From Terriglobia bacterium (lineage in GTDB: Bacteria > Acidobacteriota > Terriglobia > 20CM-2-55-15): a stretch of DNA of 64,000 bases. Positions within the stretch are counted from its first letter, which is position 1, and every line of letters begins with the position of its first letter. A model generated the notes under the pieces. The model did not search any database. It was not told where the DNA came from and was given only the letters and a program-made list of their open reading frames with translations. The translations under genes were made by a program, and so were the position numbers. The stretch is taken from the NCBI GenBank assembly GCA_963664115.2, contig CAXWPJ010000009.1, positions 544,001-608,000 on the forward strand, read 5' to 3'. Below, piece by piece: positions 1 to 64,000 of the stretch.

Positions 1-189
1 TTACATGGAGAATTACTTTTAAATCGTAATGTGTGTAAATGGAAGCAAGCCATTGAAGATGCAGAATTTATTGTTTTGGAACACCAAAGGAAAATTCGCG
101 CATTAAGGCGGGCAATCCGTGTTTTTCGGGAAAATGCCGAAGAAGGAACTCCGTTGAGCGACCCGTTGGGCAGAAGCGCTAATCGTTAG
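1..189 (+). CDS. possible 3' end of a hypothetical protein
   Basis: Frame 1 is open from the window edge to TAG at 187-189 (LHGELLLNRNVCKWKQAIEDAEF...); no motif recognised. Confidence 0.25.
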   Translation, partial: LHGELLLNRNVCKWKQAIEDAEFIVLEHQRKIRALRRAIRVFRENAEEGTPLSDPLGRSANR

Positions 190-673
190 GCAAATGGTTC
201 CCGTTGGGCAAAGCCGAATCCGCTATGACGGACAACTTCTATGGATTTCGGTATTTCCTGCACCGCCGAGTCGGATAAACCACACATTTGATTGATAAAC
301 TGATTTGGTATGGGATGTGCTCATTAAGGGCTGGGATGGCGACGAACCCGTTTGGCTGGTTAGCCAGGGAAGGCGTTCCGACACTCGGAGTCAGCATTTG
401 AAGACGGGATGAGATGGGATGAAGATGATTGGAGGAGAGGGTGAGTGGGATGGTGGAGGCCTGATCAACTTATTCTCTCCCTTGTAGTTTATTAGCTAGA
501 CCTGCCTTTTAGACCGGAATCTCAGTCCGGTCGGTTTCAGCAGATTCTTTAACAAACGCTTGCTGGCCTGCAATATAGTGTGTCGGTGGACGGCGCGCGA
601 ATTCCGCAAGCGAAAGTCGCCCCGGCTTCCGTGGGGCATGTCCGCATGCAGCCAGTCAAACCCAGTTGAACGC

Positions 674-700
674 GTAACTTCTTTGGAATCCGGGACGTAA
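674..700 (+). promoter_or_regulatory. putative ECF-sigma autoregulatory promoter GTAAC-N17-CGTAA
   Basis: AAC-type -35 (674-678) and CGT-type -10 (696-700) directly upstream of an ECF sigma ORF. Confidence 0.55.
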
Positions 701-707
701 TATATTA

Positions 708-1265
708 ATAGAGATTGATCGCGAGCTTGTCGTTCGGGCAAAGCGTGGCGAAATCCAAGCGCATGAAGAACTTGTCGCCCAGCTAGCGCCTATGGTCTTT
801 CGCTTGGCGGGCCGATTCTTTCGCTCCCGGGAGGACGTCGAAGATCTCTCTCAGGAGGCGTTTATCCGATTCTTCGATAAGATCGACCGGGTTCGCCCCG
901 ACGACAACGTAGCCGGTTGGGTTTCCAGAGTGACGATCAACGTTTGTTACGATCGCCTCAGGAAGTTGCGGCGCGAGAAGCTGGCCTTTGAAGAGTACCG
1001 GGGCCAGCCGTCTCCTCCGAGCGCACCCGGGCCCGGCGACTACGAATGGGTGTGGTCTGCGGTTAATACACTGGATGCCAAGCTGCGGATACCTCTGCTA
1101 TTGAAGGAGGTCGAAGAGTTGTCAATCAAGGAAATCTCCGACATAATGGGCCTCAGTATTTCAAACGTCAAAATTCGCTTGTATCGTGCCCGTAAGAAAC
1201 TCGCAGTTATGCTGGGAGATCAGATTGTGGGTCCGATATCTTCAGCCCCGGAGCGTTCATCTTGA
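708..1265 (+). CDS. ECF RNA polymerase sigma factor (first ATG at 792; probable non-canonical start near 702-714)
   Basis: Region 2 (DVEDLSQEAFIRFF..W..RVTINVCYD) and region 4 (SIKEISDIMG..SNVKIRLYRARKKL). The in-frame upstream stretch IEIDRELVVRAKRGEIQAHEELV is a typical ECF N-terminal helix. Confidence 0.9.
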   Translation: MEIDRELVVRAKRGEIQAHEELVAQLAPMVFRLAGRFFRSREDVEDLSQEAFIRFFDKIDRVRPDDNVAGWVSRVTINVCYDRLRKLRREKLAFEEYRGQPSPPSAPGPGDYEWVWSAVNTLDAKLRIPLLLKEVEELSIKEISDIMGLSISNVKIRLYRARKKLAVMLGDQIVGPISSAPERSS

Positions 1266-1609
1266 ATGAATTTCTTCCAAAAGGGTTTGTCGATCGTGAA
1301 CGTCGCCGCGCTTTCATCCCCGACGCGGATTTCGCGAAGCGCGTTGTCGCCGAGATCCGACCGGTAAACCAGTCGGCGGCTGCGGTTTGGGACTCTGTGC
1401 CGAGTTTCGCCCGTCCGATGATCGCCGTCATAACGTGCGTCCTGCTGATCATTCTCGGTGTTCAGGTGTTCCTGCCACAGTCACCCGAGGTCGGGATCAT
1501 CGACGCCTATCTGGAAATGGATCAGGGGCCCGCAGACCAGTGGCTTTATCGAAACGCCGAGCTGCCTGAAGGGCGCGATCTACTGGTTGAGATCAGCCTC
1601 GCGGAGTAA
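1262..1609 (+). CDS. putative membrane anti-sigma factor
   Basis: TTG start overlaps the sigma stop codon; one TM helix; DFAKRVVAEI segment before the TM helix. Confidence 0.7.
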   Translation: MNEFLPKGFVDRERRRAFIPDADFAKRVVAEIRPVNQSAAAVWDSVPSFARPMIAVITCVLLIILGVQVFLPQSPEVGIIDAYLEMDQGPADQWLYRNAELPEGRDLLVEISLAE

Positions 1610-1646
1610 TGCCGAGTAGTACTCGAGGACTAATAGTGGAGTAGCG

Positions 1647-2012
1647 ATGAAACGAACTGTACAAGCAAAAGTGTTGATTCTGGCTGTTTTCGTCGTTGGC
1701 CTTCTAACGGGTGCCATTCTGATGGACGTCTATGAGACGCGTGTTTTTAGCAGCGACGAGCGCGATCAGCGCGGCGTCTCCTATGTCGAGTATCTTCAGT
1801 TGACCGAAGAACAGGAAGCAGGCGTCGAAGTCATACTCGAAGGCACGCGCGAAGGCTTTCGTGAGCTGCGCAGGCAGACTCGACCGTTGTATGATCAGTT
1901 GAGCGAGAACACTCAAAACCAGATTCGGGAGTTATTGACCGAACCCCAACAGGTGCTCTATAGCGAGTGGATCGAAGACCTCCGCCGACGGCGAGGTCGG
2001 GACCGGGAATAG
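1647..2012 (+). CDS. periplasmic helical Spy/CpxP-like sensor protein
   Basis: N-terminal TM/signal segment; LQLTEEQ and LLTEPQQ (LTxxQ) motifs; third gene of the ECF operon. Confidence 0.7.
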   Translation: MKRTVQAKVLILAVFVVGLLTGAILMDVYETRVFSSDERDQRGVSYVEYLQLTEEQEAGVEVILEGTREGFRELRRQTRPLYDQLSENTQNQIRELLTEPQQVLYSEWIEDLRRRRGRDRE

Positions 2013-2045
2013 GCGTATCACATAGAGTTTTATTCCGGATGAAGA

Positions 2046-2080
2046 GGCGCGGATCCATCGGCGGGTTCCGCGCCATTTTT
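2046..2080 (+). terminator. intrinsic terminator of the ECF operon
   Basis: GGCGCGGA...TCCGCGCC stem followed by ATTTTT. Confidence 0.65.
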
Positions 2081-2105
2081 GTGACTAATATGTGTCTATA
2101 ATAAC

Positions 2106-2186
2106 CGGTCAGGTAAGGGCCGGACACCTCCGTAGCGAGCCCTTTCAACAGCAGGTGCGGTCTGTATATGAGAAGACCCACGACCG
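2106..2186 (+). ncRNA. candidate structured leader RNA upstream of lysA (family not recognised)
   Basis: TATAAT at 2097-2102, then helices CGGUC/GACCG, AAGGGC/GCCCUU, CGGA/UCCG and GGUCU/AGACC, plus a possible pseudoknot CACCU/AGGUG. Confidence 0.4.
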
Positions 2187-2211
2187 ACAGTTTCTGTGCC
2201 TTAATCGCCCT

Positions 2212-3447
2212 ATGGACTATTTCGAATACCACGATGACGTGCTGGCTTGCGAGGGCGTCGGGCTCGAAGCGATCGCTGAATCCGTAGGCACCCCGGTCTA
2301 CGTTTACAGTCAGGCGACGCTCCGGCGTCACGTGAACGTTCTTGACGCGGCCTTCGGTAAGACACCGCATCGCTTGTGTTACGCAGTCAAGGCAAATTCC
2401 AACTTGACCCTTCTAAGACGATTCGTGGAATGGGGAACCGGCTTTGAAGTCGTATCCGGAGGTGAGTTGTTTCGCGTGCTCGAGGCTGGCGCTTCGCCCT
2501 ATAGTGTCATTCTTTCGGGCGTCGGGAAGACACGGGATGAAATTCGTCATGCTTTGGATGCGGGCGTTCTTTTTCTGAGTGTCGAATCCCAACCGGAACT
2601 GGAGTTGATTTCAGAGATAGCCGTCGCGACCGGATGCTCCGCGCGCGTCGTTTTTCGAATTAATCCCGATGTGGACCCACGCACGCATCCGTACATATCG
2701 ACGGGCCTCAAACGAAACAAGTTCGGGATCAGTCTTTCCGATGCCTCTTCCGTCATTCATGCCGGAACCTCGTTGCCAGGTGTAACCATTGTGGGTATCG
2801 GTTGTCATATCGGCTCTCAGATCACGGAACTGGATCCGTTCGAAGAAGCGATTGCAGGCATCGTCGACCTGGCCCGTGATCTTGTCCGTCAGGGAATCGC
2901 TCTCGAGTATCTGGATGTAGGTGGGGGTCTCGGGATTTCGTATGACGCTGAGGAGCCGCCTTCGTTGGAAGCCTATGCCAGAACGGTTCGCAGCGTCAGC
3001 GAGGACCTCGGCTTGACCCTCATCCTGGAACCGGGACGTGTCATAGCGGGAAATGCAGGTATTCTGCTCTGCCGTGTGATCCGTAAAAAGACGCACGGAG
3101 ACAAACGTTTCGTGATTGTCGATGCGGGGATGAACGATCTGATCCGTCCCGCGCTCTACGATTCCTTTCACCGACTGATGCCGGTGCGCCCGAGAGAAGG
3201 AAAGGAAATCGTCGATGTCGTCGGTCCGATTTGCGAATCTGCGGATTTCATCGCACAGGATCGCGAAGTAAATTGTTTGGAGTCCGGTGATCTCGTGGCG
3301 GTCATGTCCGCCGGTGCCTATGGCTTTAGTCTGGCATCGAACTACAACTCGCGTCCCCGTCCTGCGGAGGTTCTCGTTGACGGTGACAGCTTTTCTGTCG
3401 TCCGTCGCCGCGAAACCTATGAAGATTTAATTCGTCTGGAAAGGTAG
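2212..3447 (+). CDS. lysA: diaminopimelate decarboxylase
   Basis: YAVKANSN (PLP lysine), HPYISTG, HIGSQI, EPGR, GPICES and ASNYNSRPR motifs; ATG 2212 preferred over GTG 2092. Confidence 0.97.
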   Translation: MDYFEYHDDVLACEGVGLEAIAESVGTPVYVYSQATLRRHVNVLDAAFGKTPHRLCYAVKANSNLTLLRRFVEWGTGFEVVSGGELFRVLEAGASPYSVILSGVGKTRDEIRHALDAGVLFLSVESQPELELISEIAVATGCSARVVFRINPDVDPRTHPYISTGLKRNKFGISLSDASSVIHAGTSLPGVTIVGIGCHIGSQITELDPFEEAIAGIVDLARDLVRQGIALEYLDVGGGLGISYDAEEPPSLEAYARTVRSVSEDLGLTLILEPGRVIAGNAGILLCRVIRKKTHGDKRFVIVDAGMNDLIRPALYDSFHRLMPVRPREGKEIVDVVGPICESADFIAQDREVNCLESGDLVAVMSAGAYGFSLASNYNSRPRPAEVLVDGDSFSVVRRRETYEDLIRLER

Positions 3448-3804
3448 ATGCAAACTAGACGCTAAGCAGACGACAAGAGGAGCGGAAGCCCCGGAATCGG
3501 AATCGTCGTCGACGGGAATTGAGTGAGAGCGCGTGTGGCGAGCTCACTTGGAAGTTCGAGACGTAAGATTTCGCTCGGTCGTTCAAACGGCCATCCTGGC
3601 CGAACGACCGGCGACCCTCACCATCATCCTGATGGCGAGGCCTATAGGGATCAACGGAATGTTCTTGGCCCTGGTCTTAGAATAACCCGCAGCGTTCCTC
3701 GCTGGGGGTGGACCCGGAGGCGGAGCCGGAGCGTTCCAGAAAAAGCTGCGCAGCCGAGGCGTCAGAGTAAGCAGATGATTGGATCGGCAAGACTAAACTA
3801 TCTA

Positions 3805-4955
3805 GTGGTCCCCGTTAAACAGACTGTAACTTATCAAGATTTCGCCGGCCGCGCTGGACTTTAGCAAGGATGTCGGAAGCCGTTGCAGTCCAGATGAAGG
3901 GTTTCGGGTCTTCATTGTGACGAGCGAGGTAGTCCTCCACGGCCTGGATCAACTCGGGGACCGAGCGGAAAACGCCACGCCGGAGTCGTTGCTCGGACAG
4001 ATCCCGGAAAAAGCGCTCGACCATGTTGAGCCACGACGCACTGGTTGGCGTGAAGTGCACATGAAAACGCTTGTTACGCTTGAGCCAGTTGACGACTTTC
4101 TGATGTTTGTGAGTCGCATAGTTGTCGCAAATAATGTGGATCTCCTTATCTTTCGGCATGGCGCGTTTGATCTGATTCAGAAACCGGATCCATTCCTGAT
4201 GGCGATGCTTTGGCATGCAGGTTCCGATGACCGAACCGTCCAGGATGTTGAGCGCGGCGAAAAGCGTGGTTGTCCCGTTACGTTTGTAATCGTGGGTCAT
4301 GGTGCCACACCGCCCCTTCTTCAGAGGTAACCCGGGTTGCGTGCGGTCCAGGGCCTGCATCTGGCTCTTCTCATCGCAGGACAAGACAATGGCGTTTTCC
4401 GGTGGGCTCAGATACAGACCGACCACATCCTCCAGCTTTTCGGCGAATCGTTTGTCGTTGGATAGTTTGAAGGTTCGTGACAGATGAGGCTTCAGTCCAT
4501 GGACCCGCCAGATTTTCCCGACCGTGGACTCGCTCACGCCAACGGCCTTCGCCATCGAGGCCCGACTCCAGTGCGTCGCGTTCGGGGGCTTCTCTTCCAG
4601 TGTCTTCTTGACGATCCGGGCTCGCTTCCGGCGACTGATCGTGGGAATCCGTCCGCTTCGCGGCGCATCCTTTTCGATCCCAGCCAAGCCCTGTTCCACA
4701 AAACGATTGCGCCAGCGGCCCGCTTTCTGGCGCGTGATCTCCAAGCGGGCGGCGATCTCATAATTGTTCCGACCTTCAGCGGCCAGTAATACAATTCGGG
4801 ATCGTTCCGCCAACCGGACCGATGTACTCCGGCTTCGACTCAGTCGCTCCAACTCCATCCGCTGCTTGTCATCCAATTCAATGGTCGGTGCTTTCCTCAT
4901 TCTCTATTGGACGTTGGAAAGCTATTTTAGTTACATTACTTCGAGCGGGGTACAC
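3805..4955 (-). mobile_element. IS630-family insertion sequence, copy 1 (1151 bp, TA duplication within CTAG)
   Basis: Imperfect terminal IRs GTGGTCCCCGTT..TGTAACT / GTGTACCCCGCT..TGTAACT; CTAG at both ends (3802-3805, 4955-4958); boundaries set by identity with copy 2. Confidence 0.95.
3815..4900 (-). CDS. IS630-family DDE transposase
   Basis: N-terminal HTH; CDEK, YKRNGT, CDNYATHK and SWLNMVERFF motifs. Confidence 0.97.
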   Translation of the reverse strand: MRKAPTIELDDKQRMELERLSRSRSTSVRLAERSRIVLLAAEGRNNYEIAARLEITRQKAGRWRNRFVEQGLAGIEKDAPRSGRIPTISRRKRARIVKKTLEEKPPNATHWSRASMAKAVGVSESTVGKIWRVHGLKPHLSRTFKLSNDKRFAEKLEDVVGLYLSPPENAIVLSCDEKSQMQALDRTQPGLPLKKGRCGTMTHDYKRNGTTTLFAALNILDGSVIGTCMPKHRHQEWIRFLNQIKRAMPKDKEIHIICDNYATHKHQKVVNWLKRNKRFHVHFTPTSASWLNMVERFFRDLSEQRLRRGVFRSVPELIQAVEDYLARHNEDPKPFIWTATASDILAKVQRGRRNLDKLQSV

Positions 4956-6242
4956 TAGCGCGGCCGGCAGCAGATCCCTGTAGAACGCCGAGATCCGGCT
5001 GAGCGGGGCCACTTCCAACGTCGCCATTCCCAGCGTCGTCCCATCCGGCTGTAGTATGTAAAACTCTGCGGTGGCGTCCCCTTCGGTCGGGTTCACCAAT
5101 GCCAGGGCTGTAAAGAACCCATCCCCTTCGGCCAGTTTCTGGTACACATTCAGCTGGGCGCCTTCGGTCTCTTCCACTCCCGGGACCACCCAAAACGACG
5201 GCGTGTTCGTGTACCCCTGTCCCACATAGCTGGCAATCCGACCCACCAGGGACTCCACCTCAATCCAGCCACTTTCCAGCTCTTCGGTGCCGGCCACACT
5301 GAACAACTCCGCCACCGTTCCCCGCCAGCCCCCATTGGCCGGCAAGGTCACTGTTTTCGGGTTCTCGGCAAACGCCAACACACTGCCGTCATTGCCCCGC
5401 GCGGTCAACGTTACCGTCTGTAGGGTCTCGGCTGTGTTCACCAATCCCACCACCGACACCCAGCCGCCGCCGGTCACAAACTGGTTCAACACCTGCCGCT
5501 CGGCCCCACTGGGCGCCTGTCCCAGGATCACGCCCGACTCCCGCCCCAAATCGCTGCCCGATATCTTGAAGTCGGCGACCAACTCCTGGGCCGCGACCGG
5601 CCGGTCCGCTCCCACCTGAACGTGGGACGCTCCCTCCAGCGCCGCATTCGGGAACAAGCCTTCCAGCGTCTGCCGCAATATAGCTTTCGGCTCCAAAACC
5701 ACATCGGTCACTTCCAGGCTCTCGCCTTCGAACCCGTACAACACCAAGCCCACATTAGCGGCCTCGTCTCCCACGTTCACCACTGTCACTTCCGTCTTCG
5801 TCGACCCATCCTCCGCCGCCAGCGGCAGAACGAAGCGCACGCCCGAAACCGCCGCCAGACCCCCATCCAGGTCTGTTCCTGCCCCATTCCGGTTCAGCCC
5901 GAATCCGGTCAGTCCACGCGTCGCCGATGTCACCCGTACCCAGCCGTTGAAGTCTGCGCTTCCGAACAACTCCACATAGGAAAGGGCTTCCTGGCCCCCC
6001 GCCAGTATCGTCCGCGTCGTCGGGTTCTCCACCCCAACCACCAGACTCCCGTTCGCTTCAAACGCCGCATACGTCACCGTCACCGTCACCGCACTCGGAT
6101 TCACCACCACGAGTTCGGTCGTCACCTGATCACTCGATATCACTCGGGGAAAGTTCAGGACCGATTGGGCTGTCGCTACTGCCGGCGTCAGCAGGGCTGC
6201 CAGCACAGTCAGGGCCAATAGGCGGGTCGGACGGAATCTCAT
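4956..6242 (-). pseudogene. secreted surface protein with a 4-repeat beta-domain cassette, truncated at the 3' end by IS630
   Basis: Signal peptide (ATA-Q); four ~105-aa repeats (FP..T.L.VVN ... ELF ... GW..V.S); the frame runs into the IS end within repeat 4. Confidence 0.8.
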
Positions 6243-6285
6243 ATGCGCCTTGCTTATCAAAATCGACTAAGTGCTTGGAACTGGC

Positions 6286-6314
6286 AGGTTATCGTCAGGC
6301 CTCGTTTGTGTAAA
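6286..6314 (-). promoter_or_regulatory. sigma70-type promoter TTTACA-N17-TAACCT
   Basis: Near-consensus boxes with 17-nt spacing, 44 nt upstream of ATG 6242. Confidence 0.45.
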
Positions 6315-6575
6315 GCGCATTCTTATCTTATGACGACTATCGCTTAGAGGCGATCGTAGCAGACCCGGCACGGGCAAAACTCACCCCCCGGCGCCACAAT
6401 GGGGAGGCATCCTGCCTTGTACAGGTATTCTCTACAGTGTGGCTCACGCCTCCGTGGTAAAAGAAGGAGTTGGCGCTGCGGCAAATCTGCCGGAAGGGCA
6501 GCCTTACACTCCAGGGGCGAAAGCAGTGATAAGACACAGACACGAAAAACGTTTCCTAATCGGAAAAGAGTGACT

Positions 6576-7091
6576 ATGAGACTACGTCGACTTTTAATCC
6601 TGATTTTTCTCTTCGCGTTTCCTCTGCACGCCGCGACGGTCCTACGTCTGGATTTGGATGGATTGGTATCGACCGCCCAGACCATCGTCGTCGGAAAGGT
6701 CAGGGACTCGGATACCTATTGGAGCGCCGATGGCCGTCTGATACTGACCCGGCATACGATCGAAGTAGCGGAAACCCTTAAGGGCTTTAACGATGAGACT
6801 GTTGAAATAACAACGATCGGCGGGACGATTGGCGATTTAACGCTATATGTTGCCGGAATGCCTGTCTTCGAGCCGGGCGAGGATACGGTTGTGTTCCTAG
6901 AGGCTGCGGGTCCTTACCGGACCGTCGTCGGTTTGGGCCAGGGAAAGTTCACGGTTGCCGACGACTTTGTGTCCAACAGTGTCTCGAGTCTGGAATTTGC
7001 TGACACGAGTCCCGGCCGCGTGACGCGGATGCAGTTCGCTCGATTCAAGAACGCTATCCGAGAACGGCTTGAAACAGGGAACGCGCGTTGA
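6576..7091 (+). CDS. secreted hypothetical protein coupled to the matrixin gene (possible TIMP/NTR-like fold)
   Basis: Signal peptide (LHA-A); IVVGKV, ETLKG, GGTIG, GE..VVFL and GLGQGKF motifs; stop overlaps the protease start. Confidence 0.8.
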   Translation: MRLRRLLILIFLFAFPLHAATVLRLDLDGLVSTAQTIVVGKVRDSDTYWSADGRLILTRHTIEVAETLKGFNDETVEITTIGGTIGDLTLYVAGMPVFEPGEDTVVFLEAAGPYRTVVGLGQGKFTVADDFVSNSVSSLEFADTSPGRVTRMQFARFKNAIRERLETGNAR

Positions 7092-10000
7092 GCAAACACT
7101 TCGCGTTGCTGATCCTGATGTTAATTCCCTGGCAATCTCTGTCCGGCTATATACGGATCACGACTTCCCTGGGCGCGACGCCGCGATGGGCCGAAACCGC
7201 AATTCCATACTCCGTCAGCGAGGCCGGGTCACCCCAGATACCGAATGGAAGCGAGTTTGGGGCGGTTGCCGCCGCCTTTGACGCGTGGGAAGGGGTTGCT
7301 GGCACCACGGTCGATTTCGAATTCCAGGGGACGACGCCCATACGCACCGCCGGCCGTGACGGAACGAACCTCGTCACCTTCGTGGATGACAGCGGCATGG
7401 GAGCTCTACTGGGAACGACGACGCTGGCGGCTACGTTTTCGTTCTTCAACAGGGTGGGAGGGGCACTCGTTTTCGAGGAATCCGACATCGCCTTCAATCC
7501 GTCTCACTCTCTCACAACCAGTGGCGAGCCTGACCGATTCGACATCCAGAGTGTTTTGACCCACGAAGTGGGACACCTGCTGGGACTCGATCACAGTGGT
7601 CTGATTTCCTCAGTGATGGCGCCGTTTGCCATTCAGGACCAGACCGATCAGCGGGTGTTGCTCTACGACGATATTGCCGGCGTCATCGAGATTTACCCGG
7701 ACGAGACCGCAACACCGGAGGTCGGCGTGATTCAGGGGACGGTCACCTTGAACGGGGCTGGGGTCTTCGGAGCCCACGTCGTAGCGATGGATTCCAAGGG
7801 AACGGTTATGACGTCCACGATGTCAGCGAGGGACGGCACCTACACCGTTCGATTTCTTCCCGTGGGCAATTACCGCGTGTATGCGGAGCCGCTGGATAAG
7901 CCCGTGTCGTCTCAACACCTTCCCGGTTTTTTCTCCGATCTGAATGTGGACTTTGGAACCACTTACTTTGGGGACACGCGGGTTCTCAGTGACGCCAGCA
8001 CCGTGGCGGCAACCTCCGGGGGGACGACCGGGGGCATTGATATCCATGTCCTGCCGGCGTCGATATCCGACTTCAATCTGACCCGGCCGGTATTCGCTCC
8101 ACGGATCAGTTCAGGAAGCCCGGAGACTCTTCGTGTCGGTGGTGAGAACGTCGTGGCTGGAGTTTCGTTCTCTGTGTCGACCCCTCTTATTCGTTTCGAC
8201 AGCATCAAATTCGGTGGTCGTCTCTCGACAACCGCGCCCACGAGCGCAACGCTGGAAACCGTGATCGATCCGGCCACACCCATCGGCCCCAAGAACGTGA
8301 GCGGGGCCTCGGGCTCTGACACCTCGGTGCTCAGCGGTGGGATCGTCGTTACGAATACTCCCCCTACCAACATCGAGGTGTCTCCATCCTCGGGCTTTTT
8401 TGAAGGCGGAATCCCCGTGACAATCAGAGGCCGGGACTTCCGTCCCGGAATTCGGGTGTTCTTTGCTGGGCTACCGGCAGAAAACGTCGCGTTCCTGAAT
8501 TCCGGCTTGCTCCAGGCAACAGTTCCAGCCAACTCTCCGGGACCGGCCAACCTTCAGTTGTTCAACACCGACGGTACCTCCGGCCTGCTCCTGAACGCCT
8601 TCAGCTATACGGCCCCACCTCCAACGGTTACCGATATCCAGCCCGGGAGCGGTCCTCCCGCAACATTGGTCATCATCGACGGCACTAACTTCGACACGCG
8701 CCCTCAAAACATTGTCGTGCGCTTTAACGGCTCCCGCGCACGAACGCTGAGCTCGACGCGAACCCGGATTGAGACCGTGGTGCCCTTCGGAGCGACTACT
8801 GGCCCGCTGACCGTGTCGGTGTTTGGCGTCGATACCGATGCGGGAACATTTACGGTGACCGCGCCCGAGCCGAGCGAGAATGTCGCGCCTGCCTTTGTGG
8901 AATTTTTGGATGCCTCAGTAGGGGCGGGTGGGACCGCGGCGAACTTTCCAGCTCAACCGCGGAATGGGTGCGAGAACAGTCGTGACGATGGCATCTATTT
9001 TCAGGATTTGCCTTTCAGCTTCAGCCTCTTTACTGACACGTTCATCGGCGGCACACCCGTCTCGATCGCGACCAACGGCTGGATTAGCCTGGACGGGACG
9101 TCCTTCTCCGAATTCCAGAATGCAGGCCTTCCCGCCGAGACCGTCATCCGGCCCAGCGGAGAGGATGGCGTCATTCCGCCGGCGTTGATTGCGCCCTTCT
9201 TTGACGACCTGATTCTCTGTGGAGGCGCTTCGGTCACGACCCGGATTAGGGGAAGCGCGCCGAATCGCAGTTTCGTTATTCAATGGTCGGGGCTATCGAT
9301 TCTGGACGAAGTTGGCGAGAACCTGGATGCCGATCTGACTTTCGAGTTGATCCTCTACGAGGGATCGAATGACGTCCGTTTTGTCTATGGAACTATGGCG
9401 GGCGCCCGGTCGGACGGATCCAGCGCAACCGTCGGAATGCAGAACGTTCGACGGGATCAGGCGGTTCAGGCGGGCTTCGATGAGAGCATTGTTGAATCCG
9501 GCATGGCCCTCACCTATAGGTTCGACGGGGGTGCCTATGTTGAGGAACGGACCGACGCCTCACGGCCAGGAAGACCTGTTGTTTCCGACGGCGGCGCCCG
9601 AACGGCCAGTCTTTCGGAACTTTTAGCGTCGTGGATCGCAGACCGGTTGGAGACCTCGATAGTCGAGTTCGAATACGCAATCGGTACGACGCCCGGTGGT
9701 AGCGATGTGCGTGGGTTCACGGCGGTTCAAAGCAACTCTATCGTTGTGACCGGACTATCGCTTGAAGAAGGCGCAATCTATTACTTTGCCGTGCGTGCGA
9801 AAAACGCGACAGGGCTCGCGAGTGAAGTGGGTGTGTCTGACGGAATCCTCATCGACACCTCCTTCATTCCGTCAACGTCAATTTTTCCCTCCCTACCGCA
9901 TAGCGCGACAAGTTTCGGAGGACTCGCGTTGATCGCCGAGCAGGATACCGACGTCGTACTCCGAGCGCTTGACTCGGACGGGTCCTTAGCGACGGGCTTA

Positions 10001-11044
10001 GGGATTCGGAACCCGACCCTGATCCACCTCCAGGCCGGAGAACAGTGGGTTCAGCTCATACCAGAGCTTTTCGGTCTGCTCTCCTTCACCGGATGGATCG
10101 AGTTGGAAGCGTCCCAAGCCAACCTGAAAGCTTATATGGCGACTGGCGCCAATGACTTCGATCAATTCGACGGCGTCGGGGCCGCGATTCCATCAAACGA
10201 TTTCTTCCTTCTCCACGACGGCGCCACCGGCATCCTCGTCAACCCTGGCACGGAATCGGTCACAGCCACGGTCACCGATCTCGACACAGATACGAGCCAG
10301 TTTTTGGAAATTCCGGCCCGGTCGCAAAGGACGACCCCACTGACGGGTCCGGTACGCATCACCGCGCCGGGAGCGATTGCGGCCGTTGAGCATTTTGGCT
10401 CCGAGCGGAAGTTGGCGATCGGGACAGCGGTTTCGGGCCCACAGTCGACACTGGTATTTCCATTTGCGGCGGTTGGCGGCGGTTTCCGTTCCTGGATCAC
10501 GCTCGTGAACACTTCGAGCAGTCCAGTAGGCGTATCGGTTGCGTTTAGAGGTTTGACGGAGTCCCTCCGGCTTGCCGGCCGGGCATACACACGCTTCCGA
10601 TTGTCCGAATTGTTCCCCATGTCCGCCGGGGTTCCCGAGTCTGGCGTCGTTCGCGTGACAGCTCTCTTCTCTGGGTCCCTCGTAGGAAGTATCGACATCG
10701 AAACAGATACGTCGCTGGTGACACTGGCGGCGGGCCAGGGAAGCACCCAGGTCGTGCTGCCCTATGTCGCCAACGGATATGGATTCTTCACTGGAGTCGC
10801 CGTGACAGCGGGCCGGTTGGGGGCGACAGTCACCGTTGAGGTTCTCTCAGCTTCAGGAAACGTCATTGCAACGGGCACCTTGAACGTTCCGGCGGAGGGC
10901 CACTTGGCAGATTTCCTCCCCAAGTTGATTCCCGGGTTTACAGATCAGATTGGCGGCTACATCCGCTTGCAGTCGGACCGACGGCTATGGGCATGGGAGA
11001 TCTACGGAACTGAGGTCTCCATGGGGTCGGGTCCACCGTTATAG
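7088..11044 (+). CDS. secreted M10/matrixin metalloprotease with carboxypeptidase-regulatory-like, IPT/TIG, nidogen-like and FN3-like domains and a C-terminal 4-repeat cassette
   Basis: HEVGHLLGLDH metzincin motif and Met-turn SVMAP; IPT repeats; IAPFFDDL; YYFAVRAKN. Confidence 0.9.
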   Translation: MSKHFALLILMLIPWQSLSGYIRITTSLGATPRWAETAIPYSVSEAGSPQIPNGSEFGAVAAAFDAWEGVAGTTVDFEFQGTTPIRTAGRDGTNLVTFVDDSGMGALLGTTTLAATFSFFNRVGGALVFEESDIAFNPSHSLTTSGEPDRFDIQSVLTHEVGHLLGLDHSGLISSVMAPFAIQDQTDQRVLLYDDIAGVIEIYPDETATPEVGVIQGTVTLNGAGVFGAHVVAMDSKGTVMTSTMSARDGTYTVRFLPVGNYRVYAEPLDKPVSSQHLPGFFSDLNVDFGTTYFGDTRVLSDASTVAATSGGTTGGIDIHVLPASISDFNLTRPVFAPRISSGSPETLRVGGENVVAGVSFSVSTPLIRFDSIKFGGRLSTTAPTSATLETVIDPATPIGPKNVSGASGSDTSVLSGGIVVTNTPPTNIEVSPSSGFFEGGIPVTIRGRDFRPGIRVFFAGLPAENVAFLNSGLLQATVPANSPGPANLQLFNTDGTSGLLLNAFSYTAPPPTVTDIQPGSGPPATLVIIDGTNFDTRPQNIVVRFNGSRARTLSSTRTRIETVVPFGATTGPLTVSVFGVDTDAGTFTVTAPEPSENVAPAFVEFLDASVGAGGTAANFPAQPRNGCENSRDDGIYFQDLPFSFSLFTDTFIGGTPVSIATNGWISLDGTSFSEFQNAGLPAETVIRPSGEDGVIPPALIAPFFDDLILCGGASVTTRIRGSAPNRSFVIQWSGLSILDEVGENLDADLTFELILYEGSNDVRFVYGTMAGARSDGSSATVGMQNVRRDQAVQAGFDESIVESGMALTYRFDGGAYVEERTDASRPGRPVVSDGGARTASLSELLASWIADRLETSIVEFEYAIGTTPGGSDVRGFTAVQSNSIVVTGLSLEEGAIYYFAVRAKNATGLASEVGVSDGILIDTSFIPSTSIFPSLPHSATSFGGLALIAEQDTDVVLRALDSDGSLATGLGIRNPTLIHLQAGEQWVQLIPELFGLLSFTGWIELEASQANLKAYMATGANDFDQFDGVGAAIPSNDFFLLHDGATGILVNPGTESVTATVTDLDTDTSQFLEIPARSQRTTPLTGPVRITAPGAIAAVEHFGSERKLAIGTAVSGPQSTLVFPFAAVGGGFRSWITLVNTSSSPVGVSVAFRGLTESLRLAGRAYTRFRLSELFPMSAGVPESGVVRVTALFSGSLVGSIDIETDTSLVTLAAGQGSTQVVLPYVANGYGFFTGVAVTAGRLGATVTVEVLSASGNVIATGTLNVPAEGHLADFLPKLIPGFTDQIGGYIRLQSDRRLWAWEIYGTEVSMGSGPPL

Positions 11045-11177
11045 CTGCTGACGGAATCACGTCCAGAGGATGATCGTATCGTCGTCATCAGCACAGCCCA
11101 AGGCTTTAAATTGAGGGACTTCGAAATAAAATCACACCGGACAAGGTACGGAACGTTCTCGATGGCAAGCTACCTGC

Positions 11178-11208
11178 TTGACAATCATATACAACTGGAA
11201 GCTATACT
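11178..11208 (+). promoter_or_regulatory. sigma70-type promoter TTGACA-N19-TATACT
   Basis: Near-consensus boxes, but the 19-nt spacer is long. Confidence 0.4.
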
Positions 11209-11252
11209 TTTTTCAATAAGTTAGCGTTGTTCGAAGGTGTCGTGTGGTCAAA

Positions 11253-14200
11253 ATGAACACATTGTTGCGACTTTTGTGCGCATTACTGGCGGTCACGTGT
11301 GTGGCCCTGCCGCTATCGGCCCAGTCTGTGTTCCATTTTCCCCGTGTCGCGGCCGGGGCCGGTTCGGTCACGAATTTGACCATCACGAACCTCTCACCGT
11401 CCCCAGCTGAGGTCGAGTTCGAGCTATTCGCATTGGACGGGCGCTTGGCGCCGTTGGCCATCAACCCCGTGCGCTACCGCATTGAATCAGACAGCGTTCT
11501 GTCGATGAGCACCGACACAATATTCGCGACGTCCGAGGCTGCGGGTTGGATTCGCGTCAGTAGCGAACAGTCAGGGTTAACCGCCCGGCTTCTGACAGGT
11601 GATTTGGTCTCGCGCCTGGAGGGCATTGGGGGCACTTCTCCGATAGGGGACCAACTTGTCGTTGTCCCGATAGATGATCCACTCGTAGTACGTGAGCTGC
11701 GGGTGGTCAATCCTTCGGAAGGTCTCGCTGGGGTCAACGTGACCGTTTTCGATAGCCAGGGGAACGCTATCGGGACAATCCCCGTGGCCTTGGAAGCCCA
11801 TGCCGGCGCCGACCTGAATCTTGCGCCGTTTCCAACTGGGGTGGCCGCACGGATCAGTGCAAGTCGACCCATTTTAGCGCAGGCTGTTCTTAGCGCGAAC
11901 AGTAGTCTAATGTTACTGAATGGCCAGGCCGCGTCTGAACTTGCCGCGCCGTTTCGAGTTGCGCCACACGCCGTAATCGGCAACGGTTTCGAATCAACGC
12001 TTATCTTGTCGAATCCCACCGGACAGTCTATCAACGTGTTTGCTACGTACTTCAGCGAGACAGGCTCCGGGCTTGATCCATCCCAGAGTGCGCCACCCAG
12101 GCAGCGCTTGAGTATTCCTGCAAACGGCAGCGTGTCGGTCGGCGTTGGAGAGCTCACCGGACTCGGGTTCAATCCTCCCTCAAGTGGCTGGATTGAGATC
12201 GAGTCTCCAAATGTTCCGCTGGTGGGTGCACTCGTTGTTTCCGGGGGAACAAATCGGACGGCACATCGACTACAGACTGAGCCACGAGCGGATATGTTGT
12301 ATTCAAACGCGGCTGATTTTGAAGTCGAATCTGTCGAACTGGTGCTGAGCAATTTGGAGTTTGTGGACGCGGAATTGGAGCTTTTGGCTATAGACGAGAA
12401 CGGATTCGTGATCACTACCGCGTCGGCTGTCGTCGGGGGACGTTCCAAGCAGACGTTGCGTGTTAGAGACCTGCTTCCGCGTTTTGATCTGAATCATGCC
12501 GGATTTCTTGCGGTGAAAAGTTCGGCACCGATTTTCAGCGTTGGGGTGCTCACCGGAATAAATTCTAGGGGCCTTGAGGGATTCGAGCCGGAGGTTTTGG
12601 CGGAGCCTTTCGAACCCCTTATCGCTCCGATCCGGCCCAGGATAACGTCCGTCGAGCCACAAGAGGTTCGACCTGGAGACAGCCTGCAAATTTTGACGGG
12701 ACGACTGGATTTGGGGAGTTCGTTGCTGTTTAGCGACGGTGTCATAGACTCTGATCCTTTCGTTGCTTTCGGTATTACTGTCTTCAACATTGAGGTTCCT
12801 TCCCACTCGCCGGGATTCGTCGATATCCGGATTCGTTCCTCGGATGGAACCGAATCCGCGCCCCATACGATCTTAGTGCTTCCATCCGATCAAACGCCCC
12901 TTCGCGAAGTACGCGGTCGAGCCTTTTACGAGAAAATCGACCTCGGACCAGATGGGCTCGATCTGTCGCAACCGGTCATGGTTCCGATTCGTGAAGCACG
13001 AATCGATGTGTTCGACCCATTGACCGGTGAAGTGTTTTCAGTTGGAGGTACCGATCGACATGGGAACTTCCGGGCGGTTCTCCCTTTCGGTTCAGACAGC
13101 ATTTTGCGCGCCTTGAGTCAATCGTCGGATTCTGTCCTCACGGTAGCGGACAACACGCGTGGCGGCGCGATCTACTTCGTAAGCACCGAGATCGATGCTG
13201 AAGTGTCACCCCTGTTGGTCGCGTCGGACGCGACCCGCGCTTCGGGCGCCTTCAATATCCTGGAAGTTGTCCGACAGGGAAACGATTTTCTCCTCGAGAT
13301 CGATCCGGACCTGCGCGTGCCAAACCTGAACGTCTTCTGGAGCCCAAATAATAGAGCGGTGGCGGGTAACATCGAGGCAGGTCAAATCGGTGGTACGTTC
13401 TTCAACGCAGAAACGAATACGGCCTTCATGTTGGGAGACCGCGCGACGGATTCCGATGAGTTTGACGACTCCGTCATTCTCCACGAATATGCACACCTGC
13501 TGGCAACCCAGTTCTCCAGAGACGATTCGCCCGGCGGCGCCCATTTACTGGGCGATGTACTCGATCCGAGAGTGGCCTGGTCGGAGGGATGGGCGAATTT
13601 CTTTTCTGCTTGGGTTCGAGACAATCCGATTTACAGAGATTCTCTTGGCTTTGGTGGGGAGTCGGTTCTGGAGCACAACCTTGAAGACAACGTGATTATC
13701 GGGGACCAACCCGGCTACTGGAGTGAGTTTTCCATCCATTCGATCCTATGGGATCTAGCGGACTCGAGCCCGGACACCGGAGATAATTTCCAGGTTCCAT
13801 TTGATGCTATTTGGGAAGCATTCCTCCAGTTGAGCGATGACAGTTTCGTCTACGTTCCGTCGTTCCTGGATCGTCTGACATCGTTGTTGCCAGCAGAAGC
13901 ATTCGGAATCGAGCAGCTTGCGCGCTTCGGTTCCATCGACTATGTCGCCTCGGCCGAACCTAGCGTGTCGAATCCTTTCCCGCGTTTCGTGCCAGCAACC
14001 GGAGCGGTCACCGGCGAGGTGGATTCGCTTTCAAGAAGGCGTGCCAACCTGGCGCAATCCGCACACCTCTATGTTTTCGATGTGAGTGATGGGGCTGTCT
14101 CCATACGCCTGGACATTACAGGGTTGGGCCCGGGCCAAAATCCAAACGCAAACGATCTGGATCTGTTCTTGTTAGATTCCCAGGGTCGGGTTCTGGCACG

Positions 14201-14444
14201 ATCGGACCGCGGGCTCAACGGGCAATCCGAGCTGATCTCGAGGTCCCTTCCCGCCGGCCGCTATGTTGTTGAGATCCGGAGTTTCTATACTCAGGGAGAG
14301 ACCGGAACGTTCGTCTTTAATTCCGGTTCTTACAACTTGCGGATAGCGGTTCAGTGGGTGACATTCCCAAATGAATCAGGAAGCCGTGTGGTAGGAACCC
14401 AGAGCGCCGCCGTCGATGCCGTCGAGCGCCTTCAGGGTGTCTAG
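11253..14444 (+). CDS. secreted zinc metalloprotease (gluzincin-like) with N-terminal 4-repeat cassette, IPT domain and C-terminal PPC domain
   Basis: Signal peptide (LSA-Q); HEYAH followed by SEGWANF; DLDLFL..LPAGRYVVEI PPC-like C-terminus. Confidence 0.85.
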   Translation: MNTLLRLLCALLAVTCVALPLSAQSVFHFPRVAAGAGSVTNLTITNLSPSPAEVEFELFALDGRLAPLAINPVRYRIESDSVLSMSTDTIFATSEAAGWIRVSSEQSGLTARLLTGDLVSRLEGIGGTSPIGDQLVVVPIDDPLVVRELRVVNPSEGLAGVNVTVFDSQGNAIGTIPVALEAHAGADLNLAPFPTGVAARISASRPILAQAVLSANSSLMLLNGQAASELAAPFRVAPHAVIGNGFESTLILSNPTGQSINVFATYFSETGSGLDPSQSAPPRQRLSIPANGSVSVGVGELTGLGFNPPSSGWIEIESPNVPLVGALVVSGGTNRTAHRLQTEPRADMLYSNAADFEVESVELVLSNLEFVDAELELLAIDENGFVITTASAVVGGRSKQTLRVRDLLPRFDLNHAGFLAVKSSAPIFSVGVLTGINSRGLEGFEPEVLAEPFEPLIAPIRPRITSVEPQEVRPGDSLQILTGRLDLGSSLLFSDGVIDSDPFVAFGITVFNIEVPSHSPGFVDIRIRSSDGTESAPHTILVLPSDQTPLREVRGRAFYEKIDLGPDGLDLSQPVMVPIREARIDVFDPLTGEVFSVGGTDRHGNFRAVLPFGSDSILRALSQSSDSVLTVADNTRGGAIYFVSTEIDAEVSPLLVASDATRASGAFNILEVVRQGNDFLLEIDPDLRVPNLNVFWSPNNRAVAGNIEAGQIGGTFFNAETNTAFMLGDRATDSDEFDDSVILHEYAHLLATQFSRDDSPGGAHLLGDVLDPRVAWSEGWANFFSAWVRDNPIYRDSLGFGGESVLEHNLEDNVIIGDQPGYWSEFSIHSILWDLADSSPDTGDNFQVPFDAIWEAFLQLSDDSFVYVPSFLDRLTSLLPAEAFGIEQLARFGSIDYVASAEPSVSNPFPRFVPATGAVTGEVDSLSRRRANLAQSAHLYVFDVSDGAVSIRLDITGLGPGQNPNANDLDLFLLDSQGRVLARSDRGLNGQSELISRSLPAGRYVVEIRSFYTQGETGTFVFNSGSYNLRIAVQWVTFPNESGSRVVGTQSAAVDAVERLQGV

Positions 14445-14567
14445 TCTGGGTACCAGCCACTATGAGGCGATGGTAAATGGATATACAATGATTCCGAAAG
14501 CGCTACGGCCTGAACGTTGCGGCAAAGTGGTTTCGCTGAGAATCAACTCAAATTTATGGAGTGAGCC

Positions 14568-16886
14568 GTGAACCGAAGGAGTCCCACCAAGGTCATCATC
14601 GTCTTGCTTGCTGCAATCGCGGCTTTTCTGGTTCCAGCCTTTCCGACCGCTGCTCAGGCTGTATTTGGTCTCAGCAGCAGCACAGCCACGGTCACAGAGA
14701 CGGGTCATGCGGAACTGCTGGGAACGATTAACGCAACGATCAGCTCGGGTACGTCGGCCGCGGGAACGCTGGAAGTCAGCATCGCGCCGGCCACGCTCGT
14801 CACCGACGAAACGAGCGGCGTGACGGTAACGGGAACGGGAGGACTTGCTGGAGCATCGGTTGCAAACGTGATTGAAAGCTTGGGACTTGTCGTTATCGAC
14901 ATCCCTGCCGCCGCGGGCGCCGGCTCCACTCTGACCCTGACAGGAATGCGCATCTCAATTCCCGAAACCGATGTTGAGAATTTCAACACAGTACTCTCCG
15001 TCAACAATAACTTCCTGCAGGCTGGCCAGAGCGGCATTTCGCTTATAGCAGACACTGTGGCAGGACTTGTCGTTGACGACGACGCGGATGTAATCTTCAG
15101 CATTGTGAACCGGACCATCGTCGACGACATGGAAGCCTTCAAGTTCCGTGAAGGCTGGGACGGCGCCTTTTCCGACAAGGTCGGTATACTGGGGCAAACT
15201 GCCCCCACCGAAGTCATATTCGAAATTGATGGCATCCCGGCAAACGTCACGGTCACATTTCCGGACACGATCAACAGCAAGACCACAGGAGCCACTTTGA
15301 CGACGGAGAGTGGCGATCCCGAAGAGTTCACCAGCAGCAGCGAACCCCAACGCGTTGCTTACGAATTCACGGACGATCTGCCGTCAAGCGATGAAGAGGT
15401 AGATATTTTCGAGGTGACTCCCACCTTGACGCTCGGATCTTCCGTCGAGAACGGGACCGCCTTGATCCGGGCCACGCTGGGCCCGATCGGGGCCGCAACT
15501 CCCAGCACCGAATTCCCCTTGACGGACCTTCCCCGGTTTGATGAGGAGTTGTTGCCAGCCCTTGCCCTACCCGGAAGCTCGTCCACCACCCTGCTGCACT
15601 TCCTAATTTCCAACGCGTCGTCCCAGAGCCAGCTTGCCCTCGGGAACACCGGCAGCGGGGGTGCGCAGTTGGAGATCCGGGCCCTCGGGGAGGATGGCGC
15701 CATTCTCGACGATGGAAGTGCTGTAACGTCCCAAACTCTTCAGGGACACGAAACGTTGGTGTCTTCGCTCGACGAACTTTTCGGTGATTCTCTGTCGAGC
15801 GACATCGCCTCAGTAGAGGTCGAAGTCGTCAATCCGAACGTGATTGGAACCGTGACGGGAACGGGAAGTGCGGGGCGGTTCTCAACACCTGAAATCAAAG
15901 ACCGGAAGAAATTGTACCTACCTTTCGATCGCGCCCTGGCCACGGATGACCCAACCCTGGTGATCAACAACGCGAACGAAGATCCCATCGAGGTGACTCT
16001 GAGGGTCCGCGACAGCCTGGGAACCACAATCGAGACGATCACAGAATCGATCGACGCGGCAGCCACGCTCCGCTCTCCGCTGACAACGCTCTTCGATCTG
16101 GAAGCGGGCGCCCTTCCGATGAAGGGCTATGTCAGGCTGACAGCTGCGGACAACTTTCGCGCGAGTTTGGTCGATACTCCTGATGGGTTTTCCGAAGAAG
16201 TCCCCGGTCTTGGGCCGTTCGGCCAGAGCCGACACATTTTCCCCGCTTTTCTTTTCGGCGAGGGCTGGCGGACAACCCTAACGCTTGTCAGCGCCGCAAC
16301 CTTTTCGGCAAACGTGACCGTAACGCTCCGGGACGCTACGGGTGAAGTCGTTACCGGCACCGCACCCCTCGTAATCAGCGTGGCCACCGATGAACGCGTA
16401 GACCTGGACCTGGAAGCGCTCTTCGGCACCGGAACGCTGACTCTCGGGTACATCGACATTCAATTTCAGGGCCTGCCGCTTCTGGGCAGCCCCGATTTCG
16501 CTGGCATGGTCCGAATCGGAAGGGCGAACTTTTCGGCGACGACGGCCCTTCCTACGAATCCAGACACTGAATTTTTCCTCGTGCCAACAGCTCAATCGGA
16601 ATCGGAGTTTACGGCTTTGGCCATCTTCAATTTTTCAAGTTCCGTAACGGAAGTGACGGTGGAAGTCTTCGACAGTGATGGCACAAACCTCGGCGCGAAT
16701 ACCTTCGAGCTGGACCCACGGGCAGTGGATATCCGGCTCGTTCGAGATCACGTGAATGAAATTCTGGACAGCGAAGACCGCTTGATCCGAGTGACAGCGG
16801 AAGGCGGAACAGTTGAGATGGTTGCCTATCGCGGCACGATGACCTTGGAGGAAATGTTCAACATCCCGGTTCAGGCTCCGCAATAA
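14568..16886 (+). CDS. secreted S-layer-paralogous protein with C-terminal 4-repeat cassette
   Basis: Signal peptide; TGHAELLG and DLPRF segments parallel SGHTEPVG and AIPRY in the 18169-19695 product; rich in Thr/Ser and acidic residues. Confidence 0.75.
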   Translation: MNRRSPTKVIIVLLAAIAAFLVPAFPTAAQAVFGLSSSTATVTETGHAELLGTINATISSGTSAAGTLEVSIAPATLVTDETSGVTVTGTGGLAGASVANVIESLGLVVIDIPAAAGAGSTLTLTGMRISIPETDVENFNTVLSVNNNFLQAGQSGISLIADTVAGLVVDDDADVIFSIVNRTIVDDMEAFKFREGWDGAFSDKVGILGQTAPTEVIFEIDGIPANVTVTFPDTINSKTTGATLTTESGDPEEFTSSSEPQRVAYEFTDDLPSSDEEVDIFEVTPTLTLGSSVENGTALIRATLGPIGAATPSTEFPLTDLPRFDEELLPALALPGSSSTTLLHFLISNASSQSQLALGNTGSGGAQLEIRALGEDGAILDDGSAVTSQTLQGHETLVSSLDELFGDSLSSDIASVEVEVVNPNVIGTVTGTGSAGRFSTPEIKDRKKLYLPFDRALATDDPTLVINNANEDPIEVTLRVRDSLGTTIETITESIDAAATLRSPLTTLFDLEAGALPMKGYVRLTAADNFRASLVDTPDGFSEEVPGLGPFGQSRHIFPAFLFGEGWRTTLTLVSAATFSANVTVTLRDATGEVVTGTAPLVISVATDERVDLDLEALFGTGTLTLGYIDIQFQGLPLLGSPDFAGMVRIGRANFSATTALPTNPDTEFFLVPTAQSESEFTALAIFNFSSSVTEVTVEVFDSDGTNLGANTFELDPRAVDIRLVRDHVNEILDSEDRLIRVTAEGGTVEMVAYRGTMTLEEMFNIPVQAPQ

Positions 16887-16902
16887 CCGTAACCGGAGAG
16901 TC

Positions 16903-18024
16903 TCACCGCGAAACTGGCTGACCGATATCGCGCAGAAGCCGCTCAAAATCTTCTTGTCGGAGTGAATCCGAAGGGCTCTCTCTCAGGTATTCGATCGGAA
17001 TGTTCAGGCGTTCACGGCCGAAAACCTCAGGATCAACCTCGATGTCAACAGAAGTACGTCGGCGACGGTCGTGGGCCTGGAACCGGACGATAACTTGAGC
17101 CACATCCCCCGGGGCCAAAATTTCCGGACCCTGGAACTCGACTTCGTACTCCTCGTTTCGGCCTGTGACACGCGGTATTCGGAAAGGCTCTGCGGCCAGA
17201 TTCTCTATAACGATTTCCAGTTCGCCATCCACGCCAAGATCGACGACTTCCGGAATCTGCGAAAATCGGATACGGCCGTCAACGTGACCAATAAACTCCA
17301 ATGTCGCAGCGGTTTCCAGGCCACCTCTCCTAATAGTAAACGAAATTGGCTGGCGCACGTCGGAAGATGTCAGCAAGGTGTCCCAGGAGTAGCTCATACG
17401 GCCTCTTGTCTCATCGATCCACACGGGCCGGCCAAAACGCAGACCTTTGGGCAGGCTCCGCGTGGAAGTCAACACGGTACGGATGCGGCGCGGGTCACCA
17501 CTGAACTCAACAAAGCCTTCAACAGTCTCTCCCTGAGTGATCGGGCCCACCTCCAGACTGGACGCCAGGAACTCAAACTCTAAGGACTCCTCACCCCCAC
17601 TAGACTCGGATTGCGATGCCCCGCTCGTTGCAACGCCGAAGGGACCGGCCCCAACGTCATCCATCCGATAGAACCAATCTCCTTCTGTCCAGATCCATCG
17701 GTCCGCAGACGTCACCTCAATTTCTCCCAGCCCCGGAATCTGCAGGTGTAATCGCGTAGGTACGTTGACGGCTGTGTTGTCGCCAGTGAACTCCAAACCA
17801 GTGATGTCGGCTCGTAGGATCTGATCACTCTGCCCCTGAAGGAAGCGTTCGCGGTCCGCCGGGAGGACATAGTCCAGGGCTGAAAGCTGGTTTCCAGCCA
17901 CTCTGGCGATCCAGTACTCATCGATTCGCACCCGCAGCTGGTCCAAGTCCTGAGCCAAGCCGGTCCCACAAGTAAACAGACTAAGCAGAGTGAGGCAGAG
18001 GGCCACTCGGCTCATGATGGGCAC
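16903..18024 (-). CDS. secreted hypothetical protein with Ig-like (ASH/DUF1573-like) domains
   Basis: Signal peptide (GLA-Q); GPITQGE and IENLAAEPFRI..LAPGD patterns. Confidence 0.75.
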   Translation of the reverse strand: MPIMSRVALCLTLLSLFTCGTGLAQDLDQLRVRIDEYWIARVAGNQLSALDYVLPADRERFLQGQSDQILRADITGLEFTGDNTAVNVPTRLHLQIPGLGEIEVTSADRWIWTEGDWFYRMDDVGAGPFGVATSGASQSESSGGEESLEFEFLASSLEVGPITQGETVEGFVEFSGDPRRIRTVLTSTRSLPKGLRFGRPVWIDETRGRMSYSWDTLLTSSDVRQPISFTIRRGGLETAATLEFIGHVDGRIRFSQIPEVVDLGVDGELEIVIENLAAEPFRIPRVTGRNEEYEVEFQGPEILAPGDVAQVIVRFQAHDRRRRTSVDIEVDPEVFGRERLNIPIEYLRESPSDSLRQEDFERLLRDIGQPVSR

Positions 18025-18072
18025 CTATCATCGAAACTCAACAGATCTTCGATTGTCAAGATTCCAAACCTT

Positions 18073-18103
18073 AAAAAAGGGGGAGTGAATTCACTCCCCC
18101 TTT
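18073..18103 (-). terminator. strong intrinsic terminator after the S-layer-like gene
   Basis: Perfect palindrome AAAGGGGGAGTGAATTCACTCCCCCTTT with a T6 tail on the minus strand. Confidence 0.85.
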
Positions 18104-18168
18104 ATGGACATGGTGACTATGTCAAGCCACCATATTTTTAGTTATACAGAGATTCGCCACTACCCGGG

Positions 18169-19695
18169 TCACGGCCGCTGAGTACCCGGGTTCGGGACCA
18201 CCAGAACATCGGCGGCCGCCGTAATACCAGCCAAGTTGGTGATATAACCCACACCGCGCGCATGAGTGAAGTTGGTCTCGACGAACACGTAGCCGGTGAA
18301 CGAGGCCGCATCGTCAGATTCGGCGGCGGTCAGGATGTCAGCGATCGATACCAAATAGGTATTACCCGAAACCAACACACCGTCGTCGTCCAAACCACTG
18401 CCCACGGTTGGGTCCGCATCAGTCGACCACATAACCATATCCCCACCGCTCGGGAACAGCCAGAACGTCAGCGTTCCGGCTGCCCCACCTGCGCCATCGT
18501 CACCGAAGGGGTCGGCCGTGGTGTTGGAAATGCCCATGATGCTGGCCAGGCCTTCGGTTGACACGAAGGGCATCAGCAGCGTCGTCGTCGCCGGAACGAT
18601 GTCGATGAGATCGATGGCGTCGGTAAAGGTTTCAACATAACGGGGAATGGCGCCGTCGGCTGTGTCGCTTCCGATAACGTCGTCATCCTCATCGAGTGCG
18701 TCGCCATCCGGAGAGAGCGAAACCCGCACCGAGATCGTCGCCGGAGCAAACGGGAGTTCGTCGTCATCAACTACGATCCCGTCACAGCCGACCGTTATAT
18801 CGCTTATAGCAGTCGTTGTTGCCATACCCATCAGTTCGAGAATTTCCCTATCATTATCGACATCAAACGTGACTTCGGCGACATCCGCAAAATCAGCGTC
18901 AGTCAGATTGGTGGTTGCGGTGACGGCTTACAATTAAAAGTCAGACCATCCGGAATACCGATCATCTCGACCACAACGGTAACGCCTTTATCGGTGGCAC
19001 CCGAGAACTGACTTCCATCTTTGAACAGGTCGATGAAGTTCTCGGTAATTGTGAAATCAGCCATATCATCGGCGATCGTACCGTCTGTGAAGAGCCTTGC
19101 TTCATTACCGTCCAATTCATCGAGGCCAGCAACAACGGCCGTGACGACTCGGGCAACGTTCTGGCCTGCCGTGATGAGATAACCACTTCCGGAAGTAACA
19201 GAAATATTGGCATCCAACATTGAGAACCCACTTCCGGCAACGGATACCAGGACATTCTCAAGCGTGAACGTACCCGTGTCACCGTCGACGGCGGCACCGG
19301 TTCCCCCCAACGTAATGACAACAATTCCGCTCTTGTTGTTGACTGAGGCAAAGGTGGGAACGCCCACAGCAGTCCAAAGCCTGTTCATGTCACCAGCGTC
19401 CGCGTCCACGGTAATGTCCTCATCGCCTGAACTATCACCATCGTCATTCGTGTCACCGTCGTTCGTAATGAGGACGCCGCCGAAATCGACCGTTCATCGA
19501 CCCACCTAAGGGAGTAAAGCTCGACTGCGCCTCGCAGATAAAAGTCAGGTCGCCCACCGGCTCGGTGTGCCCGGATAAAGTCGCCCGGCTGACCGGCGAG
19601 CTCGCTACCGAGCACGTGATCTGAGCGTAGGCCGCGTTGGACATCCCCATGATCAGGAACAGCGCCATCAGCGGCACGAACAGTTTGAATCTCAA
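18169..19695 (-). pseudogene. putative major S-layer protein (~508 aa), split by two compensating frameshifts (real or assembly error)
   Basis: Three ORFs join if one base is removed near 19493 and one is added near 18929. Signal peptide (AYA-Q), strong RBS AAAGGAG, near-consensus promoter and strong terminator. Confidence 0.7.
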
Positions 19696-19877
19696 TTGTA
19701 TCCTAGTCTCCTTTAGAAGAAATTTTTGCTCACTGTGTAGTTAACAAATCAGAAAGTTTCTGGTTCAAGACTTCGGTTGCGGTCAAACGTTTTTCACGCC
19801 GGACGGCCAACCGGTCATCCCCGATTGTTAAACCTCTCGTAAAAAGCTCCACCCCAAAACGCGGGCTAACCGTCGAT

Positions 19878-19914
19878 AAGCTAACATTAGTGCAATAACG
19901 TGTCAACACTAATG
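19878..19914 (-). promoter_or_regulatory. sigma70 promoter TTGACA-N17-TAGCTT (extended -10) overlapped by an 8-bp inverted repeat
   Basis: -35 at 19901-19906, -10 at 19878-19883; CATTAGTG-N14-CACTAATG at 19885-19914. Confidence 0.65.
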
Positions 19915-20193
19915 ATTCCAAGAGCTTCCCCGCCTGCAGGCAATTCGGTGAGGCCCTCGTCACCCTCGCGGTTCATTCTGCTAAGGCATTCGACAGGCCA
20001 AAAAGACTCAAAGGCAAATTATAGAGAATAAAGGACCGCGGCTGGATGAGACGGTCATCGATACGCACGTTTGCCTCACGACGGACCGGATCGTGTTTAA
20101 TTTCGACTCATGCGGAGCGCTATCGAGAAATTAGGGACCGAGGAATCCTGTGTGTCCTGATCACTGAGCCGCTTTCTAATCATCGAGCCGTTC

Positions 20194-21207
20194 TTAATTA
20201 GTGAGCCGGACCTCGGCAAACTCAGGGAATACGTTTCGTTCGATGCGGGCGAGGGCAGTCCTTCGTTCGAAGAAACCCGTCGCGGGGTTCAGTCGGTTCG
20301 TGGAGTGATAGACCCTCCGGAGGGAGCGGCGCGTGCCGCTGCCTTCTATTGCATGCCCAACGGCCAAAACAGCTGTCGCATCGCCACGAGCGAATTGAAG
20401 GTAATCCAGTAAGGGGGCGGTATCTGGTAAACCCACCCTCGATGCGAACTCGGCAGAACTTCCGAAAAGGATGCGGGCACGTTCCTCGATGATGCGCTCG
20501 ACCCGCGGCGGGTCCAGACCTGGAACTGCTTCCAGGACCCAGCGCGAGGCGAAGTTGGGATTCACACGGGCACCCACCGGGGAAGTGGTCAAGTATTGGT
20601 CTAAGCGTCCACGAAAAACTCGACCGTCACGGGTTTCCATAAGGCTCGGACGGAGATCCTCGAGCCGTATACCCCGGATCAAGGGAAGATCTGAGATCCC
20701 GGGCTGTCCGTTTCTCGGTGCGTAGCCCGAGCCGAGATAAGCGAGGGCCTCGGCCCCAAGCAAACGGGGCGTTTCGTCTGGATCCGTCCAATCCTGAAAT
20801 GCCTGGGTGAGCCTCTCGCCCTCCCGCGGGTCTCGGGTCCAATTGGAAAAAAAGCTCCGGAGCAAGATCTCTGGAGCCGTCAGGGGATTAATCTTTCCAT
20901 TATCGCCCTCGAAAAACAGGTCCACGGAGCCTTCAGGAAAACCGATCCTGTAGTGGAAGCCTTCATCCATGATTTCAATGGGAAGACCCGCCAGGTCTTC
21001 CTGGGCGCTACCGAGCCCACGGACTTCGAGGTAGGGCGCCATCTCCAATCCTGCCATCGCCAGCCGTTCGGCACCGAGGGCTTCCCGCTCGTTGGCGGCA
21101 ATGCGCGCCTCGACGCCTGCGGCCGCCGTCAAACTCAAAGCAATGGACGAAACGATGATGAGAACCCAAAGGACGGTCAACAGTGCAAAGCCCCGCTCGA
21201 CCCTCAT
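20194..21207 (-). CDS. gspK: type II secretion minor pseudopilin GspK
   Basis: RGFALLTVLW prepilin-like N-terminus lacking E5; GKIN, DWTDPD, VNPNFA..VL.AVPGL motifs; ATGA overlap with gspJ. Confidence 0.92.
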   Translation of the reverse strand: MRVERGFALLTVLWVLIIVSSIALSLTAAAGVEARIAANEREALGAERLAMAGLEMAPYLEVRGLGSAQEDLAGLPIEIMDEGFHYRIGFPEGSVDLFFEGDNGKINPLTAPEILLRSFFSNWTRDPREGERLTQAFQDWTDPDETPRLLGAEALAYLGSGYAPRNGQPGISDLPLIRGIRLEDLRPSLMETRDGRVFRGRLDQYLTTSPVGARVNPNFASRWVLEAVPGLDPPRVERIIEERARILFGSSAEFASRVGLPDTAPLLDYLQFARGDATAVLAVGHAIEGSGTRRSLRRVYHSTNRLNPATGFFERRTALARIERNVFPEFAEVRLTN

Positions 21208-21854
21208 CGAAGCACCAGCCCATCCCAATTCGTTTGGGCGTAATCCAAGGGAAGCAAAATCTGGCGCGGTCGTTCACCTTCGAAACCAATCACGATACGA
21301 ACCGCGGCAGGCAGTTCCCTGCCCTCCTCACCCTGCCAGGCGTCAATCCATTCGGCATCGCGTCCGAGCCTCGGGCGCCGCAGGTAGGCGATATCTAAGG
21401 ACTCCACGCCCGACAAATAAAGTGTGTCATAGGGCTCCATTTCGGCAGAATTATCTGGAGAAAGAACGCGGCGTTCTTCAATGGCGAGACGCGGATCGAC
21501 GGCATCTCTGTCCCAGTAGATCCGAATCCAACGTGGGACAGAGTCCGGCCGTCGGAAACTCTTCGGTGACACAAGGTCGAGGCGGGCTGCGGAACCCACA
21601 AAACCCAATCGCTCGCCGTCTTGGGTTCGGAAGGCGAGAGGCAACGCCGATTGAATCTGATCGCGAAGAACAGCCACACTCGTATTCCGCTCGCGCGATT
21701 GGTCTATGCGCTCATAGCCCGTCGACCACATCGTCAACGAGCTGCCTAGAGCTGAAAACGCGACCGTCACGACGAGACCCAGTATAGAAAACGCAACGAC
21801 GAGTTCGATGAGTGTAAAACCCCTGTCTCGCACTTGATTCTCAGCCGAGGGCAT
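21204..21854 (-). CDS. gspJ: type II secretion pseudopilin GspJ
   Basis: RGFTLIELVV N-terminus; W..W...LPAAVRI C-terminal motif. Confidence 0.88.
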   Translation of the reverse strand: MPSAENQVRDRGFTLIELVVAFSILGLVVTVAFSALGSSLTMWSTGYERIDQSRERNTSVAVLRDQIQSALPLAFRTQDGERLGFVGSAARLDLVSPKSFRRPDSVPRWIRIYWDRDAVDPRLAIEERRVLSPDNSAEMEPYDTLYLSGVESLDIAYLRRPRLGRDAEWIDAWQGEEGRELPAAVRIVIGFEGERPRQILLPLDYAQTNWDGLVLR

Positions 21855-22278
21855 TGAGCTGCTCCGCCAGAGGTCGAGGCTCCTCAGGAGCTGGGGCTAA
21901 GACCCGATAGCTATGGATCGTCCAGGTTCGAACACCCGAGCGGCCGTCCCACTGGAGTTCGAGCGCGATCCGAACGACGGCTAAATTACCGAACCGCGTG
22001 TCGGGAGCGATATAGGGCAGGATTTCAATGCGCCAAGCAACATCGTCATCGGACCTGCCGGATGCGGTATCGCCAATCCGCAGCGTAGGCACAAGGTCGA
22101 TTTGGGCCAGTTTCAGGCGGGCAAAATCCATGCGCCGCTGGGCCCCTTCCGTTTCCACGGTCGTCCGCAATGAAGTCGACATCCCATTCATAACGACTGA
22201 AAAAGATATGGCCAGTATAGCGACGGCAACCATCACCTCCAGAAGAGTGAATCCTCCCTGCGTACTGCCTGTTTTCAA
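21841..22278 (-). CDS. gspI: type II secretion pseudopilin GspI
   Basis: GFTLLEVMVAVAILA; position between H and J. Confidence 0.85.
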   Translation of the reverse strand: MKTGSTQGGFTLLEVMVAVAILAISFSVVMNGMSTSLRTTVETEGAQRRMDFARLKLAQIDLVPTLRIGDTASGRSDDDVAWRIEILPYIAPDTRFGNLAVVRIALELQWDGRSGVRTWTIHSYRVLAPAPEEPRPLAEQLNALG

Positions 22279-22739
22279 CGTTCTCCCTCTACAAAACGGG
22301 CTTCATAGCCGTCAATGACGATCGCTCCGCTTCGCCCGCTGCTGCTGGTCAGATCGAGGCGCTGGGGACCCAGAATGTGGCCGGAACGCGACACGACATA
22401 AACGCCGTCATAAGCTCCGTCCCTGGCCGAACCTGCGGAAACACCGGCCGGTAAAACAATTTCTTCGAGGATTGCTTCCCCACGGTCAAAGACGACCAAG
22501 CGATCCGAGTTGAGAGCGATGAAGTGTTCTTCTTGCGCGAGCCGGGACTGGGCCTGAGCCCTACGGAAGCTATGCTGCAGCTGCCGGCCAAAAGTCCGGA
22601 AGCGCAGGTTATCCACGGTGTTCCCGACAGCGGGCCCGACGAGAGTCATGGCCAGAGCCAACAAGGCCAACACGACCATCAGTTCGATCAATGTAATACC
22701 GCGGGATCGGGGTTTGAAATTCTGTGAGCGGAGACGCAC
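22275..22739 (-). CDS. gspH: type II secretion pseudopilin GspH/FimT-like
   Basis: RGITLIELMVVL; GGAGG RBS before the GTG start. Confidence 0.85.
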   Translation of the reverse strand: MRLRSQNFKPRSRGITLIELMVVLALLALAMTLVGPAVGNTVDNLRFRTFGRQLQHSFRRAQAQSRLAQEEHFIALNSDRLVVFDRGEAILEEIVLPAGVSAGSARDGAYDGVYVVSRSGHILGPQRLDLTSSSGRSGAIVIDGYEARFVEGER

Positions 22740-22759
22740 GGAGATCCTCCTGCTAAGTC

Positions 22760-22785
22760 AAGACGCATCCTCAGCGAAAAAAGAC
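22760..22785 (-). promoter_or_regulatory. putative ECF promoter GTCTTTTT-N11-GCGTCTT upstream of gspH
   Basis: Same motif and spacing as at 39591-39616 and 44833-44858. Confidence 0.7.
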
Positions 22786-22889
22786 GAATTTCAGGGAAGC
22801 GTTTGGGTGCTGAGGCGTTCAAAGCTCGTCCAGCCCGCCAGAAGCGGTACCGGCGGCATCTGACGCCTCCGTTCTACATTTATCTCTTT

Positions 22890-23285
22890 TTATCTTCGGA
22901 TGCGATTAAGCTGCAAGGCAGATTCCGCACGTTCGGCGATGCCACACCCCTCTTGTTCGGGAACGATACGGGACGTCACACCGAGGATTCGCTGCGGATC
23001 CGCGAGGACGATTCGCCATTCGGTATCGAATCGGCACTCCCGCCCGTCCCCGAGCAGGGCGACAAAGTAACCACTCCCTTCGTAGCTGTTGAGTTCAGTC
23101 CACGAAAGATCGACTTCGTATTCTACGAACTGCGCGTGATCGGCGCCGAGACTGACATGAATACCCGTGTCTGTGCGTACAAGCCGGTAGTGTGTGTCCT
23201 TGTCGACGACTTCCCAAAGGCCGGAAGGATTGAAAGTCTGCTGAGTGAATCCAAGGCTTAGAAGTAGTAGCAACGCTTTCATCAT
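22890..23285 (-). CDS. small secreted beta-rich hypothetical protein
   Basis: Short signal peptide, FNPSGLW start and two Cys; TTGACG-N18-TACTAT promoter ends 7 nt before the ATG. Confidence 0.7.
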   Translation of the reverse strand: MMKALLLLLSLGFTQQTFNPSGLWEVVDKDTHYRLVRTDTGIHVSLGADHAQFVEYEVDLSWTELNSYEGSGYFVALLGDGRECRFDTEWRIVLADPQRILGVTSRIVPEQEGCGIAERAESALQLNRIRR

Positions 23286-23419
23286 GTTTCGAATAGTACG
23301 AACAGAGGGCTGAACCCGTCAAGAGGCTTCCGCCACCCGGTATTCAAGCTGGCCTCCTGAACTTTTGAATCGAGGCGTTGACCGCCCAGAAAGAGTTCAA
23401 ATAGACTTGGCCCTGACCG

Positions 23420-24571
23420 ATGAAAAATTCTGACCTCGCCCTCGCCCTCATAGTCTTAGCAATGACGAGTGCTCTCGTCGACACCGCCTACGCGCAAGAC
23501 GCCGCTCCTGCCATAGCGGCGAACGGTTCTCAAGTCACCACACATATAACTCAAATTGTTGACCTTTCATTAACTGTCGAGATCGAGGCGGGAAGCAGTG
23601 TTGGCGAAAATGGCGACTGGTGGCTTGTCGCGGAAACACCCTCCGGCTGGTATAGCTACGACATCCATGACCGGGCATGGAAGCCGGGCTTTTTTGTGAG
23701 CTATCAGGGTCCGTTGATCGATCTGCCTTCTTTTGGGGTGTCGTCTCTGACAGGTCTACCCATCGGGACGTATACGTTCTATTTTGGCGTCGATCTTCTC
23801 ATGAACGGCAGCTTGGATACAGGACGCTTGTTCTACCGCAGTGTGGCGGTCCATGTCGACGATATCTGGCAACCCGCACCGGGCGCCCACTGGCAGTGGC
23901 AGCTGAGCGGCACGATCGACACCTCGTTTGTGACCCAGATGTACGACATTGACCTCTTTGAAGTCGCGCCAGGGGTGATTGACCAGCTCCACGCCGATGG
24001 ACGCGTGGTGATCTGCTATTTCAGCGCCGGCAGTTGGGAAGACTGGCGGCCTGATGCGGCCACGTTTCCCGCCGCCGTACGGGGGGAGCCTCTCGAAGAC
24101 TTTCCTGACGAGACTTGGCTGGACATTCGCCAGCTCGACGGCCTGGGCCCCATCATGAGGGCACGTCTAGATCTGGCTGTGGAGAAGGGCTGCGATGGCG
24201 TGGAACCGGATAACGTGGACGGCTATGTGAACGAGACCGGCTTTGGGCTCACCGCCCAGGATCAGCTCAACTACAACCTCTGGTTGAGCGTCGAAGCACA
24301 CGCCCGGGGGCTGTCTGTTGGCCTGAAAAACGACCTGGACCAGGTCGCTGACCTCGTCCCGTTCTTCGACTGGGCCTTGAACGAACAGTGTTTTCAGTTC
24401 AACGAGTGCGCGTCGTTGCTCCCGTTCGTTGAGGCTGGCAAGGCGGTGTTCGGAGTCGAGTACGAGGGGAACCCAGAGACGTTCTGCCCCGAGGCCAATG
24501 TCCTAGGCTATTCCTGGCTCCAAAAACGTCTGGAGCTGGATGCCTGGAGGTTCGACTGCAGCGACAACTGA
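23420..24571 (+). CDS. endo-alpha-1,4-polygalactosaminidase (GH114) with extra N-terminal domain
   Basis: WQWQL, ICYFSAGSWEDWRPD, GCDGVEPDNVD, GLKNDLDQ and NEQC motifs; signal peptide. Confidence 0.93.
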   Translation: MKNSDLALALIVLAMTSALVDTAYAQDAAPAIAANGSQVTTHITQIVDLSLTVEIEAGSSVGENGDWWLVAETPSGWYSYDIHDRAWKPGFFVSYQGPLIDLPSFGVSSLTGLPIGTYTFYFGVDLLMNGSLDTGRLFYRSVAVHVDDIWQPAPGAHWQWQLSGTIDTSFVTQMYDIDLFEVAPGVIDQLHADGRVVICYFSAGSWEDWRPDAATFPAAVRGEPLEDFPDETWLDIRQLDGLGPIMRARLDLAVEKGCDGVEPDNVDGYVNETGFGLTAQDQLNYNLWLSVEAHARGLSVGLKNDLDQVADLVPFFDWALNEQCFQFNECASLLPFVEAGKAVFGVEYEGNPETFCPEANVLGYSWLQKRLELDAWRFDCSDN

Positions 24572-24651
24572 GGGATCGTCGCTACCATCACTACACGAGC
24601 ATCAAGCAACGGCATAGCGAAAGCCCTCGACATTGATCCTGACATCGATCC

Positions 24652-25914
24652 TCACATCTTTGATTCCGCAGTGAGACGAGAATCGGCCTCTCGAATCAAG
24701 CGATACGCTCTTTCGTATGCGTAAGCCTCCTCCTCGATCGTAGGTATCGCGGCGCCGTTCATGCCGTCACGGAGGGAATCCAGAACGGTCGGATCGTCCA
24801 CAGCCGCTCGCATCAAATCCCTCAGTTGACTCGAATCCCCCATTCTAAAAAGAAATCCGTTCACTCCATCTTCGAGCTTTTCCCCAATCCCACCTACATC
24901 TGCCGCCATGACGGGGACTTGACACGCCAAAGCCTCAGCCAGAGTGAACGGGCAGTTTTCGTACCACAAAGACGGGATAACCACCACGTCAACATTACTA
25001 AGAATCCCAGCTACCTGGTCTTCACCGAATACTCCGCGAAACTCAATTCTCTTGTCTCCGGCGGCCATGGCCATGAGGCTCTCGATATAGGTAGGATCTG
25101 GACCGGAACCGTAAATCTTAAGCGACGCGCTTTCTGCCCTTAAGCCCTGAAACGCCTCTATCAGGATGTGAACACCCTTATGCGGGTTGAGAGATCCCGC
25201 ATAGCAGAAGGTAAGCCCGCGATCGATACCGTTTCGCTGACCGTTCATCTTCAGTTCCTCATACTTGAGTCCATGAGGGATGACCCTGACGTCCAGGTTT
25301 TCAAACTCCCTTCGGAAAAGTTCGGCCAGAAACCGGGAGGGAGACACCACAAGCCCCGCATTCGACAAGATCTGTTCGGTCCTCTCCAGTCGTCGAGCAA
25401 TATGATCCACGGGAAGCTCACTACAGGAACGCGCGCATCGCTCACCTTTCTCCGGTCCTTCACACAAACTATTCTCTGAAGTAATGAGATTGACCTTGGG
25501 GCAGAGCAGAAAATAGTCCGTCAGGGTAACGACATAAGGGATCTGGAGGGTCAAGAGGGCCGAGACAAATTCCGCCTGCCTCATGCAATGGACGATGTGT
25601 GCAACATCGGGCTTTTCCCGCTTGATCAGCTCGCGGGCAAGCCCTCGGAGCGGATCCGGGTCGATCACATGACCGAGATCAGCGGGGGCGTTCTCGTGTC
25701 TGAATGCCAGAACGGGTATCCCTTTGTAAATAAATTCCTTATATAAAACATTCCCGATCTTTCGATCGTAGGAGGAAGCCTCGTAAAAGCTGTAGGTGAA
25801 GACCTTCACCGTGTGCCCGCACTTCTGCATCATGGTGGCCAGGTGCAGGACGACTTTTTCGGTGCCGGTGTAGTGTTCAGGATAGAATTGATGTACGAGA
25901 TAGACGATCTTCAC
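24652..25914 (-). CDS. glycosyltransferase family 4
   Basis: GTEK, TLTDYFLLCP, HKG and PSLWYENCPFTLAEA motifs. Confidence 0.92.
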   Translation of the reverse strand: MKIVYLVHQFYPEHYTGTEKVVLHLATMMQKCGHTVKVFTYSFYEASSYDRKIGNVLYKEFIYKGIPVLAFRHENAPADLGHVIDPDPLRGLARELIKREKPDVAHIVHCMRQAEFVSALLTLQIPYVVTLTDYFLLCPKVNLITSENSLCEGPEKGERCARSCSELPVDHIARRLERTEQILSNAGLVVSPSRFLAELFRREFENLDVRVIPHGLKYEELKMNGQRNGIDRGLTFCYAGSLNPHKGVHILIEAFQGLRAESASLKIYGSGPDPTYIESLMAMAAGDKRIEFRGVFGEDQVAGILSNVDVVVIPSLWYENCPFTLAEALACQVPVMAADVGGIGEKLEDGVNGFLFRMGDSSQLRDLMRAAVDDPTVLDSLRDGMNGAAIPTIEEEAYAYERAYRLIREADSRLTAESKM

Positions 25915-25916
25915 TC

Positions 25917-28900
25917 TTAGACACCCTGGATCAGCTCGCTGTTCATTGCTTCGAGTTTCGCTCGCTCATCGCCTTCCACCTGCAAAAAGCAGTGAGCCAG
26001 TTGAGCCCCACATTGATAAGCATAGAGCTTGTAGAGGGACGAACTGAAATCGTCACGAATATGCGCATCCACCCTTTCGTAGGTCTCGTGCATGTAGGCC
26101 AGCATCATCTGGGTAAAGCTCAGCACAGCGTCAATAAGTTTCCCATCGTGAGCGCCATCCTTGTGCTCTCCAGAGTAGCTCCCATTCGCGACACGGTCGA
26201 GAAACGAAGCGAACTCGGCATCGACAATGCTGGATTCATCGGGTCGGAAGTGACGGGAAGATCCGTTCTTTAGCGCTTGTTCGAAACTCTCAGTAACACG
26301 GACGGAAAGTTCCTCGACCGAGCAGGGGTAAACGATTCTTTCGAGCGTTTCTTGGACGACAGATTGCACAGCCCCAAGAGTAAACAGAATGTCGGGGAAA
26401 AGCACATCCGGGCTTAGGGCAAGCAATGGGATGTCGGGAAACATCCGCGGCAGGAACAGATTATCCACATAACCCCTCCTCAGGTAGTAATAGGGGGCGC
26501 GATTGTGGGCATGGATCACCCGTGTTGAGCTCAAAAAAGCAATCTTGTGGTCATCCCGGATCAGCCTTAACCCCAAATCGAGATCTTCCGCATAATCGGT
26601 CTCGTACCGATACCTTAAAAAATCATCCCGTCTTATCAGACAGGCCAGATCAGACAATTGTGCGTTCTTCCGCAGGCTCGTGTGGTCTTGCTCGGCCGGT
26701 CTGCTCATGATTCGGTCCCGGCCGTCAACTTCTAGAAACTTATAGTGATTCCACGAAATGGCCCTGTAGAAAAGGTCCGCGTCTGAGGTAGGAAACTCGG
26801 CGCAGGATACGGCAATAACACTGTTGGATTTCATGGCACTGAAGAGTTCATGAAGCCACGAATCCGAAGAGGGGAGCGCATCCTGTACGGTGAACAAAAG
26901 ATACTCTCCCGAGCTGTGATCGGCCCCCAGGTTCCTGGCGTAAGCATGGGAAAATTCTTCTGGGAGAATTTCTATAATCTTTGCGCCAATACCCTTTGCT
27001 ACCTCCAGGGTCCCATCCGTGCTTCCAGAATCGACGACGACGATCTCCAGGTTCCGGAAGCCTTTCTGATTTCTGATCGCCGAAACGATGTGTCTAAAAC
27101 GCTCGCCCGCGTTTTTTGTCGGAATCACCACGGAAACGCTGACTTCTTCGAGTGGAATTGGCCTCTCTCCCACCGCAATATTTTTCAGAGTCGGGTGAGG
27201 CCGTTTTGCCACAAGCTCGGGAGCAAGTGCGGTCGGCTCCAGGCGGCTCCGGGATTGGGCACCCTCTAGGTGATCGGGCCGAGCGGACACCGACAACTGG
27301 CGTCGCAAGTTTATTCGGCGAGTTTTCAACACTGTTACGATCCAGTCGTATAGTGCTCTCCGTCTGGCGCCCGGAGCTAGAAAGCGATCGCGTGCATTCC
27401 AGTATCGGCTGAGCACACGCCAGCCGAAGCTGCCATACACTTGCCTAAGTTCATCCTGATAACCCTTATAACGGCCCAGTTCTTCTTCTTGCGCCGAAAG
27501 CCGCCGTTCTCCTACATCGAGAGCGTCCTGCAGTTGGTCAATTCGATTATTCTGCTCCCGTAACGACTGCTCCTGAGCTTGTGTCTTTGCCTGGTACCCG
27601 CCTAATTCCTGGTTGAGGGCCGCGTGAGCATCCCAGAGTTGTTGGCGCTGGGCCGCAATGAGATCCCGTTCGTGTGTAATGAGATCCCGTTCGTGTGTGA
27701 GGGCGCGATGAGCCCCCAGCAGGTCCTGGTATCGCTGGTGATCGGGAAAACGATCGACCAAAGCAAGGTAGTCCGCAGACTCCGGCCAAGATACAGTGAT
27801 CTTGCAGACTCCACCGTCGCTCAATCGCTGGAGTCTCTTTTTAGGAACAGGCAACTCAAACTGCGGATCGTCACCCGCAAGCAAGGCTGTGATTCCTTCG
27901 ATCCCGTCGTCCCGATCGGCGAATACGATTTGCTGCCCGTGCCCGGCTGCTTCCAAAGTGCTCGCCTTCCCATCCCAAACCCAGATTGCACCTCCCTGCG
28001 GATCATAGAGGGCGATCGAATAGAGACGCATCAGGCCCGGCCGATCGGAAGGGTCCAGGCGCAACGAGCTTAGAGCTCCGCTCCGCGCCGGAATCTCGAT
28101 CTCAATTTCTTGTCTTTCGACCCCCATACCCGCAAACACTACCGAGCTCCTGGACTCCTCATATTCAGAATGCTCTTGTCGCCAAAACAGCCCCACACTG
28201 TAGCGAAGTTCCGGAGTGGATGGGCCTGTTCGTATCTCCAGGTCCGTCAGTCCTACTGTTGCCGAATGCCCCTCAGCGGTGGGAACGACCTCCACTACGA
28301 ATTGATACGTCAAGCTTTCAGGCAAAGCCCGGAGATAGCTCCGTATCCTTGGTGGAAAAGCCTGAAGATGGCGCAAGCGATACTCGGAGTTGCCGAGATC
28401 CATGACGCGGTCAAGTTTGATGGGAGTCAGGCCGTGGGACTCCAAGAGCTCCACCAAACTCTTGCGAGTAAAAAAACGTAAATGAGTCTCGTCCAAAAGC
28501 CCCTCCGGCCGATATTGAAACTCTCCGGCCAGGAGGTTCGCAACCAATCCCATATGGGCAACGTTAGGAATCGATAAGAGGATGGAACCGTCTTCGGCGA
28601 GAAGTGAGGGCAGCTGATCGAGGACATCACCTGGGACTCGAAGGTGCTCGAGGATGTCAGCGCAAACGATGGTGTCGTAAAGACCCTCAGTAAAGAGGGT
28701 GGCAAGCTTTACGAGTTCGAGATCCGCGACCTGAAGCTTCCGATAATGGGGCGCCGCTCGTTTTGCCCGCTCGCTGGATAACTCAATCCCATCGACAATA
28801 CAACTTTTTTCTGAGGATAAGTACTGGCCTAAAGCTCCGTTTCCCGTGCCGAGATCCAATACTTTACTGCCGGAAGCGACCCATCGGGCGATTTTCGCTA

Positions 28901-28961
28901 AAGAGTCATCCCCCGTTGGATCCAGGAGCCGATCGTAGCGATGTTCGACGGTGTTAGCCAT
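25917..28961 (-). CDS. multidomain SAM methyltransferase / coiled-coil / GT2 glycosyltransferase
   Basis: VLDLGTGNG, DILEHL and GLLDETHLRFFT; LRLDP beta domain; coiled coil; SFGWR; VSVVIPTKN, VVDSGSTD and TVQDA. Confidence 0.9.
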   Translation of the reverse strand: MANTVEHRYDRLLDPTGDDSLAKIARWVASGSKVLDLGTGNGALGQYLSSEKSCIVDGIELSSERAKRAAPHYRKLQVADLELVKLATLFTEGLYDTIVCADILEHLRVPGDVLDQLPSLLAEDGSILLSIPNVAHMGLVANLLAGEFQYRPEGLLDETHLRFFTRKSLVELLESHGLTPIKLDRVMDLGNSEYRLRHLQAFPPRIRSYLRALPESLTYQFVVEVVPTAEGHSATVGLTDLEIRTGPSTPELRYSVGLFWRQEHSEYEESRSSVVFAGMGVERQEIEIEIPARSGALSSLRLDPSDRPGLMRLYSIALYDPQGGAIWVWDGKASTLEAAGHGQQIVFADRDDGIEGITALLAGDDPQFELPVPKKRLQRLSDGGVCKITVSWPESADYLALVDRFPDHQRYQDLLGAHRALTHERDLITHERDLIAAQRQQLWDAHAALNQELGGYQAKTQAQEQSLREQNNRIDQLQDALDVGERRLSAQEEELGRYKGYQDELRQVYGSFGWRVLSRYWNARDRFLAPGARRRALYDWIVTVLKTRRINLRRQLSVSARPDHLEGAQSRSRLEPTALAPELVAKRPHPTLKNIAVGERPIPLEEVSVSVVIPTKNAGERFRHIVSAIRNQKGFRNLEIVVVDSGSTDGTLEVAKGIGAKIIEILPEEFSHAYARNLGADHSSGEYLLFTVQDALPSSDSWLHELFSAMKSNSVIAVSCAEFPTSDADLFYRAISWNHYKFLEVDGRDRIMSRPAEQDHTSLRKNAQLSDLACLIRRDDFLRYRYETDYAEDLDLGLRLIRDDHKIAFLSSTRVIHAHNRAPYYYLRRGYVDNLFLPRMFPDIPLLALSPDVLFPDILFTLGAVQSVVQETLERIVYPCSVEELSVRVTESFEQALKNGSSRHFRPDESSIVDAEFASFLDRVANGSYSGEHKDGAHDGKLIDAVLSFTQMMLAYMHETYERVDAHIRDDFSSSLYKLYAYQCGAQLAHCFLQVEGDERAKLEAMNSELIQGV
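27657..27698. repeat. 21-bp tandem duplication (THERDLI x2) in the coiled coil
   Basis: AATGAGATCCCGTTCGTGTGT twice, exact. Confidence 0.9.
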
Positions 28962-29079
28962 GTTCAACTTCCACAATCATCCACGCGCGGGATCACTGGA
29001 TGCTTAAGTTTTGGGGTATAGCTCTGACTGCTCATAGATAGCTTAGTTCGACTCAAGGTCAGCAGTCCGGGGCGGAAGT

Positions 29080-31083
29080 TTACCGGATCCGACTGAGGGC
29101 CCGGCTTCCACTCGCCAAGAGCGCACGCGCCCGGGCGCCAACCGTGCGCGCCAACTGAACAGCTGCCCGCAGGGGAGCCGTCAGCTTCCATGACTTCGAA
29201 CGCGTAATACTGTCGATCTGATCATTCAATTGGGCGATACAGCCGGCCCTTTGGGTGTCTGCACGCATCCAGTATAGCTGGCGCTCTTGCACTTTGATCC
29301 GCTCACGCAATTCTTTTATCTCGGTAGAGGAGAAAGCACGACCGTTCTCCAATAGCGGCGGGTGCGGTATTGATTGCGTCAGAAAATCCTCCAGCGGCGG
29401 CACTCGCATTTGGCCTGTGAACAAGAATCCAGGTTCCTCCAAAGCCAGCGTGGGAACGTATTCGATATCGTCCTGTATCGCCACAGACCAGCGCTGGGTC
29501 ATGCGCTCGCATTCATCGCGTGCCCGTAGCGACGAATGCGCATTCGGACCCCGACTCACCGATTCGTGGTGTATCAATCGGACATGGGGACAAAACAGAA
29601 CCCGAAAGCCAGAAGACTTCAGTTTCAGACAGTAATCAACGTCGTTGTAATCCACTGCCAGGTTCTCATCTAAACCACCCACCGCATCAAACGCTTTACG
29701 ATTTGTCGCCATGCAGGCCGCCGTCACAGCGGAGACATTCTGCACTCCTTGGCCCAATGTGGTGTCTTCTAGCCAAGCCTCCGGCATATTGACGCCGAGG
29801 TGTCCTGCTATGCCGCCCCTCGCACCAAGAACAATGCCGGCGTGTTGGATACTGCGGTCCGGATAGAGCAACAGCGCCCCTACCGCGCCCACTCCCGGCT
29901 GCAACACTTCACGCACCATCGCTAATAGCCAGTCCGGTTCTATGATTTCTACGTCATTGTTCAAGAGCAGGAGGACGTCGCCCGAACTGTGTTCGACGGC
30001 CAGGTTATTCAGAGCCGAAAAATTGAAGGGCGTATCGCTTCTGAGCACCGTTACATCGGGCCGTTGTTTCGCTTCGTCGAGAAAGTCCAGAGTTTCCTGC
30101 TCCCGGCTGCCATTGTCGACGATTATGGTCTCGATGAAAGCGTAGTTCGTGTCGTTCCACAATCCATCACACACGCGGCCGAGATGTGACAAACAATCGC
30201 GCGTCGGGATAATCACCGAAACCTTGGGCCAGGCTGAGGCCTCAAAGTCGATCGACCGCCGTCCTTTAGTCGTCTCTCGCACCGACCCGCTCTGATGTGT
30301 TTCCGAAAGAAAGTGTCGGACCTGTTGCGCTTCATCCCCAGCGCGCTCGACGCTGGGCGTGCGTCCATCTTGACAAAACAACACGTAGGGGAGATGCACC
30401 ACCTGAACTGGGGACAGCGCCCGCGCAGTGTGAATCAACAGGCCGTACGGCCACGCCAGATTGTCCAGCGCTAAATGGCCAGCATTTTCTACACAGTCGG
30501 CTCGGGTCGCAAACGCATACCCCACGTAGTTCGATGCCAATATCAAACGCGGGTCCCAACCCTTCTTCAGCAGCGGTGAAAGAGTACCCTCTCCGTCAAG
30601 AGCTTCTTCGTCGAAATAAACGACGCCTGTATCCGCACACTGATTCCATTGCAGCAACAGAGTGTTCAGAAGAACTTTGGAGCATCGGCCGGGCGTCGCC
30701 ACAAACAGCAACAATTCTTCATTTCGCAAGCCGATCCGGACTGACACGTCATGCCACGTCATGCCCTGCTGTACTTGGACCGTCTCGACGGCACTCCGCT
30801 TGTCCCCCGCTTCATCCCAGATACTTCCTATAGTGTCGTCGTGGGATGTGTCGTACAGCACACAGATCTCGAAAGAACGGTAAAGCTGATTATCGAGACT
30901 GTGAAGGACTGTGCGGAGGCTGGCCCTAGGATCGCGAAACGCACGCACATCGATAATTACGCGAAAGTTCAACTGCTGGGACAAACCCACTGTGCGCTCC
31001 ATTATCAGCGTGTGCGCGCAAGACACGGACCGATCGGATTCCTCAGCCCAGCGGCTATATATGGATTCGGGCGCGTTATTCAT
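29080..31083 (-). CDS. GT2 glycosyltransferase (degenerate plus intact GT-A domain), C-terminal coil
   Basis: VSVIIPTRD, PFNFSALNN, LLNNDVE, SAVTAAC, YNDVDYCL and HHESVSRG motifs; SKSWKLTAPLR. Confidence 0.92.
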   Translation of the reverse strand: MNNAPESIYSRWAEESDRSVSCAHTLIMERTVGLSQQLNFRVIIDVRAFRDPRASLRTVLHSLDNQLYRSFEICVLYDTSHDDTIGSIWDEAGDKRSAVETVQVQQGMTWHDVSVRIGLRNEELLLFVATPGRCSKVLLNTLLLQWNQCADTGVVYFDEEALDGEGTLSPLLKKGWDPRLILASNYVGYAFATRADCVENAGHLALDNLAWPYGLLIHTARALSPVQVVHLPYVLFCQDGRTPSVERAGDEAQQVRHFLSETHQSGSVRETTKGRRSIDFEASAWPKVSVIIPTRDCLSHLGRVCDGLWNDTNYAFIETIIVDNGSREQETLDFLDEAKQRPDVTVLRSDTPFNFSALNNLAVEHSSGDVLLLLNNDVEIIEPDWLLAMVREVLQPGVGAVGALLLYPDRSIQHAGIVLGARGGIAGHLGVNMPEAWLEDTTLGQGVQNVSAVTAACMATNRKAFDAVGGLDENLAVDYNDVDYCLKLKSSGFRVLFCPHVRLIHHESVSRGPNAHSSLRARDECERMTQRWSVAIQDDIEYVPTLALEEPGFLFTGQMRVPPLEDFLTQSIPHPPLLENGRAFSSTEIKELRERIKVQERQLYWMRADTQRAGCIAQLNDQIDSITRSKSWKLTAPLRAAVQLARTVGARARALLASGSRALSRIR

Positions 31084-31101
31084 CCATCACAGGCCGACAC
31101 G

Positions 31102-31746
31102 TCAATTACGCATCAAAAAACCGCCCGGCCCGAAGGTAAAGCCAAAACGCGTCTCACGGCGCACGTCCCGCCGATAGTCGTCCGGGTATTCCCGCATATA
31201 GGCCTCCATGGCTTCCTTCGGGCCTTCACCCCAACCCGGGAGAACCGGGTGTCCGTTGATATTGGAGTCCTCCACAACCATGTAGTCCCCTCTATCTGTA
31301 ACGGCCCGCAACAGTTTCATCTCGGCGATCACGTGGTCCTTGCTGTGGTCACTGTCGAGGATGGAGAAGATCGGCCCGCTGTATTGTTTCCTCAAATCCA
31401 CAATTCTGTCAGCAACGCTGGAATCAGTGGATGAGCACATCATGAATTCGATGTCGCGGTCTTGTTTCGCGGCATCCGGGACCAGGCTGTGGTCCACGTC
31501 TACAGTCAATATATGGTGCGGGCTAACAATCTGGCGCAAGATGACAGAGAAAAACAAGGCTGAACCACCCGCGTGAGTACCGAATTCAACGAGCAGTTGT
31601 GGTTTCAATTCATGAAGTATTTCCTGATAATTCCACAGATCACTGACTGATTTCTGTACCGAAACACCCAGAAATTCGGTTGTTTTCCACACTTCCGAAT
31701 CGTAATACCAATGGTGATATGCTTCGCATACATCCGCGTCCCGCAT
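31102..31746 (-). CDS. CmcI / cephalosporin-hydroxylase family (rhamnosyl O-)methyltransferase
   Basis: DLWNYQEI, EFGTHAGGSA, LDSDHSKDHV and GDYMVVED motifs. Confidence 0.9.
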   Translation of the reverse strand: MRDADVCEAYHHWYYDSEVWKTTEFLGVSVQKSVSDLWNYQEILHELKPQLLVEFGTHAGGSALFFSVILRQIVSPHHILTVDVDHSLVPDAAKQDRDIEFMMCSSTDSSVADRIVDLRKQYSGPIFSILDSDHSKDHVIAEMKLLRAVTDRGDYMVVEDSNINGHPVLPGWGEGPKEAMEAYMREYPDDYRRDVRRETRFGFTFGPGGFLMRN

Positions 31747-31774
31747 TGTTTCTCCTGCTCTAAGTAATCCGCAA

Positions 31775-32692
31775 CTATTTACTGGCCGTCCAAAAAGCGG
31801 GAAATGAGTTCCAAAGCCACCACTGGCCGGGTTGGGCAAGAACCCTTTCCTCGAGCGGCGCCAAGAGCTTTCCAAATGCCTGTTCCTCATCAAGGGCGTC
31901 GATGTTTACAGGTGGCAGGAACTCCCCAACCAGGCGCTGGCGTTCTTCGATCCCGAAATATGGAATAAGCGTGGCGCCGGTTGTTTGCGCGATCCGAACA
32001 ATGCCTTTATAAAAACGCGCCAGACCCTGCACGAACGGCGCCTGAACACATTTTCCGGGTTCTTCGAAACAAGCAACATCTATCAAGATGATCAAAATGC
32101 CACGATCGTCCCTCAGATAGGAATACAGGCCGCGCATGGAGTCGCCAAGATAGAAGAAAGGCCCCTGCATGGCGGCTGCCATGTACGCGAGTTTCTTATC
32201 CCGGTAGTTCTTTTCAACCGCATTCAGACCTTCAGTATGATTCGTGAGACAACCAGTCGAAATCGATCGCGCGCCAAGCGCTATAGCCGGCATAACAAGA
32301 CGCCCATAGTGACCCGTGTACAGTATGACCGGCTCGTTCTTCGACCGTGCCCGCTCTAAGTGTTCCAGGCCTCGGAAGCGAATGAAGTTCTCGTAATTTG
32401 AGACATTGATCCTTCGATAAAAGAAGCTGTCCAGGATCTCTCGCTCTCGGAGACCATAGTAATACTGCACTTGCCGCTCGGCATCGACGCTGTGCGCATC
32501 ACAAGACAGCGCATTGCTAATTATGGACGTCAGATAGCGGCGTGGCTTCCTGTCTGCCGCAAAAACGCAACGGCCGTAGAGAGTCACCACTCTGTATCCG
32601 ACGCCACACGGCAGCAAGGACAGCAACGGCAACACGACGTGGTATTTCAACCACAACCCCACCACGAAAATGCCAGCGAATAGCTTCTTCAT
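31775..32692 (-). CDS. LpxL/HtrB-like (LPLAT) acyltransferase
   Basis: GLEHL, TGHYG and P.QWWLW motifs. Confidence 0.8.
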   Translation of the reverse strand: MKKLFAGIFVVGLWLKYHVVLPLLSLLPCGVGYRVVTLYGRCVFAADRKPRRYLTSIISNALSCDAHSVDAERQVQYYYGLREREILDSFFYRRINVSNYENFIRFRGLEHLERARSKNEPVILYTGHYGRLVMPAIALGARSISTGCLTNHTEGLNAVEKNYRDKKLAYMAAAMQGPFFYLGDSMRGLYSYLRDDRGILIILIDVACFEEPGKCVQAPFVQGLARFYKGIVRIAQTTGATLIPYFGIEERQRLVGEFLPPVNIDALDEEQAFGKLLAPLEERVLAQPGQWWLWNSFPAFWTASK

Positions 32693-32696
32693 TTTC

Positions 32697-33947
32697 CTAG
32701 CTTTTCCACTCGTGTGGAATATACACACTACCCAATTCGCGCCCGGCATTGCGCACAGTGAAAGGATGTACGTATTCCGCCTGGTCATAGACGTGCAGTC
32801 CTGTCTCGTCCAGGACGAACACACTGATGAGATAGTCTCCCGAAAGAATTGGGAGCCGGGGGATCGACAGAATGAGTTCATCCTTAGTTTCGCCTGACAG
32901 GTGTGCGGGATGTTCCTCGAAATGCGTGCCGGTGCCAAAAATCCGTTCACGGTCGCTGCGGTAAATGATGACACCCACATGATACGTAGTGTGGCTATCG
33001 AAGAACTTCAGCCGGACTCTGATAGCCATGTCCGAAAACGACTTGAACTTCTCACTGGGAATTCCCTCCTCATCCAGCAGGTCGATTTCCCGGATTCGCA
33101 CCGGCGTAAAGGTTTGCTGTCCCGGCGCTGTTTCAGGCACAACCATTTCCTTCTCAGCTTCCTTCTCAGCTTCCTTCTCAGCTTTACCTCCCTTTACCTT
33201 CATCTGGCCCTTGCTTTTTTTCTGTTCGTAACTCTCATAGCGCGCCACAACCTCTTCGGTTTCCCCCATCGCCATGACCTGACCCCGGTGCAACCAAACA
33301 ACCCGACTGCATAAGGCTCGGATCTGGTAGAGATTGTGCGAGCAAAACAAGACGGTCTTTCCGCCATCACAAAAACTCATGATCCGATCGAGACTCTTTT
33401 TCTGAAAATGCATATCGCCAACCGACAACGCCTCATCGATTACGAGCACGTCGGGACTAACGTTGGTTGCGACAGCAAACGCCAGACGCATGAACATACC
33501 TGTAGAATATGTCTTGACCGGACGGTTCAAGACATCGTCGGACAACTCCGAAAATGCGGCCGTCTGTTGGAAGTAGTTGTCCATGTCTTTGGGCCCCACA
33601 CCATTGAGTGCTCCCAAGAGGTATACGTTCTGCCGTCCCGTTTCGGCCGGATGAAACCCAGTACCCAGTTCCAGGAGAGCAGCCACCCTGCCATGAACGG
33701 CGACCGCTCCCTGGGTAGGAATACTGGTTCCCGCCACCAGCTTGAGCAAAGTGCTTTTGCCGGCACCGTTCTCTCCAATGACGCCGAAGGTTTCACCGTC
33801 CTGAATGGAAAGGCTCACACCCTCGAGAGCGCGGTGGACCACAAATCTTGAATTTCGACTGAAGAGGTCCCACAGACGGTCCGCGGGCCGTTCATACGAG
33901 CGGTACGCTTTAGCGACTTCAGTCAGTTGTACGGCAGGCGCCAACAA
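32697..33947 (-). CDS. wzt: polysaccharide ABC exporter ATPase with C-terminal carbohydrate-binding domain
   Basis: GENGAGKST, YSTGMFMRLAF and DEALSVGD motifs; Wzt_C-type tail; GGAGG RBS before TTG 33947. Confidence 0.93.
   Translation of the reverse strand: MLAPAVQLTEVAKAYRSYERPADRLWDLFSRNSRFVVHRALEGVSLSIQDGETFGVIGENGAGKSTLLKLVAGTSIPTQGAVAVHGRVAALLELGTGFHPAETGRQNVYLLGALNGVGPKDMDNYFQQTAAFSELSDDVLNRPVKTYSTGMFMRLAFAVATNVSPDVLVIDEALSVGDMHFQKKSLDRIMSFCDGGKTVLFCSHNLYQIRALCSRVVWLHRGQVMAMGETEEVVARYESYEQKKSKGQMKVKGGKAEKEAEKEAEKEMVVPETAPGQQTFTPVRIREIDLLDEEGIPSEKFKSFSDMAIRVRLKFFDSHTTYHVGVIIYRSDRERIFGTGTHFEEHPAHLSGETKDELILSIPRLPILSGDYLISVFVLDETGLHVYDQAEYVHPFTVRNAGRELGSVYIPHEWKS
33147..33184. repeat. 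12-bp tandem repeat x3 (AEKE) in the Wzt linker
   Basis: TTCCTTCTCAGC three times. Confidence 0.9.
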
Positions 33948-33964
33948 TGGATTCCTCCGCGCCA

Positions 33965-34744
33965 CTAGAAATAATCCTCCACCGAAGGTTGGATCAGGCG
34001 GAACAGGAACACGCCACCAAAGCCCAACAGGAGAACCCAAAACGCCAGGAGCCACAGGCTTTGCACGTTGATATCGAAACCGAGCAACGCGGCATGATAC
34101 AGATCGATCAGCGGGTAGGCTGGATTCAGCAATGGAATCCAACTCATAGCTTCAGGAATCATCGTGCTGGGGTAGACGATTGGCGTACAGTAAAACAGTA
34201 GTTGGGTCACCAGCGGGAGCACCTGCAATACGTCCCGTAAATGTACGCTCAGCACGGCGAGAGTCAATCCCGCACCCAGCACAACAAAAACCTGTGCAAG
34301 CAGCAGCACGGGCAGAAGATACAAACCGGAGATCTCCAGCTGACCCGTGACAAGTAACAGCAGCATGAGTAATCCCATACCGACAAACTGTTGCAACAAA
34401 CTGGTAACCACAACAGTAGCCGGAAATATCGCCAATGGGACAACGGTTTTCTTGATGAACTCCTCCTGCTCTACCAGCGCGCCCGCGGAACGGTTCAGTC
34501 CCTCAGCCACGCTCATCCAAGGTATTAAGCCGGCCAAAAGATAAAAGAAAAAACCCAGATCCCCCGGTAGCTCTTCAATACGCACCCTGAGAATGAGGGA
34601 AAACACGAAGTAATACAGGACGATGTTAAACAACGGGGTAACGACCGACCACGCCAAGCCACCCATGGAACCAAGGTAGCGCCCACGCAAATCGCGCTGG
34701 ATCCACATGAGAAAAAAATGCTGTCTGCCTTTCAGTTCGCGCAT
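33965..34744 (-). CDS. wzm: polysaccharide ABC exporter permease
   Basis: RYLGSMGGLAW, RD, TPIVYP and LNP motifs; multiple TM helices. Confidence 0.93.
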   Translation of the reverse strand: MRELKGRQHFFLMWIQRDLRGRYLGSMGGLAWSVVTPLFNIVLYYFVFSLILRVRIEELPGDLGFFFYLLAGLIPWMSVAEGLNRSAGALVEQEEFIKKTVVPLAIFPATVVVTSLLQQFVGMGLLMLLLLVTGQLEISGLYLLPVLLLAQVFVVLGAGLTLAVLSVHLRDVLQVLPLVTQLLFYCTPIVYPSTMIPEAMSWIPLLNPAYPLIDLYHAALLGFDINVQSLWLLAFWVLLLGFGGVFLFRLIQPSVEDYF

Positions 34745-34878
34745 GGAATGAGGGATGTTGACTCCGCGTGATCGCCGGCAAGCGGCAGGAGCACATTGTA
34801 GAAAGCCGGCGCGTCAGATTACGGATCCCCGTATTCGAGGCCTGGCAGTCCGTGGCGGCTCACATCCGACACAGGAAA

Positions 34879-36903
34879 TCACCCGATGATTTCTTGGATT
34901 TCTTTCAGCTTCTGTTTCAGTTCTTCGGTTGCCTGATCGGCCTCCTCGGTGTCTCTAATGACATGAGGGGTGATCAGAATGATCAGCTCAGTCCGAGTTG
35001 TGCTGTTACTGGTACTTCCAAACAAAGCGCCCAATACAGGAATCCTTCCGATCAATGGCACTCGACTCTCGACCTGTTGACGGCTCTCACGGATAAAGCC
35101 GCCGAGGGCGATCGTCTGACCATCCTGGACAACAATGGTTGACTCCACCGACGATTTACCGATTACGGGAGCCACGATGCCCGAGGTTGTGTTCGCACTC
35201 GCTTGACTGACTTCCTGGGATATCGAGAGCGTAACCCGTCCGCTTTCTGTGATCTGTGGAAGAACACTCATAATCACGCCGGTCGTACGGAATTGGATCG
35301 TTTGAGCAAATGCGAAAATGTCTGTGCTGCCAGCGTTAGGATTAACCGCCGAGGTCGTAGGCACCGGAATATCTGCTCCGACTTCAAAAGTGGCCACCAT
35401 GTTGTCGCTGACAAGAACCGAGGGCGCTGAAATAGTACGCACGCGGGAACGATTCTCGGAAGCATTTAGAAATGCCAAAAGTTCCCTCGACCGGCCTACA
35501 AATGCGAAGGTCTGGGCACCGAGCAAACCGCCATTTGTAAACGACGCAGTGGTCTGTGGGTTGGCCAGCGTGCCTCGATTCTGAAGCGTTGCCGACAGGC
35601 CAAAAGAGAGCGAGTCGTCCAGAACGACTTCGTATATTTGCGCGTCGATCAACACCTGTCGGGCCAGAACATCCAACTGACTGAGCGTCCGTTCGATCTC
35701 GGCATATTCCTGAGGAGTCGCCTGGATTATCAGAGAATTCGTAATGGGATCGGCCACGATTCGAATGTTCTGCTCTAAAAATGTCGAATCGAAAGACGGC
35801 ACGGGTTGGACCGTGCCGTCAGGTAAACCAATCTGTCCCGGGCCTGTTCCCGGCAGAGCTGCGGGGATCGGTGCGGCGACCGGATTGCGGCCGTAGAGTT
35901 GGGCCAGAACTCTCTGGAGGTCTGCGGCCTTGGAGTTTCTGACTCTATAGACGAAAACCTGAACGCCACCGCTTTGCAGCGGCTGATCCAATCGCAGCAA
36001 CCATTCTTCCACTTCCGGAAAAACTGAGGCATTGGGCGTTACGACGAGAATAGAGTTGAGACGTTCAATCGGAACGAAGCGAATGGCCGTCGTTTCGCCC
36101 GAGAGGGCATAGCCAGCAAAAATCGATCTCAAATCCGGAATGAGATCGCTGGGAAAGGCGTTCTCCACAGCGAACATGCGGACACGTTCGCCTTCGAACG
36201 CGCCCGCATCAAAGATATCCACGATATCCAGCAGCTTTCTAAGGTTGCCCCGGCGTTCGCTGACCAGCAAGATGTTGCCCGAATCGTAAACGACGATGTT
36301 TCCGGCGTCGCTGAGGTATGGCGTCAACAGCTGCGACATCTCGGTCGCCGCCACGTACCGCATACGGACAACCTGGATGACGATTCGATCATCGGGCGCC
36401 ACCTGCTGGAACACATCGTTCTGGAGAGGCACCGGCTCCCGAACAGCCGTATTGGCAGGAACAATCTGGTAGAAGTTCCCCGTCTGGATCATCGTGGCCC
36501 CGTTGATCTTCAGGATCGTTTCCAGAAGCGGCAGGAGATCCGATGTTCGCAGCGTATCGGAAGTGCTGATGTTCACCGTTCCCTGGACGGCGGGGTCGAT
36601 CACGTAGTTCAATGCCAGCGCGTCGCCAATGATACGGATGACCTGGTAGATGTCGGCATTGTCGAGAATGAGTGAAATCGGCGCGTCAGAATCGTCGGCC
36701 TCTTCTTGCTCGACAGCAGCCGCCGCTGGAACCGCGTCTGCCTGGACTTCTGTCGGAGCTTCTATCTGAACCGGAACCGGCCCAAACGGTGTCTGAATGA
36801 CGGCCCCATCCTGCTCTGGGTCGACGGGCACTTCCTGGGCTATGATCGGCGCCGCACAGAGGAAGCCAAACCACAATATTGCTTTGGATATTCGAATGTT
36901 CAT
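34879..36903 (-). CDS. gspD: type II secretion secretin GspD
   Basis: N0-N3 domains; QVLIDAQIYEV, VQDGQTIALGG, VPLIGRIP.LG.LF and TELIILITPHV motifs. Confidence 0.96.
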   Translation of the reverse strand: MNIRISKAILWFGFLCAAPIIAQEVPVDPEQDGAVIQTPFGPVPVQIEAPTEVQADAVPAAAAVEQEEADDSDAPISLILDNADIYQVIRIIGDALALNYVIDPAVQGTVNISTSDTLRTSDLLPLLETILKINGATMIQTGNFYQIVPANTAVREPVPLQNDVFQQVAPDDRIVIQVVRMRYVAATEMSQLLTPYLSDAGNIVVYDSGNILLVSERRGNLRKLLDIVDIFDAGAFEGERVRMFAVENAFPSDLIPDLRSIFAGYALSGETTAIRFVPIERLNSILVVTPNASVFPEVEEWLLRLDQPLQSGGVQVFVYRVRNSKAADLQRVLAQLYGRNPVAAPIPAALPGTGPGQIGLPDGTVQPVPSFDSTFLEQNIRIVADPITNSLIIQATPQEYAEIERTLSQLDVLARQVLIDAQIYEVVLDDSLSFGLSATLQNRGTLANPQTTASFTNGGLLGAQTFAFVGRSRELLAFLNASENRSRVRTISAPSVLVSDNMVATFEVGADIPVPTTSAVNPNAGSTDIFAFAQTIQFRTTGVIMSVLPQITESGRVTLSISQEVSQASANTTSGIVAPVIGKSSVESTIVVQDGQTIALGGFIRESRQQVESRVPLIGRIPVLGALFGSTSNSTTRTELIILITPHVIRDTEEADQATEELKQKLKEIQEIIG

Positions 36904-37640
36904 CAATCTTGTACCTGAAACCTTCCCCATGGGGTCACGACGATTCGCGTACCGGGTGCTGGCTCGTCGTTCGGACCCAGCCGCACAGGCGCTGTCGTTA
37001 TTCGAGGCACAGCCGTAGCTGGCGCCACCGTGGCTGAGGCCGTCGGGGCCAATACCGCCGATGTCTCAGCCTCGACAGGTTCTGAAGCCACGACGACGGG
37101 TTCATTCGAGCGTGCTCTATTGGTCGCTCTCACCGTTTCCCGGGGGATGGACGCGGAAGGATCGTTCATGATGAGGGTTTGCTGGACCGCATTGGCTTCG
37201 ACCACAACCGATTTGCCCTGAATCTCGACCAATCGCCATCCATCAACACTCTCACCCACACGGATAGGCTGGTAGGACCGGGCATTACCGGCGCCGGCCG
37301 GCGCCAGCATCGCCATCAAATCGCCACCGAGCGACATCGTCCCTACCAAGAGCGGCTTGTCACCCACTACAACGGGGCCCGCGTCGGGAAGATACGCGAC
37401 GTCGGACCGGTCGAAGCTGAAAGGATTCATCAACGCCACCTCATCCCAACCATTGGATGGAACTTCGGAAAGCGGCTCCGCCAGAGAGTCCAAGTCAAAC
37501 GCTTCGGCCTCAGGCTGAACGGTTGCAACCGTGTGCGTCATCTCAAACGTCTGCCAATCACGGTAGGCTGTCCAGGCCCCACCGGCCAGCAGCAACGCGA
37601 GAGTCAGGTTCAACAAGAGAAATCGTTGCCAGATTTTCAT
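36903..37640 (-). CDS. GspC-like T2SS component (no PDZ domain)
   Basis: TM helix, NPF, LVGT and GESVDGW.L..I (HR domain); TGATG overlap with gspD. Confidence 0.7.
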   Translation of the reverse strand: MKIWQRFLLLNLTLALLLAGGAWTAYRDWQTFEMTHTVATVQPEAEAFDLDSLAEPLSEVPSNGWDEVALMNPFSFDRSDVAYLPDAGPVVVGDKPLLVGTMSLGGDLMAMLAPAGAGNARSYQPIRVGESVDGWRLVEIQGKSVVVEANAVQQTLIMNDPSASIPRETVRATNRARSNEPVVVASEPVEAETSAVLAPTASATVAPATAVPRITTAPVRLGPNDEPAPGTRIVVTPWGRFQVQD

Positions 37641-38224
37641 AATGGATTGAGCACCAGGGCTCCTACGCTCAAGCTAACGCGGAGCGTCTTCTCTAGCTCT
37701 CCTTGGTCTGGAACTTCATGAACGACCTCGAGAGGACGAATTTCAATCGATCCAACGGTGAGGACCTTGGGCGCTACACGCAGGTCGGTGAGAAACTGGA
37801 CAAGCTGGTCCGGGGTCGCGTCGAACGATAAAGTCATCGTGGTTTCCCCAAAGTAATCGTCAAGTTGCCGCATCCCAACGATATTTCTCTGTTCGACTCC
37901 GATACCGGCCCCTTGGCTTGCTTCCTCGACAAGCGCTTGCAACTGGACTGAAGCCAGGCCTTCGCTTTCGGCTTGTATCCAGCGGCCGTCCAGTTCGGCT
38001 ACACGGTCGCGCGCCTCTGAGATAAGCTCGGTGTCGCGGGTCTGCCGTGACAACGCACGCCGGTATCTGCGGAGTTGATCTTCCTTGTCCACAGCCGCCT
38101 CGCTCGCTAAGGCCAAGCGATCATAGGCAGGGAAGACCAGCTCCGACATCGTCAGATACACTGCCAGTGCAAGGGTCAGGCCTATCAGGGCCCGCCGGTC
38201 GCGGTCTCGAATTTGAATCTTCAC
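37637..38224 (-). CDS. gspM: GspM/PilO-like inner-membrane component
   Basis: RDRRAL followed by a TM helix, coiled coil and QLVQFL..L ferredoxin-like domain. Confidence 0.8.
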   Translation of the reverse strand: MKIQIRDRDRRALIGLTLALAVYLTMSELVFPAYDRLALASEAAVDKEDQLRRYRRALSRQTRDTELISEARDRVAELDGRWIQAESEGLASVQLQALVEEASQGAGIGVEQRNIVGMRQLDDYFGETTMTLSFDATPDQLVQFLTDLRVAPKVLTVGSIEIRPLEVVHEVPDQGELEKTLRVSLSVGALVLNPL

Positions 38225-39549
38225 CGGGACGCCTCTACCGAAGCCCTTATGACGAAGCGATCCTTACCTGAACCGTCCCGCACTAAGGGAGAAATGAACT
38301 CCACATCACCTAACTGGACGCTGTCTTCCAGCAACTGTTGTAACTCAGCCGGGCTCTCGGAAAATCCTGAAATCGTTACCGTATTCCCTTCGTAACTGTA
38401 GCTGGACAGAAACGTTGCTGCAGGCAGGGACCGAGCCAATTCGGCGAGTGCCTCCAGGTTAGTGTCCCGGCCGGCCAGGTGGGTTATCGCAACTTCATAT
38501 TGCTCGTTGAGTTGGTTTAACTCGTTTTCCATCGCACTCACTTCGCCGACCTCGGCAGCCAGTCTCTCAATCTCTGCATCCAAACGAGCTGCGTAAGCAA
38601 CGTTCTGATACCCATCCTGAAACACATACACGAATCCCAAGCCCAGCAAAAGGACAAGCAGCGCTCCCGTGGGTATCCATTGCAGCCAATTCTGGCGGTA
38701 TCTTAGCTCTTCAGGTACAAGGTTCGTCCTAAACGCAGTGGATTTCAATCCGACAAGCGCCGCAGCGAGCACACCAAAAACGCCGGGCCGTGGGGTGACC
38801 GTCGATTCGACGGGCAGACGAACAGGATCCCATGGAACTGAATCCGACGACGCCCCATGGACGAGGACACGGACATCTTCGGGGGAATCCAAACGGCCAA
38901 GGGCCACGATCCTCTGGATCGATTCCTGAGCCAAGCGAGTGGTTTCTTCCCCGCTGTTTCGAACGGCAACAAAGCGGGGACCCTCTACAAGCAAACCCTC
39001 TACAGCGCCGGGTTCGCATCCAAGCACTATCGTGGGACTCGCTGGCCAGAGCGTCGTGGCGGCATGGGCCCAGGCCAGAGGCGCCAGACACGCGCCTGAA
39101 AGCCGCAATCCCGCATTACTGAACAACTCCAACCACGGGTCTAGATTTGCTCGTGGGACAATCGTCACCGACACCGTTACAGAGCGGGCACCTTTGGGAC
39201 CTCGCTCGAAGCCGTAGTCCCAATAGATCTCATCGGAGGACCAGGGACACCAAGATTCCAGCTGCAAGCCAATAGCCTCTTTCAATTCCTCTATTCCTTC
39301 GACGGGGAATTCAACCTGACGCACCATGCCCAGGTCATGCGAAAGAGACAGGAAGATGTGTGAGGTCGGGATTCGGTGACGGCGCAACAGTGAAACGAGA
39401 GCTTCGCGCTTCTCTTCGCTGGAAAGTTCGCCAAAACCCTCTACATACCATTGATTTACAAGATGGATCGTGTTCCAGACACGCCGGACTACCGCAACCC
39501 GCAGGTCGCTTCCCGCCAGTTCGAATCCGGCGCTGGTCTTCAGAATCAT
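38221..39549 (-). CDS. gspL: GspL-like (PilM-like plus PilN) component
   Basis: Cytoplasmic actin-like region, NLVP motif before the TM helix, then a PilN-like domain. Confidence 0.8.
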   Translation of the reverse strand: MILKTSAGFELAGSDLRVAVVRRVWNTIHLVNQWYVEGFGELSSEEKREALVSLLRRHRIPTSHIFLSLSHDLGMVRQVEFPVEGIEELKEAIGLQLESWCPWSSDEIYWDYGFERGPKGARSVTVSVTIVPRANLDPWLELFSNAGLRLSGACLAPLAWAHAATTLWPASPTIVLGCEPGAVEGLLVEGPRFVAVRNSGEETTRLAQESIQRIVALGRLDSPEDVRVLVHGASSDSVPWDPVRLPVESTVTPRPGVFGVLAAALVGLKSTAFRTNLVPEELRYRQNWLQWIPTGALLVLLLGLGFVYVFQDGYQNVAYAARLDAEIERLAAEVGEVSAMENELNQLNEQYEVAITHLAGRDTNLEALAELARSLPAATFLSSYSYEGNTVTISGFSESPAELQQLLEDSVQLGDVEFISPLVRDGSGKDRFVIRASVEASR

Positions 39550-39590
39550 ATCGGTACTTTCCTTCGAGCGAACGCGCCGCTTCCACTCTA

Positions 39591-39616
39591 AAGACGCGCC
39601 CCCATAGGAAAAAGAC
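39591..39616 (-). promoter_or_regulatory. putative ECF promoter GTCTTTTT-N11-GCGTCTT upstream of gspL
   Basis: Same motif and spacing as the other two copies; overlaps the gspG stop codon. Confidence 0.7.
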
Positions 39617-40077
39617 TACTGCCAGTTCACAATATCGGCGTTCTCGTCCTCGCCGCCTTCCCCACCGTCAGCGCCCAAAGAAAGTATGTCGAAATCTCCG
39701 TGCTCTCCGGGGTACCTATAAAGATACGGACGGGCCCACGGATCGAGCGGCACATCTCTTCGAAGATACGGCCCGTCCCAATTTCCGAGCCCACCCGGGT
39801 TCAAACGCAAGACACTCAGGCCCTCCGACGCAGTCGGGTACCGCCCAACATCCAGACGGAAGAGATCCAACACACTCTCAAACTCTGCAATCTGGACCCG
39901 GGCCGTGGTCTGCCGGGCTTGATCGACTCTGCTGAACAACCGCGCTCCGACCAAGGTTGCAAACAGCGAAATGATAACCATCACAACGATCAACTCGATC
40001 AGCGTAATCCCTCGCTCAAAAGAGTTTGGAGAGGTGGGGTTTGGGGGCCGACGAGTTCGAGGCCGTCGATTCGCCAT
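39616..40077 (-). CDS. gspG: type II secretion major pseudopilin GspG
   Basis: GITLIELIVV, FRLDVGRYP, W.GPYL, DPW and SLGADG motifs. Confidence 0.96.
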   Translation of the reverse strand: MANRRPRTRRPPNPTSPNSFERGITLIELIVVMVIISLFATLVGARLFSRVDQARQTTARVQIAEFESVLDLFRLDVGRYPTASEGLSVLRLNPGGLGNWDGPYLRRDVPLDPWARPYLYRYPGEHGDFDILSLGADGGEGGEDENADIVNWQ

Positions 40078-40151
40078 TTCACAAGCGTCGTAATATTCGA
40101 AGTCCTCCGTCTCCGATCTCCATCTCCAATTCCACATCGATTCGCTCCTGG

Positions 40152-41369
40152 TTAGAATGCTATGTCGTTGATGCTGAATATCGCTGTCAACATTGACAGT
40201 ACGACACCACCGATCAACACGCCCATGACAAGTATTATGGCGGGTTCAAAAACCGAAGTTAGCATTTTCACGGCCGACCGCACGTCTTTCTCATAAACTT
40301 CGGCAACCTGGATCAGCATCGTGTCCAGTCTGCCCGTCTCTTCGCCCACAGCGACCAGATGCACCGCCAAGCCGGGGAACAAGCCGGCATCGGTCATGGG
40401 CCCGGCGACACCCTCCCCACGTTTGGCGCCATCCGCGATGCGTGAGATCGCGTCAGCCAGAACTCTATTATTCGCTATCCCCTCGACGATGCGCACGGCC
40501 GCGATCAGCGGCACTCCGCTCCGGATCAAAGTTCCGAGCGTGCCTGCAAACCGCGCGACCTCCAATTTGAGAATCGTCGAACCTAACAATGGGATGCGCA
40601 ATTGAACTCGATCCCAGGTCCGCGCCCCCTCAGGCGACCGCAGAAAAGCGCGACCCGATATCACCGCCAGTCCGAGGGCGGCCAACACCAGCCACCAATA
40701 GGACCTTGAAAAATTGGCTATCGCAATCAGCACCAACGTTGAGGGCGGAATCTGGGCGCCTACGTCTTCGAAGATGCCCGCAAAACGAGGTATGACAAAG
40801 TAGAAAAGGATCGCAACCGAGCCCAGGCCGACTGTCGCCAAAAGGGCCGGATAGACCAGAGAAGCCGACACGTATGATCGCAGTTCGTCGGCAGAGCGCT
40901 CGAACTCGGTCAGTCTTTCGAGGATCACGTCGAGAATGCCGCCTGCTTCGCCCGCCCGAACCATATTCACATAAAGTTTCGAGAACTGCTTCGGGTGAGC
41001 CGAGAGCCCGTCGGCAAGCGAGCCACCGCCCTTGATTTGCTTCAAGACATCTTCTATGACCTTCCTCAGTGCCGGCTTAGCGGCCAGTTCGGCCGTGATC
41101 TCCAGACTCTTATCCAGCGGAAGCCCAGCTCGGACCAGCGTCGACAACTCTTCGGTGAAAAGCAGCATGTCCTTTCGGGTGATACGTCTAAGCTGCAGGC
41201 GATCGCGCGCCGGTCGGAGCGCTTTGTCACCGACGTCTGCCTCCACCGAAAGAGCAATCAGCCCCATTTCTTGGACGCTTGCGGCCGCCATCTGCGTATT
41301 GCTGGCTTCAACTCGGCCTGCTACCCGCTTGCCCTCCCGACTGACAGCTCTGTAGATAAATATCCCCAC
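40152..41369 (-). CDS. gspF: type II secretion platform protein GspF
   Basis: AGLPL, AGEAGG, GEETGRL and FEP motifs. Confidence 0.96.
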   Translation of the reverse strand: MGIFIYRAVSREGKRVAGRVEASNTQMAAASVQEMGLIALSVEADVGDKALRPARDRLQLRRITRKDMLLFTEELSTLVRAGLPLDKSLEITAELAAKPALRKVIEDVLKQIKGGGSLADGLSAHPKQFSKLYVNMVRAGEAGGILDVILERLTEFERSADELRSYVSASLVYPALLATVGLGSVAILFYFVIPRFAGIFEDVGAQIPPSTLVLIAIANFSRSYWWLVLAALGLAVISGRAFLRSPEGARTWDRVQLRIPLLGSTILKLEVARFAGTLGTLIRSGVPLIAAVRIVEGIANNRVLADAISRIADGAKRGEGVAGPMTDAGLFPGLAVHLVAVGEETGRLDTMLIQVAEVYEKDVRSAVKMLTSVFEPAIILVMGVLIGGVVLSMLTAIFSINDIAF

Positions 41370-41379
41370 TTCGATCCTC

Positions 41380-43068
41380 TCAGACTTCCTGCGTCACTCG
41401 GAGCACTTCGTCCGGGGTTGTCACGCCCGCCAGAACCTTGTTCCAGCCGTCTTCCTTCAATGTGTGCATGCCTGATTTCACGGCACTCGCCCGAAGAACG
41501 TTGGCATCCGGATTGGTCGTAATGACGTCCCGCAATTCCCCACCGACATCGACAAGTTCAAAAATTCCCATCCGGCCTTCATAGCCTGTGTATCCGCAGC
41601 TTTCACATCCGGCACCCCGCTGGATCTCGATTTCGCCGGAGTCGAAAGAAAATCCGGAATCTGCCAAAGCATCTCGAGAAACTGACTCGCTCCTGCGGCA
41701 GTCCTTGCACACGACACGGACCAGGCGCTGAGCTAAAATTCCGATCAATGAGGACGCCAGCAGGTAGTCTTCAACCCCCATGTCGATCAAGCGCGTGATG
41801 GCACTCGGCGCGTCATTGGTATGGAGCGTACTGAAAACCAGATGTCCGGTCAGCGCCGCGCGAATGGCAATCTCCGCCGTCTCCAGATCACGAATCTCTC
41901 CGATCATGATGACGTCAGGGTCCTGCCGCACGATGTGTCGCAATCCCGCGGAAAAGGTCAGGCCAATCTGAGAGTTCACCTGAATCTGGTTGATTCCCTC
42001 CATCTGGTATTCCACTGGATCCTCGATCGTGATGATTTTGCGATCTGGAATGTTGATTCTCTTGAGCGCGCTGTAAAGCGTTGTCGTCTTACCACTACCG
42101 GTCGGACCGGTCACCAGCAAGATGCCGTGAGGCTTGGACGTCATCTCGCATATCTTCGCGTACAGATTTTCCGGAAATCCAATCCGGCGAAGATCGATCA
42201 AGTCCGTGTTCGACTTATCGAGAATCCGCATAACAACGCTTTCGCCGTACATCGTCGGCAGTGTCGACACGCGCAAGTCTATTTCCTTCCCCAGGACTTT
42301 TAGTTTGATACGACCGTCCTGAGGCAATCGGCGCTCTGCAATGTTGAGCTTTGCCATGAGCTTGATGCGCGAAGTGATCGCACCACGCAACTGATTGGGC
42401 GGCGGATCCACGCTATGCAGCACTCCATCGACGCGATAGCGGAGTTGGAGTTCTTTCTCGAAGGGTTCAATGTGGATATCGCTGGCTCGCGATTCCACGG
42501 CTCGAGAGATGATAAGGTTGACCATCCGGATAACAGGGACTTCCGAGGCCAAGTCTTTAAGCTGCTCGACATCGGCCTCGGCCAGAGAATCGCCCAGGGT
42601 TTCGATGAGACGTTCCTCTTCCGGGTCTCCACGATGGAGCCTGTCTAGCTGATCCGTTATCTCACTTTCAGATGACAGATAGATCTTGAGATTGTGACCC
42701 GTGCGCGACTGAATCGCGGCGCAGGTCTCCGAATCGAAGGGATCCGTCATCACAATGGATAACACGCCGGATTCCAGGTGAACGGGCACAACGGAAGACG
42801 CTCGAAGGAAGCGATAGGGCAAGTGGTCTATTTCGATCGGAACCGCTGGGTAATCTCCAGCGAACAAGTCGACACCGCTCTGCTCACTCAATGTGGATAG
42901 AACGTCCCTTTCCGACACAAAGCCAAGATCAACCAATATCTTCCCGATACGATCGCTGCTTCGCGTCTGGAGGGACAGCGCACTGGAAAGGTCTTCTTCT
43001 GAAATCAAGCCCCGATCTCGCAGCAAGTCTCCGAAACGCCGATGCTCCAAGGCAAGTAGTGCTTTCAA
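41380..43068 (-). CDS. gspE: type II secretion ATPase GspE
   Basis: ASDIHIEP, GPTGSGKTTTLY, RQDPD, TGHLVFSTLHTN and a Cys4 motif. Confidence 0.97.
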   Translation of the reverse strand: MKALLALEHRRFGDLLRDRGLISEEDLSSALSLQTRSSDRIGKILVDLGFVSERDVLSTLSEQSGVDLFAGDYPAVPIEIDHLPYRFLRASSVVPVHLESGVLSIVMTDPFDSETCAAIQSRTGHNLKIYLSSESEITDQLDRLHRGDPEEERLIETLGDSLAEADVEQLKDLASEVPVIRMVNLIISRAVESRASDIHIEPFEKELQLRYRVDGVLHSVDPPPNQLRGAITSRIKLMAKLNIAERRLPQDGRIKLKVLGKEIDLRVSTLPTMYGESVVMRILDKSNTDLIDLRRIGFPENLYAKICEMTSKPHGILLVTGPTGSGKTTTLYSALKRINIPDRKIITIEDPVEYQMEGINQIQVNSQIGLTFSAGLRHIVRQDPDVIMIGEIRDLETAEIAIRAALTGHLVFSTLHTNDAPSAITRLIDMGVEDYLLASSLIGILAQRLVRVVCKDCRRSESVSRDALADSGFSFDSGEIEIQRGAGCESCGYTGYEGRMGIFELVDVGGELRDVITTNPDANVLRASAVKSGMHTLKEDGWNKVLAGVTTPDEVLRVTQEV

Positions 43069-43071
43069 GGC

Positions 43072-43602
43072 TCAGTATTCCCGCATCACAACGCGATCAG
43101 CGAATGCCGTCTTAGAAATCGCAGCCGATTGCAGATCCGCAGCGTCTTGTTTCGTTACCGACGCGACGATTTGAGTGGGCAGATCCGGCAAGTCCGCTGG
43201 ATTCGTGTTCAGCATATAGATGACAACGGCAACCCTTTCATCCGAAGGCATGCTTCTGATCCCGGGCACGTACTCTCCGAGCAAGTCCACTGTGGCTTCC
43301 TTGAGCGCTAGACGGCGCTCATTGCTGGAGCGGCGAATTTCTTCCGGTGACCGCATCCCTGTGAAAGGGTTCCGGGGTAGCGCTAACGCCACCTCGATAG
43401 TCACAACCAGACCGTAGCCCTCCAGATACGTTGATTTCGCCCTCTGCAACATTGGTCCGGGTACGATGCCCGCAACGCGTTCGTCAATCGCAGCCGTGAT
43501 AGCGGCTCTCTCCTCGACTGATGGGCCGACTTGGCCAAGCAGCGCGGCGGGAAGGAATGCGGCAAAGAAGAAAATCGTTAAGAACAAGTGGGAACGGAAC
43601 AT
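43072..43602 (-). CDS. secreted hypothetical protein in the ECF-T2SS operon
   Basis: Signal peptide; YLEGYGLV motif; tightly packed between the anti-sigma gene and gspE. Confidence 0.75.
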   Translation of the reverse strand: MFRSHLFLTIFFFAAFLPAALLGQVGPSVEERAAITAAIDERVAGIVPGPMLQRAKSTYLEGYGLVVTIEVALALPRNPFTGMRSPEEIRRSSNERRLALKEATVDLLGEYVPGIRSMPSDERVAVVIYMLNTNPADLPDLPTQIVASVTKQDAADLQSAAISKTAFADRVVMREY

Positions 43603-43603
43603 G

Positions 43604-44260
43604 CTACTCCCTCCCGGTCTGGGCGGCGAGAAGTTGAATTGAAGACGCGTTTTCGTAGGCGACTCTCCGCGCCGAACGTTGCAATTCAGAAAAATACTGA
43701 AGTTCCGCACGCAACCTTTGGATCTCTTGATTACCTGCGACCTCAAGCTTCAAAACGGCCTGATCGATTTCCGCCCGAAGCCATCCTTCTTCTTCCTCGC
43801 GGATGCGGTCCACGATCTGAGCGTAATCCAGGCTTGCGTAATCGATGGTTGGAGATACAGAAACCTCGGCAAGAACAGCTTGGAGTTCAGCCGTCTGTGT
43901 GGGCTCGCTCACAGGACCCAGACCAATCACAAAACCGGAATCAAGCCGTTCGAAACGCAGGGGGCCACCCAGCACGACTGCCAGTACGAGCGCCACGGCA
44001 ATGGCGGAAGGAATTGCCCATCGTAATGGAGCCCAGTTCGTTTTCGCTCGGGTTTCCGATGGAAGGAAAACCATTCGCCGTGGAACGTCCACATCGGGCA
44101 ACTGCTCAAGCGAGTGTTGAACCTTTCGAAATCCGGCCACGCGTCCCTGGCACTCCAAACACTGAGCCACATGTTGACGGGCCGCTTCCATTTCCGGCCC
44201 CGTCAAATCTTCAAACACAAACTCCGCAAGCTGGTCTTCTAAATGCGACATTTGAATCAC
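43604..44260 (-). CDS. zinc-finger (ZAS) anti-sigma factor
   Basis: HVAQCLEC (HxxxCxxC) followed by a TM helix; start overlaps the sigma stop. Confidence 0.88.
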   Translation of the reverse strand: MIQMSHLEDQLAEFVFEDLTGPEMEAARQHVAQCLECQGRVAGFRKVQHSLEQLPDVDVPRRMVFLPSETRAKTNWAPLRWAIPSAIAVALVLAVVLGGPLRFERLDSGFVIGLGPVSEPTQTAELQAVLAEVSVSPTIDYASLDYAQIVDRIREEEEGWLRAEIDQAVLKLEVAGNQEIQRLRAELQYFSELQRSARRVAYENASSIQLLAAQTGRE

Positions 44261-44811
44261 CTATTTGCTTTCCCTCGATCGATCACTTGTTCACCTAAAA
44301 CTGATTTCAGCTTGTCGAAACTCATGTAGAGCCTCGACTTCACGGTCGAAACCGGCGCATCCTGAACAGCCGCTATTTCATCAAACCTGAGGCCCTGGTA
44401 GACCTTCAGGACCACGACTTCTTTCTGATCGTCAGGCAGCTGGGAGAGGGCCTTCTCCACAGCCAGCCGATTCTCGATCGGCATGCGGGATGCCCCCACA
44501 TTCGGGTCCAACTCAACAAAGGTCTTCCCCTGGTCCTTCCGGAATCTCGAATAACACACGTTGTGGGCGATCCGGTACAGCCAGGACGAAAAACGGTCCC
44601 GGTCCTTCAGGTTTCCGAGTTCGCGATAGGCCTTCAGAAAACTCTCCTGACATAAGTCCAGAGCGTCGTCCCGATTGCCAACCATCCGATAGATATAGTT
44701 GTAGATCGGCTTCTCCCACTGCCACACTAGGAGGTTGAAAGCGTTGGTATCGCCGTCGAGGACTCGATCGATGATCCGCGAATCGTCGGCACTCTCTAAA
44801 TTCAAAGCCAA
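44257..44811 (-). CDS. ECF RNA polymerase sigma factor
   Basis: DALDLCQESFLKAY, FSSWLYRIA.N and EIA..STVKSRL motifs. Confidence 0.95.
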   Translation of the reverse strand: MALNLESADDSRIIDRVLDGDTNAFNLLVWQWEKPIYNYIYRMVGNRDDALDLCQESFLKAYRELGNLKDRDRFSSWLYRIAHNVCYSRFRKDQGKTFVELDPNVGASRMPIENRLAVEKALSQLPDDQKEVVVLKVYQGLRFDEIAAVQDAPVSTVKSRLYMSFDKLKSVLGEQVIDRGKANR

Positions 44812-44832
44812 ACTCGGGCCTCACACTCTAAA

Positions 44833-44858
44833 AAGACGCGTTACGGTGTTAAAAAGTC
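44833..44858 (-). promoter_or_regulatory. putative autoregulatory ECF promoter GACTTTTT-N11-GCGTCTT
   Basis: Directly upstream of the sigma gene; motif shared with the gspL and gspH upstream regions. Confidence 0.7.
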
Positions 44859-44960
44859 GAATCCATATCCGGGTTCGTCGCGGACACCCGTCAATTAGAG
44901 ACAACGGCGGAAAGCATGTCGTTTGAAATTATAGGCTTAGAAGGTCGATTGCGGTCCCGG

Positions 44961-47285
44961 TTAAAGACGAATTCCGAAGTCTTCGCGGTCGCGCGTCAGA
45001 TTGGGGTTGTAGTAGGGATCCTCAAGCAAGGCATTTCCCCAACGCGTTTTCATAAAAGCCACTGCCTCCGCATCCGGAATGTCCCGAGAGGCCGCCTCGT
45101 GCTGATACAACTGGGCATGCGGCGTCCAGACGATACGAAACCCCTGCCCCCTGACACGAAGACAAAAATCCAGATCGTCAAAGCGTTCAGGAACTGCTTC
45201 GTCGAAACCACCGACCCGGTCAAACACATCGCGCCGTACCATCATGCAGGAGCCGGCAACGGCCGAACAGTTGCGGACGTCGGTGACCCACCCGAAGTGG
45301 TAGCCCGTGTCGGCGGGAAACCCCCTCAAGGTATCTCCGGCAAGAGCGTCCGCGCCAAGTCCGACGATAGTCCCCGCATGCCGTATCCTTCCAGCCGTTG
45401 ACAGGAGCTTCGCACCGACCACACCAATCTCGGGCTGCTTCGAGAACTCAAGCATGGCTTCCAGCCACGCAGGGGTGATCACCTCTATACTCGAGTCCAC
45501 GAAGAGGAGATAGGGACTATCGGTTGCCCGCGCGGCCAGGTTCTTCAGTCGTGACGGAACCGTCCCCAACGGTGAACGCAACACGCGCTCGCTACAGTTG
45601 GCAAGATACGACCGGGTCTCGGCTGTTCCGCCTTCGTGCGACGAGATCACGATCTCATGACTTGAATGTGTCGTCCGTCTCCCGACACTCTCAACACATC
45701 TCCTCACACCACTCGACCGATGTCCGGTAGAAACGACAACGGAAACCGAAGACCTGGGATCGACGTCGTGCCGCACCCTGTAGTGCCCCGGCCCGTAGCC
45801 ATCCAACAACTCACCTTTCATGTCCCGCCGTTTGAGCTGGTCAGCCAACGCTTTCTTCGCGGCCGTGTACGCGTAGAGCTTCGCGCCTGTCGAACCGGCC
45901 GCGGAACCGGCGGCTTTACGCCAGTGATAGAGAATCTTCGGTATGTGAAAGACGTTTCCTGTCCCCTCGGCGACACGGAGCATCAGATCATAGTCCTGAC
46001 TTCCGTCACAAGCGCTTCGAAAACCTCCGATCTTGTCGATCAACTCTTTCCGATAGACGCTGAAGTGGCATGTGTACATGCACGAAAGCAAGTACTCCGG
46101 TGACCAGTCGGGCTTAAAGAAGGGTTCGCTACGGAGGCCTTCAGACTCCAGTTTGTCCTCATCGGAATAAATAACGTCCGCCTTCCGGTGACGCTGGAGT
46201 AGCTTGACAACCTCATATAGCGCATCTGGAGCGAGTTCGTCGTCGTGGTCGAGTAAGCCGGCGAATTCACCGGTGGCCATCGCCAAAGCCCGGTTCGAAG
46301 CGTGCGAGGTACCGTGGTTACTTTCCGAAAACACGACTTTGATTCGTCGATCCAGCTGGGAATACTGCCTGAGCATGGACCCGACGTGGCCTTGGGTTGA
46401 GGCGTCGTCGGCCAGACACAGCTCCCAATGCGGATACAACTGGTTGCGCACTGATTCGATGCATTTGCGTAGCCATCGGGGATCGGTATTGTAAACGGGG
46501 GTGATGAGGCTGATCGTCGGGACATAGGAAAAGCTTCTGATGCGTCGGGGTATCTCTCGAAGGTCCTCCGGTTTCAGACCGTGTTTCTCGATCCAGAGTT
46601 GATACACACCTTCTTGCTCGTGAAGTACCAGTTGGCCTTTCATCGCAACGACAAAGACCTGCCGCAAGCCAGACGATCCTAACTTCCGAATATGCGCGAT
46701 CAATCGCGAAACCTGGGGGCCAAGGCTGCGTCTGTTCAGGAGCCGAGGCCTGTTCCAGATTGTCTCAGCCCCCTCACCGCCGCCTTTGGGAGCCAGCACC
46801 CGCAATTCGAGCGTTATCGCACGCCCAGCGTACTCGCCAAGATCAATGGACAGGCTAATCGGTCGAGAGGGCACTCGGCGCACGGACACCGACAGAACAC
46901 CCTGCCAAACCACTCGCGACCTGCCCTCATCAGTCACCGCCACGACAGTTTCCACTGCGTGCTCCTCGGGCTTCCCGATATGGGCGTAAGCTAAACGGGC
47001 TTGGAAACGTGGACGGTCACCGAGGTTCAATTCAAAGCGCAATCGAGCGTCAGGAGGGATGAGTATTCCGTAATCGTCATGAATTTCCGGATTGGCGACG
47101 ACGCGAATAGCTTCGGCGGATCCCGAGCCCCTAGCTTCCTTATCCGCGCCCTCGAATAAATACGTCAGAGGAAGTTGATCGTAGGCAAGACGTTCGTAAA
47201 TCGACGTCCAGACCGCGACGACCGATCGCGCCCACATGTAGAACGATTGGCGTTTCATGTTCGGACGACTTGTCGATCGCCACAA
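44961..47285 (-). CDS. double-GT2 glycosyltransferase with N-terminal beta domain (start uncertain)
   Basis: PVYNT, WELCLADDAS, LLDHDDEL, YSDEDK, GSQDYDL and DDLDFCLR motifs. Confidence 0.92.
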   Translation of the reverse strand: MWRSTSRPNMKRQSFYMWARSVVAVWTSIYERLAYDQLPLTYLFEGADKEARGSGSAEAIRVVANPEIHDDYGILIPPDARLRFELNLGDRPRFQARLAYAHIGKPEEHAVETVVAVTDEGRSRVVWQGVLSVSVRRVPSRPISLSIDLGEYAGRAITLELRVLAPKGGGEGAETIWNRPRLLNRRSLGPQVSRLIAHIRKLGSSGLRQVFVVAMKGQLVLHEQEGVYQLWIEKHGLKPEDLREIPRRIRSFSYVPTISLITPVYNTDPRWLRKCIESVRNQLYPHWELCLADDASTQGHVGSMLRQYSQLDRRIKVVFSESNHGTSHASNRALAMATGEFAGLLDHDDELAPDALYEVVKLLQRHRKADVIYSDEDKLESEGLRSEPFFKPDWSPEYLLSCMYTCHFSVYRKELIDKIGGFRSACDGSQDYDLMLRVAEGTGNVFHIPKILYHWRKAAGSAAGSTGAKLYAYTAAKKALADQLKRRDMKGELLDGYGPGHYRVRHDVDPRSSVSVVVSTGHRSSGVRRCVESVGRRTTHSSHEIVISSHEGGTAETRSYLANCSERVLRSPLGTVPSRLKNLAARATDSPYLLFVDSSIEVITPAWLEAMLEFSKQPEIGVVGAKLLSTAGRIRHAGTIVGLGADALAGDTLRGFPADTGYHFGWVTDVRNCSAVAGSCMMVRRDVFDRVGGFDEAVPERFDDLDFCLRVRGQGFRIVWTPHAQLYQHEAASRDIPDAEAVAFMKTRWGNALLEDPYYNPNLTRDREDFGIRL

Positions 47286-47288
47286 GAC

Positions 47289-48218
47289 TTATTCGACTCG
47301 GCTCCTCGGATCAACATCCAGCCCCATATCGTCAGAAGCCGCAACGCCAACGCTGCGGATGGAAGAACCGTGCTTCTCGAAAAGGTAATCGGCCAAGCCT
47401 CTTTTCCAGTGCCGCATCCGATTGAGACCCAAAGCGTTCAGGCGCGCGTTGTCCAGAACGGAGTACGCGGGGCGGCGGGCCGGTGTCTGGTAGACGCTCC
47501 CGTTGGTCGGTTCCAATTGCACATCCAGACCACTCAACTCAAAGATCGCTCGGGCGAATTCATACCAGGTACAACACCCTTCTGCAGTGCAGTGAAACAG
47601 CCCATATTGATCGGCCTCGAGCAGGAGGGCCACTTGCTCGGCCAGATCGGCCGTCGGCGTGGGCGTCACAAGCTGGTCATCAACAACTCGAATGGCCTCC
47701 CCCGCTTTCGCTTTACGAAGCATGGTTTCCACGAAATTACCACCCTTGCCCGAATTACCTGCCATCCCGTACAGGCCACACGTTCGAATGACGATGTGTT
47801 TATCGCACTCGGAACGGACGCAATATTCCCCAGCCAACTTGGAGTTTGCGTAGACCGAGATCGGGCGAGGTATGGCTTCCTCCGAGTACGGTTCAACGGA
47901 ATCTCCATCGAAAACGTAGTCCGAGCTGATGTGGACGAGCCGTGCCCCGAGTATTTTGGCAAGACAGGCGAGGTGGAAAACTGCAATTGCGTTGACGCCG
48001 AAAGCGTCACCGGGCTCTGATTCACAGAGGTCGACTTTATGAAACGCTGTCGTGTTGATGATCGCGTCAGGGCTCGAAGCGCTTAGGTGTTCCCGGGCGG
48101 CTTCATGATCAGTGACGTCAAAATCGGATCGCGTAAACCCGATGAGATCATGGTCCGATAGCGCACGTTTCAGATCGAACGCGAGCTGGCCGTTCGCTCC
48201 GAGCAAGGCAATCTTCAT
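47289..48218 (-). CDS. rfbD: dTDP-4-dehydrorhamnose reductase
   Basis: GANGQL, HISSDYVFDG, YANSKLAGE, VVDDQ and RPAYSVL motifs. Confidence 0.95.
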   Translation of the reverse strand: MKIALLGANGQLAFDLKRALSDHDLIGFTRSDFDVTDHEAAREHLSASSPDAIINTTAFHKVDLCESEPGDAFGVNAIAVFHLACLAKILGARLVHISSDYVFDGDSVEPYSEEAIPRPISVYANSKLAGEYCVRSECDKHIVIRTCGLYGMAGNSGKGGNFVETMLRKAKAGEAIRVVDDQLVTPTPTADLAEQVALLLEADQYGLFHCTAEGCCTWYEFARAIFELSGLDVQLEPTNGSVYQTPARRPAYSVLDNARLNALGLNRMRHWKRGLADYLFEKHGSSIRSVGVAASDDMGLDVDPRSRVE

Positions 48219-48239
48219 AGCGAAAAGAGAGTGAATCCG

Positions 48240-49271
48240 TTAATCACAGCCGAAAACCGAACCAACTCGACGCAGCGTCTTTTCCATTCGGTCAAGTTGA
48301 GTCATCCACTGGATATTGTAGTAGATGGGATTCATGAAATCATTTTTCGAATGGCTTTCGATTCGGCGGACCATGTCCACGACCGAATCCTTGACGGACG
48401 AACGCGCACGGAAACCCAGGCTGGCCTCGATCTTGTCCGTCGAGACCCGGTAACTGCGCCCCTTCAAGGGCGTGTAGTCGACGTCGATCTCTACGTCCCG
48501 AATGTCTGACAGCGCTTCCTTAACCCAGTGCGCCAGTTCCAGAATCCGGTAGTTCCTGTACGACACATTGAAGGTTTCGCTATGCACCTTATCTTCCGGG
48601 GCCTCAACCCCGCAGATGTGGGCTTCGGCCACATCGAAAACATCAACCAGGGGGCGCCACGTTTCCCCGCCACCGAAAACCGTCAGACGCCCCTTCGATA
48701 AAGCGTCTTTGACAAAGGTATTGACGACAAGGTCGTAGCGCATCCGCGGGCTGTAGCCAAACACCGTACCCTGGCGAAAGATCACGGGACAGAACGACTC
48801 ATCGGCCAGCCGAAGAAGGATTCTCTCTGCATCGTAGTTGGAGACGGCGTAAGCCGCTCGTGGTGAAACTTTCGCTGTTTCATCGACGAGGACGTCGTCA
48901 GCCATCAGGCCACGGTCATAGACAGAGCACGTGGACGCGAAGGTGAATCGGCGCACACCCGCTCTCTTGGAAAGTTTTGCAATCCGTTCAGTCGCGATGG
49001 TGTTGATTTCGTAGTTCGCGCGTGGATTGTATTCCGCAGTCGGGTCGTTCGAGAGCCCCGCAAGATGGATCACCGCATCGATCCCTGAAAAGGCTTCTGC
49101 ATCGATTGAGCGAACGTCGCCTTCGATCACATCTATTCTGTCTCGGAATTCGGATAGAGGGTCTTCACCGAAGAAAAGCTTGTCGAACACCCGAACCGTT
49201 TCGCCCCGCTCCAGCAACTCGCGAACAAGAACGCAGCCGATATATCCCGCACCTCCGGTAACCAGAATCAT
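48240..49271 (-). CDS. NAD-dependent nucleotide-sugar epimerase/dehydratase (extended SDR)
   Basis: TGGAGYIG, HLAGLSNDP, ASTCSVY and SPRMRYDLVVN motifs; the YxxxK motif reads YAVSN. Confidence 0.9.
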   Translation of the reverse strand: MILVTGGAGYIGCVLVRELLERGETVRVFDKLFFGEDPLSEFRDRIDVIEGDVRSIDAEAFSGIDAVIHLAGLSNDPTAEYNPRANYEINTIATERIAKLSKRAGVRRFTFASTCSVYDRGLMADDVLVDETAKVSPRAAYAVSNYDAERILLRLADESFCPVIFRQGTVFGYSPRMRYDLVVNTFVKDALSKGRLTVFGGGETWRPLVDVFDVAEAHICGVEAPEDKVHSETFNVSYRNYRILELAHWVKEALSDIRDVEIDVDYTPLKGRSYRVSTDKIEASLGFRARSSVKDSVVDMVRRIESHSKNDFMNPIYYNIQWMTQLDRMEKTLRRVGSVFGCD

Positions 49272-49385
49272 GCTGAAGTACCTTTCACAACGGAAATGCA
49301 ACCACCATGCAGCGTTTCAAAGCCATTGATAATAGCATCGATACCAACGCACTACCCATTGAGTATGTTAAAAGTGGAGGCCCTG

Positions 49386-50000
49386 ATGGGCGTGCGTTTC
49401 ATGTCTCGGCTGGCGTTCTCGGTGCGACGGCTCTACGATTGGGTGATCGGCTGGGCCGACAGTCCGTACAGCCAATGGGCCCTGTTCGGCATCGCATTTG
49501 CGGAATCGTCCTTCTTTCCCATACCACCCGATATTCTCCTCATCGCTCTCGGCGTTGCACTCCCCCTCAGAGCACTCCGTTACGCCCTGATATGCAGCCT
49601 GGGGTCGGTGATTGGTGGCATTTTCGGATATTGGATCGGATACGAATTCTTCGGGATCATTGGCGAGCCCATCGTCCGGTTTTACGCCGCAGAAGACCAA
49701 TATGTCAGGGTGCAGGAATTATATCGCCAGTATGACGCCTTCGCCGTGGCTATAGCAGGTCTCACCCCCATTCCGTACAAGGTCGCAACGATCACAGCCG
49801 GATTCTTCGAGGTCAACTTCGGACGTTTCGTGCTGGCGTCCGCTGTGAGTCGATCCCTTCGCTTTTTCGTGATTGGCGGCCTGATTCGCGTTTTCGGGGC
49901 TCCGATCCGGGCATTCATCGAAAAATATTTTGAGATTTTGATCATAATATTCCTTATCCTATTGGTCGCCGGCTTCGCAGTAGTTCGGTTATTTTTTTAA
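49386..50000 (+). CDS. YqaA/DedA family membrane protein
   Basis: FAESSFFPIPPD, TPIPYKV and SRSLRFF motifs; GGAGG RBS. Confidence 0.93.
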   Translation: MGVRFMSRLAFSVRRLYDWVIGWADSPYSQWALFGIAFAESSFFPIPPDILLIALGVALPLRALRYALICSLGSVIGGIFGYWIGYEFFGIIGEPIVRFYAAEDQYVRVQELYRQYDAFAVAIAGLTPIPYKVATITAGFFEVNFGRFVLASAVSRSLRFFVIGGLIRVFGAPIRAFIEKYFEILIIIFLILLVAGFAVVRLFF

Positions 50001-50016
50001 GAAAGAGGAGAATTGA

Positions 50017-50496
50017 ATGCCCAATCCAACCAACGAGCTGAAGGTCGGCGATGAAGCGCCGGACTTCACTCTCCCATCGCATCTCGACTCCGAGATGACA
50101 TTGTCCAGTTTCAGGGGCAAGAAGAACGTGGTCATGGCCTTTTACCCGGTCGCGTTCACACCCGTGTGAACGCTGCAGATACCGGCGTATGAGGAAGATC
50201 TTTCCGAATTCGACCGGTCCGATACCCAGGTCCTGGGTATTAGCATCGACTCGACATATTCCAACAAGGCGTGGGCCGAATCACTGGGTGGAATCTCCTA
50301 TCCCTTGCTGAGCGACTTCTGGCCTCACGGAATGGTCGCATTGAAATATAACGTCCTTCGAAAGGAAGGCATCACCGAGCGTGCGATCTTCATAATCGAC
50401 AAGAAAGGCATCGTGCGCTATATCGACGTTCACGACATCGGCGACCAACCCAAGAATTCAGTTCTTTTCGAAGAACTGAATAAGATCGCGGGTTAA
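50017..50496 (+). CDS. selenocysteine-containing peroxiredoxin (AhpE-like); in-frame TGA at 50167-50169
   Basis: [11 protein letters not shown]...[13 protein letters not shown]...LLSDFWPHG...ERAIFIID. The TGA falls at the peroxidatic Cys position and the protein contains no Cys. Confidence 0.92.
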
Positions 50497-50510
50497 GGAA
50501 TCCGACCGGC

Positions 50511-51233
50511 ATGGGCGGCGAAACCGCCCATGCCAACCTCCCCTCCCAGATGCCCATTCAGATTGCCAGAGCCTGTATTCCTTACACGCCTTTCAAGCGT
50601 GACCTCAATGGTTCGCGGGTAGCTCTCGTGACAACCGCAGGCGTCTATGCGGAGGGAATGGAGCCATTCACGGACAACGATTTAAGCTTCAGGAAGATTC
50701 CCAGTGACGTCGACACCGGAGAGCTTCGGGTTGTTGCCGGTCACTACGACCCCACCTCTGCCGCAGCCGATATCAACTGCGTATTTCCATTGGATAGACT
50801 GAGAGATCTCGTTTCAAACGGTGTCGTGGGGAAGATATCCGACTTCCACATTTCGATGGGACTGACGACCCAGTTGCGGAAACTCAAGGAAGATGTCAGT
50901 TGGACTCTGGCAGAAGAGGTCGCACGGCTACGCCCGGATGTGGTGCTTCTGACCGGTGGCTGACCGCTCTGCCATCGGACGGTCGTCACGATTCAACGGG
51001 CCATCGAGTGCATGGGTATCGCTTCAGTTCTGATTACGGTCTCGCCCGACGAGTCCGAACAAGCCGGCCCCTCCCGCGCGCTATACCCCAAGCCGTTTAC
51101 CGTGGGTCAGTCGCTCGGTCCCCCGCACCAGGCTGCACTCCAGCTTCGAATAATTTCAGACGCGCTGGATCTCTTGAAGAACCCCGGAGAACCCGGGACA
51201 ATCGTTACGAAAGACTACGGTCCTACAGCGTAA
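50511..51233 (+). CDS. PrdB/GrdB-family reductase selenoprotein B; in-frame TGA at 50961-50963
   Basis: VALVTTAGV, HYD, DINCVFPLDRL and LLTGG-U-PLCHRTV..QRAIE..GI (UxxC) motifs. Confidence 0.9.
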
Positions 51234-51495
51234 TGACTGATTGCAGGCTGGTTATCTCGATCCGCTTCCCGCATCGGGGCGTTTCACAACGGACCGTGTC
51301 GTCGATCCGTACCATATAATCCCGGGCTGCCTTGAAGCGGGCACGATCATCCTCACTGGCATGGCGCGGCAGCGATTTCTTCTTCGAACGAACCCTCCAG
51401 CGGATCTTGTATTCGTTCAACTGTCTACAGGACGGGCAGTTCAAGCGGTGGATCTTGACTTCGTCCTTTTCCGAAAAAAACTCTCGTTCTTCCAC
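51223..51495 (-). CDS. small Cys4 zinc-ribbon-like hypothetical protein
   Basis: GTG start (MEEREFF...); CPSC and CETPRC motifs. Confidence 0.75.
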   Translation of the reverse strand: MEEREFFSEKDEVKIHRLNCPSCRQLNEYKIRWRVRSKKKSLPRHASEDDRARFKAARDYMVRIDDTVRCETPRCGKRIEITSLQSVITL

Positions 51496-51578
51496 GTTAG
51501 TTCGGTCTCTCTTTTTGTGCGTTGTTCGAAGCTCGTGGCCTTTACACCAATGTCCCCAAAATAAAGGCCTCGTTAATC

Positions 51579-51980
51579 TTACATGCTGTGTCCAATAATT
51601 GCGGTCGCGCTCACCAATATCACCGCTAGAAGTTCGATCCCCAGCCACACAGTTCGAAACGCTTCTTCGGGAGAATCCACCCCCGCTTCGGCCGAGTAGC
51701 GAAGGAAGGTCACGGTCACAAGAACGATAACTGTAAGAATTCCCAGCCCGGCATGTCCGGTAACGGTTCCACCACTGCCCAGCCCGCTCATACCTGCCAG
51801 ACTGAAGCCCGTTACAGTGGCAACGACCGCCGCCAGGGCGGCGAATGGTGTAAGGCTTGACCCGATTCGATATAGCCTGGGGGCACGGGCATAGAAGCCG
51901 CGAGCGTCGTAGAAGAACGCCGCAAACGTCAGTGCGATGGGAAAGTGAACGATGAGGGTGTGAAGTTGAATACCAAACAT
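51579..51980 (-). CDS. DUF2231-family membrane protein
   Basis: LHTLIVHFPIAL; four TM helices with conserved His residues. Confidence 0.85.
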   Translation of the reverse strand: MFGIQLHTLIVHFPIALTFAAFFYDARGFYARAPRLYRIGSSLTPFAALAAVVATVTGFSLAGMSGLGSGGTVTGHAGLGILTVIVLVTVTFLRYSAEAGVDSPEEAFRTVWLGIELLAVILVSATAIIGHSM

Positions 51981-52053
51981 TTTTGCTCGATCCAGACTGC
52001 CTGCTGTCGACTGCCTTTCGACACTTTGATTCGCAGGAGGGATGCGGACTCGT

Positions 52054-52124
52054 GAAGGGGACGGACACTTCATGCAACATTATGCCCTGGCGAGTGTATT
52101 TCGTCTGAAGTGTCCGTCCCCTTC
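52054..52124. repeat. perfect 19-bp inverted repeat with 33-nt spacer (REP/MITE-like)
   Basis: GAAGGGGACGGACACTTCA (52054-52072) / TGAAGTGTCCGTCCCCTTC (52106-52124). Confidence 0.8.
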
Positions 52125-52248
52125 TATCTTCCCCACCGCGGGTTACTCGCCCTCACCTATTCTCTTAACACCGACGGAATCGGTTTGTACAGTCCGGCAA
52201 GAAACGCATCTATCATTACAGTGTGCTTTACGACCGCAGACTTCCGCT

Positions 52249-52277
52249 TTGCCCGATGACGCTTCCATCCCTATAAT
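52249..52277 (+). promoter_or_regulatory. sigma70 promoter TTGCCC-N17-TATAAT for ispG (near-leaderless)
   Basis: -10 box ends 8 nt before ATG 52286; no SD sequence. Confidence 0.6.
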
Positions 52278-52285
52278 TTGCACAT

Positions 52286-53542
52286 ATGCCTGAACAACCA
52301 CGACGGCAATCGCTCACCGTAGATGTCGCCGGTGTCTGCGTGGGGGGCACCCACCCGATCGTCGTACAATCGATGACGAACACCGACACCGGGGACGTCG
52401 CCGCGACCGTGCAACAGATTGCGGCACTTAGTGAAGCTGGATCGGAGTTGGTCCGGATAACGGTCGACACACGGGAATCAGCACAGTCTGTCGCTGAAAT
52501 CGTAGAGAGGCTCCGTGATCAGGGCATCCAAACACCCATCATTGGGGACTTCCACTACAACGGGCACATCCTGCTCCGAGAGTTCCCCGAATGTGCGGCA
52601 GCTCTGGCCAAGTACCGGATTAACCCGGGCAACGTTGGAATGGGCAGCCACCACGACGAAAACTTTGAAACAATAATCGGAATAGCTCGAGACAACCAGA
52701 AAGCCGTTCGTATTGGCGTCAACTGGGGGTCGCTGGACCAGACACTCGTCACCCGGCTGATGGATGAAAACGCGAAACGCAGCGAACCCAGGAACGCCCG
52801 CGGCGTCGTACTCGAAGCGATGGTCACGAGCGCACTTGAATCGGTCCAACTCGCGGAGTCATGTGGCCTTGGCCGGGACAGAATTATATTGAGCGCGAAG
52901 GTTTCGACGGTCTCCGACTTGATCGAAGTATACAGGGATCTGGCATCCCGGACAGACTGCCCACTCCACCTGGGATTGACGGAAGCCGGTATGGGACGAA
53001 AGGGCATCGTTGCCAGCACCGCCGGGCTTTCTGTTCTGCTTGCTGAGGGGATCGGGGACACGATTCGTGTAAGCCTGACCCCTGCCCCCGGGGGCGATCG
53101 CACCGAAGAAGTCCGGATTTGCCGTGACGTTCTCCAGAGTCTCGGTCTTGGCTGCTTCTCACCTCAGGTGGCCGCTTGCCCTGGCTGTGGCCGGACGACG
53201 AGCACTCTATTTCAGGAAATGGCCCAGGACATCGAAAAATATCTCGAAAGTCAGATGCCGAAGTGGAGAGGGCTTTACACAGGAGTAGAGGAACTGCGAG
53301 TTGCTGTTATGGGATGTGTGGTCAACGGACCGGGCGAGTCGAAACATGCCGACATCGGGATCTCACTCCCAGGGAACGGTGAGGAACCCAAGGCTCCCGT
53401 TTATGTCGATTCCAGTCTCCACACGACCCTTCGGGGCGACACCATAGTCAGCGATTTCATCGCTATCCTGGAAGAGTATGTCCGGACACGGTACGGCAAG
53501 AAACCAGTTAGGAGTTCGACCTTGCGGAATCCCCGCACTTAA
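52286..53542 (+). CDS. ispG: (E)-4-hydroxy-3-methylbut-2-enyl-diphosphate synthase
   Basis: [39 protein letters not shown] and [10 protein letters not shown] motifs. Confidence 0.98.
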
Positions 53543-53837
53543 ATTTCAACTTCCTATTTCTTGTTCGACGGTTTAACTCCGGAGAAACGGACGGCTGGTC
53601 TTTGTGAGGGAAAGAAAGCAGCTTCGGAAATTCCTCCTCCACGCAAAACCAGGCGGCTGCGGTCGAACCCTCCGATGACGAAAATTACGCTATCTCGACC
53701 CACTGCGACCCCATTTCATCCCTGCTTCGTCTATGATAGATACCGAACCGCCCAGCAATAGGCAGATGAAAAATAGGTTAATTGTTGCTGAGAATTCTGT
53801 TAAATTTGCCTCATCGCGTTGGAGGATTACGAAAACC

Positions 53838-54347
53838 ATGAAGATTAAGTACGTCTTTGGCTGTCTGGCCCTGTTATTGGCCTTGAGCGTAAATGCATCG
53901 GCACAGCTGATTGCAGGAACCCCGGAGGACATGCTGTATCAGCGGATAACGGACGCCCCCGATCTGGACCAGAAGATGGAGCTGTGCCTACAGTTTGAGA
54001 CAGAGTTCCCCGATTCCAGCGTGCTGGGTGACGTCTACACGCTCTTGATGGACGCCCATAATCAGAGGAACGAATCCGATCAAACGATCGAATACGGAGA
54101 AAAGGCCCTCGAAGTGGACGGGGAAAACGTCACCGCGTTGATGACTGTGGCTCGAACGCTGTCGGTAGCCAGACAGCAACCGGCCAAGGCGGTGGATTAC
54201 GCGGAACGCGCTGTAAACACAATTGAGCAAATGAAGACCGGCGATATGCCGCAACAGTTCACACCGGAAACGTGGCAAGCCTACCTCACGAGTCTGGAAG
54301 GCCCTGCCCGGGACATCCTCAGTTACGCCAGGGCTGTCAGCCCTTAG
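53838..54347 (+). CDS. secreted TPR-like helical protein
   Basis: Signal peptide (ASA-Q); YGEKAL and YAERA repeats. Confidence 0.8.
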   Translation: MKIKYVFGCLALLLALSVNASAQLIAGTPEDMLYQRITDAPDLDQKMELCLQFETEFPDSSVLGDVYTLLMDAHNQRNESDQTIEYGEKALEVDGENVTALMTVARTLSVARQQPAKAVDYAERAVNTIEQMKTGDMPQQFTPETWQAYLTSLEGPARDILSYARAVSP

Positions 54348-54429
54348 CATCCCCTCTAGCGGATATTTTCGGATGGGAGGAGCGCTCTCATCCAACCCAG
54401 CTCTCGTTCTCGGACAAGTGTGTCCCAAA

Positions 54430-56028
54430 TCAGGCGATGTCGAACTGCCGCAGGAAATGGAGTGAAGTGAGTCCTTCACCCGTGGCGCGCTCCAACAAAG
54501 AGTTCCACGCCCATCGCGCCCCCGGCTCGAAAACCTGCTCCCTCATGTATGCACCCACCTCTGGGGTAAACATGTCCCCGTCGGGGGCCACCTCTCGCCC
54601 GACGTATTCCAGAACCTGAGACGCCATCAGCTCACCTAGGATGTAATTGTGGTAGTAGACCGGAACGATCGCGAGGTGGATCTTCGACGCCCAATCGGGA
54701 CGGGTTCTATCTGAAGGCGGTGCCACCTTCTGGATCCGTTCGACAAGATCCCACCAGAGTGACCCAAGATCCTGGCGCGGATCGCGGTACAACTCTCTTT
54801 CAAAGCGTACGAGCGTGAGCGCCCATCTCACAAAGACCAGCATCGAGCTTCGAAGAGCCTGGAATATCTCCTCACCCATTTCCTCTGCCGTCTCGACGGG
54901 GACTCCCGCAAAACGGACGAGCCAGGACGGGGTTTTGGTCATTCGTCCGTTCAGCATGGCGACGGCTTCTGTCGTAAACGTGTGGGCGGGCCTGCGCAGA
55001 GCGAACGGCAGGGAACGATCGTTGTACTTGTCATAGACGGCATGTCCGAATTCGTGGAGCATGACGCTCATCCACCGCTCATTGTGACGGATATTGCACA
55101 GAACCCTTACGTCGCCCGCATGGTCTACGTCCAGACAGAATGCGTGTTGAGATTTTCCCTCGCGCTCGTACAGATCAGCATCCAGCAAAAGGTCATCGAT
55201 TTCCATACCCTGGCTCTGGAAGTGCCTGCGGGTCAACTCTTCGAGGTTCTGGTTCTCGAAGATTGCGTCAAGTTTCCGAGTGACACCCATCGACGGGAGC
55301 TCCTGGAAAAACGGATCGCTGTAGAGCCAGGGGTGGCTCGCGGCTCCAGGGACGCCAAACCGTTGTTTGAGTTCCTGATCCAGTTCTGCCTTGGCATTGA
55401 TATAGGCAGTTTCCGACGCGCTCTCCAATTCGTCCAACAGGCTGAACAACCATCCCTCCTCGAATTCCTGGGTCTCCAGCATGAGCGTGTAGTAGTCCGC
55501 GAATCCAAGCCTCGAGGCTTCCTTGTTTCGAAGTTCGACCAGAGCGATCACGTCCTCCGCAACTGCCTCACCCACCTGTTTGCTCGCTTCCCACACTCGA
55601 CGGCGGTGATCGATGTCCTCCAAAGAACCCAGCATTTCGCGCAGTTCGTTGTCCGACACCTTGCGACTGTCAAGATCCGCACGGAAAGTGTTGAAGGTGT
55701 TTTCGATCTGAGCCTCCTTGTAGACAATCTCCTTGAGAACGTCCGCATCCATCTGGTAGGGAAGGAAGTCCAGGTAAGCACACTCCAGCTCGCGAGCGCT
55801 TACTTCGCCAAGATCTCCACTCATTTCCTTGCGCCACGACTTCAAGCGCTCAAAGGCCTTTCTATCTCTGTAGACATCCAGATACCGGCCCTTGGCCGCG
55901 ACAAGCGCGTCGACCGACTCGGGGGTGCCTGTCAGAGACATTTCCCAGAAGCTTCGCGAGTAATCCCGGTGGAGGGGCTCTATCGCTTTGTTGTGTTGGG
56001 TGAGGAAAGCCCGGAGTTCTTTGTGCAT
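54430..56028 (-). CDS. M3/M2-family zinc metallopeptidase
   Basis: HEFGH, TEAVA and H....PVYYHNY motifs. Confidence 0.9.
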   Translation of the reverse strand: MHKELRAFLTQHNKAIEPLHRDYSRSFWEMSLTGTPESVDALVAAKGRYLDVYRDRKAFERLKSWRKEMSGDLGEVSARELECAYLDFLPYQMDADVLKEIVYKEAQIENTFNTFRADLDSRKVSDNELREMLGSLEDIDHRRRVWEASKQVGEAVAEDVIALVELRNKEASRLGFADYYTLMLETQEFEEGWLFSLLDELESASETAYINAKAELDQELKQRFGVPGAASHPWLYSDPFFQELPSMGVTRKLDAIFENQNLEELTRRHFQSQGMEIDDLLLDADLYEREGKSQHAFCLDVDHAGDVRVLCNIRHNERWMSVMLHEFGHAVYDKYNDRSLPFALRRPAHTFTTEAVAMLNGRMTKTPSWLVRFAGVPVETAEEMGEEIFQALRSSMLVFVRWALTLVRFERELYRDPRQDLGSLWWDLVERIQKVAPPSDRTRPDWASKIHLAIVPVYYHNYILGELMASQVLEYVGREVAPDGDMFTPEVGAYMREQVFEPGARWAWNSLLERATGEGLTSLHFLRQFDIA

Positions 56029-56038
56029 TGCTCCAAAT

Positions 56039-56374
56039 CTACTCGGGCGTCACGAAATCGGTTACCGTTAGCCCGCTGGCGTACTTTCGGATCTCCTGAC
56101 CCACCTCGACGTGGAACGGGTCCTTCTGGTAGATCTCCAAGCCCTCCTCATCCGCGAAGTCCATCAGCAAGACATACTGAAATTCGGAGGACATGCGGGC
56201 GCGATATCCGGCGTCTCGCGGCTGGAGCACTTCACCGATGGCCAGCCGCCGCACAGAGCGAATGTCTGATAATTTACGAATCTGCCCAAACAAGTCCTCG
56301 CGGTCAGAATCCGAAGTATCAGCCTTCAAGTTCAACATCAACATGTGACGAATCATCTCGTTTGTCTCCTTCAA
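56039..56374 (-). CDS. Dabb family (stress-responsive A/B barrel) protein
   Basis: MIRH..., F..EEGL..YQ..P.H and terminal DF motifs. Confidence 0.85.
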   Translation of the reverse strand: MKETNEMIRHMLMLNLKADTSDSDREDLFGQIRKLSDIRSVRRLAIGEVLQPRDAGYRARMSSEFQYVLLMDFADEEGLEIYQKDPFHVEVGQEIRKYASGLTVTDFVTPE

Positions 56375-57282
56375 TCGGGGCTTCTAACGGACGGATCGCG
56401 AACCTCGGTGCCGGCCAGCTCTTCAAAAAATTGAATGATTCCGCTATGGTCGTCCCCGCCCCGGGACCGGGCCTGCATGGCTCTAAGGAACTGCTGAACC
56501 AGTGCGGTCGTGGGGATTGGAACTCCCAGGGAAGCTGCGGCTGCCTGGACCAGACCCAGATCTTTTTGATGGAGATCGATCTTAAACCCCGGCGCAAAAT
56601 CACCGGACAGGATTTTTTCCGACTTCTGTTCCAGGCAACGACTGGCAGCCATACCACCGGAGAGCGCCTGGATCATTTTCCTGGGATTCACACCCGATCG
56701 CGCACCGAACACAAGGGCCTCACCCATTGCCGTCAGATTGATCGCCACGATCATCTGGTTGGCCAACTTGGTAAACCCTCCGCTCCCCAGAGATCCCATG
56801 TGGGTAATCGTTCGACCCATGACTTCAAACAGCGGCTGCGCCCGTTCGAAATCGGAGGATTCCCCGCCGACCATGATCGAGAGAATTCCCTCGATTGCGC
56901 CGGGTTCACCGCCACTGACGGGTGCGTCGAGCATAGCGACGCCCTTCGCTGCGAGTGCCTCGCCTATTTTCTGAGATATGAGAGGGTTGATTGTGCTCAT
57001 GTCGATCAGCAGCTGGCCCTCACGTGCCGCCTCGATGAGCCCGTCCGGACCCAAAGCCACGGATTCGACATCAGGCGAATCCGGAAGCATGGTGACTATG
57101 ATCTCGGAAGCTTCCCCCACCTGGCGCGGTGATTCGGCCCTGCCCGCACCCTCATGGCCCAGTTCATCGACGTTCCCGCGGCTTCTGTTGTGAACCAACA
57201 GCGGATACCCGGCCTTCAGCAGATTCCGAGCCATGGGCTTGCCCATGATTCCCAATCCAATAAACCCAATCTTTGTTTTCAT
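56371..57282 (-). CDS. garR: 2-hydroxy-3-oxopropionate reductase (beta-hydroxyacid dehydrogenase)
   Basis: GFIGLGIMGKPMA, DAPVSGGE, KLANQ and PGFKIDLHQKDL motifs. Confidence 0.88.
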   Translation of the reverse strand: MKTKIGFIGLGIMGKPMARNLLKAGYPLLVHNRSRGNVDELGHEGAGRAESPRQVGEASEIIVTMLPDSPDVESVALGPDGLIEAAREGQLLIDMSTINPLISQKIGEALAAKGVAMLDAPVSGGEPGAIEGILSIMVGGESSDFERAQPLFEVMGRTITHMGSLGSGGFTKLANQMIVAINLTAMGEALVFGARSGVNPRKMIQALSGGMAASRCLEQKSEKILSGDFAPGFKIDLHQKDLGLVQAAAASLGVPIPTTALVQQFLRAMQARSRGGDDHSGIIQFFEELAGTEVRDPSVRSPD

Positions 57283-57307
57283 ATATATTCAACTCAAGAA
57301 CAGATGA

Positions 57308-57437
57308 AACGCAGAGACGCGGAGATGCAGAGGAAGAAATGACAAGTTAAGAGTGACGAATTCGCTGACCAAAGGTCATTACTGGCCCAGAAAATACATT
57401 CATCCTCTGCGTCTTTGCGCCTTTGCGCCTTTGCGTT
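57308..57437. repeat. inverted arrays of a degenerate 8-nt unit (ACGCAGAG / CTTTGCGC)
   Basis: AACGCAGAGACGCGGAGATGCAGAGGA at 57308-57334; TCCTCTGCGTCTTTGCGCCTTTGCGCCTTTGCGTT at 57403-57437. Confidence 0.7.
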
Positions 57438-57469
57438 GAAATCTTCTCTCCGTGCCGCTGTCGGCGCTA

Positions 57470-59425
57470 TCAAGCTTCTTCGGACTCACGGAGTTTCGCC
57501 AGGACAGCATAGTCTTCAAGCGTCGTCGTGTCCCCAACGGCTTCCTTGCCCGAAGCCAGGTCCCGGAGGAGGCGCCGCATGATCTTGCCGCTTCGTGTCT
57601 TGGGAAGCGCATCGGTAAACCGGATCTGCTCGGGTTTGGCAAAAGCGCCGATAACTTTTCCGACGTGATCTCTCAGTTCGTTTTTGAGTTCCGGCGTGGG
57701 TTCACTATCACCGGTTGGCGTTACGAAGGCTACGACGCCCTGGCCCTTAATTTCGTGTTCGATCCCGACCGCAGCCGCTTCAGCGACGTTTGGATGGCTG
57801 ACGAGGGCACTTTCGACTTCCATCGTACCGATCCGGTGCCCCGAAACATTGATCACATCGTCGATGCGGCCCATGATCCAGAAGTAGCCGTCCTCATCCC
57901 GGCGAGCGCCGTCGCCGGTAAAGTAGACACCGGGAATTTCATCCCAGTACTGTTTCTTCATTCGCTCCGGATCGCCATAGATCGTCCGCAGCATGGATGG
58001 CCAGGGACGTTTGAGTACAAGGAAGCCACCCTGGTTGTCGGGGAGTGAGTTCCCATCGCGATCGACAACGTCGGGAACAATGCCAGGCAAGGGGCGCGTT
58101 CCGGAGCCGGGCTTTGTGGGTGTCGCTCCAGGCAGCGGGGAGATCATGATGGAACCGGTCTCGGTCTGCCACCAGGTATCTACGATCGGACAGTTTTCGC
58201 TCCCGATTTTGGAGTGGTACCACATCCAGGCTTCGGGGTTGATAGGCTCACCGACGGTTCCAAGCAATCGAAGGCTCGAAAGGTCGTGCTTTGCCGGCCA
58301 TTGATCGCCCCACTTGATGAAAGCCCGGATGGCCGTGGGGGCCGTGTAGAAGATGTTGATCCGATACTTCTCGATTATTGACCAGAGCCTGTCGGGCTCC
58401 GGATAGTTTGGAGCGCCCTCATACATCACGCTGGTCGTGCCGTTGAGCAAGGGCCCGTAAACGATATAGCTGTGTCCGGTGACCCATCCGATGTCGGCAC
58501 CACACCAGAACGTATCCTCATCTCGAAGATCGAAGACCCACTTCGCCGTCGCGTAGGCACTCACCATATAGCCGCCCGTCGTATGGACCACACCTTTCGG
58601 TTTTCCCGTCGTCCCGCTCGTGTAGAGCATGAACAAGGGGTGTTCAGCGTCCAACCAGACGGCCTCGGATTGGTCCGACGACTCGGCCATAAGTTCATGC
58701 CACCAGAGATCACGCCCAGATTCCATCCCAACCGTCTCCCCGGTCCGCCTGACGACAACGACTTTCTCCACCGAAGGCGCACCACCACCGAGAGCATCGT
58801 CCACGTTCTTCTTCAGAGGAACGATCACACCTCTACGATAGCCACCGTCAGCGGTGATGAGAATCTTCGATCCTGAGTCGTTGATACGGTCGCGCAACGC
58901 TTCTGCGCTGAACCCTCCGAACACAACGTTGTGCATCACACCCAGGCGGGCACACGCCAACATCGCTATAGGTAGTTCGGGCACCATTCCCAGATAGATC
59001 GTCGCTCGATCACCGCTCCGAAGACCCAGGGAAACCAGGACGTTGGTAAACCGGCAGACTTCACGATGCAGCATCTGGTAAGTCAGAATCCGCTGGTCAC
59101 CCGGTTCGCCCTCCCAGAGCAACGCTACGCGGTTCTTGCGCCAGCCGGAGAGATGACGGTCGAGGCAGTTGTAGGACAAGTTCGTCTTCGCACCCACGAA
59201 CCACTTCGCAACGGGCTCGTTCCATTCGAGAACCTTCGACCACGGTTCGAACCACTCCAGCTCGGATGCGATCTCGGACCAGAATACGTCGGGCTCATCC
59301 AGCGATCGTCGATACATCTCCTCGTACGCATCCATGCTCGAAATTCTGGCCTGGCTGGAAAATTCCGCACTGGGGGGGAAGACGCGACTTTCTTTAAGAG
59401 AGGATTCAATGTTCGTATCAGCCAT
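57470..59425 (-). CDS. acs: acetyl-CoA synthetase
   Basis: [20 protein letters not shown] and [12 protein letters not shown] motifs. Confidence 0.98.
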
Positions 59426-59580
59426 GAGTGGATCCTTATTCTGTTACTCGGATTTCGCGGATCTATCTTCAGACATGAATTACACGCATCCGACTGATCA
59501 GACAGCTACGTCTAATCGGCGTAGTCCGCGTATTCGTAATTGCCGGCTCAGGGAGGATAAACCAGAGGGGAAACACATGC

Positions 59581-59611
59581 AAAAAAGGGCGGCCGTCCGG
59601 CCGCCCTTTTT
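59581..59611. terminator. bidirectional intrinsic terminator (native ferredoxin terminator, now downstream of IS copy 2)
   Basis: A6-GGGCGGCC-GTCC-GGCCGCCC-T5. Confidence 0.85.
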
Positions 59612-59633
59612 CGACTTTCAACTCGATGGACTA

Positions 59634-60784
59634 GTGGTCCCCGTTAAACAGACTGTAACTTATCAAGATTTCGCCGGCCGCGCTGGACTTTAGCAAGGAT
59701 GTCGGAAGCCGTTGCAGTCCAGATGAAGGGTTTCGGGTCTTCATTGTGACGAGCGAGGTAGTCCTCCACGGCCTGGATCAACTCGGGGACCGAGCGGAAA
59801 ACGCCACGCCGGAGTCGTTGCTCGGACAGATCCCGGAAAAAGCGCTCGACCATGTTGAGCCACGACGCACTGGTTGGCGTGAAGTGCACATGAAAACGCT
59901 TGTTACGCTTGAGCCAGTTGACGACTTTCTGATGTTTGTGAGTCGCATAGTTGTCGCAAATAATGTGGATCTCCTTATCTTTCGGCATGGCGCGTTTGAT
60001 CTGATTCAGAAACCGGATCCATTCCTGATGGCGATGCTTTGGCATGCAGGTTCCGATGACCGAACCGTCCAGGATGTTGAGCGCGGCGAAAAGCGTGGTT
60101 GTCCCGTTACGTTTGTAATCGTGGGTCATGGTGCCACACCGCCCCTTCTTCAGAGGTAACCCGGGTTGCGTGCGGTCCAGGGCCTGCATCTGGCTCTTCT
60201 CATCGCAGGACAAGACAATGGCGTTTTCCGGTGGGCTCAGATACAGACCGACCACATCCTCCAGCTTTTCGGCGAATCGTTTGTCGTTGGATAGTTTGAA
60301 GGTTCGTGACAGATGAGGCTTCAGTCCATGGACCCGCCAGATTTTCCCGACCGTGGACTCGCTCACGCCAACGGCCTTCGCCATCGAGGCCCGACTCCAG
60401 TGCGTCGCGTTCGGGGGCTTCTCTTCCAGTGTCTTCTTGACGATCCGGGCTCGCTTCCGGCGACTGATCGTGGGAATCCGTCCGCTTCGCGGCGCATCCT
60501 TTTCGATCCCAGCCAAGCCCTGTTCCACAAAACGATTGCGCCAGCGGCCCGCTTTCTGGCGCGTGATCTCCAAGCGGGCGGCGATCTCATAATTGTTCCG
60601 ACCTTCAGCGGCCAGTAATACAATTCGGGATCGTTCCGCCAACCGGACCGATGTACTCCGGCTTCGACTCAGTCGCTCCAACTCCATCCGCTGCTTGTCA
60701 TCCAATTCAATGGTCGGTGCTTTCCTCATTCTCTATTGGACGTTGGAAAGCTATTTTAGTTACATTACTTCGAGCGGGGTACAC
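59634..60784 (-). mobile_element. IS630-family insertion sequence, copy 2 (1151 bp)
   Basis: Appears identical to copy 1; CTAG at 59631-59634 and 60784-60787. Confidence 0.95.
59644..60729 (-). CDS. IS630-family DDE transposase
   Basis: Protein identical to 3815-4900. Confidence 0.97.
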   Translation of the reverse strand: MRKAPTIELDDKQRMELERLSRSRSTSVRLAERSRIVLLAAEGRNNYEIAARLEITRQKAGRWRNRFVEQGLAGIEKDAPRSGRIPTISRRKRARIVKKTLEEKPPNATHWSRASMAKAVGVSESTVGKIWRVHGLKPHLSRTFKLSNDKRFAEKLEDVVGLYLSPPENAIVLSCDEKSQMQALDRTQPGLPLKKGRCGTMTHDYKRNGTTTLFAALNILDGSVIGTCMPKHRHQEWIRFLNQIKRAMPKDKEIHIICDNYATHKHQKVVNWLKRNKRFHVHFTPTSASWLNMVERFFRDLSEQRLRRGVFRSVPELIQAVEDYLARHNEDPKPFIWTATASDILAKVQRGRRNLDKLQSV

Positions 60785-61053
60785 TAGTCCTTGGTCAGAC
60801 CAAAATACTCATAGTTCGGTGCGATGTATTTCTCTTCTTCCTCCGGCACGTTGTCCTCAGGCCAAATGGCAGTGACCGGGCAGGCTGGCTCACAGGCACC
60901 ACAATCGATGCACTCCTCCGGATGAATGAAGAGCATCTCCGATTCTTCGAAGCCATCTTCATCTTTCTTGGGATGAATGCAATCTACCGGACACGCATCA
61001 ACGCAAGCCGTGTCCTTAGTGCCGATGCACGGCGAACCGATGATATAGGTCAT
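60784..61053 (-). CDS. dicluster (7Fe-type) ferredoxin
   Basis: CIGTKDTACVDACPVDCIH and CIDCGACEPACP motifs. Confidence 0.93.
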   Translation of the reverse strand: MTYIIGSPCIGTKDTACVDACPVDCIHPKKDEDGFEESEMLFIHPEECIDCGACEPACPVTAIWPEDNVPEEEEKYIAPNYEYFGLTKD

Positions 61054-61179
61054 TCTGATCTCCTCTCCTTACAATTTAATTATGGCGTCCGAAAAATGAC
61101 ATTATACACCGACTTTTGCCAACAGGCTGTGGCAGAAGTATCGAGCGCCGCGCCGCACGTCTTACCGATAATCCTCGCG

Positions 61180-62634
61180 TCACTTCAGCATGCGCTTCAG
61201 CACCTTTCCGGAAGGTGTTCTGGGCAGATCATCGACGATCTCAATCACCTTCGGCACTTTGTAGTTCGCCACAAGCTCTTTGCAAAAACTGCGCAGCTCG
61301 CGTTCATCGAGCGTGGCACCGTCCTCAACGATCACAAAAGCCTTGGGAACCTCACCACGCACTTCATCAGGCACACCGATCACGGCCACTTCCTTTACTG
61401 AATCGTGCCTTATGAGCGCTTCTTCGATCTCTCTCGGATAAATATTCTCACCTGCAGATATGATGAGCTCCTTCTTCCGGCCGGTGATCGAAACGAAACC
61501 ATCAGCATCTACCTTGCCAAGATCGCCGGTACGCAACCATCCATTCGTGATCGTCTGTGCAGTCTCTTCAGGGAGGTTGTGGTAACCCTCCATGACGTTC
61601 TGGCCCCGGACCATCACCTCACCGACTGTATCCACCCCCAACGGTTCACCGCTCTCGTTCCAGATCGCAACTTCCACGTTGGGTAACGCGCGACCGACCG
61701 TGCCGAGCTTCCGGTCACCCGGAACATTGAGCGTGATTACAGGGGCCGCTTCGGTTTGCCCATAACCCTCGTAGATATCTACGCCGAAGCGGTTTTCGAA
61801 GGCTTCGGCGATCGCAAGCGGAAGAGGCTCACCGCCAGATATGGGGAATCTCAAGGCGCTGACATCGAATTCCTCATCGGAGGCTGCTAACACCCGATAC
61901 ATCGACGGGATCGCCATGAAACACGAGACCCTCTGCTCTTCGATCAGCTTCAGAACCTTGGTCGGTTGGAATCGATCCACCAGGACGGCCTTGCTTCCGT
62001 TCAGGAGGGGCAGGAGAAAGGTTCCCGTAATAGCGTAGGTATGAAAGAAGGGCAGCAGGCACAAAAAGCTGTCGTCGGGATTGAATTTACCTGCGAGTTG
62101 TGAAGACTCGACGTTCGCAATCAAGTTGGCGTGCGAAAGGGTGACACCTTTCGGACGACCCGTGGTGCCCGAAGTGTACAGATAGAGCGCCGGATCCTGA
62201 TCCGCTGCCGGTTCAATTCCCTCAGCTTCGGGAATGAAATCGGGATCATCAGCCATAAGGATTTTTCCGCGATCACCGAATAAAGGCCGGATCTTTCCAA
62301 TCGCTTCGTCAAAAAACCTGGATGCGATCAGAGCGGACATCCCGGAATCCTTGATGATGAAACCCAGGTCCTGGGGCGGCAGAAGATAATTCAAGGGGAC
62401 GGCGGTCTTTCCTGCCTTCCAAATAGAAAGCATAGATATCAGGTACCGCTGGGAATTCAACAGCAGGATTCCGACGACATCACCGGGGACTTCAGACTTC
62501 AGACGCCGAGCGAGGCGATTTACTTCATCACCCAACTCTCCATAAGTCCACGAGCGCCCTGCTTCATCGACGAGCGCGGTGCGGTCCCTGTATTGCCCGA
62601 CTGTGCTATCGAATTGTTCAGATAAGAAAGGCAT
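61180..62634 (-). CDS. long-chain fatty acid--CoA ligase / AMP-binding protein
   Basis: YTSGTTGRPKG, EGYGQTE, TGDLG and LPRTPSGKVLK motifs. Confidence 0.92.
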   Translation of the reverse strand: MPFLSEQFDSTVGQYRDRTALVDEAGRSWTYGELGDEVNRLARRLKSEVPGDVVGILLLNSQRYLISMLSIWKAGKTAVPLNYLLPPQDLGFIIKDSGMSALIASRFFDEAIGKIRPLFGDRGKILMADDPDFIPEAEGIEPAADQDPALYLYTSGTTGRPKGVTLSHANLIANVESSQLAGKFNPDDSFLCLLPFFHTYAITGTFLLPLLNGSKAVLVDRFQPTKVLKLIEEQRVSCFMAIPSMYRVLAASDEEFDVSALRFPISGGEPLPLAIAEAFENRFGVDIYEGYGQTEAAPVITLNVPGDRKLGTVGRALPNVEVAIWNESGEPLGVDTVGEVMVRGQNVMEGYHNLPEETAQTITNGWLRTGDLGKVDADGFVSITGRKKELIISAGENIYPREIEEALIRHDSVKEVAVIGVPDEVRGEVPKAFVIVEDGATLDERELRSFCKELVANYKVPKVIEIVDDLPRTPSGKVLKRMLK

Positions 62635-62722
62635 ACGACCTCAGCAGGGGCGGAGTATAACACGAGAAAACCCATGCCAGTTGGGGTTCCCGCAGCCCCT
62701 GCGTGAAGGGGGGGGGCTTCTC

Positions 62723-63118
62723 TCAGGAACTCTCCGAAATCGGCGGATGGTAGATAAGCTGGATCAGGATTTGGTCAGGATCGTGGAAATAGAAAGACCG
62801 GGCTCCGTCGCGATGAGTCTTCGGAGGCTTGACCAACCGAATGCCTTGATCCTTGAGGCGCAACGCCCAGACATCGACGTCCTCTGCGGAGAGAACGGCA
62901 AAGCCGACGTGGCCGAGTGTCTGGACTTCGCCGGGTTCACGATCGGGAGGTAGCTGATGGAGCGCGAGGTTGTCGGATCCCGAGGTCAGATAGACGTTTT
63001 CCTCGTCCGGCTTCCACTCCAGTTCCATGCCCAAAACATCACGATAGAATGCCAGTGAGCGGCCCACATCCCGGACATAGAGCGCCACGTGCCGGAGGCC
63101 TATGAAGTGGGGGCTCAT
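62723..63118 (-). CDS. VOC/glyoxalase family protein
   Basis: LRHVAL.V, FY..VLG, HVGF and SFYF.DPD motifs; ATG 63118. Confidence 0.9.
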   Translation of the reverse strand: MSPHFIGLRHVALYVRDVGRSLAFYRDVLGMELEWKPDEENVYLTSGSDNLALHQLPPDREPGEVQTLGHVGFAVLSAEDVDVWALRLKDQGIRLVKPPKTHRDGARSFYFHDPDQILIQLIYHPPISESS

Positions 63119-63280
63119 TGACTTGGCCTCACCGCCAACACTACAATTGTTCCCCTCGTCATCAGACACGCGAGTGTAGCATACGCAGCCGAGGGCAAGT
63201 TGGCCGCCAGGAACCCGCCCCGCACTGCTGAGGTCACGACGAATGCCGTCTTCAAAAACGAATGGAACTTGTCCACAGCC

Positions 63281-64000
63281 ATGAGTCTCAAAAAATCGAG
63301 AAAACCCTATAAGGTTGAGCAGTTGAACGCCTGGCGAATGCATAGCCAATGGCTCGATCGCCCGTTCAAAGGGCGCAATCTCCTCGACCTGGTCCGCTCG
63401 GTCGGATGGATTCACGCCCCCGGCTGTTCCTCCCCGTACCTCTCCCTCTGGGCACGATCGGCTAAGTTCCAGCCCGCAAGCCTGGACCGTCTCGTCTTTA
63501 AGGAGCAGAAGCTCGTCCGATTGGAAACGCTGCGCGGTTGCACCATGCTCGTACCCCGCGAACACGCGCCTATCGCACTCCGCGTGCGGAGCCGCACCTT
63601 CACCGACCTGGCCAGGGATGCCCGCGCTCTGCTGCCCATCAACGAGAAGGAACTCGATCAGCTCAAACGCGCGGTCATCCGCGCGATGGAAAGCGGTTTA
63701 ACAACCCGCGACAAAATCCGCGACACCGTGCCATCGCACCTTGTTCGAGACTTTCCCTTGCGTTTGAAACGGATTGGCCTGACAGAAAGTGTTTCGCTAG
63801 CGATTCGCCTTTTGGAGGAGGACGGACGAATCGTCAAGGTACAGTCCATCAAACAACTGAATTCGAGCGATTACACGTATCAGTTGCTGTCCAACGTCCT
63901 GCCCGAAGTTGATCCGTTTGAGCTGAAGACCGAGATCGCCAATATCGAACTCGCCAGACTTTATTTCCGGTCCGAAGGGCCAGCTCGAATCAAAGACTTC
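63281..64000 (+). CDS. AlkZ/YcaQ-like (HTH_42) DNA glycosylase family protein, partial (runs off the window)
   Basis: Open frame not in the ORF track: PYLSLWAR, LVR..TLRGCTMLVP and LARLYFRSEGPA..KDF motifs. Confidence 0.85.
   Translation, partial: MSLKKSRKPYKVEQLNAWRMHSQWLDRPFKGRNLLDLVRSVGWIHAPGCSSPYLSLWARSAKFQPASLDRLVFKEQKLVRLETLRGCTMLVPREHAPIALRVRSRTFTDLARDARALLPINEKELDQLKRAVIRAMESGLTTRDKIRDTVPSHLVRDFPLRLKRIGLTESVSLAIRLLEEDGRIVKVQSIKQLNSSDYTYQLLSNVLPEVDPFELKTEIANIELARLYFRSEGPARIKDF

Follow-up and report, generated by a model that had tools for sequence, protein, structure and literature searches.

An ASRAH-domain cassette of secreted proteins, and a candidate S-layer subunit with one copy of the domain, beside a type II secretion locus of Acidobacteriota

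The 64,000-nucleotide stretch of DNA analysed here (the window) encodes four secreted proteins with four tandem repeats of about 105 aa each and one protein with a single related domain. These 17 domain copies lie where a preliminary description had put them, and the cassettes occupy the ends that it gave, being N-terminal in the products of 4956-6242 and 11253-14444 and C-terminal in those of 7088-11044 and 14568-16886. The first gene (4956-6242, minus strand; cassette part 4959-6242) encodes a signal peptide and a tetrad (residues 27-428; repeats at 5850-6164, 5511-5849, 5163-5510 and 4959-5162), and its repeat 4 is truncated by an IS630-family element (3802-4958, minus strand) with a CTAG target duplication. 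Its N-terminal cassette is as described, but the cassette is all that the gene retains, since the element has split off the passenger; that half was found at G000:C9:166844-170482, next to a second, inverted IS630 copy, and intact relatives of the product have 972-1836 aa. On the plus strand, a gene for a small secreted protein (6399-7091; no Pfam family over the cut-off) overlaps the start of a matrixin (M10) gene with TIG domains (7088-11044; C-terminal tetrad 9869-11041, residues 928-1318). Further along lie a secreted zincin-like protease with an HEYAH motif and a PPC domain (11253-14444; N-terminal tetrad 11322-12596, residues 24-448), one of two window proteins with DUF5719 over the cut-off, and a protein (14568-16886) with a D1-D2 core (about 14655-15575) and a C-terminal tetrad (residues 337-772; repeats at 15576-15896, 15897-16217, 16218-16556 and 16557-16883).

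The genes described next are on the minus strand. The candidate S-layer subunit (18138-19695) has a signal peptide, the Ig-like domains D1 and D2 and one C-terminal domain (18172-18594). Directly downstream of it is a partner gene (16903-18024) with Ig domains of the HYDIN/VesB/DUF1573 type, which is conserved (0.96 in the Atlas) and adjoins the subunit gene or a solo-domain gene in many genomes; its product may be a chaperone or assembly factor. Directly upstream of the subunit gene are gspH, gspI, gspJ and gspK of a type II secretion system (T2SS; 20194-22739), while gspD, gspC-like, gspM, gspL, gspG, gspF and gspE (34879-44811, scanned with Pfam) form a block preceded by an ECF sigma/anti-sigma pair, read from sequence. 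The T2SS cluster also holds glycosyltransferases, methyltransferases and a Wzm/Wzt-type ABC exporter (24652-34744; names read from the sequences), a candidate source of a ligand glycan. A promoter and terminator scan gave one promoter-like site, against 1.6 by chance, and no terminator. The preliminary description had two frame breaks in the subunit gene (as 18169-19695); the frame is indeed broken, but at three places (~19493, ~18928 and ~18180). The contigs of all three covering runs lack those at 18928 and 18180, each of which is due to an extra base, and removal of the one at 18180 extends the gene to 18138, with the E-S-L-x-N/G/F motif of its family at its end. At 19493, one run (X4) lacks the extra base and two (X1, X3) have it, so that the gene may be truly broken in this strain. 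Among the runs the gene shows two alleles and in-frame insertions.

The repeats are homologous to the S-layer-type C-domain, as had been proposed. A profile of repeats from outside the window matched the C-domain family at 96.6% (E 5e-10), while controls (reversed repeats and two other beta-sandwich domains) reached at most 0.3%. The window's own C-domain is, by sequence alone, a poor member of its family: it scored 2.3 bits, against 11.6-33.5 bits for 18 of 19 family C-domains, and at most 5 bits in pairwise comparison. An HMM built from the window repeats missed it, and deeper profiles were needed. That description also held repeats 1, 3 and 4 to be position-specific, which they are, but the limit to three was wrong: all four positions are specific, with 285 of 432 repeats assigned correctly when their group was left out (25% by chance) and 15 of the 16 window repeats assigned to their own position.

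Predicted structures place both kinds of domain in one fold. The C-domain of a subunit homologue (P0019, residues 370-498) matched 1NC7 with Z 12.1 and an rmsd of 2.0 Å over 102 residues, and repeat 4 of the 14568-16886 tetrad (P0004; the one of its four repeats reported) with Z 10.9 and 2.5 Å over 102, 1NC7 ranking first of 48,161 chains in both cases. The best matches of both models were 1NC7 and 2II7 (TM1070/ASRT), which makes the repeats and the single copy ASRAH domains. The best PDB sequence match of the repeat profile was also ASRT (2II7, E 3.9e-4), and the predicted models show the eight-stranded beta-sandwich of ASRT/TM1070 topology. Overall confidence in the P0004 model is low (pLDDT 59, pTM 0.34) and it yields no ring geometry; solved members of the fold are homotetramers. 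As for the marks of ASRAH domains, the strand-1 aromatic is present as F/Y instead of W, and the Asn that ends strand 2 is invariant in our alignment A4 and in all four repeat-position consensi. Membership of PF07100, the ASRT-like intracellular solo family, was rejected because the proteins are secreted and its match (E 0.11) was below the cut-off; the subunit family has the signature F-D-T-G-I-A-I-A-N, as against S-H-E-S-h-C-h-h-N in PF07100. Where ASRT has H and C in its cleft, the subunit family consensus has D and A, so that sugar binding is argued by analogy alone.

The superfamily has been described before. The accessible part of the 2009 study names ASRT (PF07100) and TM1070, amidase-fused tetrads of Chloroflexi and actinobacterial dyad lipoproteins, none of the three families being from Acidobacteria, and treats dyads and tetrads as mimics of the solo tetramer, for whose dimer interface it predicts a sugar cleft (De Souza, Iyer and Aravind 2009, PMC2739507). 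The claim that no such system had been described does not hold for tetramer mimicry itself. Our proteins share with those families the fold, the strand-1 aromatic, the Asn at the end of strand 2 and the dyads or tetrads; beyond what that part of PMC2739507 covers are secreted Ig-armed single copies, secreted solos, circular permutants, use at either end of many unrelated passengers, T2SS linkage and the scale of 29,677 representatives (profile matches at E 0.001). The actinobacterial dyads are probably DUF5719. A literature search, covering papers outside subscription, found neither a link of ASRAH, ASRT or DUF5719 to S-layers, T2SS or Acidobacteria nor a four-for-one paralogue, position specificity, permutation or expansion of the cassette.

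The cassette has a length of about 426 aa, and four is the mode of its copy number, in line with the preliminary description; yet dyads, which together with tetrads make up most of the passenger cassettes, are common and single copies also occur. Among the top 150 proteins it was C-terminal in 63, N-terminal in 55 and internal in 8, with 24 consisting of the cassette only or of a fragment. The cassette-only proteins, together with solo domains in the gene slot of the subunit, suggest an independent role for the hub. Circularly permuted cassettes (n=24; linkers of 8-9 residues) imply a closed ring: their C-terminal half matched profile columns 13-57 (97.3%) and their N-terminal piece columns 58-109 (34%, E 4e-4), against 2.9% and 0.4% for the controls. 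Passengers, scanned in 50 of the 150, are mutually unrelated and include S8, C1, C25 and M36 peptidases, propellers, LRR, RCC1, CBM4 and a deacetylase. By crude filters, 106 of 130 cassette proteins have a hydrophobic N-terminus and 6 of 130 a lipobox-like motif, and none of 150 has a C-terminal membrane helix. Many Acidobacteria encode up to about 30 cassette proteins per genome, likely secreted.

Building on the homology, predicted fold, architecture, copy number, synteny and co-occurrence established here, we give about even chances to the reading in which the cassette is a T2SS-exported, probably glycan-binding surface anchor, common to the likely S-layer subunit and the passengers and made in the latter as a single-chain version of the tetramer. 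Subunit and passengers, to judge from their signal peptides, would pass through Sec and fold in the periplasm, perhaps helped by the 16903-18024 Ig protein, before export by the adjoining T2SS. Four subunits would join through their C-domains at a four-fold hub, and their variable Ig arms would connect hubs into a lattice; passengers would carry the complete hub within a single chain, at either of its ends, which would let one polypeptide bind with the avidity of a tetramer. Clefts at the ASRAH interfaces may bind polysaccharide made by the glycosyltransferase and Wzm-Wzt genes of the T2SS cluster, which would hold the passengers on the outer-membrane surface with their enzymes and adhesins displayed.

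In 151 genomes of the phylum, the strongest cassette matches fall in 23 genomes, and exactly these have this T2SS (gspK), at a split of E 1e-14 that was picked after seeing the data and among related, hence not independent, genomes. Weaker repeat matches without this gspK occur in 20 genomes. Across 41 relatives, the subunit gene and gspK are both present in 29, both missing in 9 and discordant in 3; two genomes (G031, G038) have the subunit gene and no repeat matches, and three (G028, G036, G039) have 3-7. The co-occurrence fits equally well a folded T2SS sorting signal, read by GspC/GspD and dispensable afterwards like the C-terminal domain of T9SS cargo, a reading that we consider unlikely. 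It gains from the gspK link (23 of 23) being tighter than the link to the subunit gene (11 of 23), from three same-family genomes without gspK having 13-14 matches where the others have 37 to at least 119, and from the unrelatedness of the passengers. However, the cassette is large for a tag, stands at either end, internally or without any passenger, and forms arrays of 6-12 domains in 10 of 150 proteins, while a single-copy subunit would need just one domain; genome G001, with at least 119 matches, gave no match to gspK.

The preliminary description offered either a plug that mimics the four-fold vertex of a p4 S-layer, replacing four subunit C-domains in the lattice, or a shared T2SS targeting or anchoring module; the module fits best, while an obligatory plug is weakened, and we rate the vertex mimic as distinctly improbable. 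For it speak one copy per subunit against four per passenger, and the product of 14568-16886, which by profile comparison with the subunit (hhalign of A1 against A2: 98.1%, E 7.8e-14, 351 columns, colinear into repeat 1) is a subunit paralogue in which four copies replace the single one. Full-length relatives of this paralogue are conserved (730-777 aa), its gene adjoins the subunit gene in 5 of 11 inspected genomes and in G168, and with one arm and a full hub it would be the form best suited to enter the lattice. Of 96 subunit C-domains, 58 have repeat position 1 as their best match, and position-specific repeats and ring closure would suit a hub with fixed outside contacts. Against it, a subunit-type gene is present in 11 of the 23 cassette-rich T2SS genomes, often without arms, and was not found in 12, among them all eight genomes of family f27 and the near-complete G002 of the same genus, and five inspected genomes have an armless solo domain alone, a distribution that argues against obligatory plugging. 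The cassette also has no arms to bond a lattice, its repeats are ~17% identical to the subunit C-domain and without its long inserted loops, and dyads are common. Genes of ~500-590 aa beside the solo domains were considered as hidden subunits and rejected, as they gave no profile match.

The single-copy protein is a probable S-layer subunit. Its signal peptide, tandem Ig-like domains, dedicated secretion locus and division into a variable lattice part (the Ig arms) and a conserved anchor part (the C-domain) are suggestive and not diagnostic; anchoring segments are the conserved ones in S-layer proteins (Bharat, von Kuegelgen and Alva 2021, PMC8559796). It has a pI of about 4 and 0.7% Lys. Its codon bias, compared with 20 ribosomal and elongation genes, is at the 87th percentile, an uninformative measure since GroEL is at the 27th and 59th. 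Four metatranscriptome runs contain 17-25% of sampled words from its region, which is not evidence of expression. The profile A1 had no match among PDB sequences, and Foldseek with both whole models returned multi-Ig chains alone (TM 0.3 or less). Ig domains of adhesins, cohesins and pilins match D1 and D2 at Z 7-9, and the top 50 fold matches include no S-layer chain; these matches, the missing Slr4 match and the sugar binding predicted in the accessible part of De Souza et al. (PMC2739507) would suit a generic multivalent sugar-binding module for outside substrates or host surfaces, with the single-copy protein an adhesin or pilin-like. This reading is likewise improbable, as it leaves unexplained the link to one T2SS and to the polysaccharide genes of the cell itself, the place of one gene at the gsp operon's end, which Slr4 shares, and the use on proteases as well as on propellers and RHS-like proteins.

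The surface-anchor reading has partial parallels elsewhere. In the part of PMC7821379 available, Slr4 of Pseudoalteromonas tunicata is a T2SS-exported p4 S-layer protein encoded right after a dedicated gsp cluster; our subunit gene shares with Slr4 and the Aeromonas A-layer this position and a similar length, whereas many passengers occur here and no passenger family is described in that part. Membership of Slr4 (PF19526) was rejected (none of 17 members and none of five genomes at E 1). An Atlas cluster that bears Slr4 stands at 0.90, with the family on 20% of its members, and is a lead only. SLH and CWB2 are repeated modules at either end that bind a cell-surface polymer (PMC8559796). The cassette resembles them in placement and, by analogy, in polymer binding, but they are helical three-repeat units, complete in the S-layer protein, of Gram-positive S-layers, whereas here a beta-sandwich, one per subunit and four per passenger, occurs in a diderm with a T2SS. 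Membership of either was rejected, the domains being all-beta, in fours and without an SLH or CWB2 match in Pfam scans. In C. difficile, the CWP anchor is common to many non-lattice surface proteins and linked to secretion and polysaccharide genes. The T9SS sorting domain is a small, cleaved C-terminal beta-sandwich on dozens of secreted proteins per genome, and shares with the cassette this wide use and passengers such as C25 peptidases and SBBP/DUF7948 propellers; that signal is single, C-terminal and cleaved, whereas here four domains stand at either end and go with a T2SS.

A wider proposal, which we put forward tentatively, is a T2SS-dedicated surface-display system of Acidobacteriota whose core is a four-fold ASRAH hub. 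The hub would be formed by four Ig-armed subunits, which would amount to an unrecognised p4 S-layer, by four solo domains, or within one chain as a ring borne by up to about 30 passengers per genome. The system would be a widespread Gram-negative counterpart of SLH/CWB2 and would mark T2SS cargo in the sequence; where a lineage bears an S-layer, the paralogue with one arm, perhaps with passengers as well, would be built into the lattice at four-fold axes. Sequence is usually a poor guide to T2SS cargo; a single profile would here yield about 20-30 candidates per genome. A widespread anchoring domain is absent from Gram-negative bacteria according to a review (PMC8559796), and S-layers in Acidobacteriota are 'ambiguous' according to a 2024 survey; on both points the finding supplies a candidate open to test, from a phylum that is abundant and poorly cultured, and it gives tens of thousands of domains, unannotated or tagged as DUF5719, a context and likely role. 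It would also present one ring as a series of homo-oligomer, single chain and circular permutant. Relatives occur in genomes of Bryobacterales, an order with cultured members, towards which the 80 loci, collected with one protein as query, are biased. RHS-like and PKD-like proteins (L094, L100, L149) also terminate in one S-layer-type C-domain.

Structural and profile comparisons identify the domain shared by the candidate S-layer subunit and the four neighbouring secreted proteins as ASRAH. All 16 repeats of the four proteins (4956-6242, the matrixin 7088-11044, the protease 11253-14444 and 14568-16886) and the single domain of the subunit (18138-19695, minus strand) were found where the preliminary description had placed them. 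The model of P0019, a relative of the subunit, shows two Ig-like domains and a C-domain (pLDDT 70); against a set of 48,161 chains, this C-domain matched TM1070 best (Z 12.1, rmsd 2.0 Å over 102 residues), and ASRT took third place (Z 9.0). The model of 14568-16886 is weak (pLDDT 59, pTM 0.34), yet TM1070 and ASRT again head the list for its repeat 4 (Z 10.9 and 8.8), and ASRT is also the top match of a 49-repeat profile among PDB sequences (E 3.9e-4). The likeness between repeats and C-domain, previously read from a shared pattern, is borne out: one profile-profile comparison gave 79%, and another, of 150 outside repeats with 100 subunits, gave 96.6% (E 5e-10), against at most 0.3% for five controls. 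With an HMM of 540 repeats, scores of 11.6-33.5 bits were obtained for 18 of the 19 C-domains and of no more than 4.4 bits for reversed ones; the C-domain of the window subunit itself reached only 2.3 bits.

The family of 14568-16886 matched the subunit family at 98.1% (E 7.8e-14), with an alignment that spans the signal peptide and both Ig-like domains and runs into repeat 1. This protein is a subunit paralogue in which four ASRAH copies replace one. A gene of this type adjoins the subunit locus in 5 of the 11 genomes inspected and in one further genome (G168).

At E 0.001, the repeat profile matched 29,677 of 1.84 billion representatives. Among the best 150 of these, a selection biased towards many copies, 108 had four full repeats, 32 had three and a partial one, and 10 had six to twelve. 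Copies per ORF were also counted in two genomes, each on one or two contigs, among 150 of 169 candidates (G017) and 150 of 177 (G056). Each genome had 32 ORFs with matches, carrying four, three, two or one copies in 14, 6, 1 and 11 cases in G017 and in 15, 8, 4 and 5 in G056. Four is the commonest number, as proposed; ORFs with one to three copies occur as well, and none exceeds four among the candidates scored in these genomes. Inspection of twenty low-count loci showed dyads, weak tetrads, fragments due to frameshifts and, in one case, a split dyad pair. The source genome, G000, has 19 ORFs with repeat matches among 21,028 six-frame frames of at least 90 aa. Repeats are position-specific at all four positions, where this had been suspected for 1, 3 and 4: held-out assignment was right for 285 of 432, and 15 of 16 window repeats went to their own position, with relatives of the window proteins included in the training set. 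A permutation filter was passed by 29 of the best 150 proteins; in the 24 permutants tested, the half-domains abut at profile columns 57/58, with a weak match for the N-terminal half (34%). In P0043, P0048, P0057 and P0083, the arrays resemble permuted dyads in tandem and comprise as many as 12 stretches; in three of these proteins they follow DUF7948/SBBP propellers.

Across 151 genomes of the phylum (including G062, unpublished and counted in these tallies only), repeats were found in 43, with no more than 32 candidates scored per genome, and the subunit-type domain in 11. GspK was detected in 24, of which G139, a weak partial match, was excluded. The remaining 23 genomes, from 13 families, are exactly those with a best repeat E-value below 1e-14, a cut-off picked after the fact, among kin that are non-independent and with a gspK profile built with four of these genomes. 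The other 20 repeat-bearing genomes have best E-values of 1.3e-13 or weaker, and the 12 same-class genomes of the sample have no gspK and at most one weak repeat match each. A detectable subunit gene is absent from 12 of the 23 full-gspK genomes. Among 41 relatives, subunit and gspK are both present in 29, both absent in 9 and found singly in 3. Genomes that depart from the general pattern are G001, with at least 119 repeat matches and no gspK, and G031 and G038, with a subunit and no repeats. What stays constant is the proposed ASRAH hub together with the T2SS; the Ig-like arms are optional.

Of the 11 relatives inspected, 8 have the subunit locus inside the gsp cluster or bordering on it, one of them (G021) with a gene fragment only; the exceptions are G006, G016 and G036. 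Among 80 loci, mostly from Bryobacterales and many on short contigs, 18 have a gsp gene and none a cassette protein within 8 kb. In G002, which retains 91 repeat matches, a transposase gene (L133:15980-17407) occupies the usual subunit slot just downstream of gspD. Six loci (L046, L048, L051, L087, L095 and L147) have two subunit-type genes, tandem or close, which may represent alternative or mixed layers. At 43072-44811, an ECF sigma factor, an anti-sigma factor and a conserved small protein lead the gsp cluster, also in the relatives inspected, where a second ECF gene often lies 3' of gspD; this set possibly provides dedicated envelope-stress control. Within the T2SS/polysaccharide cluster, a gene on the opposite strand (23420-24571) encodes a GH114 glycoside hydrolase that carries an additional domain at its N-terminus.

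The cassette feature is real, and we favour, with evenly balanced confidence, a role in which it would anchor displayed proteins to the surface. This reading is favoured because the cassette sits at either end of proteins and cassette-only proteins exist, because no membrane anchors were found, and because the passengers (50 of 150 scanned) are unrelated and polysaccharide genes lie within the cluster. That the cassette serves as a sorting signal is unlikely, though the two roles are mutually compatible. A plug that fits into the lattice, as first proposed, seems quite doubtful, and a generic sugar-binding module is similarly improbable. The solo ASRAH tetramer has C4 symmetry.

The logic of a shared surface anchor is already known from Gram-positives. 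In the parts available of De Souza et al. 2009 (PMC2739507), the ASRAH fold is defined, the dimer interface of the solo tetramer is reported to form a cleft, and secreted forms are described as invariably dyads or tetrads. The S-layer literature compared, each source in part, comprised Johnston 2024 (10.1101/2024.05.28.596244), Ali 2020 (PMC7821379) and Bharat 2021 (PMC8559796). In the literature searched, ASRAH was not connected with S-layers, the T2SS or Acidobacteria; beyond it, the Johnston 2024 supplements (Table S2, Fig. S8, S27-S28) may contain a lattice or anchor with the ASRAH fold. The system had been presented as undescribed; both the domain and the idea of a tetrad are in fact known, whereas a T2SS-linked, phylum-scale system of one-versus-four architecture appears new to the literature.

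The window spans G000:C9:544001-608000 of a genome that is 97% complete, Atlas clusters and named relatives place its protein families in Acidobacteriota, and four pieces of the locus occur at 95% or more in a run labelled sponge metagenome. In the 4956-6242 gene, repeat 4 is split by IS630 (3802-4958, minus strand), and the passenger half lies next to another copy of the element, in inverted orientation (the two together at G000:C9:165691-170482). Since each half abuts an IS630 copy, in opposite orientations and about 380 kb apart, an IS-mediated inversion is suggested; the separated half likewise indicates that the cassette was originally N-terminal to a propeller/TIG passenger, the arrangement seen in eight close relatives. 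The element has 30 genome matches over 1100 bases, most 99.5-100% identical, with a second window copy at 59631-60787. The subunit gene has three frame breaks in the assembly (near 19493, 18928 and 18180). Two are absent from contigs of all three runs, from two studies, and the one at 19493 from one of the three only; all 17 aligned relatives (510-603 aa) are intact. The arms are hypervariable between strains (18779-18784 and 19241-19486): the region of the first Ig domain exists as two alleles in runs X1 and X3, and that of the second shows in-frame insertions of 24-30 bases in X3 and X4.

Elsewhere in the genome lie paralogues of the 11253 protease (65%; G000:C6:305000-308119) and of the matrixin cassette (57%; C9:306723-307820), as well as three dyad-bearing proteins (C12:120851-122098, C10:363044-364543 and C10:361510-362499), one of them directly upstream of a cassette-less matrixin and resembling a split version of 7088-11044. 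At 792-2012, two small membrane-anchored proteins come after an ECF sigma factor, and the second of them shows a weak likeness to Metal_resist (E 0.01).

Single-copy forms also occur outside the subunit. Five genomes inspected encode frames of 205-233 aa made up of a signal peptide and one ASRAH domain only (L141:10548-11162, L143:9472-10089, L145:8219-8878, L144:7556-8221 and L142:10795-11493), four of which adjoin gsp genes. The same four solo genes also neighbour an ECF sigma gene and a gene for a protein of about 500-590 aa with a low-complexity linker and repeats similar to FG-GAP motifs. Some long proteins end in a single subunit-type domain, among them two RHS/YD-repeat proteins (L100:1-5586 and L094:2747-7708), the former also including a portion of the second Ig-like domain; they may co-assemble with the subunit or be recombination products.

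Follow-up and report, generated by a model that had tools for sequence, protein, structure and literature searches.

The window, i.e., the whole stretch of 64,000 nucleotides analysed here, belongs to a sponge-dwelling species of the Terriglobia and harbors a type II secretion system (T2SS) gene cluster, a glycan gene block lying within this cluster, and a gene for an S-layer-like protein (SLP). All T2SS genes are located on the minus strand, namely gspE, encoding the ATPase with an MshEN domain (41380–43068; TIGR02533, 648 bits, over cut-off), gspF for the platform protein (40152–41369; PF00482; TIGR02120, 386 bits, under the cut-off of 424), gspG for the major pseudopilin (39616 to about 40077, start approximate; TIGR01710 over cut-off), gspL (38221–39549), gspM (37637–38224), a gspC-like gene (36903–37640), the secretin gene gspD (34879–36900; TIGR02517, 433 bits, over cut-off), and the minor pseudopilin genes gspH, gspI, gspJ, and gspK (20194–22739). 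For the gspL/gspM/gspC-like stretch (36903–39549), PF10741 scored over and TIGR01709 and NF040576 under their cut-offs. The gspC-like gene itself gave no family match in the Pfam and NCBIfam profile scans; it was assigned from its position, from a single hydrophobic segment near the N-terminus of its product, and from homologs that relatives have in the corresponding place. The minor pseudopilins were recognised by N_methyl (GspH, GspI, and GspJ), T2SSJ, and T2SSK matches together with a GspK tree, and T2SSM_b was matched as well. Altogether, the locus encodes GspD, GspE, GspF, GspL, GspM, GspC (by position), and one major and four minor pseudopilins. The genome contains four secretins, and GspD of the locus was the only match at E ≤ 1e-30. 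As stated in a preliminary description of this DNA, no prepilin peptidase, WaaL/oligosaccharyltransferase (OTase), or RmlABC is encoded in the window (no family matches among the 42 ORFs scanned); two A24 peptidase genes (PF01478) located elsewhere in the genome could supply the prepilin peptidase.

The split of the cluster into gspE-F-G-L-M-C-D and gspH-I-J-K, previously given as about 12 kb, measures 12.1 kb from the end of gspD to the start of gspH. A misassembly of the interleaved locus was ruled out, as contigs of other runs carry the same joins: 18076–33176 is covered by a single contig of run X10, and 33155–36400 and 24354–36400 by contigs of X10 and X1. Comparison of GspE with plasmid sequences (best match 52%) indicated no plasmid copy. 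Directly upstream of gspE, genes for an ECF sigma factor and an anti-sigma factor and a 176-aa ORF were found (43072–44811, minus strand), which take an equivalent position in 16 of the 21 relatives' regions. They stand between gspE and a group consisting of a 774-aa double GT2, rmlD, and an epimerase gene (44961–49271, minus strand), i.e., the GT2, rfbD, and epimerase genes already reported upstream. The GT2 has counterparts with 57–67% identity in G002, G003, and G004, and the group is the older one, predating the inserted block.

The Inserted Glycan Block

Between gspD and gspH, all genes listed before were found again. On the minus strand, wzm for an ABC-2 permease (33965–34744; PF01061) is followed by wzt with a C-terminal Wzt_C domain (32697–33940, start approximate; PF00005 and PF14524), a gene for a lipid-A/PatA-family acyltransferase (31775–32692; PF03279), a gene of the rhamnosyl O-methyltransferase family (31102–31743; PF04989; NF045824, 320 bits, under the cut-off of 400), a GT2 of 667 aa (29080–31083; PF00535), a methyltransferase-GT2 fusion of about 1014 aa (25917–28961; PF13489 and PF00535), and a GT4 (24652–25914; PF00534, PF13692). 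A GH114 gene with an N-terminal hydrophobic segment (23420–24571; PF03537) lies on the plus strand; no homolog was detected in the relatives' regions searched, and it is probably a passenger. Next to it, a conserved 131-aa ORF (22890–23285, minus strand; 54% to G004) has homologs in several relatives and accompanies gspH in the locus type of the window. Judged by family matches, all features of an ABC-transporter-dependent glycan pathway are present, i.e., Wzm, Wzt with Wzt_C, glycosyltransferases, and a capping enzyme. The fusion protein, whose domain architecture we take to match the WbdD/WsaE type, is by this analogy likely a chain terminator/polymerase.

The foreign part between gspD and the 131-aa ORF amounts to 11.6 kb; in G004, a member of the same genus with the same locus type, about 75 bp separate the two. 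None of the 21 relatives' regions examined showed gspD and gspH split by the block. The best match of its Wzt reached 35–39% near full length among 35 genomes of the family, 46% among 400 genomes of the phylum, and 51–54% in Pseudomonadota and Deltaproteobacteria, and in a tree it falls among proteobacterial Wzt sequences. In the best donor-like loci reaching beyond wzt (L130–L141), the acyltransferase gene comes next after wzt in 11 of 12, the exception being L140. Codon usage of the block (3rd–33rd percentile) was not separable from that of the gsp genes (5th–62nd). The block is likely a horizontally acquired cassette local to the host lineage; with its absence from the 21 relatives' regions and its Wzt closer to proteobacterial sequences, it is not supported as part of a conserved module, as had been proposed.

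The S-Layer-Like Protein and Its Neighbors

SLP (18169–19695, minus strand) comprises a signal peptide, two Ig/cohesin-like domains, and a C-terminal TM1070/ASRT-like domain, as judged from a model of the G013 ortholog. Its gene had been placed directly downstream of gspK, and the two are indeed adjacent, with the correction that a gap of 500 bp, the leader of the SLP gene (19696–20193, minus strand), lies between them and that the gene, running from 19695 to 18169, is in three pieces, since the assembly is frameshifted near 19494 and 18908. Run X1 retains the first of these breaks. Strain differences concentrate in SLP, with 32–55 substitutions in the three covering contigs (X4, X5, and X10) vs. 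0–3 in most long flanking contigs. Contigs from RNA libraries cover the gene and, as a weak hint, the leader at 19728–19990; since these runs were found using the SLP gene, they allow no ranking of genes, and missing cover elsewhere is uninformative. Codon usage does not mark SLP as highly expressed. Directly 3' of the gene, a perfect G/C hairpin and the T run behind it (18070–18101, minus strand), read from the sequence and absent from the scanner list, form a likely terminator; the promoter/terminator scan of the window stayed at chance level.

The label "S-layer-like" is backed by fold, context, and variability, but not by Pfam, NCBIfam, or PDB sequences: Pfam at E ≤ 0.5 yielded only noise for 44 proteins, comparison of SLP with PDB sequences gave no match at E ≤ 1, and a second search gave one chance match (E 0.64). 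The G013 model displays three all-beta domains (pLDDT 74), the C-terminal one resembling TM1070 (1nc7; Z 11.4, rmsd 2.1, 102 aligned) and ASRT (2ii7; Z 7.9). In Foldseek, the SLP model matched adhesin and integrin Ig strings only (TM ≤ 0.33), and the best whole-chain structural matches were adhesin and pilin Ig domains. Homology to the secreted proteins of about 305 aa beside proteobacterial T2SS/Wzm-Wzt loci was unsupported (hhalign 0.4%), and a search for the C-terminal piece in named genomes resulted in 580 pattern matches, none of them confirmed.

Four secreted proteins encoded at 4878–16886 each carry four repeats homologous to the C-terminal domain of SLP (hhalign 95.9%). Three of them lie at 4878–6260 (minus strand), 7088–11044 (plus strand, with M10 protease and TIG domains), and 11244–14444 (plus strand), and the fourth is an SLP paralog of 772 aa (14568–16886, plus strand; E 5e-29), which combines the N-terminal domains of SLP with a fourfold repeat of the C-terminal-type domain. 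Genome-wide, the repeat domain tags about 15 ORF pieces. DUF5719 was matched on two neighbors of SLP. Adjacent to SLP, hyp373 (16903–18015, minus strand) is a conserved secreted accessory protein; of the 40 SLP loci from other families, 27 encode a homolog. Its N-terminal domain shares homology with small proteins whose genes neighbor T2SS loci in proteobacteria (hhalign 96.8%). The N-terminal half of SLP was matched by the repeat profile at hhalign 71%, which we note as a lead only.

TM1070 and ASRT are reported to be tetramers and predicted sugar binders (PMC2739507). The ASRAH superfamily described there shares the fold of the C-terminal domain of SLP, occurs as tetrads in secreted proteins, and shows a link to a glycosyltransferase in its actinobacterial members. 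The paper makes no mention of Acidobacteria; in the host, the domain ends a candidate S-layer protein. Since the modeled C-terminal domain resembles tetrameric proteins and the neighbors carry four copies of it, a p4 lattice of SLP is suggested. From the four-repeat proteins and by analogy with the ASRAH paper, we infer that the domain would form tetramers and bind sugar.

Conservation Among Relatives

Among 251 genomes sampled from the class, which include kin and are not independent, SLP and GspK occurred together in 106, SLP only in two, GspK only in 12, and neither in 131, so that SLP was present in 108, mostly as one copy per genome. In family f4, which is patchy, both were found in the same nine of 41 genomes. 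SLP and gsp genes were adjacent in 17 of 21 relatives within the family, and in eight other families, gsp genes were located at most 10 kb from SLP in 31 of 40 loci, the other nine having no gsp cluster within that distance. SLP and gspD are 22–35 kb apart in G006 and G016; SLP was not found in G002, which has a T2SS, and no GspD match was obtained for G007, which has SLP. Altogether, gene content and position support T2SS and SLP as a conserved unit.

Glycan genes of some kind lie beside this unit in most relatives. A wzm/wzt pair unrelated to that of the window was found next to gspH in G024, G032 (locus type B), and G033, and cassettes related to the block were located near gsp genes in seven of the 22 outside loci screened first. 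The GspK data rejected the four-genome genus clade (AU p 1e-35; all outgroups excluded); the GspD and GspL trees were built without outgroup L128, and the SLP tree without three fragments from the N-terminal part of SLP. Given this tree conflict, SLP appears to belong, with the minor pseudopilins and the glycan genes flanking them, to a swappable surface cassette. Synteny in relatives, set beforehand as a test of the proposed dedicated envelope module, was divided: the linkage of T2SS and SLP holds, but that of the interleaved block fails. Such a module is partly supported, namely by the T2SS-SLP unit and the nearby glycan genes, but not with the Wzm/Wzt block as a conserved part.

Comparison with Known Systems

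In A. salmonicida A450 (wb-salmo) and A. hydrophila AH-1 (wbO11), T2SS, S-layer gene, and Wzm/Wzt are likewise interleaved at one locus, the sps T2SS and vapA lying inside a Wzm/Wzt O-antigen cluster, and Aeromonas wzt mutants are described as lacking the LPS O-antigen (PMC4483657, PMC4413209). As far as these sources go, rml sugars and an acyltransferase are shared with the window, and the A-layer of Aeromonas is described as LPS-tethered. There, the T2SS-vapA unit lies inside the glycan cluster, whereas in the window, the glycan block lies inside the T2SS cluster. Aeromonas also belongs to a different phylum, no four-repeat or TMTC-like genes appear in its loci as described, and the likeness drawn here is one of layout. 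Given its resemblance to Aeromonas and its local occurrence in the host lineage, the interleaving is unsurprising.

Slr4 of Pseudoalteromonas tunicata was shown to form a p4 lattice, and its gene follows right after a T2SS cluster (PMC7821379). Both Slr4 and SLP are Sec-signal proteins of similar size encoded after a T2SS cluster and conserved in relatives; no glycan cluster is described in the part of that study available to us, and its lattice was demonstrated, whereas that of SLP is only predicted. An Atlas score of 0.89 weakly links the two proteins. Searches for the Slr4 family PF19526 (cut-off 25 bits) gave no match over cut-off in 35 genomes (23–25 bits, best 24.6), one of the matches below it mapping onto a repeat, and no match in 44 proteins scanned. 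A further system for comparison are the S-layer cassettes of Clostridioides difficile; this organism is Gram-positive, uses SecA2 in place of a T2SS, and shows no homology. Its cassettes are described as exchanging a variable S-layer gene, a secretion component, and optional glycosylation genes together (bioRxiv 10.1101/2025.04.02.646754).

Possible Acceptors of the Glycan

Elsewhere in the genome, we detected rmlA/rmlB-like genes and rmlC, the LPS genes lpxC and waaA, and three Wzy_C proteins. The check for a ligase or OTase outside the window, as suggested in the preliminary description, hence yielded candidates, namely a WaaL-like protein at C2:946996 and two OTase-like proteins of about 650 aa, one of them with TPRs, from a type IV pilus locus with its own wzm/wzt. 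In Geobacillus slg clusters, where the glycan is attached to the S-layer protein, an initiating transferase and an OTase are part of the cluster; neither was found among the 42 ORFs of the window, candidates being located on another contig. Because the genome has two OTase-like proteins and one distant TMTC-like protein, a protein acceptor is possible. With Aeromonas as direct precedent, the glycan of the block is by analogy more likely an LPS O-chain than an S-layer glycan. It had been proposed to decorate or anchor the S-layer, and of these, anchoring or overlying as an LPS O-chain appears more likely than decorating.

In relatives, a TMTC-like transferase gene directly follows SLP in 14 of the 35 family genomes; it is absent at the window locus. 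Its product has a multi-helix membrane domain followed by TPRs, and the DD pair D50-D51 of this domain was invariant in 12 of 12 aligned. PMT_2 matched three of 14 domains, one over cut-off, and the JGI name "protein O-mannosyl-transferase" stands on 14 of 120 homologs among those listed. PF08409 (TMTC_DUF1736) was matched on none of the SLP-linked copies; the proteins of five genomes yielded just two other matches, one of them to a 33% paralog. For the model of the TMTC-like protein, Foldseek returned TPR matches only, and its membrane domain gave none against PDB sequences. The SLP-linked protein resembles TMTC1-4 of the GT-C clan in its DD membrane domain and TPRs, but carries no PF08409; prokaryotic TMTC homologs have been called "not well characterised" (PMC7801869). 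SLP is acidic and S/T-poor, with 17.5% vs. 22.5–31.5% in six SLPs that have a TMTC-like gene linked to them, a difference confounded with habitat and descent; SLPs lacking this link in G024 and G033 are as S/T-rich as the linked ones.

Proposed Explanation and Alternatives

We consider it moderately probable that the T2SS exports SLP, that SLP forms a square S-layer, and that the acquired Wzm/Wzt cassette makes a capped LPS O-chain tethering or underlying it. SLP and the four-repeat proteins, all with hydrophobic N-termini, would enter the periplasm via signal peptides and be carried out by the T2SS encoded at the locus, its pseudopilins being presumably matured by a peptidase encoded elsewhere. 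A hub would be made up of four SLP C-terminal domains; hub sites would also be taken by single chains that carry four domain copies and display enzymes. From dTDP-rhamnose, the GT2 and GT4 enzymes would assemble a chain containing rhamnose; after methyl capping and acylation, Wzm/Wzt would export this chain, and the WaaL-like protein would ligate it to lipid A-core.

That the exported glycan is instead attached to SLP, by an OTase-like or GT-C enzyme whose gene lies elsewhere and in place of the relatives' TMTC-like pathway, seems rather doubtful. Such a route would fit the methyltransferase-GT2 fusion, the Wzt_C domain, the presence of WsaF-family genes at donor-like loci, the two OTase-like proteins and the distant TMTC-like gene of the genome, and the candidate protein-glycosylation genes retained beside SLP in relatives; against it, the block arrived without a transferase, both OTase-like genes belong to the type IV pilus locus, SLP is acidic and S/T-poor, and the same layout gives LPS O-antigen in Aeromonas. 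A passenger cassette for a capsule or non-LPS glycolipid, with its acyltransferase providing an own anchor, might also have entered a recombination hotspot with no physical tie to SLP or T2SS. The absence of the block from 21 relatives' regions, its foreign Wzt, and the opposite strand of GH114 are consistent with this, and PF03279 and PF04989 serve glycolipid pathways too, but the site repeatedly holds glycan genes, including the unrelated wzm/wzt pairs beside gspH, and related cassettes stand near gsp genes in outside loci, which makes a mere passenger unlikely in our view. Finally, the adhesin and pilin Ig domains among the top structural matches, as well as its hypervariability, would suit SLP as a T2SS-exported adhesin or fibre subunit without a 2D lattice; given its mostly single copy per genome across the class, its own leader and hairpin, the tetramer-type C-terminal domain with its four-repeat mimics, and the weak Slr4 links, we regard this as very unlikely.

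Beyond a T2SS-exported square S-layer tethered by an LPS O-chain, a wider joint reading is conceivable, which we offer only tentatively. SLP may represent a class-wide, hitherto unrecognised p4 S-layer, remotely related to Slr4 and exported by its own T2SS, whose ASRAH-like domain would serve as lattice hub, glycan anchor, and display tag, the latter on about a dozen surface enzymes with four repeats. The TMTC-like enzyme of many lineages and a polyprenol-phosphate-sugar synthase behind SLP might O-glycosylate its beta-sandwich domains, SLP-pseudopilin-glycan cassettes might be swapped whole between genera, and in the host, the TMTC pathway would have given way to a proteobacterial Wzm/Wzt glycan. 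If true, prokaryotic TMTC homologs would have in SLP their first natural substrate.

Significance

The description of Paludibaculum reportedly mentions an S-layer; a literature search for both terms together found none. No Acidobacterial T2SS-linked S-layer was found in a literature search covering mostly open-access papers. In a 2024 survey, the existence of S-layers in Acidobacteriota was called ambiguous (bioRxiv 10.1101/2024.05.28.596244). For the class, the locus supplies a candidate S-layer protein together with the likely exporter and a candidate accessory protein, and with these named, microscopy and proteomics can address the question directly. It also presents a case of T2SS tip pseudopilins travelling with their substrate, and SLP becomes a candidate substrate for the uncharacterised bacterial TMTC-like transferases.

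Gene content of the locus and its genome

Every gene named in the preliminary description of the T2SS and Wzm/Wzt locus was found in the window (G000:C9:544001-608000), where the T2SS gene set is complete but interrupted by 11.6 kb. This glycan block comprises wzm, wzt with a Wzt_C domain, a PF03279 acyltransferase, a rhamnosyl O-methyltransferase, a GT2, a methyltransferase-GT2, a GT4, and a GH114, and both of its joins are crossed by contigs of other runs. For the functions described as absent from the window (prepilin peptidase, ligase or oligosaccharyltransferase (OTase), rml), a search of the source genome G000 (4.89 Mb, 97% complete) located candidates elsewhere, namely two prepilin peptidase genes, three Wzy_C proteins, and rmlA/B-like genes plus rmlC; one PF02397 initiating transferase as well as lpxC and waaA also lie outside the window. 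Two Wzy_C genes are situated in a type IV pilus locus beside a second wzm/wzt pair, and the third encodes a WaaL-like protein of 405 aa. Two of the locus proteins have homologs assigned to Acidobacteriota, the class probably being Terriglobia, and some of the runs holding part of the window stretch are labelled sponge metagenome.

The type IV pilus locus (G000:C2:438001-470000; L070, L071), whose two Wzy_C genes are OTase-like, also harbors gmd/fcl-like and wecA-like genes and thus parallels the machine-plus-glycan layout, its glycan probably serving pilin glycosylation. The same locus occurs in relative G003, but with a different wzm/wzt pair in opposite orientation (L226). Upstream of gspE, as in most relatives, genes for an ECF sigma factor, an anti-sigma factor, and a 176-aa exported ORF (window 43072-44811) possibly have a regulatory role for the envelope locus. 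An IS630-like transposase (DDE_3) is present twice (window 3815-4900 and 59644-60729), both copies having the same N-terminus; one adjoins a cluster of genes for secreted four-repeat proteins, and G000 is rich in IS elements elsewhere.

Conservation of the T2SS–SLP unit

The proposed linkage of T2SS, S-layer, and glycan genes was only partly borne out in relatives: of 21 family relatives, 17 have the gene for the S-layer-like protein (SLP), or a piece of it, about 9 kb or less from gspD or gspK, whereas none of the 21 carried the block between gspD and gspH. In G006 and G016 the distance is 22-35 kb; G022 carries the SLP gene on separate contigs, and the search of G002 detected none. Outside the family, 40 SLP loci were picked for long contigs out of 86 positive genomes; gsp genes lay at most 10 kb from SLP in 31, usually with gspD directly upstream, and the gene for the secreted accessory protein hyp373 was present in 27. 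Across 251 genomes of the class, counted including kin and hence non-independent, both SLP and GspK occurred in 106, SLP only in 2, GspK only in 12, and neither in 131. Both were detected in the same 9 of 41 genomes of family f4 and in the same one of 44 of family f6. This co-occurrence is the strongest result of our analysis.

Several genomes have additional T2SS copies on separate contigs (G013 C2, C6, C9; G021 C10; G026 C7; G001 C37), in which the GspD frame is 642 aa long and resembles the one in genus g4; some adjoin SLP fragments, and they could represent bin contamination or a mobile T2SS–SLP unit. In the single-contig genome G007 (G007:C1:4888001-4908000, L221), SLP is directly adjoined by a truncated match to gspC, while the search for GspD gave no match, so that the secretin was apparently lost and SLP retained. 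The G002 locus (L042-L043; genome 97% complete) harbors a T2SS with split gspD and gspL, which may have decayed once SLP was lost or may be the product of errors in the assembly.

Locus types and possible cassette exchange

Two arrangements were distinguished. Type A shows the order gspE-F-G-H-I-J-K-L-M-C-D-SLP-hyp373, after which a GT2 of 224 aa and a ~735-aa membrane and TPR protein are encoded. The latter was found behind SLP in 14 of 35 family genomes, with a homolog in 8 of 40 outside loci. It possesses an invariant DD pair, matched PMT_2 in 3 of 14 domains but not PF08409, and was automatically annotated as a protein O-mannosyl-transferase; we call it TMTC-like. Prokaryotic TMTC homologs are described as poorly characterised in the part of PMC7801869 consulted. 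A GT2-epimerase-GT4-GT4 set that follows SLP in type-A relatives lies 390 kb from the locus in G000 (G000:C9:175001-180400, L074), near another four-repeat-type gene remnant.

In type B, including the window, gspH-K is moved away from gspG and the close TMTC-like subfamily is missing; G013 and G021 have a distant TMTC-like gene nearby. All nine type-B GspK rows form one clade, even though the rpoB tree places the corresponding genomes far apart. In the rpoB tree, G000 is sister to G002 (93/87); it groups with G004, G013, and G021 in the GspD and GspL trees and with G004 and G013 in the SLP tree. A GspK clade of G000, G002, G003, and G004 was rejected (AU p 1e-35, quick tree). This conflict fits an exchange of cassettes, or else ancient paralogs that were lost differentially. 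Three other type-B genomes (G024, G032, G033) have a wzm/wzt pair next to gspH that is unrelated, which makes this site a hotspot for glycan genes.

Origin of the glycan block

In G004, gspD lies ~75 bp from the conserved 131-aa ORF beside gspH. The window Wzt shares 51-54% identity with proteins of Sulfuricella, Rhodocyclaceae, Chromatiaceae, and deltaproteobacteria, with which it also groups (97% SH-aLRT; quick tree, 45 rows) and whose loci share the order wzm-wzt-acyltransferase-(epimerase)-methyltransferase. The best matches reached 35-39% (near full length) within the family and 46% in 400 genomes of the phylum. Horizontal gain of the block is the simplest reading. Low-depth contigs of run X4, ~86% identical to window 31096-32136 and 33959-34797, show that parts of this block are also present in a related organism.

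Of the first 22 Wzt-matching outside loci screened, 7 lay near gsp genes. In L142 and L144, the genes after gspD encode a small protein with homology to the first domain of hyp373 and a ~305-aa secreted protein, for which our comparison did not show homology to SLP. This unannotated protein, encoded near gspD and Wzm/Wzt genes in Ottowia and Rhodocyclaceae (L142:2170-6036, L144:1966-5724, L138:14784-17372), has FG-GAP proteins as neighbours, joined by a PPIase in L142, and is a candidate surface-layer family of Betaproteobacteria. Comparable components occur together in a single locus of another phylum: L146 (Thermodesulfovibrionales) has gsp genes, wzt and wzm along with a hyp373-like small protein and a TMTC-like gene that is split.

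Structure and variability of the SLP

The model of the G013 ortholog, 46% identical to the C-terminal piece of the window SLP, is built of three beta-sandwich domains (pLDDT 74), the first two of which are similar to Ig folds of cohesins and adhesins. An adhesin forming no lattice appears very unlikely. Connections to Slr4, which forms a p4 S-layer, are weak (Atlas 0.89; PF19526 matches below cut-off, one placed on a repeat). Domain 3 resembles TM1070 (Z 11.4, rmsd 2.1, 102 aligned) and ASRT (Z 7.9), which are tetramers and predicted sugar binders and which secreted proteins contain in sets of two or four (dyads or tetrads), according to the portion of PMC2739507 consulted. Four window proteins contain four repeats each homologous to domain 3, one together with domains 1-2, and a scan of G000 detected such repeats in 17 ORF pieces, seven with four. 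By inference, domain 3 would serve as a hub joining four SLP chains, and the four-repeat proteins would mimic such a hub.

The SLP gene (19695-18169) is in three pieces in this assembly. An extra base at 19493, kept in X1, is missing from three of four runs compared and from all four RNA-library runs, and a frame-restoring indel lies near the second break in X1 and X5; thus, open alleles exist. The assembled sequence may be a consensus of mixed alleles, or it may represent a genuine null allele. Strain substitutions and indels concentrate in this gene, most flanking contigs being nearly invariant, and the SLP family comprises 2607 clusters at 50% identity.

Known systems and nature of the glycan

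The window layout is the mirror image of a published Aeromonas layout and therefore a variant of something known. As far as the consulted parts of PMC4483657 and PMC4413209 describe, a Wzm/Wzt cluster of Aeromonas encloses the sps T2SS and vapA; mutation of wzt abolishes the LPS O-antigen, which is still present in vapA mutants. Our literature searches listed no report of a class-wide T2SS–SLP unit, four-repeat proteins, or TMTC-like neighbours (related reports, seen in part: PMC8559796, PMC5900883, PMC7821379, bioRxiv 10.1101/2025.04.02.646754); S-layers in Acidobacteriota are called ambiguous in the part consulted of a 2024 survey (bioRxiv 10.1101/2024.05.28.596244).

With regard to the glycan, its attachment to SLP, i.e., S-layer glycosylation, is unlikely: no transferase accompanied the block, and the window SLP has an acidic, S/T-poor composition, as do five further SLPs without a TMTC-like gene behind them (exceptions G024, G033). 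A passenger role of the block, making a glycolipid or capsule, seems slightly less likely still. Since G000 possesses LPS genes and a candidate ligase, and given the missing transferase and the S/T-poor SLP, we overall lean somewhat towards an LPS O-chain, which would tether or underlie the layer.

Follow-up and report, generated by a model that had tools for sequence, protein, structure and literature searches.

A predicted local ECF/ZAS regulon with autoregulation for a type II secretion system in Acidobacteriota

The window, a 64,000-nucleotide stretch of DNA from a member of the Acidobacteriota, raises the question of whether a type II secretion system (T2SS) is controlled by the ECF sigma factor and ZAS anti-sigma factor encoded beside it, through one bipartite motif that recurs ahead of the sigma gene and of two gsp blocks. 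To our knowledge, hardly any regulation has been mapped in this phylum. The best reading, to which we assign a probability of roughly 85%, is that these genes would form a local regulon for a single T2SS, governed by the ECF/ZAS pair and autoregulated. As predicted from the sequence, this core reading is supported by every comparative test run except one residue-base prediction.

Genes of the cluster

All window genes described here lie on the minus strand. The sigma gene (44257..44811) encodes a 184-aa protein with regions 2 and 4 only; Sigma70_r2 and Sigma70_r4_2 were matched above cut-off with no r3 match, as in ECF (group 4) factors. Its best solved relatives are AlgU/RpoE/SigW, and relative to E. 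coli RpoE it shows the substitutions G168S, R171K, F175Y, R176M, R178F, and N84S. The gene at +1 (43604..44251) encodes a predicted membrane ZAS anti-sigma factor with an H-x3-C-x2-C motif, one hydrophobic segment (residues 80-98) and a helical outer part. The full motif, the sequence signature of ZAS proteins, was found in 59/64 loci, and H27, C31, and C34 are invariant in 53 aligned orthologs, a set picked for its Cys/His motif. A zf-HC2 match was obtained for 36/53 members, but not for the copy in the window. The third gene of the cassette, g3 (43072..43602), is conserved; its product is predicted to be exported and belongs to no known family: 39 members gave no Pfam match, and the AlphaFold model (pLDDT 91.4) gave no Foldseek match at E<=0.001. 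A likeness of g3 to the cAM373 precursor C-domain was rejected, as the best VIA Z of 7.9 (rmsd 3.4 over 103 residues) falls within the common-arrangement range.

The secretion genes form three blocks: gspE (with an MshEN c-di-GMP motif), gspF, and gspG (39616..43068), assigned by family profile matches, followed by gspL, gspM, a gspC/N-like gene, and gspD (34879..39549) and by gspH, gspI, gspJ, and gspK (20194..22739), both assigned by profile matches and gene order. The gene names given in the initial annotation stand, since the ECF sigma factor, GspE, GspG, and GspD exceed family cut-offs (TIGR02533, TIGR01710, and TIGR02517 for the three Gsp proteins); together with F and H-M in the same cluster, this identifies a T2SS. 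GspF scores 386 vs. a cut-off of 424, and GspL/M/H/I/J/K fall under the equivalog cut-offs, their naming resting on weaker matches and gene order; Pfam T2SSF/J/K/M_b were above cut-off in the cluster. For the prepilin peptidase, two Peptidase_A24 genes were found elsewhere in the genome, neither with a motif matrix match (see below) of >=14 bits. An S-layer-like gene spans about 19695-18169, is interrupted by two frame breaks in the assembly and encodes a candidate substrate; its product is acidic, has a signal-peptide-like start and is variable between runs, and two scanned fragments gave no Pfam or NCBIfam match. At this gene, to which a sigma70 promoter had been ascribed, no ECF site was found; a sigma70-like TTGACA-17-TAGCTT string is present at 19906-19878 (minus strand), which the scan did not report. 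One RNA search gave one RNA source at a 0.05 share, and sparse RNA contigs, which show neither starts nor levels, cover short pieces of the sigma gene, g3, gspF/G, gspL, gspC, gspH, and the S-layer-like gene.

The motif sites are unique in the genome, conserved in relatives and co-vary with the sigma factor

The initial annotation had placed three copies of one bipartite motif on the minus strand, and we found them with the same coordinates and sequence at 44833-44858, 39591-39616, and 22760-22785. The motif has the form Y-C-G-W-C, a T-tract, a fixed spacer and G-C-G-T-C-T, a geometry as in ECF promoters. With at most one mismatch, GWCTTTTT-N11-GCGTCT had exactly three matches in the window (44834-44858, 39592-39616, 22761-22785) vs. 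0.02 expected, a number reached in 0/100 shuffles. The scan that had been proposed as a check was in line with the claim: in the whole 4,892,581-base genome the exact pattern occurs only as the three window copies (four matches if spacers of 10-12 are allowed), and the motif is kept upstream of orthologs. A weight matrix built from 57 distinct ortholog-upstream sites, with the window's own sites left out, gave 31.3 bits for site 1, 30.9 for site 3, and 28.9 for site 2, the next best genome match having 20.1. At >=25 bits, the true spacer gave three matches and each of five alternative spacers none, while 20 column-shuffled matrices averaged 0.05 matches (max 1). The TAGAGTG tail noted after the -10 element is indeed present in two copies; it does not belong to the motif, because columns past the -10 vary among orthologs.

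Site 1 (44834..44860), the predicted ECF auto-promoter on account of its score and ortholog conservation, consists of a TCGAC -35, a T5 tract and a GCGTCT -10, and its predicted start (about 44824-44825) lies about 15 nt ahead of the sigma start codon. Site 2 (39592..39618), a predicted internal promoter, would start transcription at about 39583-39584, and site 3 (22761..22787), the predicted promoter of a displaced minor-pseudopilin block, at about 22751-22754. A reading of the motifs as terminators or RNA elements was rejected, as the search for terminator-like sites turned up none at the three positions and there was no Rfam match in 16000-46000. Since none was found in the gaps ahead of sites 1 and 3 either, upstream same-strand genes could also supply these two positions by read-through. 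A larger set of targets within this genome was likewise rejected, the eight matches that the matrix ranks next all overlapping long open frames. A loose pattern gave 0-5 matches per genome over 301 phylum genomes, one genome marked unpublished being left out, a count so near the reversed-pattern control that it is informative only for the absence of a large regulon.

Ahead of orthologous sigma genes the bipartite fixed-spacer motif is conserved, as in autoregulatory ECF promoters. A site was found upstream of the sigma gene at 62/65 ortholog loci. As the matrix was trained on auto-promoters, some of the matrix counts hold by construction. A pattern search found it upstream of 97/103 distinct sigma proteins having upstream DNA (one artefact row removed) and overlooked three further scored variants; three ortholog proteins (L238, L239, L242) are without a site. 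Several families retain the sigma gene without a linked T2SS, and the culturable Paludibaculum fermentans (L063) is among the relatives that carry the circuit. The -35 had been described as atypical for want of AAC, and the comparison confirmed this: GAC or GTC occupies the register of the usual AAC and is followed by the T-tract, the core among 58 distinct sites being GAC in 33, GTC in 24, and AAC in one, with AAC replacing GWC in five ortholog promoters of a wider set. RpoE promoters have 18 nt between C-31 and G-12. The same spacing is found here (numbering as in PMC7776599 Table S1).

Base -12 follows sigma residue 84: S/T84 is accompanied by G in 74/78 cases and A/M84 by A in 17/18. When internal sense sites were collected by a pattern that ignores -13/-12, these positions read CG in 22/24 and 24/25 sites of Ser84 lineages, and G-12 occurred in 0/10 sites of the Ala84 lineage. 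Thus, with the change from Ser84 to Ala84, position -12 leaves G at the auto-promoter and at 10/10 internal sites, in the direction seen in mutagenesis, in what are two lineages only; with just two independent pairs behind the residue-84 correlation, a sign test did not reach significance. In the mutagenesis values of Dataset S3 (PMC7776599), Ser84 gives CG 0.46, AG 0.13, and CA 0.12, Ala84 gives CG 0.30 and CA 0.28, Met84 is flat, and Lys171 gives C-31 at 0.98. The sites agree with this code for Lys171/C-31 and, in direction, for Ser84/CG and Ala84/CA, and disagree for Ser172, for which G at -34 is predicted (0.83; PMC7776599) against C in 49 and A in nine of our 58 sites. A subclade with GAGTC auto-promoters was considered as a change of sigma specificity and rejected, because its internal sites stay GCGTC and residue 84 is Ser.

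Internal sites move with the gsp genes when these are rearranged. Intact operons carry a copy before gspH and split operons before both gspL and gspH; others lie inside gspK in Bryobacterales and before gspI/gspJ in another family. Split genomes have a site ahead of gspL in 9/9 cases and ahead of gspH in 7/8, the single exception having gspH directly behind gspD, and the gspH site is present also in six genomes with inverted gspHIJK. At the site within gspK, TCT/ACT codons are used in 22/22 Ser/Thr rows vs. a background of 4.5%/10.1%, and in 0-5 of 21-27 rows at ten other conserved Ser/Thr columns, so that selection acts on the DNA. In intact operons the gspH start codon stands 9 nt past C-10, the predicted +1, in 9/13 copies and 11 nt past it in 4/13, an indirect leaderless signature. 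A single origin of the split architecture was rejected by the gspE tree, in which monophyly of the seven split rows is not accepted (p-AU 0.0275); the FastTree gspK tree does group them, and outgroups carry the intact order. In the window, the TAG stop of gspG supplies, with its final base, the G of the site 2 -35. Because site 2 overlaps this stop, and the 66-bp gap around it yielded nothing resembling a terminator, we take it for an internal promoter that boosts the operon rather than for the beginning of a unit of its own. The earlier proposal of ECF/ZAS control over three transcription units is therefore retained in that the autoregulatory motif is repeated before the gsp blocks, and modified for the middle one.

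Alternative readings and the proposed circuit

A direct repeat of MG[AT]CT with a 21-bp period, i.e., two helical turns, could instead bind a dimeric regulator, for instance one of the LytTR type as family resemblance suggests, and serve as an operator or activator site of another promoter. The two halves are alike at this period, with near-identical base counts at positions -1 to +3, and a sigma70-like TTAACA-16-TAGAGT overlaps site 1. We consider this improbable. The halves differ in Y vs. G, in W vs. an invariant T and in the T-tract, present in the first only; sigma70-like matches occur at chance level (7 vs. 5.2 expected); a promoter further downstream would not fit where start codons stand at the predicted +1; and base changes in the second half track a residue of the sigma factor. 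It is similarly improbable that the auto-promoter alone matters and that internal copies are weak or vestigial, gsp expression coming mainly from read-through or housekeeping promoters. Several families (G030, G031, G038, G039, and the f55 family) have no internal site at the thresholds used, five Bryobacterales gspK rows lack one, and some gspH sites reach only about 14 bits; yet the internal sites of the window are near-consensus, every inverted gspHIJK block has a site, and the codon constraint in gspK indicates selection on DNA.

Another ECF factor might read the sites, as the genome holds at least seven further ECF-like matches, one of which has S168, K171, S172, and a non-Arg residue 176; G000:C12:128418, for instance, is also without Arg176. 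The site, however, accompanies the sigma gene of the cluster across the phylum even where no T2SS is linked, its -12 base changes with residue 84 of that sigma factor, and none was found upstream of the rival sigma gene, which makes this reading very improbable. Chance resemblance, for which we found no supporting point, is refuted by ortholog conservation as well as by genome uniqueness and the shuffle and spacer controls, and its probability is negligible.

In the favored local regulon, the adjacent ECF factor would read all three motifs as promoters. Transcription of the operon that encodes it (sigma, anti-sigma, exported protein, gspEFG) would depend on it, with gspLMCD boosted from internal site 2 and the displaced gspHIJK block driven from site 3. 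Sigma4 would contact C-31 and the preceding G/W, the T-tract may serve as the known -35-proximal element, sigma2 would read C-13 G-12 T-11 C-10, and transcription would begin about 9-10 nt past C-10. By analogy with its family, the membrane ZAS would keep the sigma factor inactive until an envelope signal frees it, after which positive autoregulation would lift all three blocks together; more speculatively, the exported g3 product could be a sensor or co-regulator.

Relation to known systems and significance

ECF control of a T2SS is already known, from sigmaVreI and V. cholerae RpoE. VreI belongs to a cell-surface-signaling, FecI-like system. In P. aeruginosa, sigmaVreI-VreR adjoins the hxc T2SS, whose genes rise once the anti-sigma is removed, and the system is induced by phosphate starvation (PMC7035377). 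The present locus likewise has an ECF/anti-sigma pair next to a T2SS cluster, but it has a ZAS as anti-sigma, a sigma gene at the head of the gsp operon, and a readable auto-promoter and internal promoters. V. cholerae RpoE controls the eps T2SS (review PMC6598108, citing Zielke 2014); T2SS expression is ECF-dependent there too, but RpoE is a global envelope-stress regulator, whereas the predicted regulon here comprises three promoters in one cluster. Promoters of B. subtilis sigmaV/M/W/X have AAC, a -35-proximal T-tract and CGTC/CGTA, and an intragenic ECF promoter is known in murG (PMC5758882). Our sites share the T4-T5 tract directly after the -35 C and the CGTC -10, and differ in the GAC/GTC core, next to a sigma factor without Arg176 and Arg178. 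ECF32 is T3SS-linked, described as not autoregulated, and tied to a two-component system (PMC7826278); for 47.8% of ECFs, the predicted regulon has no more than three promoters (PMC7776599). Like ECF32 and other 'local' regulators, the ECF here appears dedicated to a nearby secretion cluster; unlike ECF32, it is predicted to be autoregulated and ZAS-controlled.

Acidobacterial ECF268, ECF206, and ECF277 have a single-pass zinc-finger anti-sigma at +1, and among the mixed groups ECF25, ECF225, and ECF272 T-tract motifs occur in ECF225/272 (PMC7826278 supplement); both traits resemble the present cassette. The motifs described for ECF268/206/277/25/225/272 are GGGAAC/GGTGT, 'not conserved', GGAAC/GTC, AAACTTTTT/CGACT, and TTTAAACCTTT/CG(A|T)CTAA (PMC7826278), and by these descriptions none has G[AT]CTTTT/GCGTCT or a gsp context. 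ECF268 membership was rejected, since the motif described for that group, GGGAAC/GGTGT, does not match our sites. Among the rows listed in Todor Dataset S6 (30/35 Solibacter rows), no group is named for the sigma4 residues seen here. In the literature we found no description of the motif, of this sigma group or of an ECF-gsp linkage in Acidobacteriota; Datasets S1/S2 and ECF Hub Table S2 may contain the motif.

A broader scenario is tentative and, in our estimate, rather unlikely as a whole. An ECF group not yet described and spread through the whole acidobacterial phylum (sigma, membrane ZAS, the family-less exported protein, G[AT]C-TTTT -35) may have captured a T2SS operon as a dedicated assembly controller, with the exported protein and anti-sigma reporting the state of the pseudopilus or surface layer. 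Selection to boost distal gsp genes would then have made promoter copies repeatedly at different places: through recoded residues within gspK, over the stop codon of gspG, and ahead of gspH, gspI, gspJ or gspD. If true, this capture with its repeated copies would let the birth of promoters and their co-evolution with a sigma factor be followed in a natural experiment.

From its sequence, the locus offers a complete testable circuit in which a sigma factor, its anti-sigma and three promoters serve a single secretion machine. Its predicted non-AAC ECF promoter class, nearly absent elsewhere in the genome, is a possible orthogonal switch, and the published ECF residue-base code meets a natural test, with agreement at residue 84 and disagreement at 172. 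Predicted internal promoters arise at about five positions in one operon family, one of them within coding sequence. If the sigma factor reads its own promoter and the gsp promoters, the secretion machine would have a self-amplifying switch of its own.

Three motif copies in the gsp locus

The initial annotation had claimed three copies of a bipartite motif, and all of them were found where it had placed them, on the minus strand before the ECF sigma gene (site 1, 44834..44860; gene, 44257..44811), before gspL (site 2, 39592..39618) and before gspH (site 3, 22761..22787). A search of the window with one mismatch allowed returned these copies and nothing else, at an expectation of 0.02, and the exact pattern is unique to them in the whole 4.89-Mb genome. 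A scoring matrix trained on 57 distinct sites that precede orthologous sigma genes, the window's own sites being left out, gave them 31.3, 30.9 and 28.9 bits; the best other match reached 20.1 bits, and the eight matches ranking directly below the three all overlap long open frames. Other spacer lengths gave no matrix match of at least 25 bits, and 20 column-shuffled matrices gave a mean of 0.05 matches at that threshold. The comparison backs the three-copy motif well as real and as a predicted promoter.

On the minus strand, site 1 is followed by the sigma gene, the anti-sigma gene (ZAS, 43604..44251), a third cassette gene (g3, 43072..43602), gspE-F-G, site 2 and gspL-M-C-D. Behind gspD lie a cluster of wzm/wzt and glycosyltransferase genes, a GH114 gene on the opposite strand and a small ORF; the minus-strand order then resumes with site 3, the gspH-I-J-K block and finally an S-layer-like gene. 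Since each intergenic gap from sigma through gspD is at most 77 bp and scanning for terminator-like sites gave none at site 2, this site is taken as internal; the gspG stop codon ends in the G of the site's -35. The anti-sigma carries an H-x3-C-x2-C motif and a single hydrophobic segment. GspE (41380-43068, minus strand) has an N-terminal MshEN c-di-GMP-binding motif (62 bits vs. an NCBIfam cut-off of 38), which suggests a second regulatory layer via c-di-GMP. The gsp genes are bordered by wzm/wzt, methyltransferase, glycosyltransferase and RmlD genes (24652-34744 and 44961-49301, minus strand), plausibly a surface-protein glycosylation cluster, into which read-through from gspD possibly occurs. 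The window also holds a second ECF sigma gene without the motif (792-1265, plus strand), two DDE_3 transposase copies with the same domain scores (3815-4900 and 59644-60729, minus strand) and a fragment resembling GrdB, the glycine/sarcosine/betaine reductase selenoprotein B (50511-50963, plus strand), in which selenocysteine read-through is possible.

The motif read as an ECF promoter

Numbered as for RpoE (Table S1 of PMC7776599), the consensus is Y-35 C-34 G-33 W-32 C-31, then T-30 to T-27 and the spacer, with G-14 C-13 G-12 T-11 C-10 T-9 on the -10 side. AAC replaces GWC in five orthologs, which fixes the register. C-31 and G-12 lie 18 nt apart, the same spacing as in RpoE promoters. The T-tract is a previously described ECF promoter element (PMC5758882). 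Compared with the solved RpoE sequence, the window's sigma carries G168S, R171K, F175Y, R176M and R178F; in the published residue-base code, these positions correspond to -33, -32/-31 and -35 (PMC7776599). Orthologs with the motif have S168, K171 and Y175 in common, and their residue 176 is almost always other than Arg. For Ser172 the code predicts G-34 (0.83), whereas the sites carry C or A at -34, a mismatch with the code.

The same code ties residue 84 to -13/-12 (PMC7776599), and here the sites co-vary with the protein. The auto-promoters, i.e., the copies upstream of the sigma gene, have G-12 in 74/78 cases with S/T84 and A-12 in 17/18 with A/M84. Among the copies inside the gsp clusters (internal sites), collected by a pattern blind to -13/-12, Ser84 lineages carried CG in 22/24 and 24/25, while an Ala84 lineage had G-12 in 0/10. 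The published mutagenesis table gives CG 0.46, AG 0.13 and CA 0.12 for Ser84 and CG 0.30 and CA 0.28 for Ala84; Met84 is flat there, which counts against the residue-84 reading (PMC7776599, Dataset S3). The co-variation comprises two independent pairs only and did not reach significance in a sign test. In subclade L014-L022, the auto-promoter has GAGTC and the internal site GCGTC, which suggests an autoregulatory loop that is tuned down; for Ser84, AG ranks second among the dinucleotides (Dataset S3).

Conservation and gene rearrangements

The sigma is present in 28/41 relatives used for comparison (E<=1e-30), those with names being Acidobacteriota, and in 69/301 phylum genomes (E<=1e-34). Its upstream site was conserved in 62/65 close loci, and a pattern scan upstream of distinct sigma proteins was positive in 98/104. 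Three of the misses are GTCCTTTT variants regained by matrix scoring and three lack a site; row L059 is spurious, its upstream region being absent, and locus L225 was accepted but is weak. More distant ECFs gave different upstream motifs in the same search. The phylum-wide core is the sigma-ZAS-g3 trio; the T2SS comes behind it in f55 and in the families that belong to the window's class, and not at 13 other inspected loci. One further locus (L198, G038:C11) has a second sigma/ZAS paralog pair with its own 28-bit site; at another (L201, G025:C20:16538), whose genome gave no match to the sigma at E<=1e-30, a 25-bit site lies directly before a lytic-transglycosylase-like gene.

Internal sites move along with the gsp genes. 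Intact operons (E-F-G-H-I-J-K-L-M-C-D) of the window's family have a single site between gspG and gspH (13 copies). In split operons a site stands before gspL in 9/9 and before gspH in 7/8; six of these site-bearing gspHIJK blocks are inverted, and the sole block without a site lies immediately behind gspD. Family f3 has sites before gspI and gspJ (5/8 loci) and, in genome G048, before gspD. No site was found behind gspG in twelve outgroup loci, nor an internal sense site in family f55. Across the cluster loci only the 16-nt spacer scored (35 and 55 matches vs. 0-2), partly by construction. The gspH start codon of intact operons falls 9 nt past C-10 in 9/13 copies and 11 nt in 4/13, which puts it on the predicted +1 or adjacent to it, resembling leaderless mRNAs.

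Bryobacterales have a second site within gspK, about 500 nt from its end, where a codon constraint is visible. The codon at the site is Ser/Thr in 22/28 rows, every one TCT or ACT (background 4.5% and 10.1%); the remaining rows have Pro without a site (n=5) or a gap (n=1). Rows that are related do not count as independent, but ten other conserved Ser/Thr columns had 0-5 such codons per 21-27 rows.

Additional intact-type gsp clusters occur on small contigs beside the split-type cluster in genomes G013 and G021 (L188, G013:C2; L130-L134), suggesting mobility or duplication of the cluster. The fully mapped extra copy has a frameshifted sigma match.

Exported neighbours and proposed regulation

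No ECF site was found before the S-layer-like gene (18169-19695, minus strand; start near 19695). It is preceded by a sigma70-like TTGACA-17-TAGCTT match, below the promoter scan's threshold, and one DNA run has two changes in the hexamer. RNA contigs extend to 19842, compatible with a long leader without proving one. The gene has two frame shifts in the assembly. Positions 19493 and 18926 differ by one or two bases in several DNA and RNA runs, and this gene alone shows dense strain variation, so the shifts may stem from the assembly or from a mixture of strains, and the gene looks hypervariable.

The adjacent gene (16903-18024, minus strand) encodes an uncharacterized exported protein, a candidate T2SS accessory with homologs at L185, L266, L271, L260 and L261; in family f3 they lie behind gspD. 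In genomes G006 (two copies) and G016 its homolog adjoins S-layer-like genes and is preceded by an ECF site, so the regulon can reach there in relatives, not in the window's genome. Region 4878-16886 encodes several large exported proteins whose repeated domains are rich in beta structure (DUF5719-like, TIG, matrixin); relatives have homologs of them close to gsp loci, and they are candidate T2SS substrates.

ECF control of a T2SS is already known from sigmaVreI-hxc (PMC7035377) and V. cholerae RpoE (review PMC6598108), and small, local regulons are a common arrangement among ECFs (PMC7776599). Neither the motif nor its gsp context was found in the examined portions of the ECF group descriptions, or in those of Dataset S6, PMC3174227 or PMC12369372. 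Literature searches also did not find them; the motif may be listed in Datasets S1 and S2 or in Table S2 of the ECF Hub.

As rival explanations we considered vestigial internal sites, another ECF and a direct-repeat operator. What the comparison shows directly is the sites with their uniqueness, orientation and conservation, the codon constraint and the co-variation. We favor a reading in which the window's own ECF sigma would recognize the sites, the membrane ZAS keeping it in check until an envelope signal arrives. The sensor might, speculatively, be g3, which has a confident alpha/beta structure model without a clear structural match. Its product is predicted to be exported and belongs to no Pfam family, its gene lies behind the anti-sigma in phylum orthologs with or without a T2SS, and the model weakly resembles the cAM373 precursor C-domain. 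Once released, the sigma would raise all gsp blocks jointly through positive autoregulation, and the internal sites would safeguard the expression of distal or displaced gsp genes.

Follow-up and report, generated by a model that had tools for sequence, protein, structure and literature searches.

In the clostridial D-proline reductase system, the selenol of PrdB is proposed to attack the substrate, with a Cys of the same protein acting in resolution and PrdC in re-reduction, as given in the accessible excerpts of PMC3091704. The M. tuberculosis peroxiredoxin AhpE (Rv2238c) depends on an external reductant: mycoredoxin-1 can act on AhpE-SOH directly, and mycothiol provides a second route (excerpts of PMC4360819); outside Actinobacteria, the reductant is called an open question for Deinococcus in the excerpted text of PMC8945050. 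The available parts of the selenoproteome catalogues (PMC1088965, PMC2398784, PMC1794560 and PMC13188914) include "Proline reductase PrdB, UxxC" and "Prx, TxxU" among their selenoprotein types, describe PrdB-labelled selenoproteins as abundant in seawater metagenomes, list Anaeromyxobacter dehalogenans with peroxiredoxins and a "proline reductase", and equate PrdB with proline reductase. The operon section of the 2026 review PMC13188914 describes grdA-grdB, prdB-prdC, Prx-SELENOW and Prx-like/AhpD-like clusters, and in that section a peroxiredoxin paired with PrdB is absent. The main text of BSepDB (PMC13326102), in its accessible portion, has no match for PrdB or peroxiredoxin. Both protein types are already known as selenoprotein families, and their pairing was not found in print in our searches of full-text literature; the BSepDB database, supplements, NCBIfam comments and subscription journals could hold it.

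The window, that is, the whole 64,000-nucleotide stretch of DNA that was analysed, carries two adjoining genes of these types that are seemingly broken by stops. The first, on the forward strand at 50017..50496, encodes an AhpE-like peroxiredoxin of 159 aa with a PxxxTxxU motif, in which a TGA (50167-50169) stands at the peroxidatic site (PVAFTPV-U, U51) and no Cys is present; an earlier reading made from the sequence only (the sequence-only reading) had described it as a Cys-free Sec-peroxiredoxin, and the TGA at the active site and the lack of Cys are confirmed. Its best sequence match in the PDB is M. tuberculosis AhpE (E 1e-32), its best solved relative, with which it shares a single peroxidatic residue, and the PxxxT/SxxC(U) motif together with the lack of a resolving Cys fits the AhpE-type one-Cys class. 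It differs from the AhpE system with mycoredoxin-1 and mycothiol in that Sec replaces Cys, and in that the proposed reductant is encoded next door and belongs to the PrdB-like type, for which a Rossmann-like fold is predicted. No Cys besides the peroxidatic residue occurs in 58 of 66 linked peroxiredoxins among the best 80 of 577 loci. A candidate SECIS hairpin (50181..50218, forward strand) has a z of -2.74 over the 80-nt stretch from the UGA, with synonymous constraint at codons +5, +12 and +16. RNA runs gave small shares only. RNA libraries contain short near-identical contigs over the peroxiredoxin gene, and one 288-nt RNA contig spans the peroxiredoxin to 50572; from these, neither co-transcription nor the level of expression can be read. 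At some loci of Acidobacteriota and Myxococcota (L020, L058, L155 and L162-L164), the Sec peroxiredoxin is immediately preceded by another peroxiredoxin gene, of the typical Cys type.

The second gene encodes a stand-alone, PrdB-like predicted selenoprotein. With TGA read as U, positions 50511-51233 form one 240-codon frame with a single TGA (50961-50963) in LLTGG-U-PLCHR. Two ORFs had been joined through this TGA in the sequence-only reading, and the join holds, with an identical TGA in 23 of 23 close orthologues. The start given there (50511, for 240 aa, 14 nt past the peroxiredoxin) is probably wrong. Because ATG 50511 forms part of a hairpin stem (11 bp, 50508-50534), and because its counterpart is out of frame in all four same-genus genomes while MPIQ is kept in each, we take 50550, 39 nt downstream and 53 nt past the peroxiredoxin stop, as the likely true start. 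The gene would then run from 50550 to 51233 on the forward strand and encode 227 aa with U138-P-L-C141-H-R. Long upstream open frames in two other genomes (G022 and G025) were considered as fusions and rejected as run-on in another frame.

The joined protein matches the PrdB family TIGR04483 over residues 12-236, across the TGA, with an E of 1e-42 and 146 bits (cut-off 300), and PF07355 GRDB at 32.1 bits against a gathering cut-off of 22, with the UxxC motif. In an alignment of 50 sequences U/C138, C141, H142 and R143 are invariant. The likeness to D-proline reductase PrdB extends to 36% identity over 214 aa with an annotated PrdB, a similar length and a co-positioned UxxC-H-R. The differences are a score below the TIGR04483 cut-off, a genome in which prdA, prdD, prdG and racemase were not found, U-P-L-C where PrdB has U-G-T-C, MGLTT where PrdB has MGGGG, and a peroxiredoxin as neighbour. 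The peroxiredoxin-linked proteins also form their own clade (SH-aLRT 100), apart from clostridial PrdB and from other stand-alone forms, in a quick, midpoint-rooted tree of 82 rows where the clade comprises 33 linked-type rows and 5 without context.

Several observations support reading the in-frame UGA as Sec. The host genome (96.96% complete) encodes selA, selB, a TGA-containing selD and tRNA-Sec, all over cut-off; the sequence-only reading had allowed for a pseudogene if such machinery were missing, and it is present. The nearest named relatives belong to Terriglobia (Acidobacteriota). Orthologues were found in 23 of 61 genomes searched, at 61-100% identity and all with the TGA, and in other phyla the UGA aligns with Cys: the 79 cross-phylum loci (the best 80 of 577 matches minus L099, left out because of a scaffold gap) divide into 45 with TGA and 34 with Cys. 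Prediction of a SECIS 3' of the UGA had likewise been suggested as a check, and a SECIS-like hairpin with a GGUC loop was found at 50974..50992 on the forward strand under strong synonymous constraint; codons +5 to +9 past the UGA, five synonymous-variable codons, are identical in 23 of 23 orthologues, compared with a mean synonymous codon identity of 0.36 over 77 other columns. At these 79 loci, 45 of 45 UGA genes and 16 of 34 Cys genes are predicted to form a hairpin of ≤ -4 kcal/mol, a contrast that is descriptive only, because the loci are related. Against the Sec reading, the window's own 80 nt 3' of the UGA fold no more stably than shuffles (z +1.84). On this comparative evidence the PrdB-like gene is intact and very likely encodes a selenoprotein; both genes of the pair, for all their apparent stops, very likely make selenium-containing proteins.

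The AlphaFold2 model of the PrdB-like protein is confident (pLDDT 94.6) and places U138, in an exposed position, just ahead of a helix that starts at 139 and bears C141, an arrangement like that of dithiol redox motifs. Structure comparison gave generic Rossmann-like folds (best Z 8.9, rmsd 3.4, 137 aligned), there is no PDB sequence relative and no Foldseek match at E ≤ 0.001, and hits in the Atlas were confined to GRDB clusters plus one cluster without a name. The model thus suggests a Rossmann-like alpha/beta fold without a clear solved relative in the libraries searched. Set against the redoxin-type peroxiredoxin reductants (mycoredoxin, bacilliredoxin and thioredoxin), the listed fold matches of the model are Rossmann-like, with Z ≤ 8.9. 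A complex prediction for a natural Cys/Cys pair scored 0.01 and weighs neither way.

The sequence-only reading had proposed checking whether the gene pair is conserved, and the linkage to the peroxiredoxin is kept across phyla. In family f1 (35 genomes) both genes occur in the same 23 and neither in the other 12; they are adjacent in 22 of the 23, the remaining pair being split at two contig ends, and in 6 of these 22 the PrdB-like start lies ≤4 nt from the peroxiredoxin stop or overlaps it. The best 80 of 577 GTDB matches span Acidobacteriota, Chloroflexota, Myxococcota, Bacillota, Methylomirabilota and Nitrospinota, and a peroxiredoxin lies within 4 kb in 67 of them (upstream and co-oriented in 48, convergent in 18, downstream in 1). 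Across the lineages of these 80 loci, the peroxiredoxin is the only widely shared real neighbour. The 66 pairs compared here comprise 22 U/U, 23 C/C, 19 with a Cys peroxiredoxin and a Sec partner, and 2 of the reverse. In trees of 30 pairs, both proteins group f1 with Myxococcota (99/96 and 90/93) and other Acidobacteriota elsewhere, a grouping across taxonomy that is compatible with transfer of the pair as a unit.

Genome samples centred on other carriers extend this picture. In a myxobacterial order sample (Anaeromyxobacteraceae-centred, 101 genomes) the partner occurs in 31, each time adjacent to the Sec peroxiredoxin, which itself occurs in 32. The family of an Alicyclobacillus genome has both genes in 1 of 45 genomes and neither in 44. 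Ktedonobacteria (the Dictyobacter class, 81 genomes) comprise 42 genomes with both, 3 with the partner only, 19 with the peroxiredoxin only and 17 with neither, which leaves the peroxiredoxin without a partner match in 19 of 61 peroxiredoxin-bearing genomes; one peroxiredoxin-only genome (G289) is flagged as unpublished, and leaving it out gives 18 of 80. Summed over samples, which are each centred on one carrier and contain non-independent kin and many incomplete genomes, the peroxiredoxin is present in 97 of 100 partner carriers and the partner in 97 of 117 peroxiredoxin carriers. The dependence is one-sided: the PrdB-like protein is tied to the peroxiredoxin, and the peroxiredoxin can stand alone.

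Since the pair is kept together across several phyla, the orphan likely recharges the peroxiredoxin rather than fermenting proline. Specifically, we give about an even chance to the PrdB-like selenoprotein being an accessory reductant of the adjoining AhpE-like peroxiredoxin, which lacks a resolving Cys. In such a cycle, peroxide would oxidise U51 of the peroxiredoxin to the selenenic acid, and U138 of the PrdB-like protein, at a predicted helix N-terminus, would attack the oxidised U51 directly or after small-thiol capping. C141 could then resolve the mixed bond to give an intramolecular Se-S, freeing the reduced peroxiredoxin, and a housekeeping donor such as thioredoxin/TrxR may re-reduce the PrdB-like protein. 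This would amount to reuse of the selenol/selenenyl-sulfide cycle proposed for clostridial PrdB, an oxidised protein now standing where pyruvoyl-bound proline does there. TrxR was found in five of five carriers tested. The window's own genome encodes bshC (G000:C2:1029608-1031095), YpdA (C8:26338-27279) and a BrxA/B bacilliredoxin (C9:1168403-1168810), and no glutathione synthetase was found in it. Among the five carriers bshC was found in three and gshB over cut-off in none; bacillithiol as a common cofactor was rejected on the two in which bshC was not found.

A role as reductant of the Cys-free peroxiredoxin had been suggested in the sequence-only reading. It remains the best reading, although the role is not obligatory everywhere, given the peroxiredoxins without a partner match in Ktedonobacteria. 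Because these 19 genomes keep the peroxiredoxin without a partner match, with only one Cys in 17 of the 18 solo proteins examined, other reductants can serve; and because the solo form persists with no gained resolving Cys, the partner is accessory at most. Gain of a resolving Cys by partner-less peroxiredoxins was looked for and not seen, the extra Cys in G163 being at positions common to linked copies. Also against the reductant reading, the window's genome already has TrxR, bacilliredoxin and YpdA; a shared transcript is impossible at the convergent loci (18 of 67 linked, among the best 80 of 577); and the same peroxiredoxin type occurs elsewhere in the genome in 10 of 12 unlinked genomes checked from these 80. 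A peroxiredoxin-PrdB fusion was also not found: a weak search for longer forms returned none, the fusion partners seen among 38 long representatives were PF09338 or an HTH domain and never a peroxiredoxin, and an apparent fusion at L099 proved to be a 100-N scaffold gap. Five peroxiredoxin positions are fixed in 19 linked sequences and relaxed in 18 equally diverse solo sequences, and no real example of the reverse was seen, a weak hint of contact with the partner from a solo set that is mostly one clade.

More broadly, with confidence somewhat short of even, we propose that this PrdB-fold clade, which routinely carries the wrong label "proline reductase", represents a new class of peroxiredoxin reductases that forms, with the AhpE-like peroxiredoxin, a two-gene, horizontally moved peroxide-defence module, the double-Sec form of which would cycle via an inter-protein diselenide. 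The proposal gives a testable function to proteins that automated gene calling truncates at the UGA and annotates as "D-proline reductase PrdB", labels that make Stickland fermentation seem commoner in soil and marine genomes than it is. It also offers a candidate for the reductant of AhpE-type peroxiredoxins outside Actinobacteria. Each of the four possible Sec/Cys combinations exists in nature, and the 23 Cys/Cys pairs (best 80 of 577) are expressible without Sec machinery.

The rival that survives best, though we consider it rather unlikely, is that the PrdB-like protein has peroxidase activity of its own, or repairs other oxidised targets as a reductase, and is kept beside the peroxiredoxin by common regulation and a common Sec supply, with no electron transfer between the two. 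A peroxidase activity of GrdB is reported by title in the reference list of PMC3091704, redox-enzyme selenoprotein genes are known to cluster (PMC13188914, section 9, as excerpted), and the peroxiredoxin does occur alone in Ktedonobacteria. An independent enzyme, however, should often lack this particular peroxiredoxin, and nearly all partner carriers have it (97 of 100). The link also survives in the 23 Cys/Cys pairs that need no Sec and through rearrangement to the convergent layout, and a peroxiredoxin neighbours none of 7 loci of other stand-alone PrdB-like clades (1.5 kb flanks). It is improbable, in our view, that the protein carries out PrdB-type chemistry on a small molecule without pyruvoyl activation (an onium compound, a sulfoxide, an oxidised small thiol or a selenium species), the peroxiredoxin protecting it or sharing a stress regulon. 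The 36% identity to true PrdB fits such chemistry, as do DedA neighbours in two lineages, DedA proteins being linked to selenite. Yet no transporter, racemase or catabolic gene is common to the lineages (best 80 of 577 loci), both the MGGGG loop and the U-G-T-C motif of PrdB are altered, and neither bshC nor gshB is general among the five carriers. A redox relay would share the first step with the reductant reading: the peroxiredoxin would sense peroxide and oxidise the PrdB-like protein, which would pass the oxidation to a specific target, for signalling rather than clearance. The one-sided dependence fits this scheme and the five fixed positions fit it weakly, whereas no regulator or target gene is conserved nearby (best 80 of 577 loci) and a vicinal resolving Cys suits turnover; we regard a relay as quite improbable. 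The last rival, a genuine D-proline reductase subunit with its PrdA lost from the assembly, or else a pseudogene, is largely refuted and very improbable: TIGR04483 is the protein's best family match and databases label homologues "D-proline reductase PrdB", but the score is less than half the cut-off, the prd partners described below were not found, the clade is separate, and the UGA is conserved with a Sec-specific hairpin.

The search for proline reductase partners returned little. The absence of a prdA or grd partner, first noted for the window, holds genome-wide: PF09338, the pyruvoyl proprotein, has no match in the window's genome, and annotated PrdA, PrdD, PrdG and racemase have no tblastn match in this 97%-complete assembly; the same queries match prd operons strongly. 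PrdE gave a single genome match at E 0.024. The complete prd operon elsewhere that would have spoken for a Stickland role was not found, nor were prdA and grdE in 37 relatives. PF09338 occurs in 0 of these 37, a set in which no positive control rang, and, among distant carriers, in none of one set of 4 and in 2 of another set of 33, where positive controls did ring and one genome is common to both sets; in one of the two positive carriers it lies beside GrdB-like genes of that genome's own. On gene content and phylogeny the PrdB-like protein is not a proline reductase, and the redox role other than Stickland reduction that had been put forward is well supported by the missing prd/grd proprotein and by the peroxiredoxin linkage across phyla.

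Other PrdB-like forms were also seen. A second stand-alone type of ~390 aa, with T-P-T-U-P-x-C and a C-terminal extension (L028, L030, L031 and L032, in G016, G033, G006 and G032, respectively), has no peroxiredoxin neighbour, and PF09338 was not found in those genomes. In P0132 and P0156 the PrdB-like domain sits behind an N-terminal extension, with an HTH_3 domain in P0132, which is possibly a redox-sensing regulator. Weak matches to the UGSC selenoprotein family in 2 of 50 members (alignment A4; P0176), with a best E of 2e-4, hint at a distant relation.

Upstream of the peroxiredoxin by 16 nt lies a gene for a DedA/VTT membrane protein (49386..50000, forward strand). Its placement in one operon with the pair had been proposed; the three genes are probably co-transcribed here, but DedA is not a conserved part. 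It is upstream in 12 of 23 family loci (short flanks), and the window's DedA has no match in 72 more distant loci among the best 80 of 577. DedA was accordingly rejected as a core part of the module and, judged by this distribution, is a local passenger. The intergenic hairpin at 50508..50534 (forward strand; 11 bp) is single copy in the genome, has no U tract and no family match, so that a REP repeat, a terminator and an Rfam family were all rejected. In 14 of 22 relatives' loci an inverted repeat that differs in sequence occupies the same position (by eye), and relatives without it have short spacers, often with a coupled stop and start. As a guess, the hairpin could stabilise the peroxiredoxin segment of the transcript or adjust the relative amounts of the two proteins. 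On the reverse strand, a convergent gene for a small, Zn-ribbon-like protein with two Cys pairs (51223-~51500; no family over cut-off) overlaps the PrdB-like stop by 11 nt; it is present in 18 of 23 family loci and absent from those of other phyla among the best 80 of 577. Finally, the reverse strand of the window also carries a 361-aa ORF at 59644-60729, which we take to resemble an IS630-type transposase.
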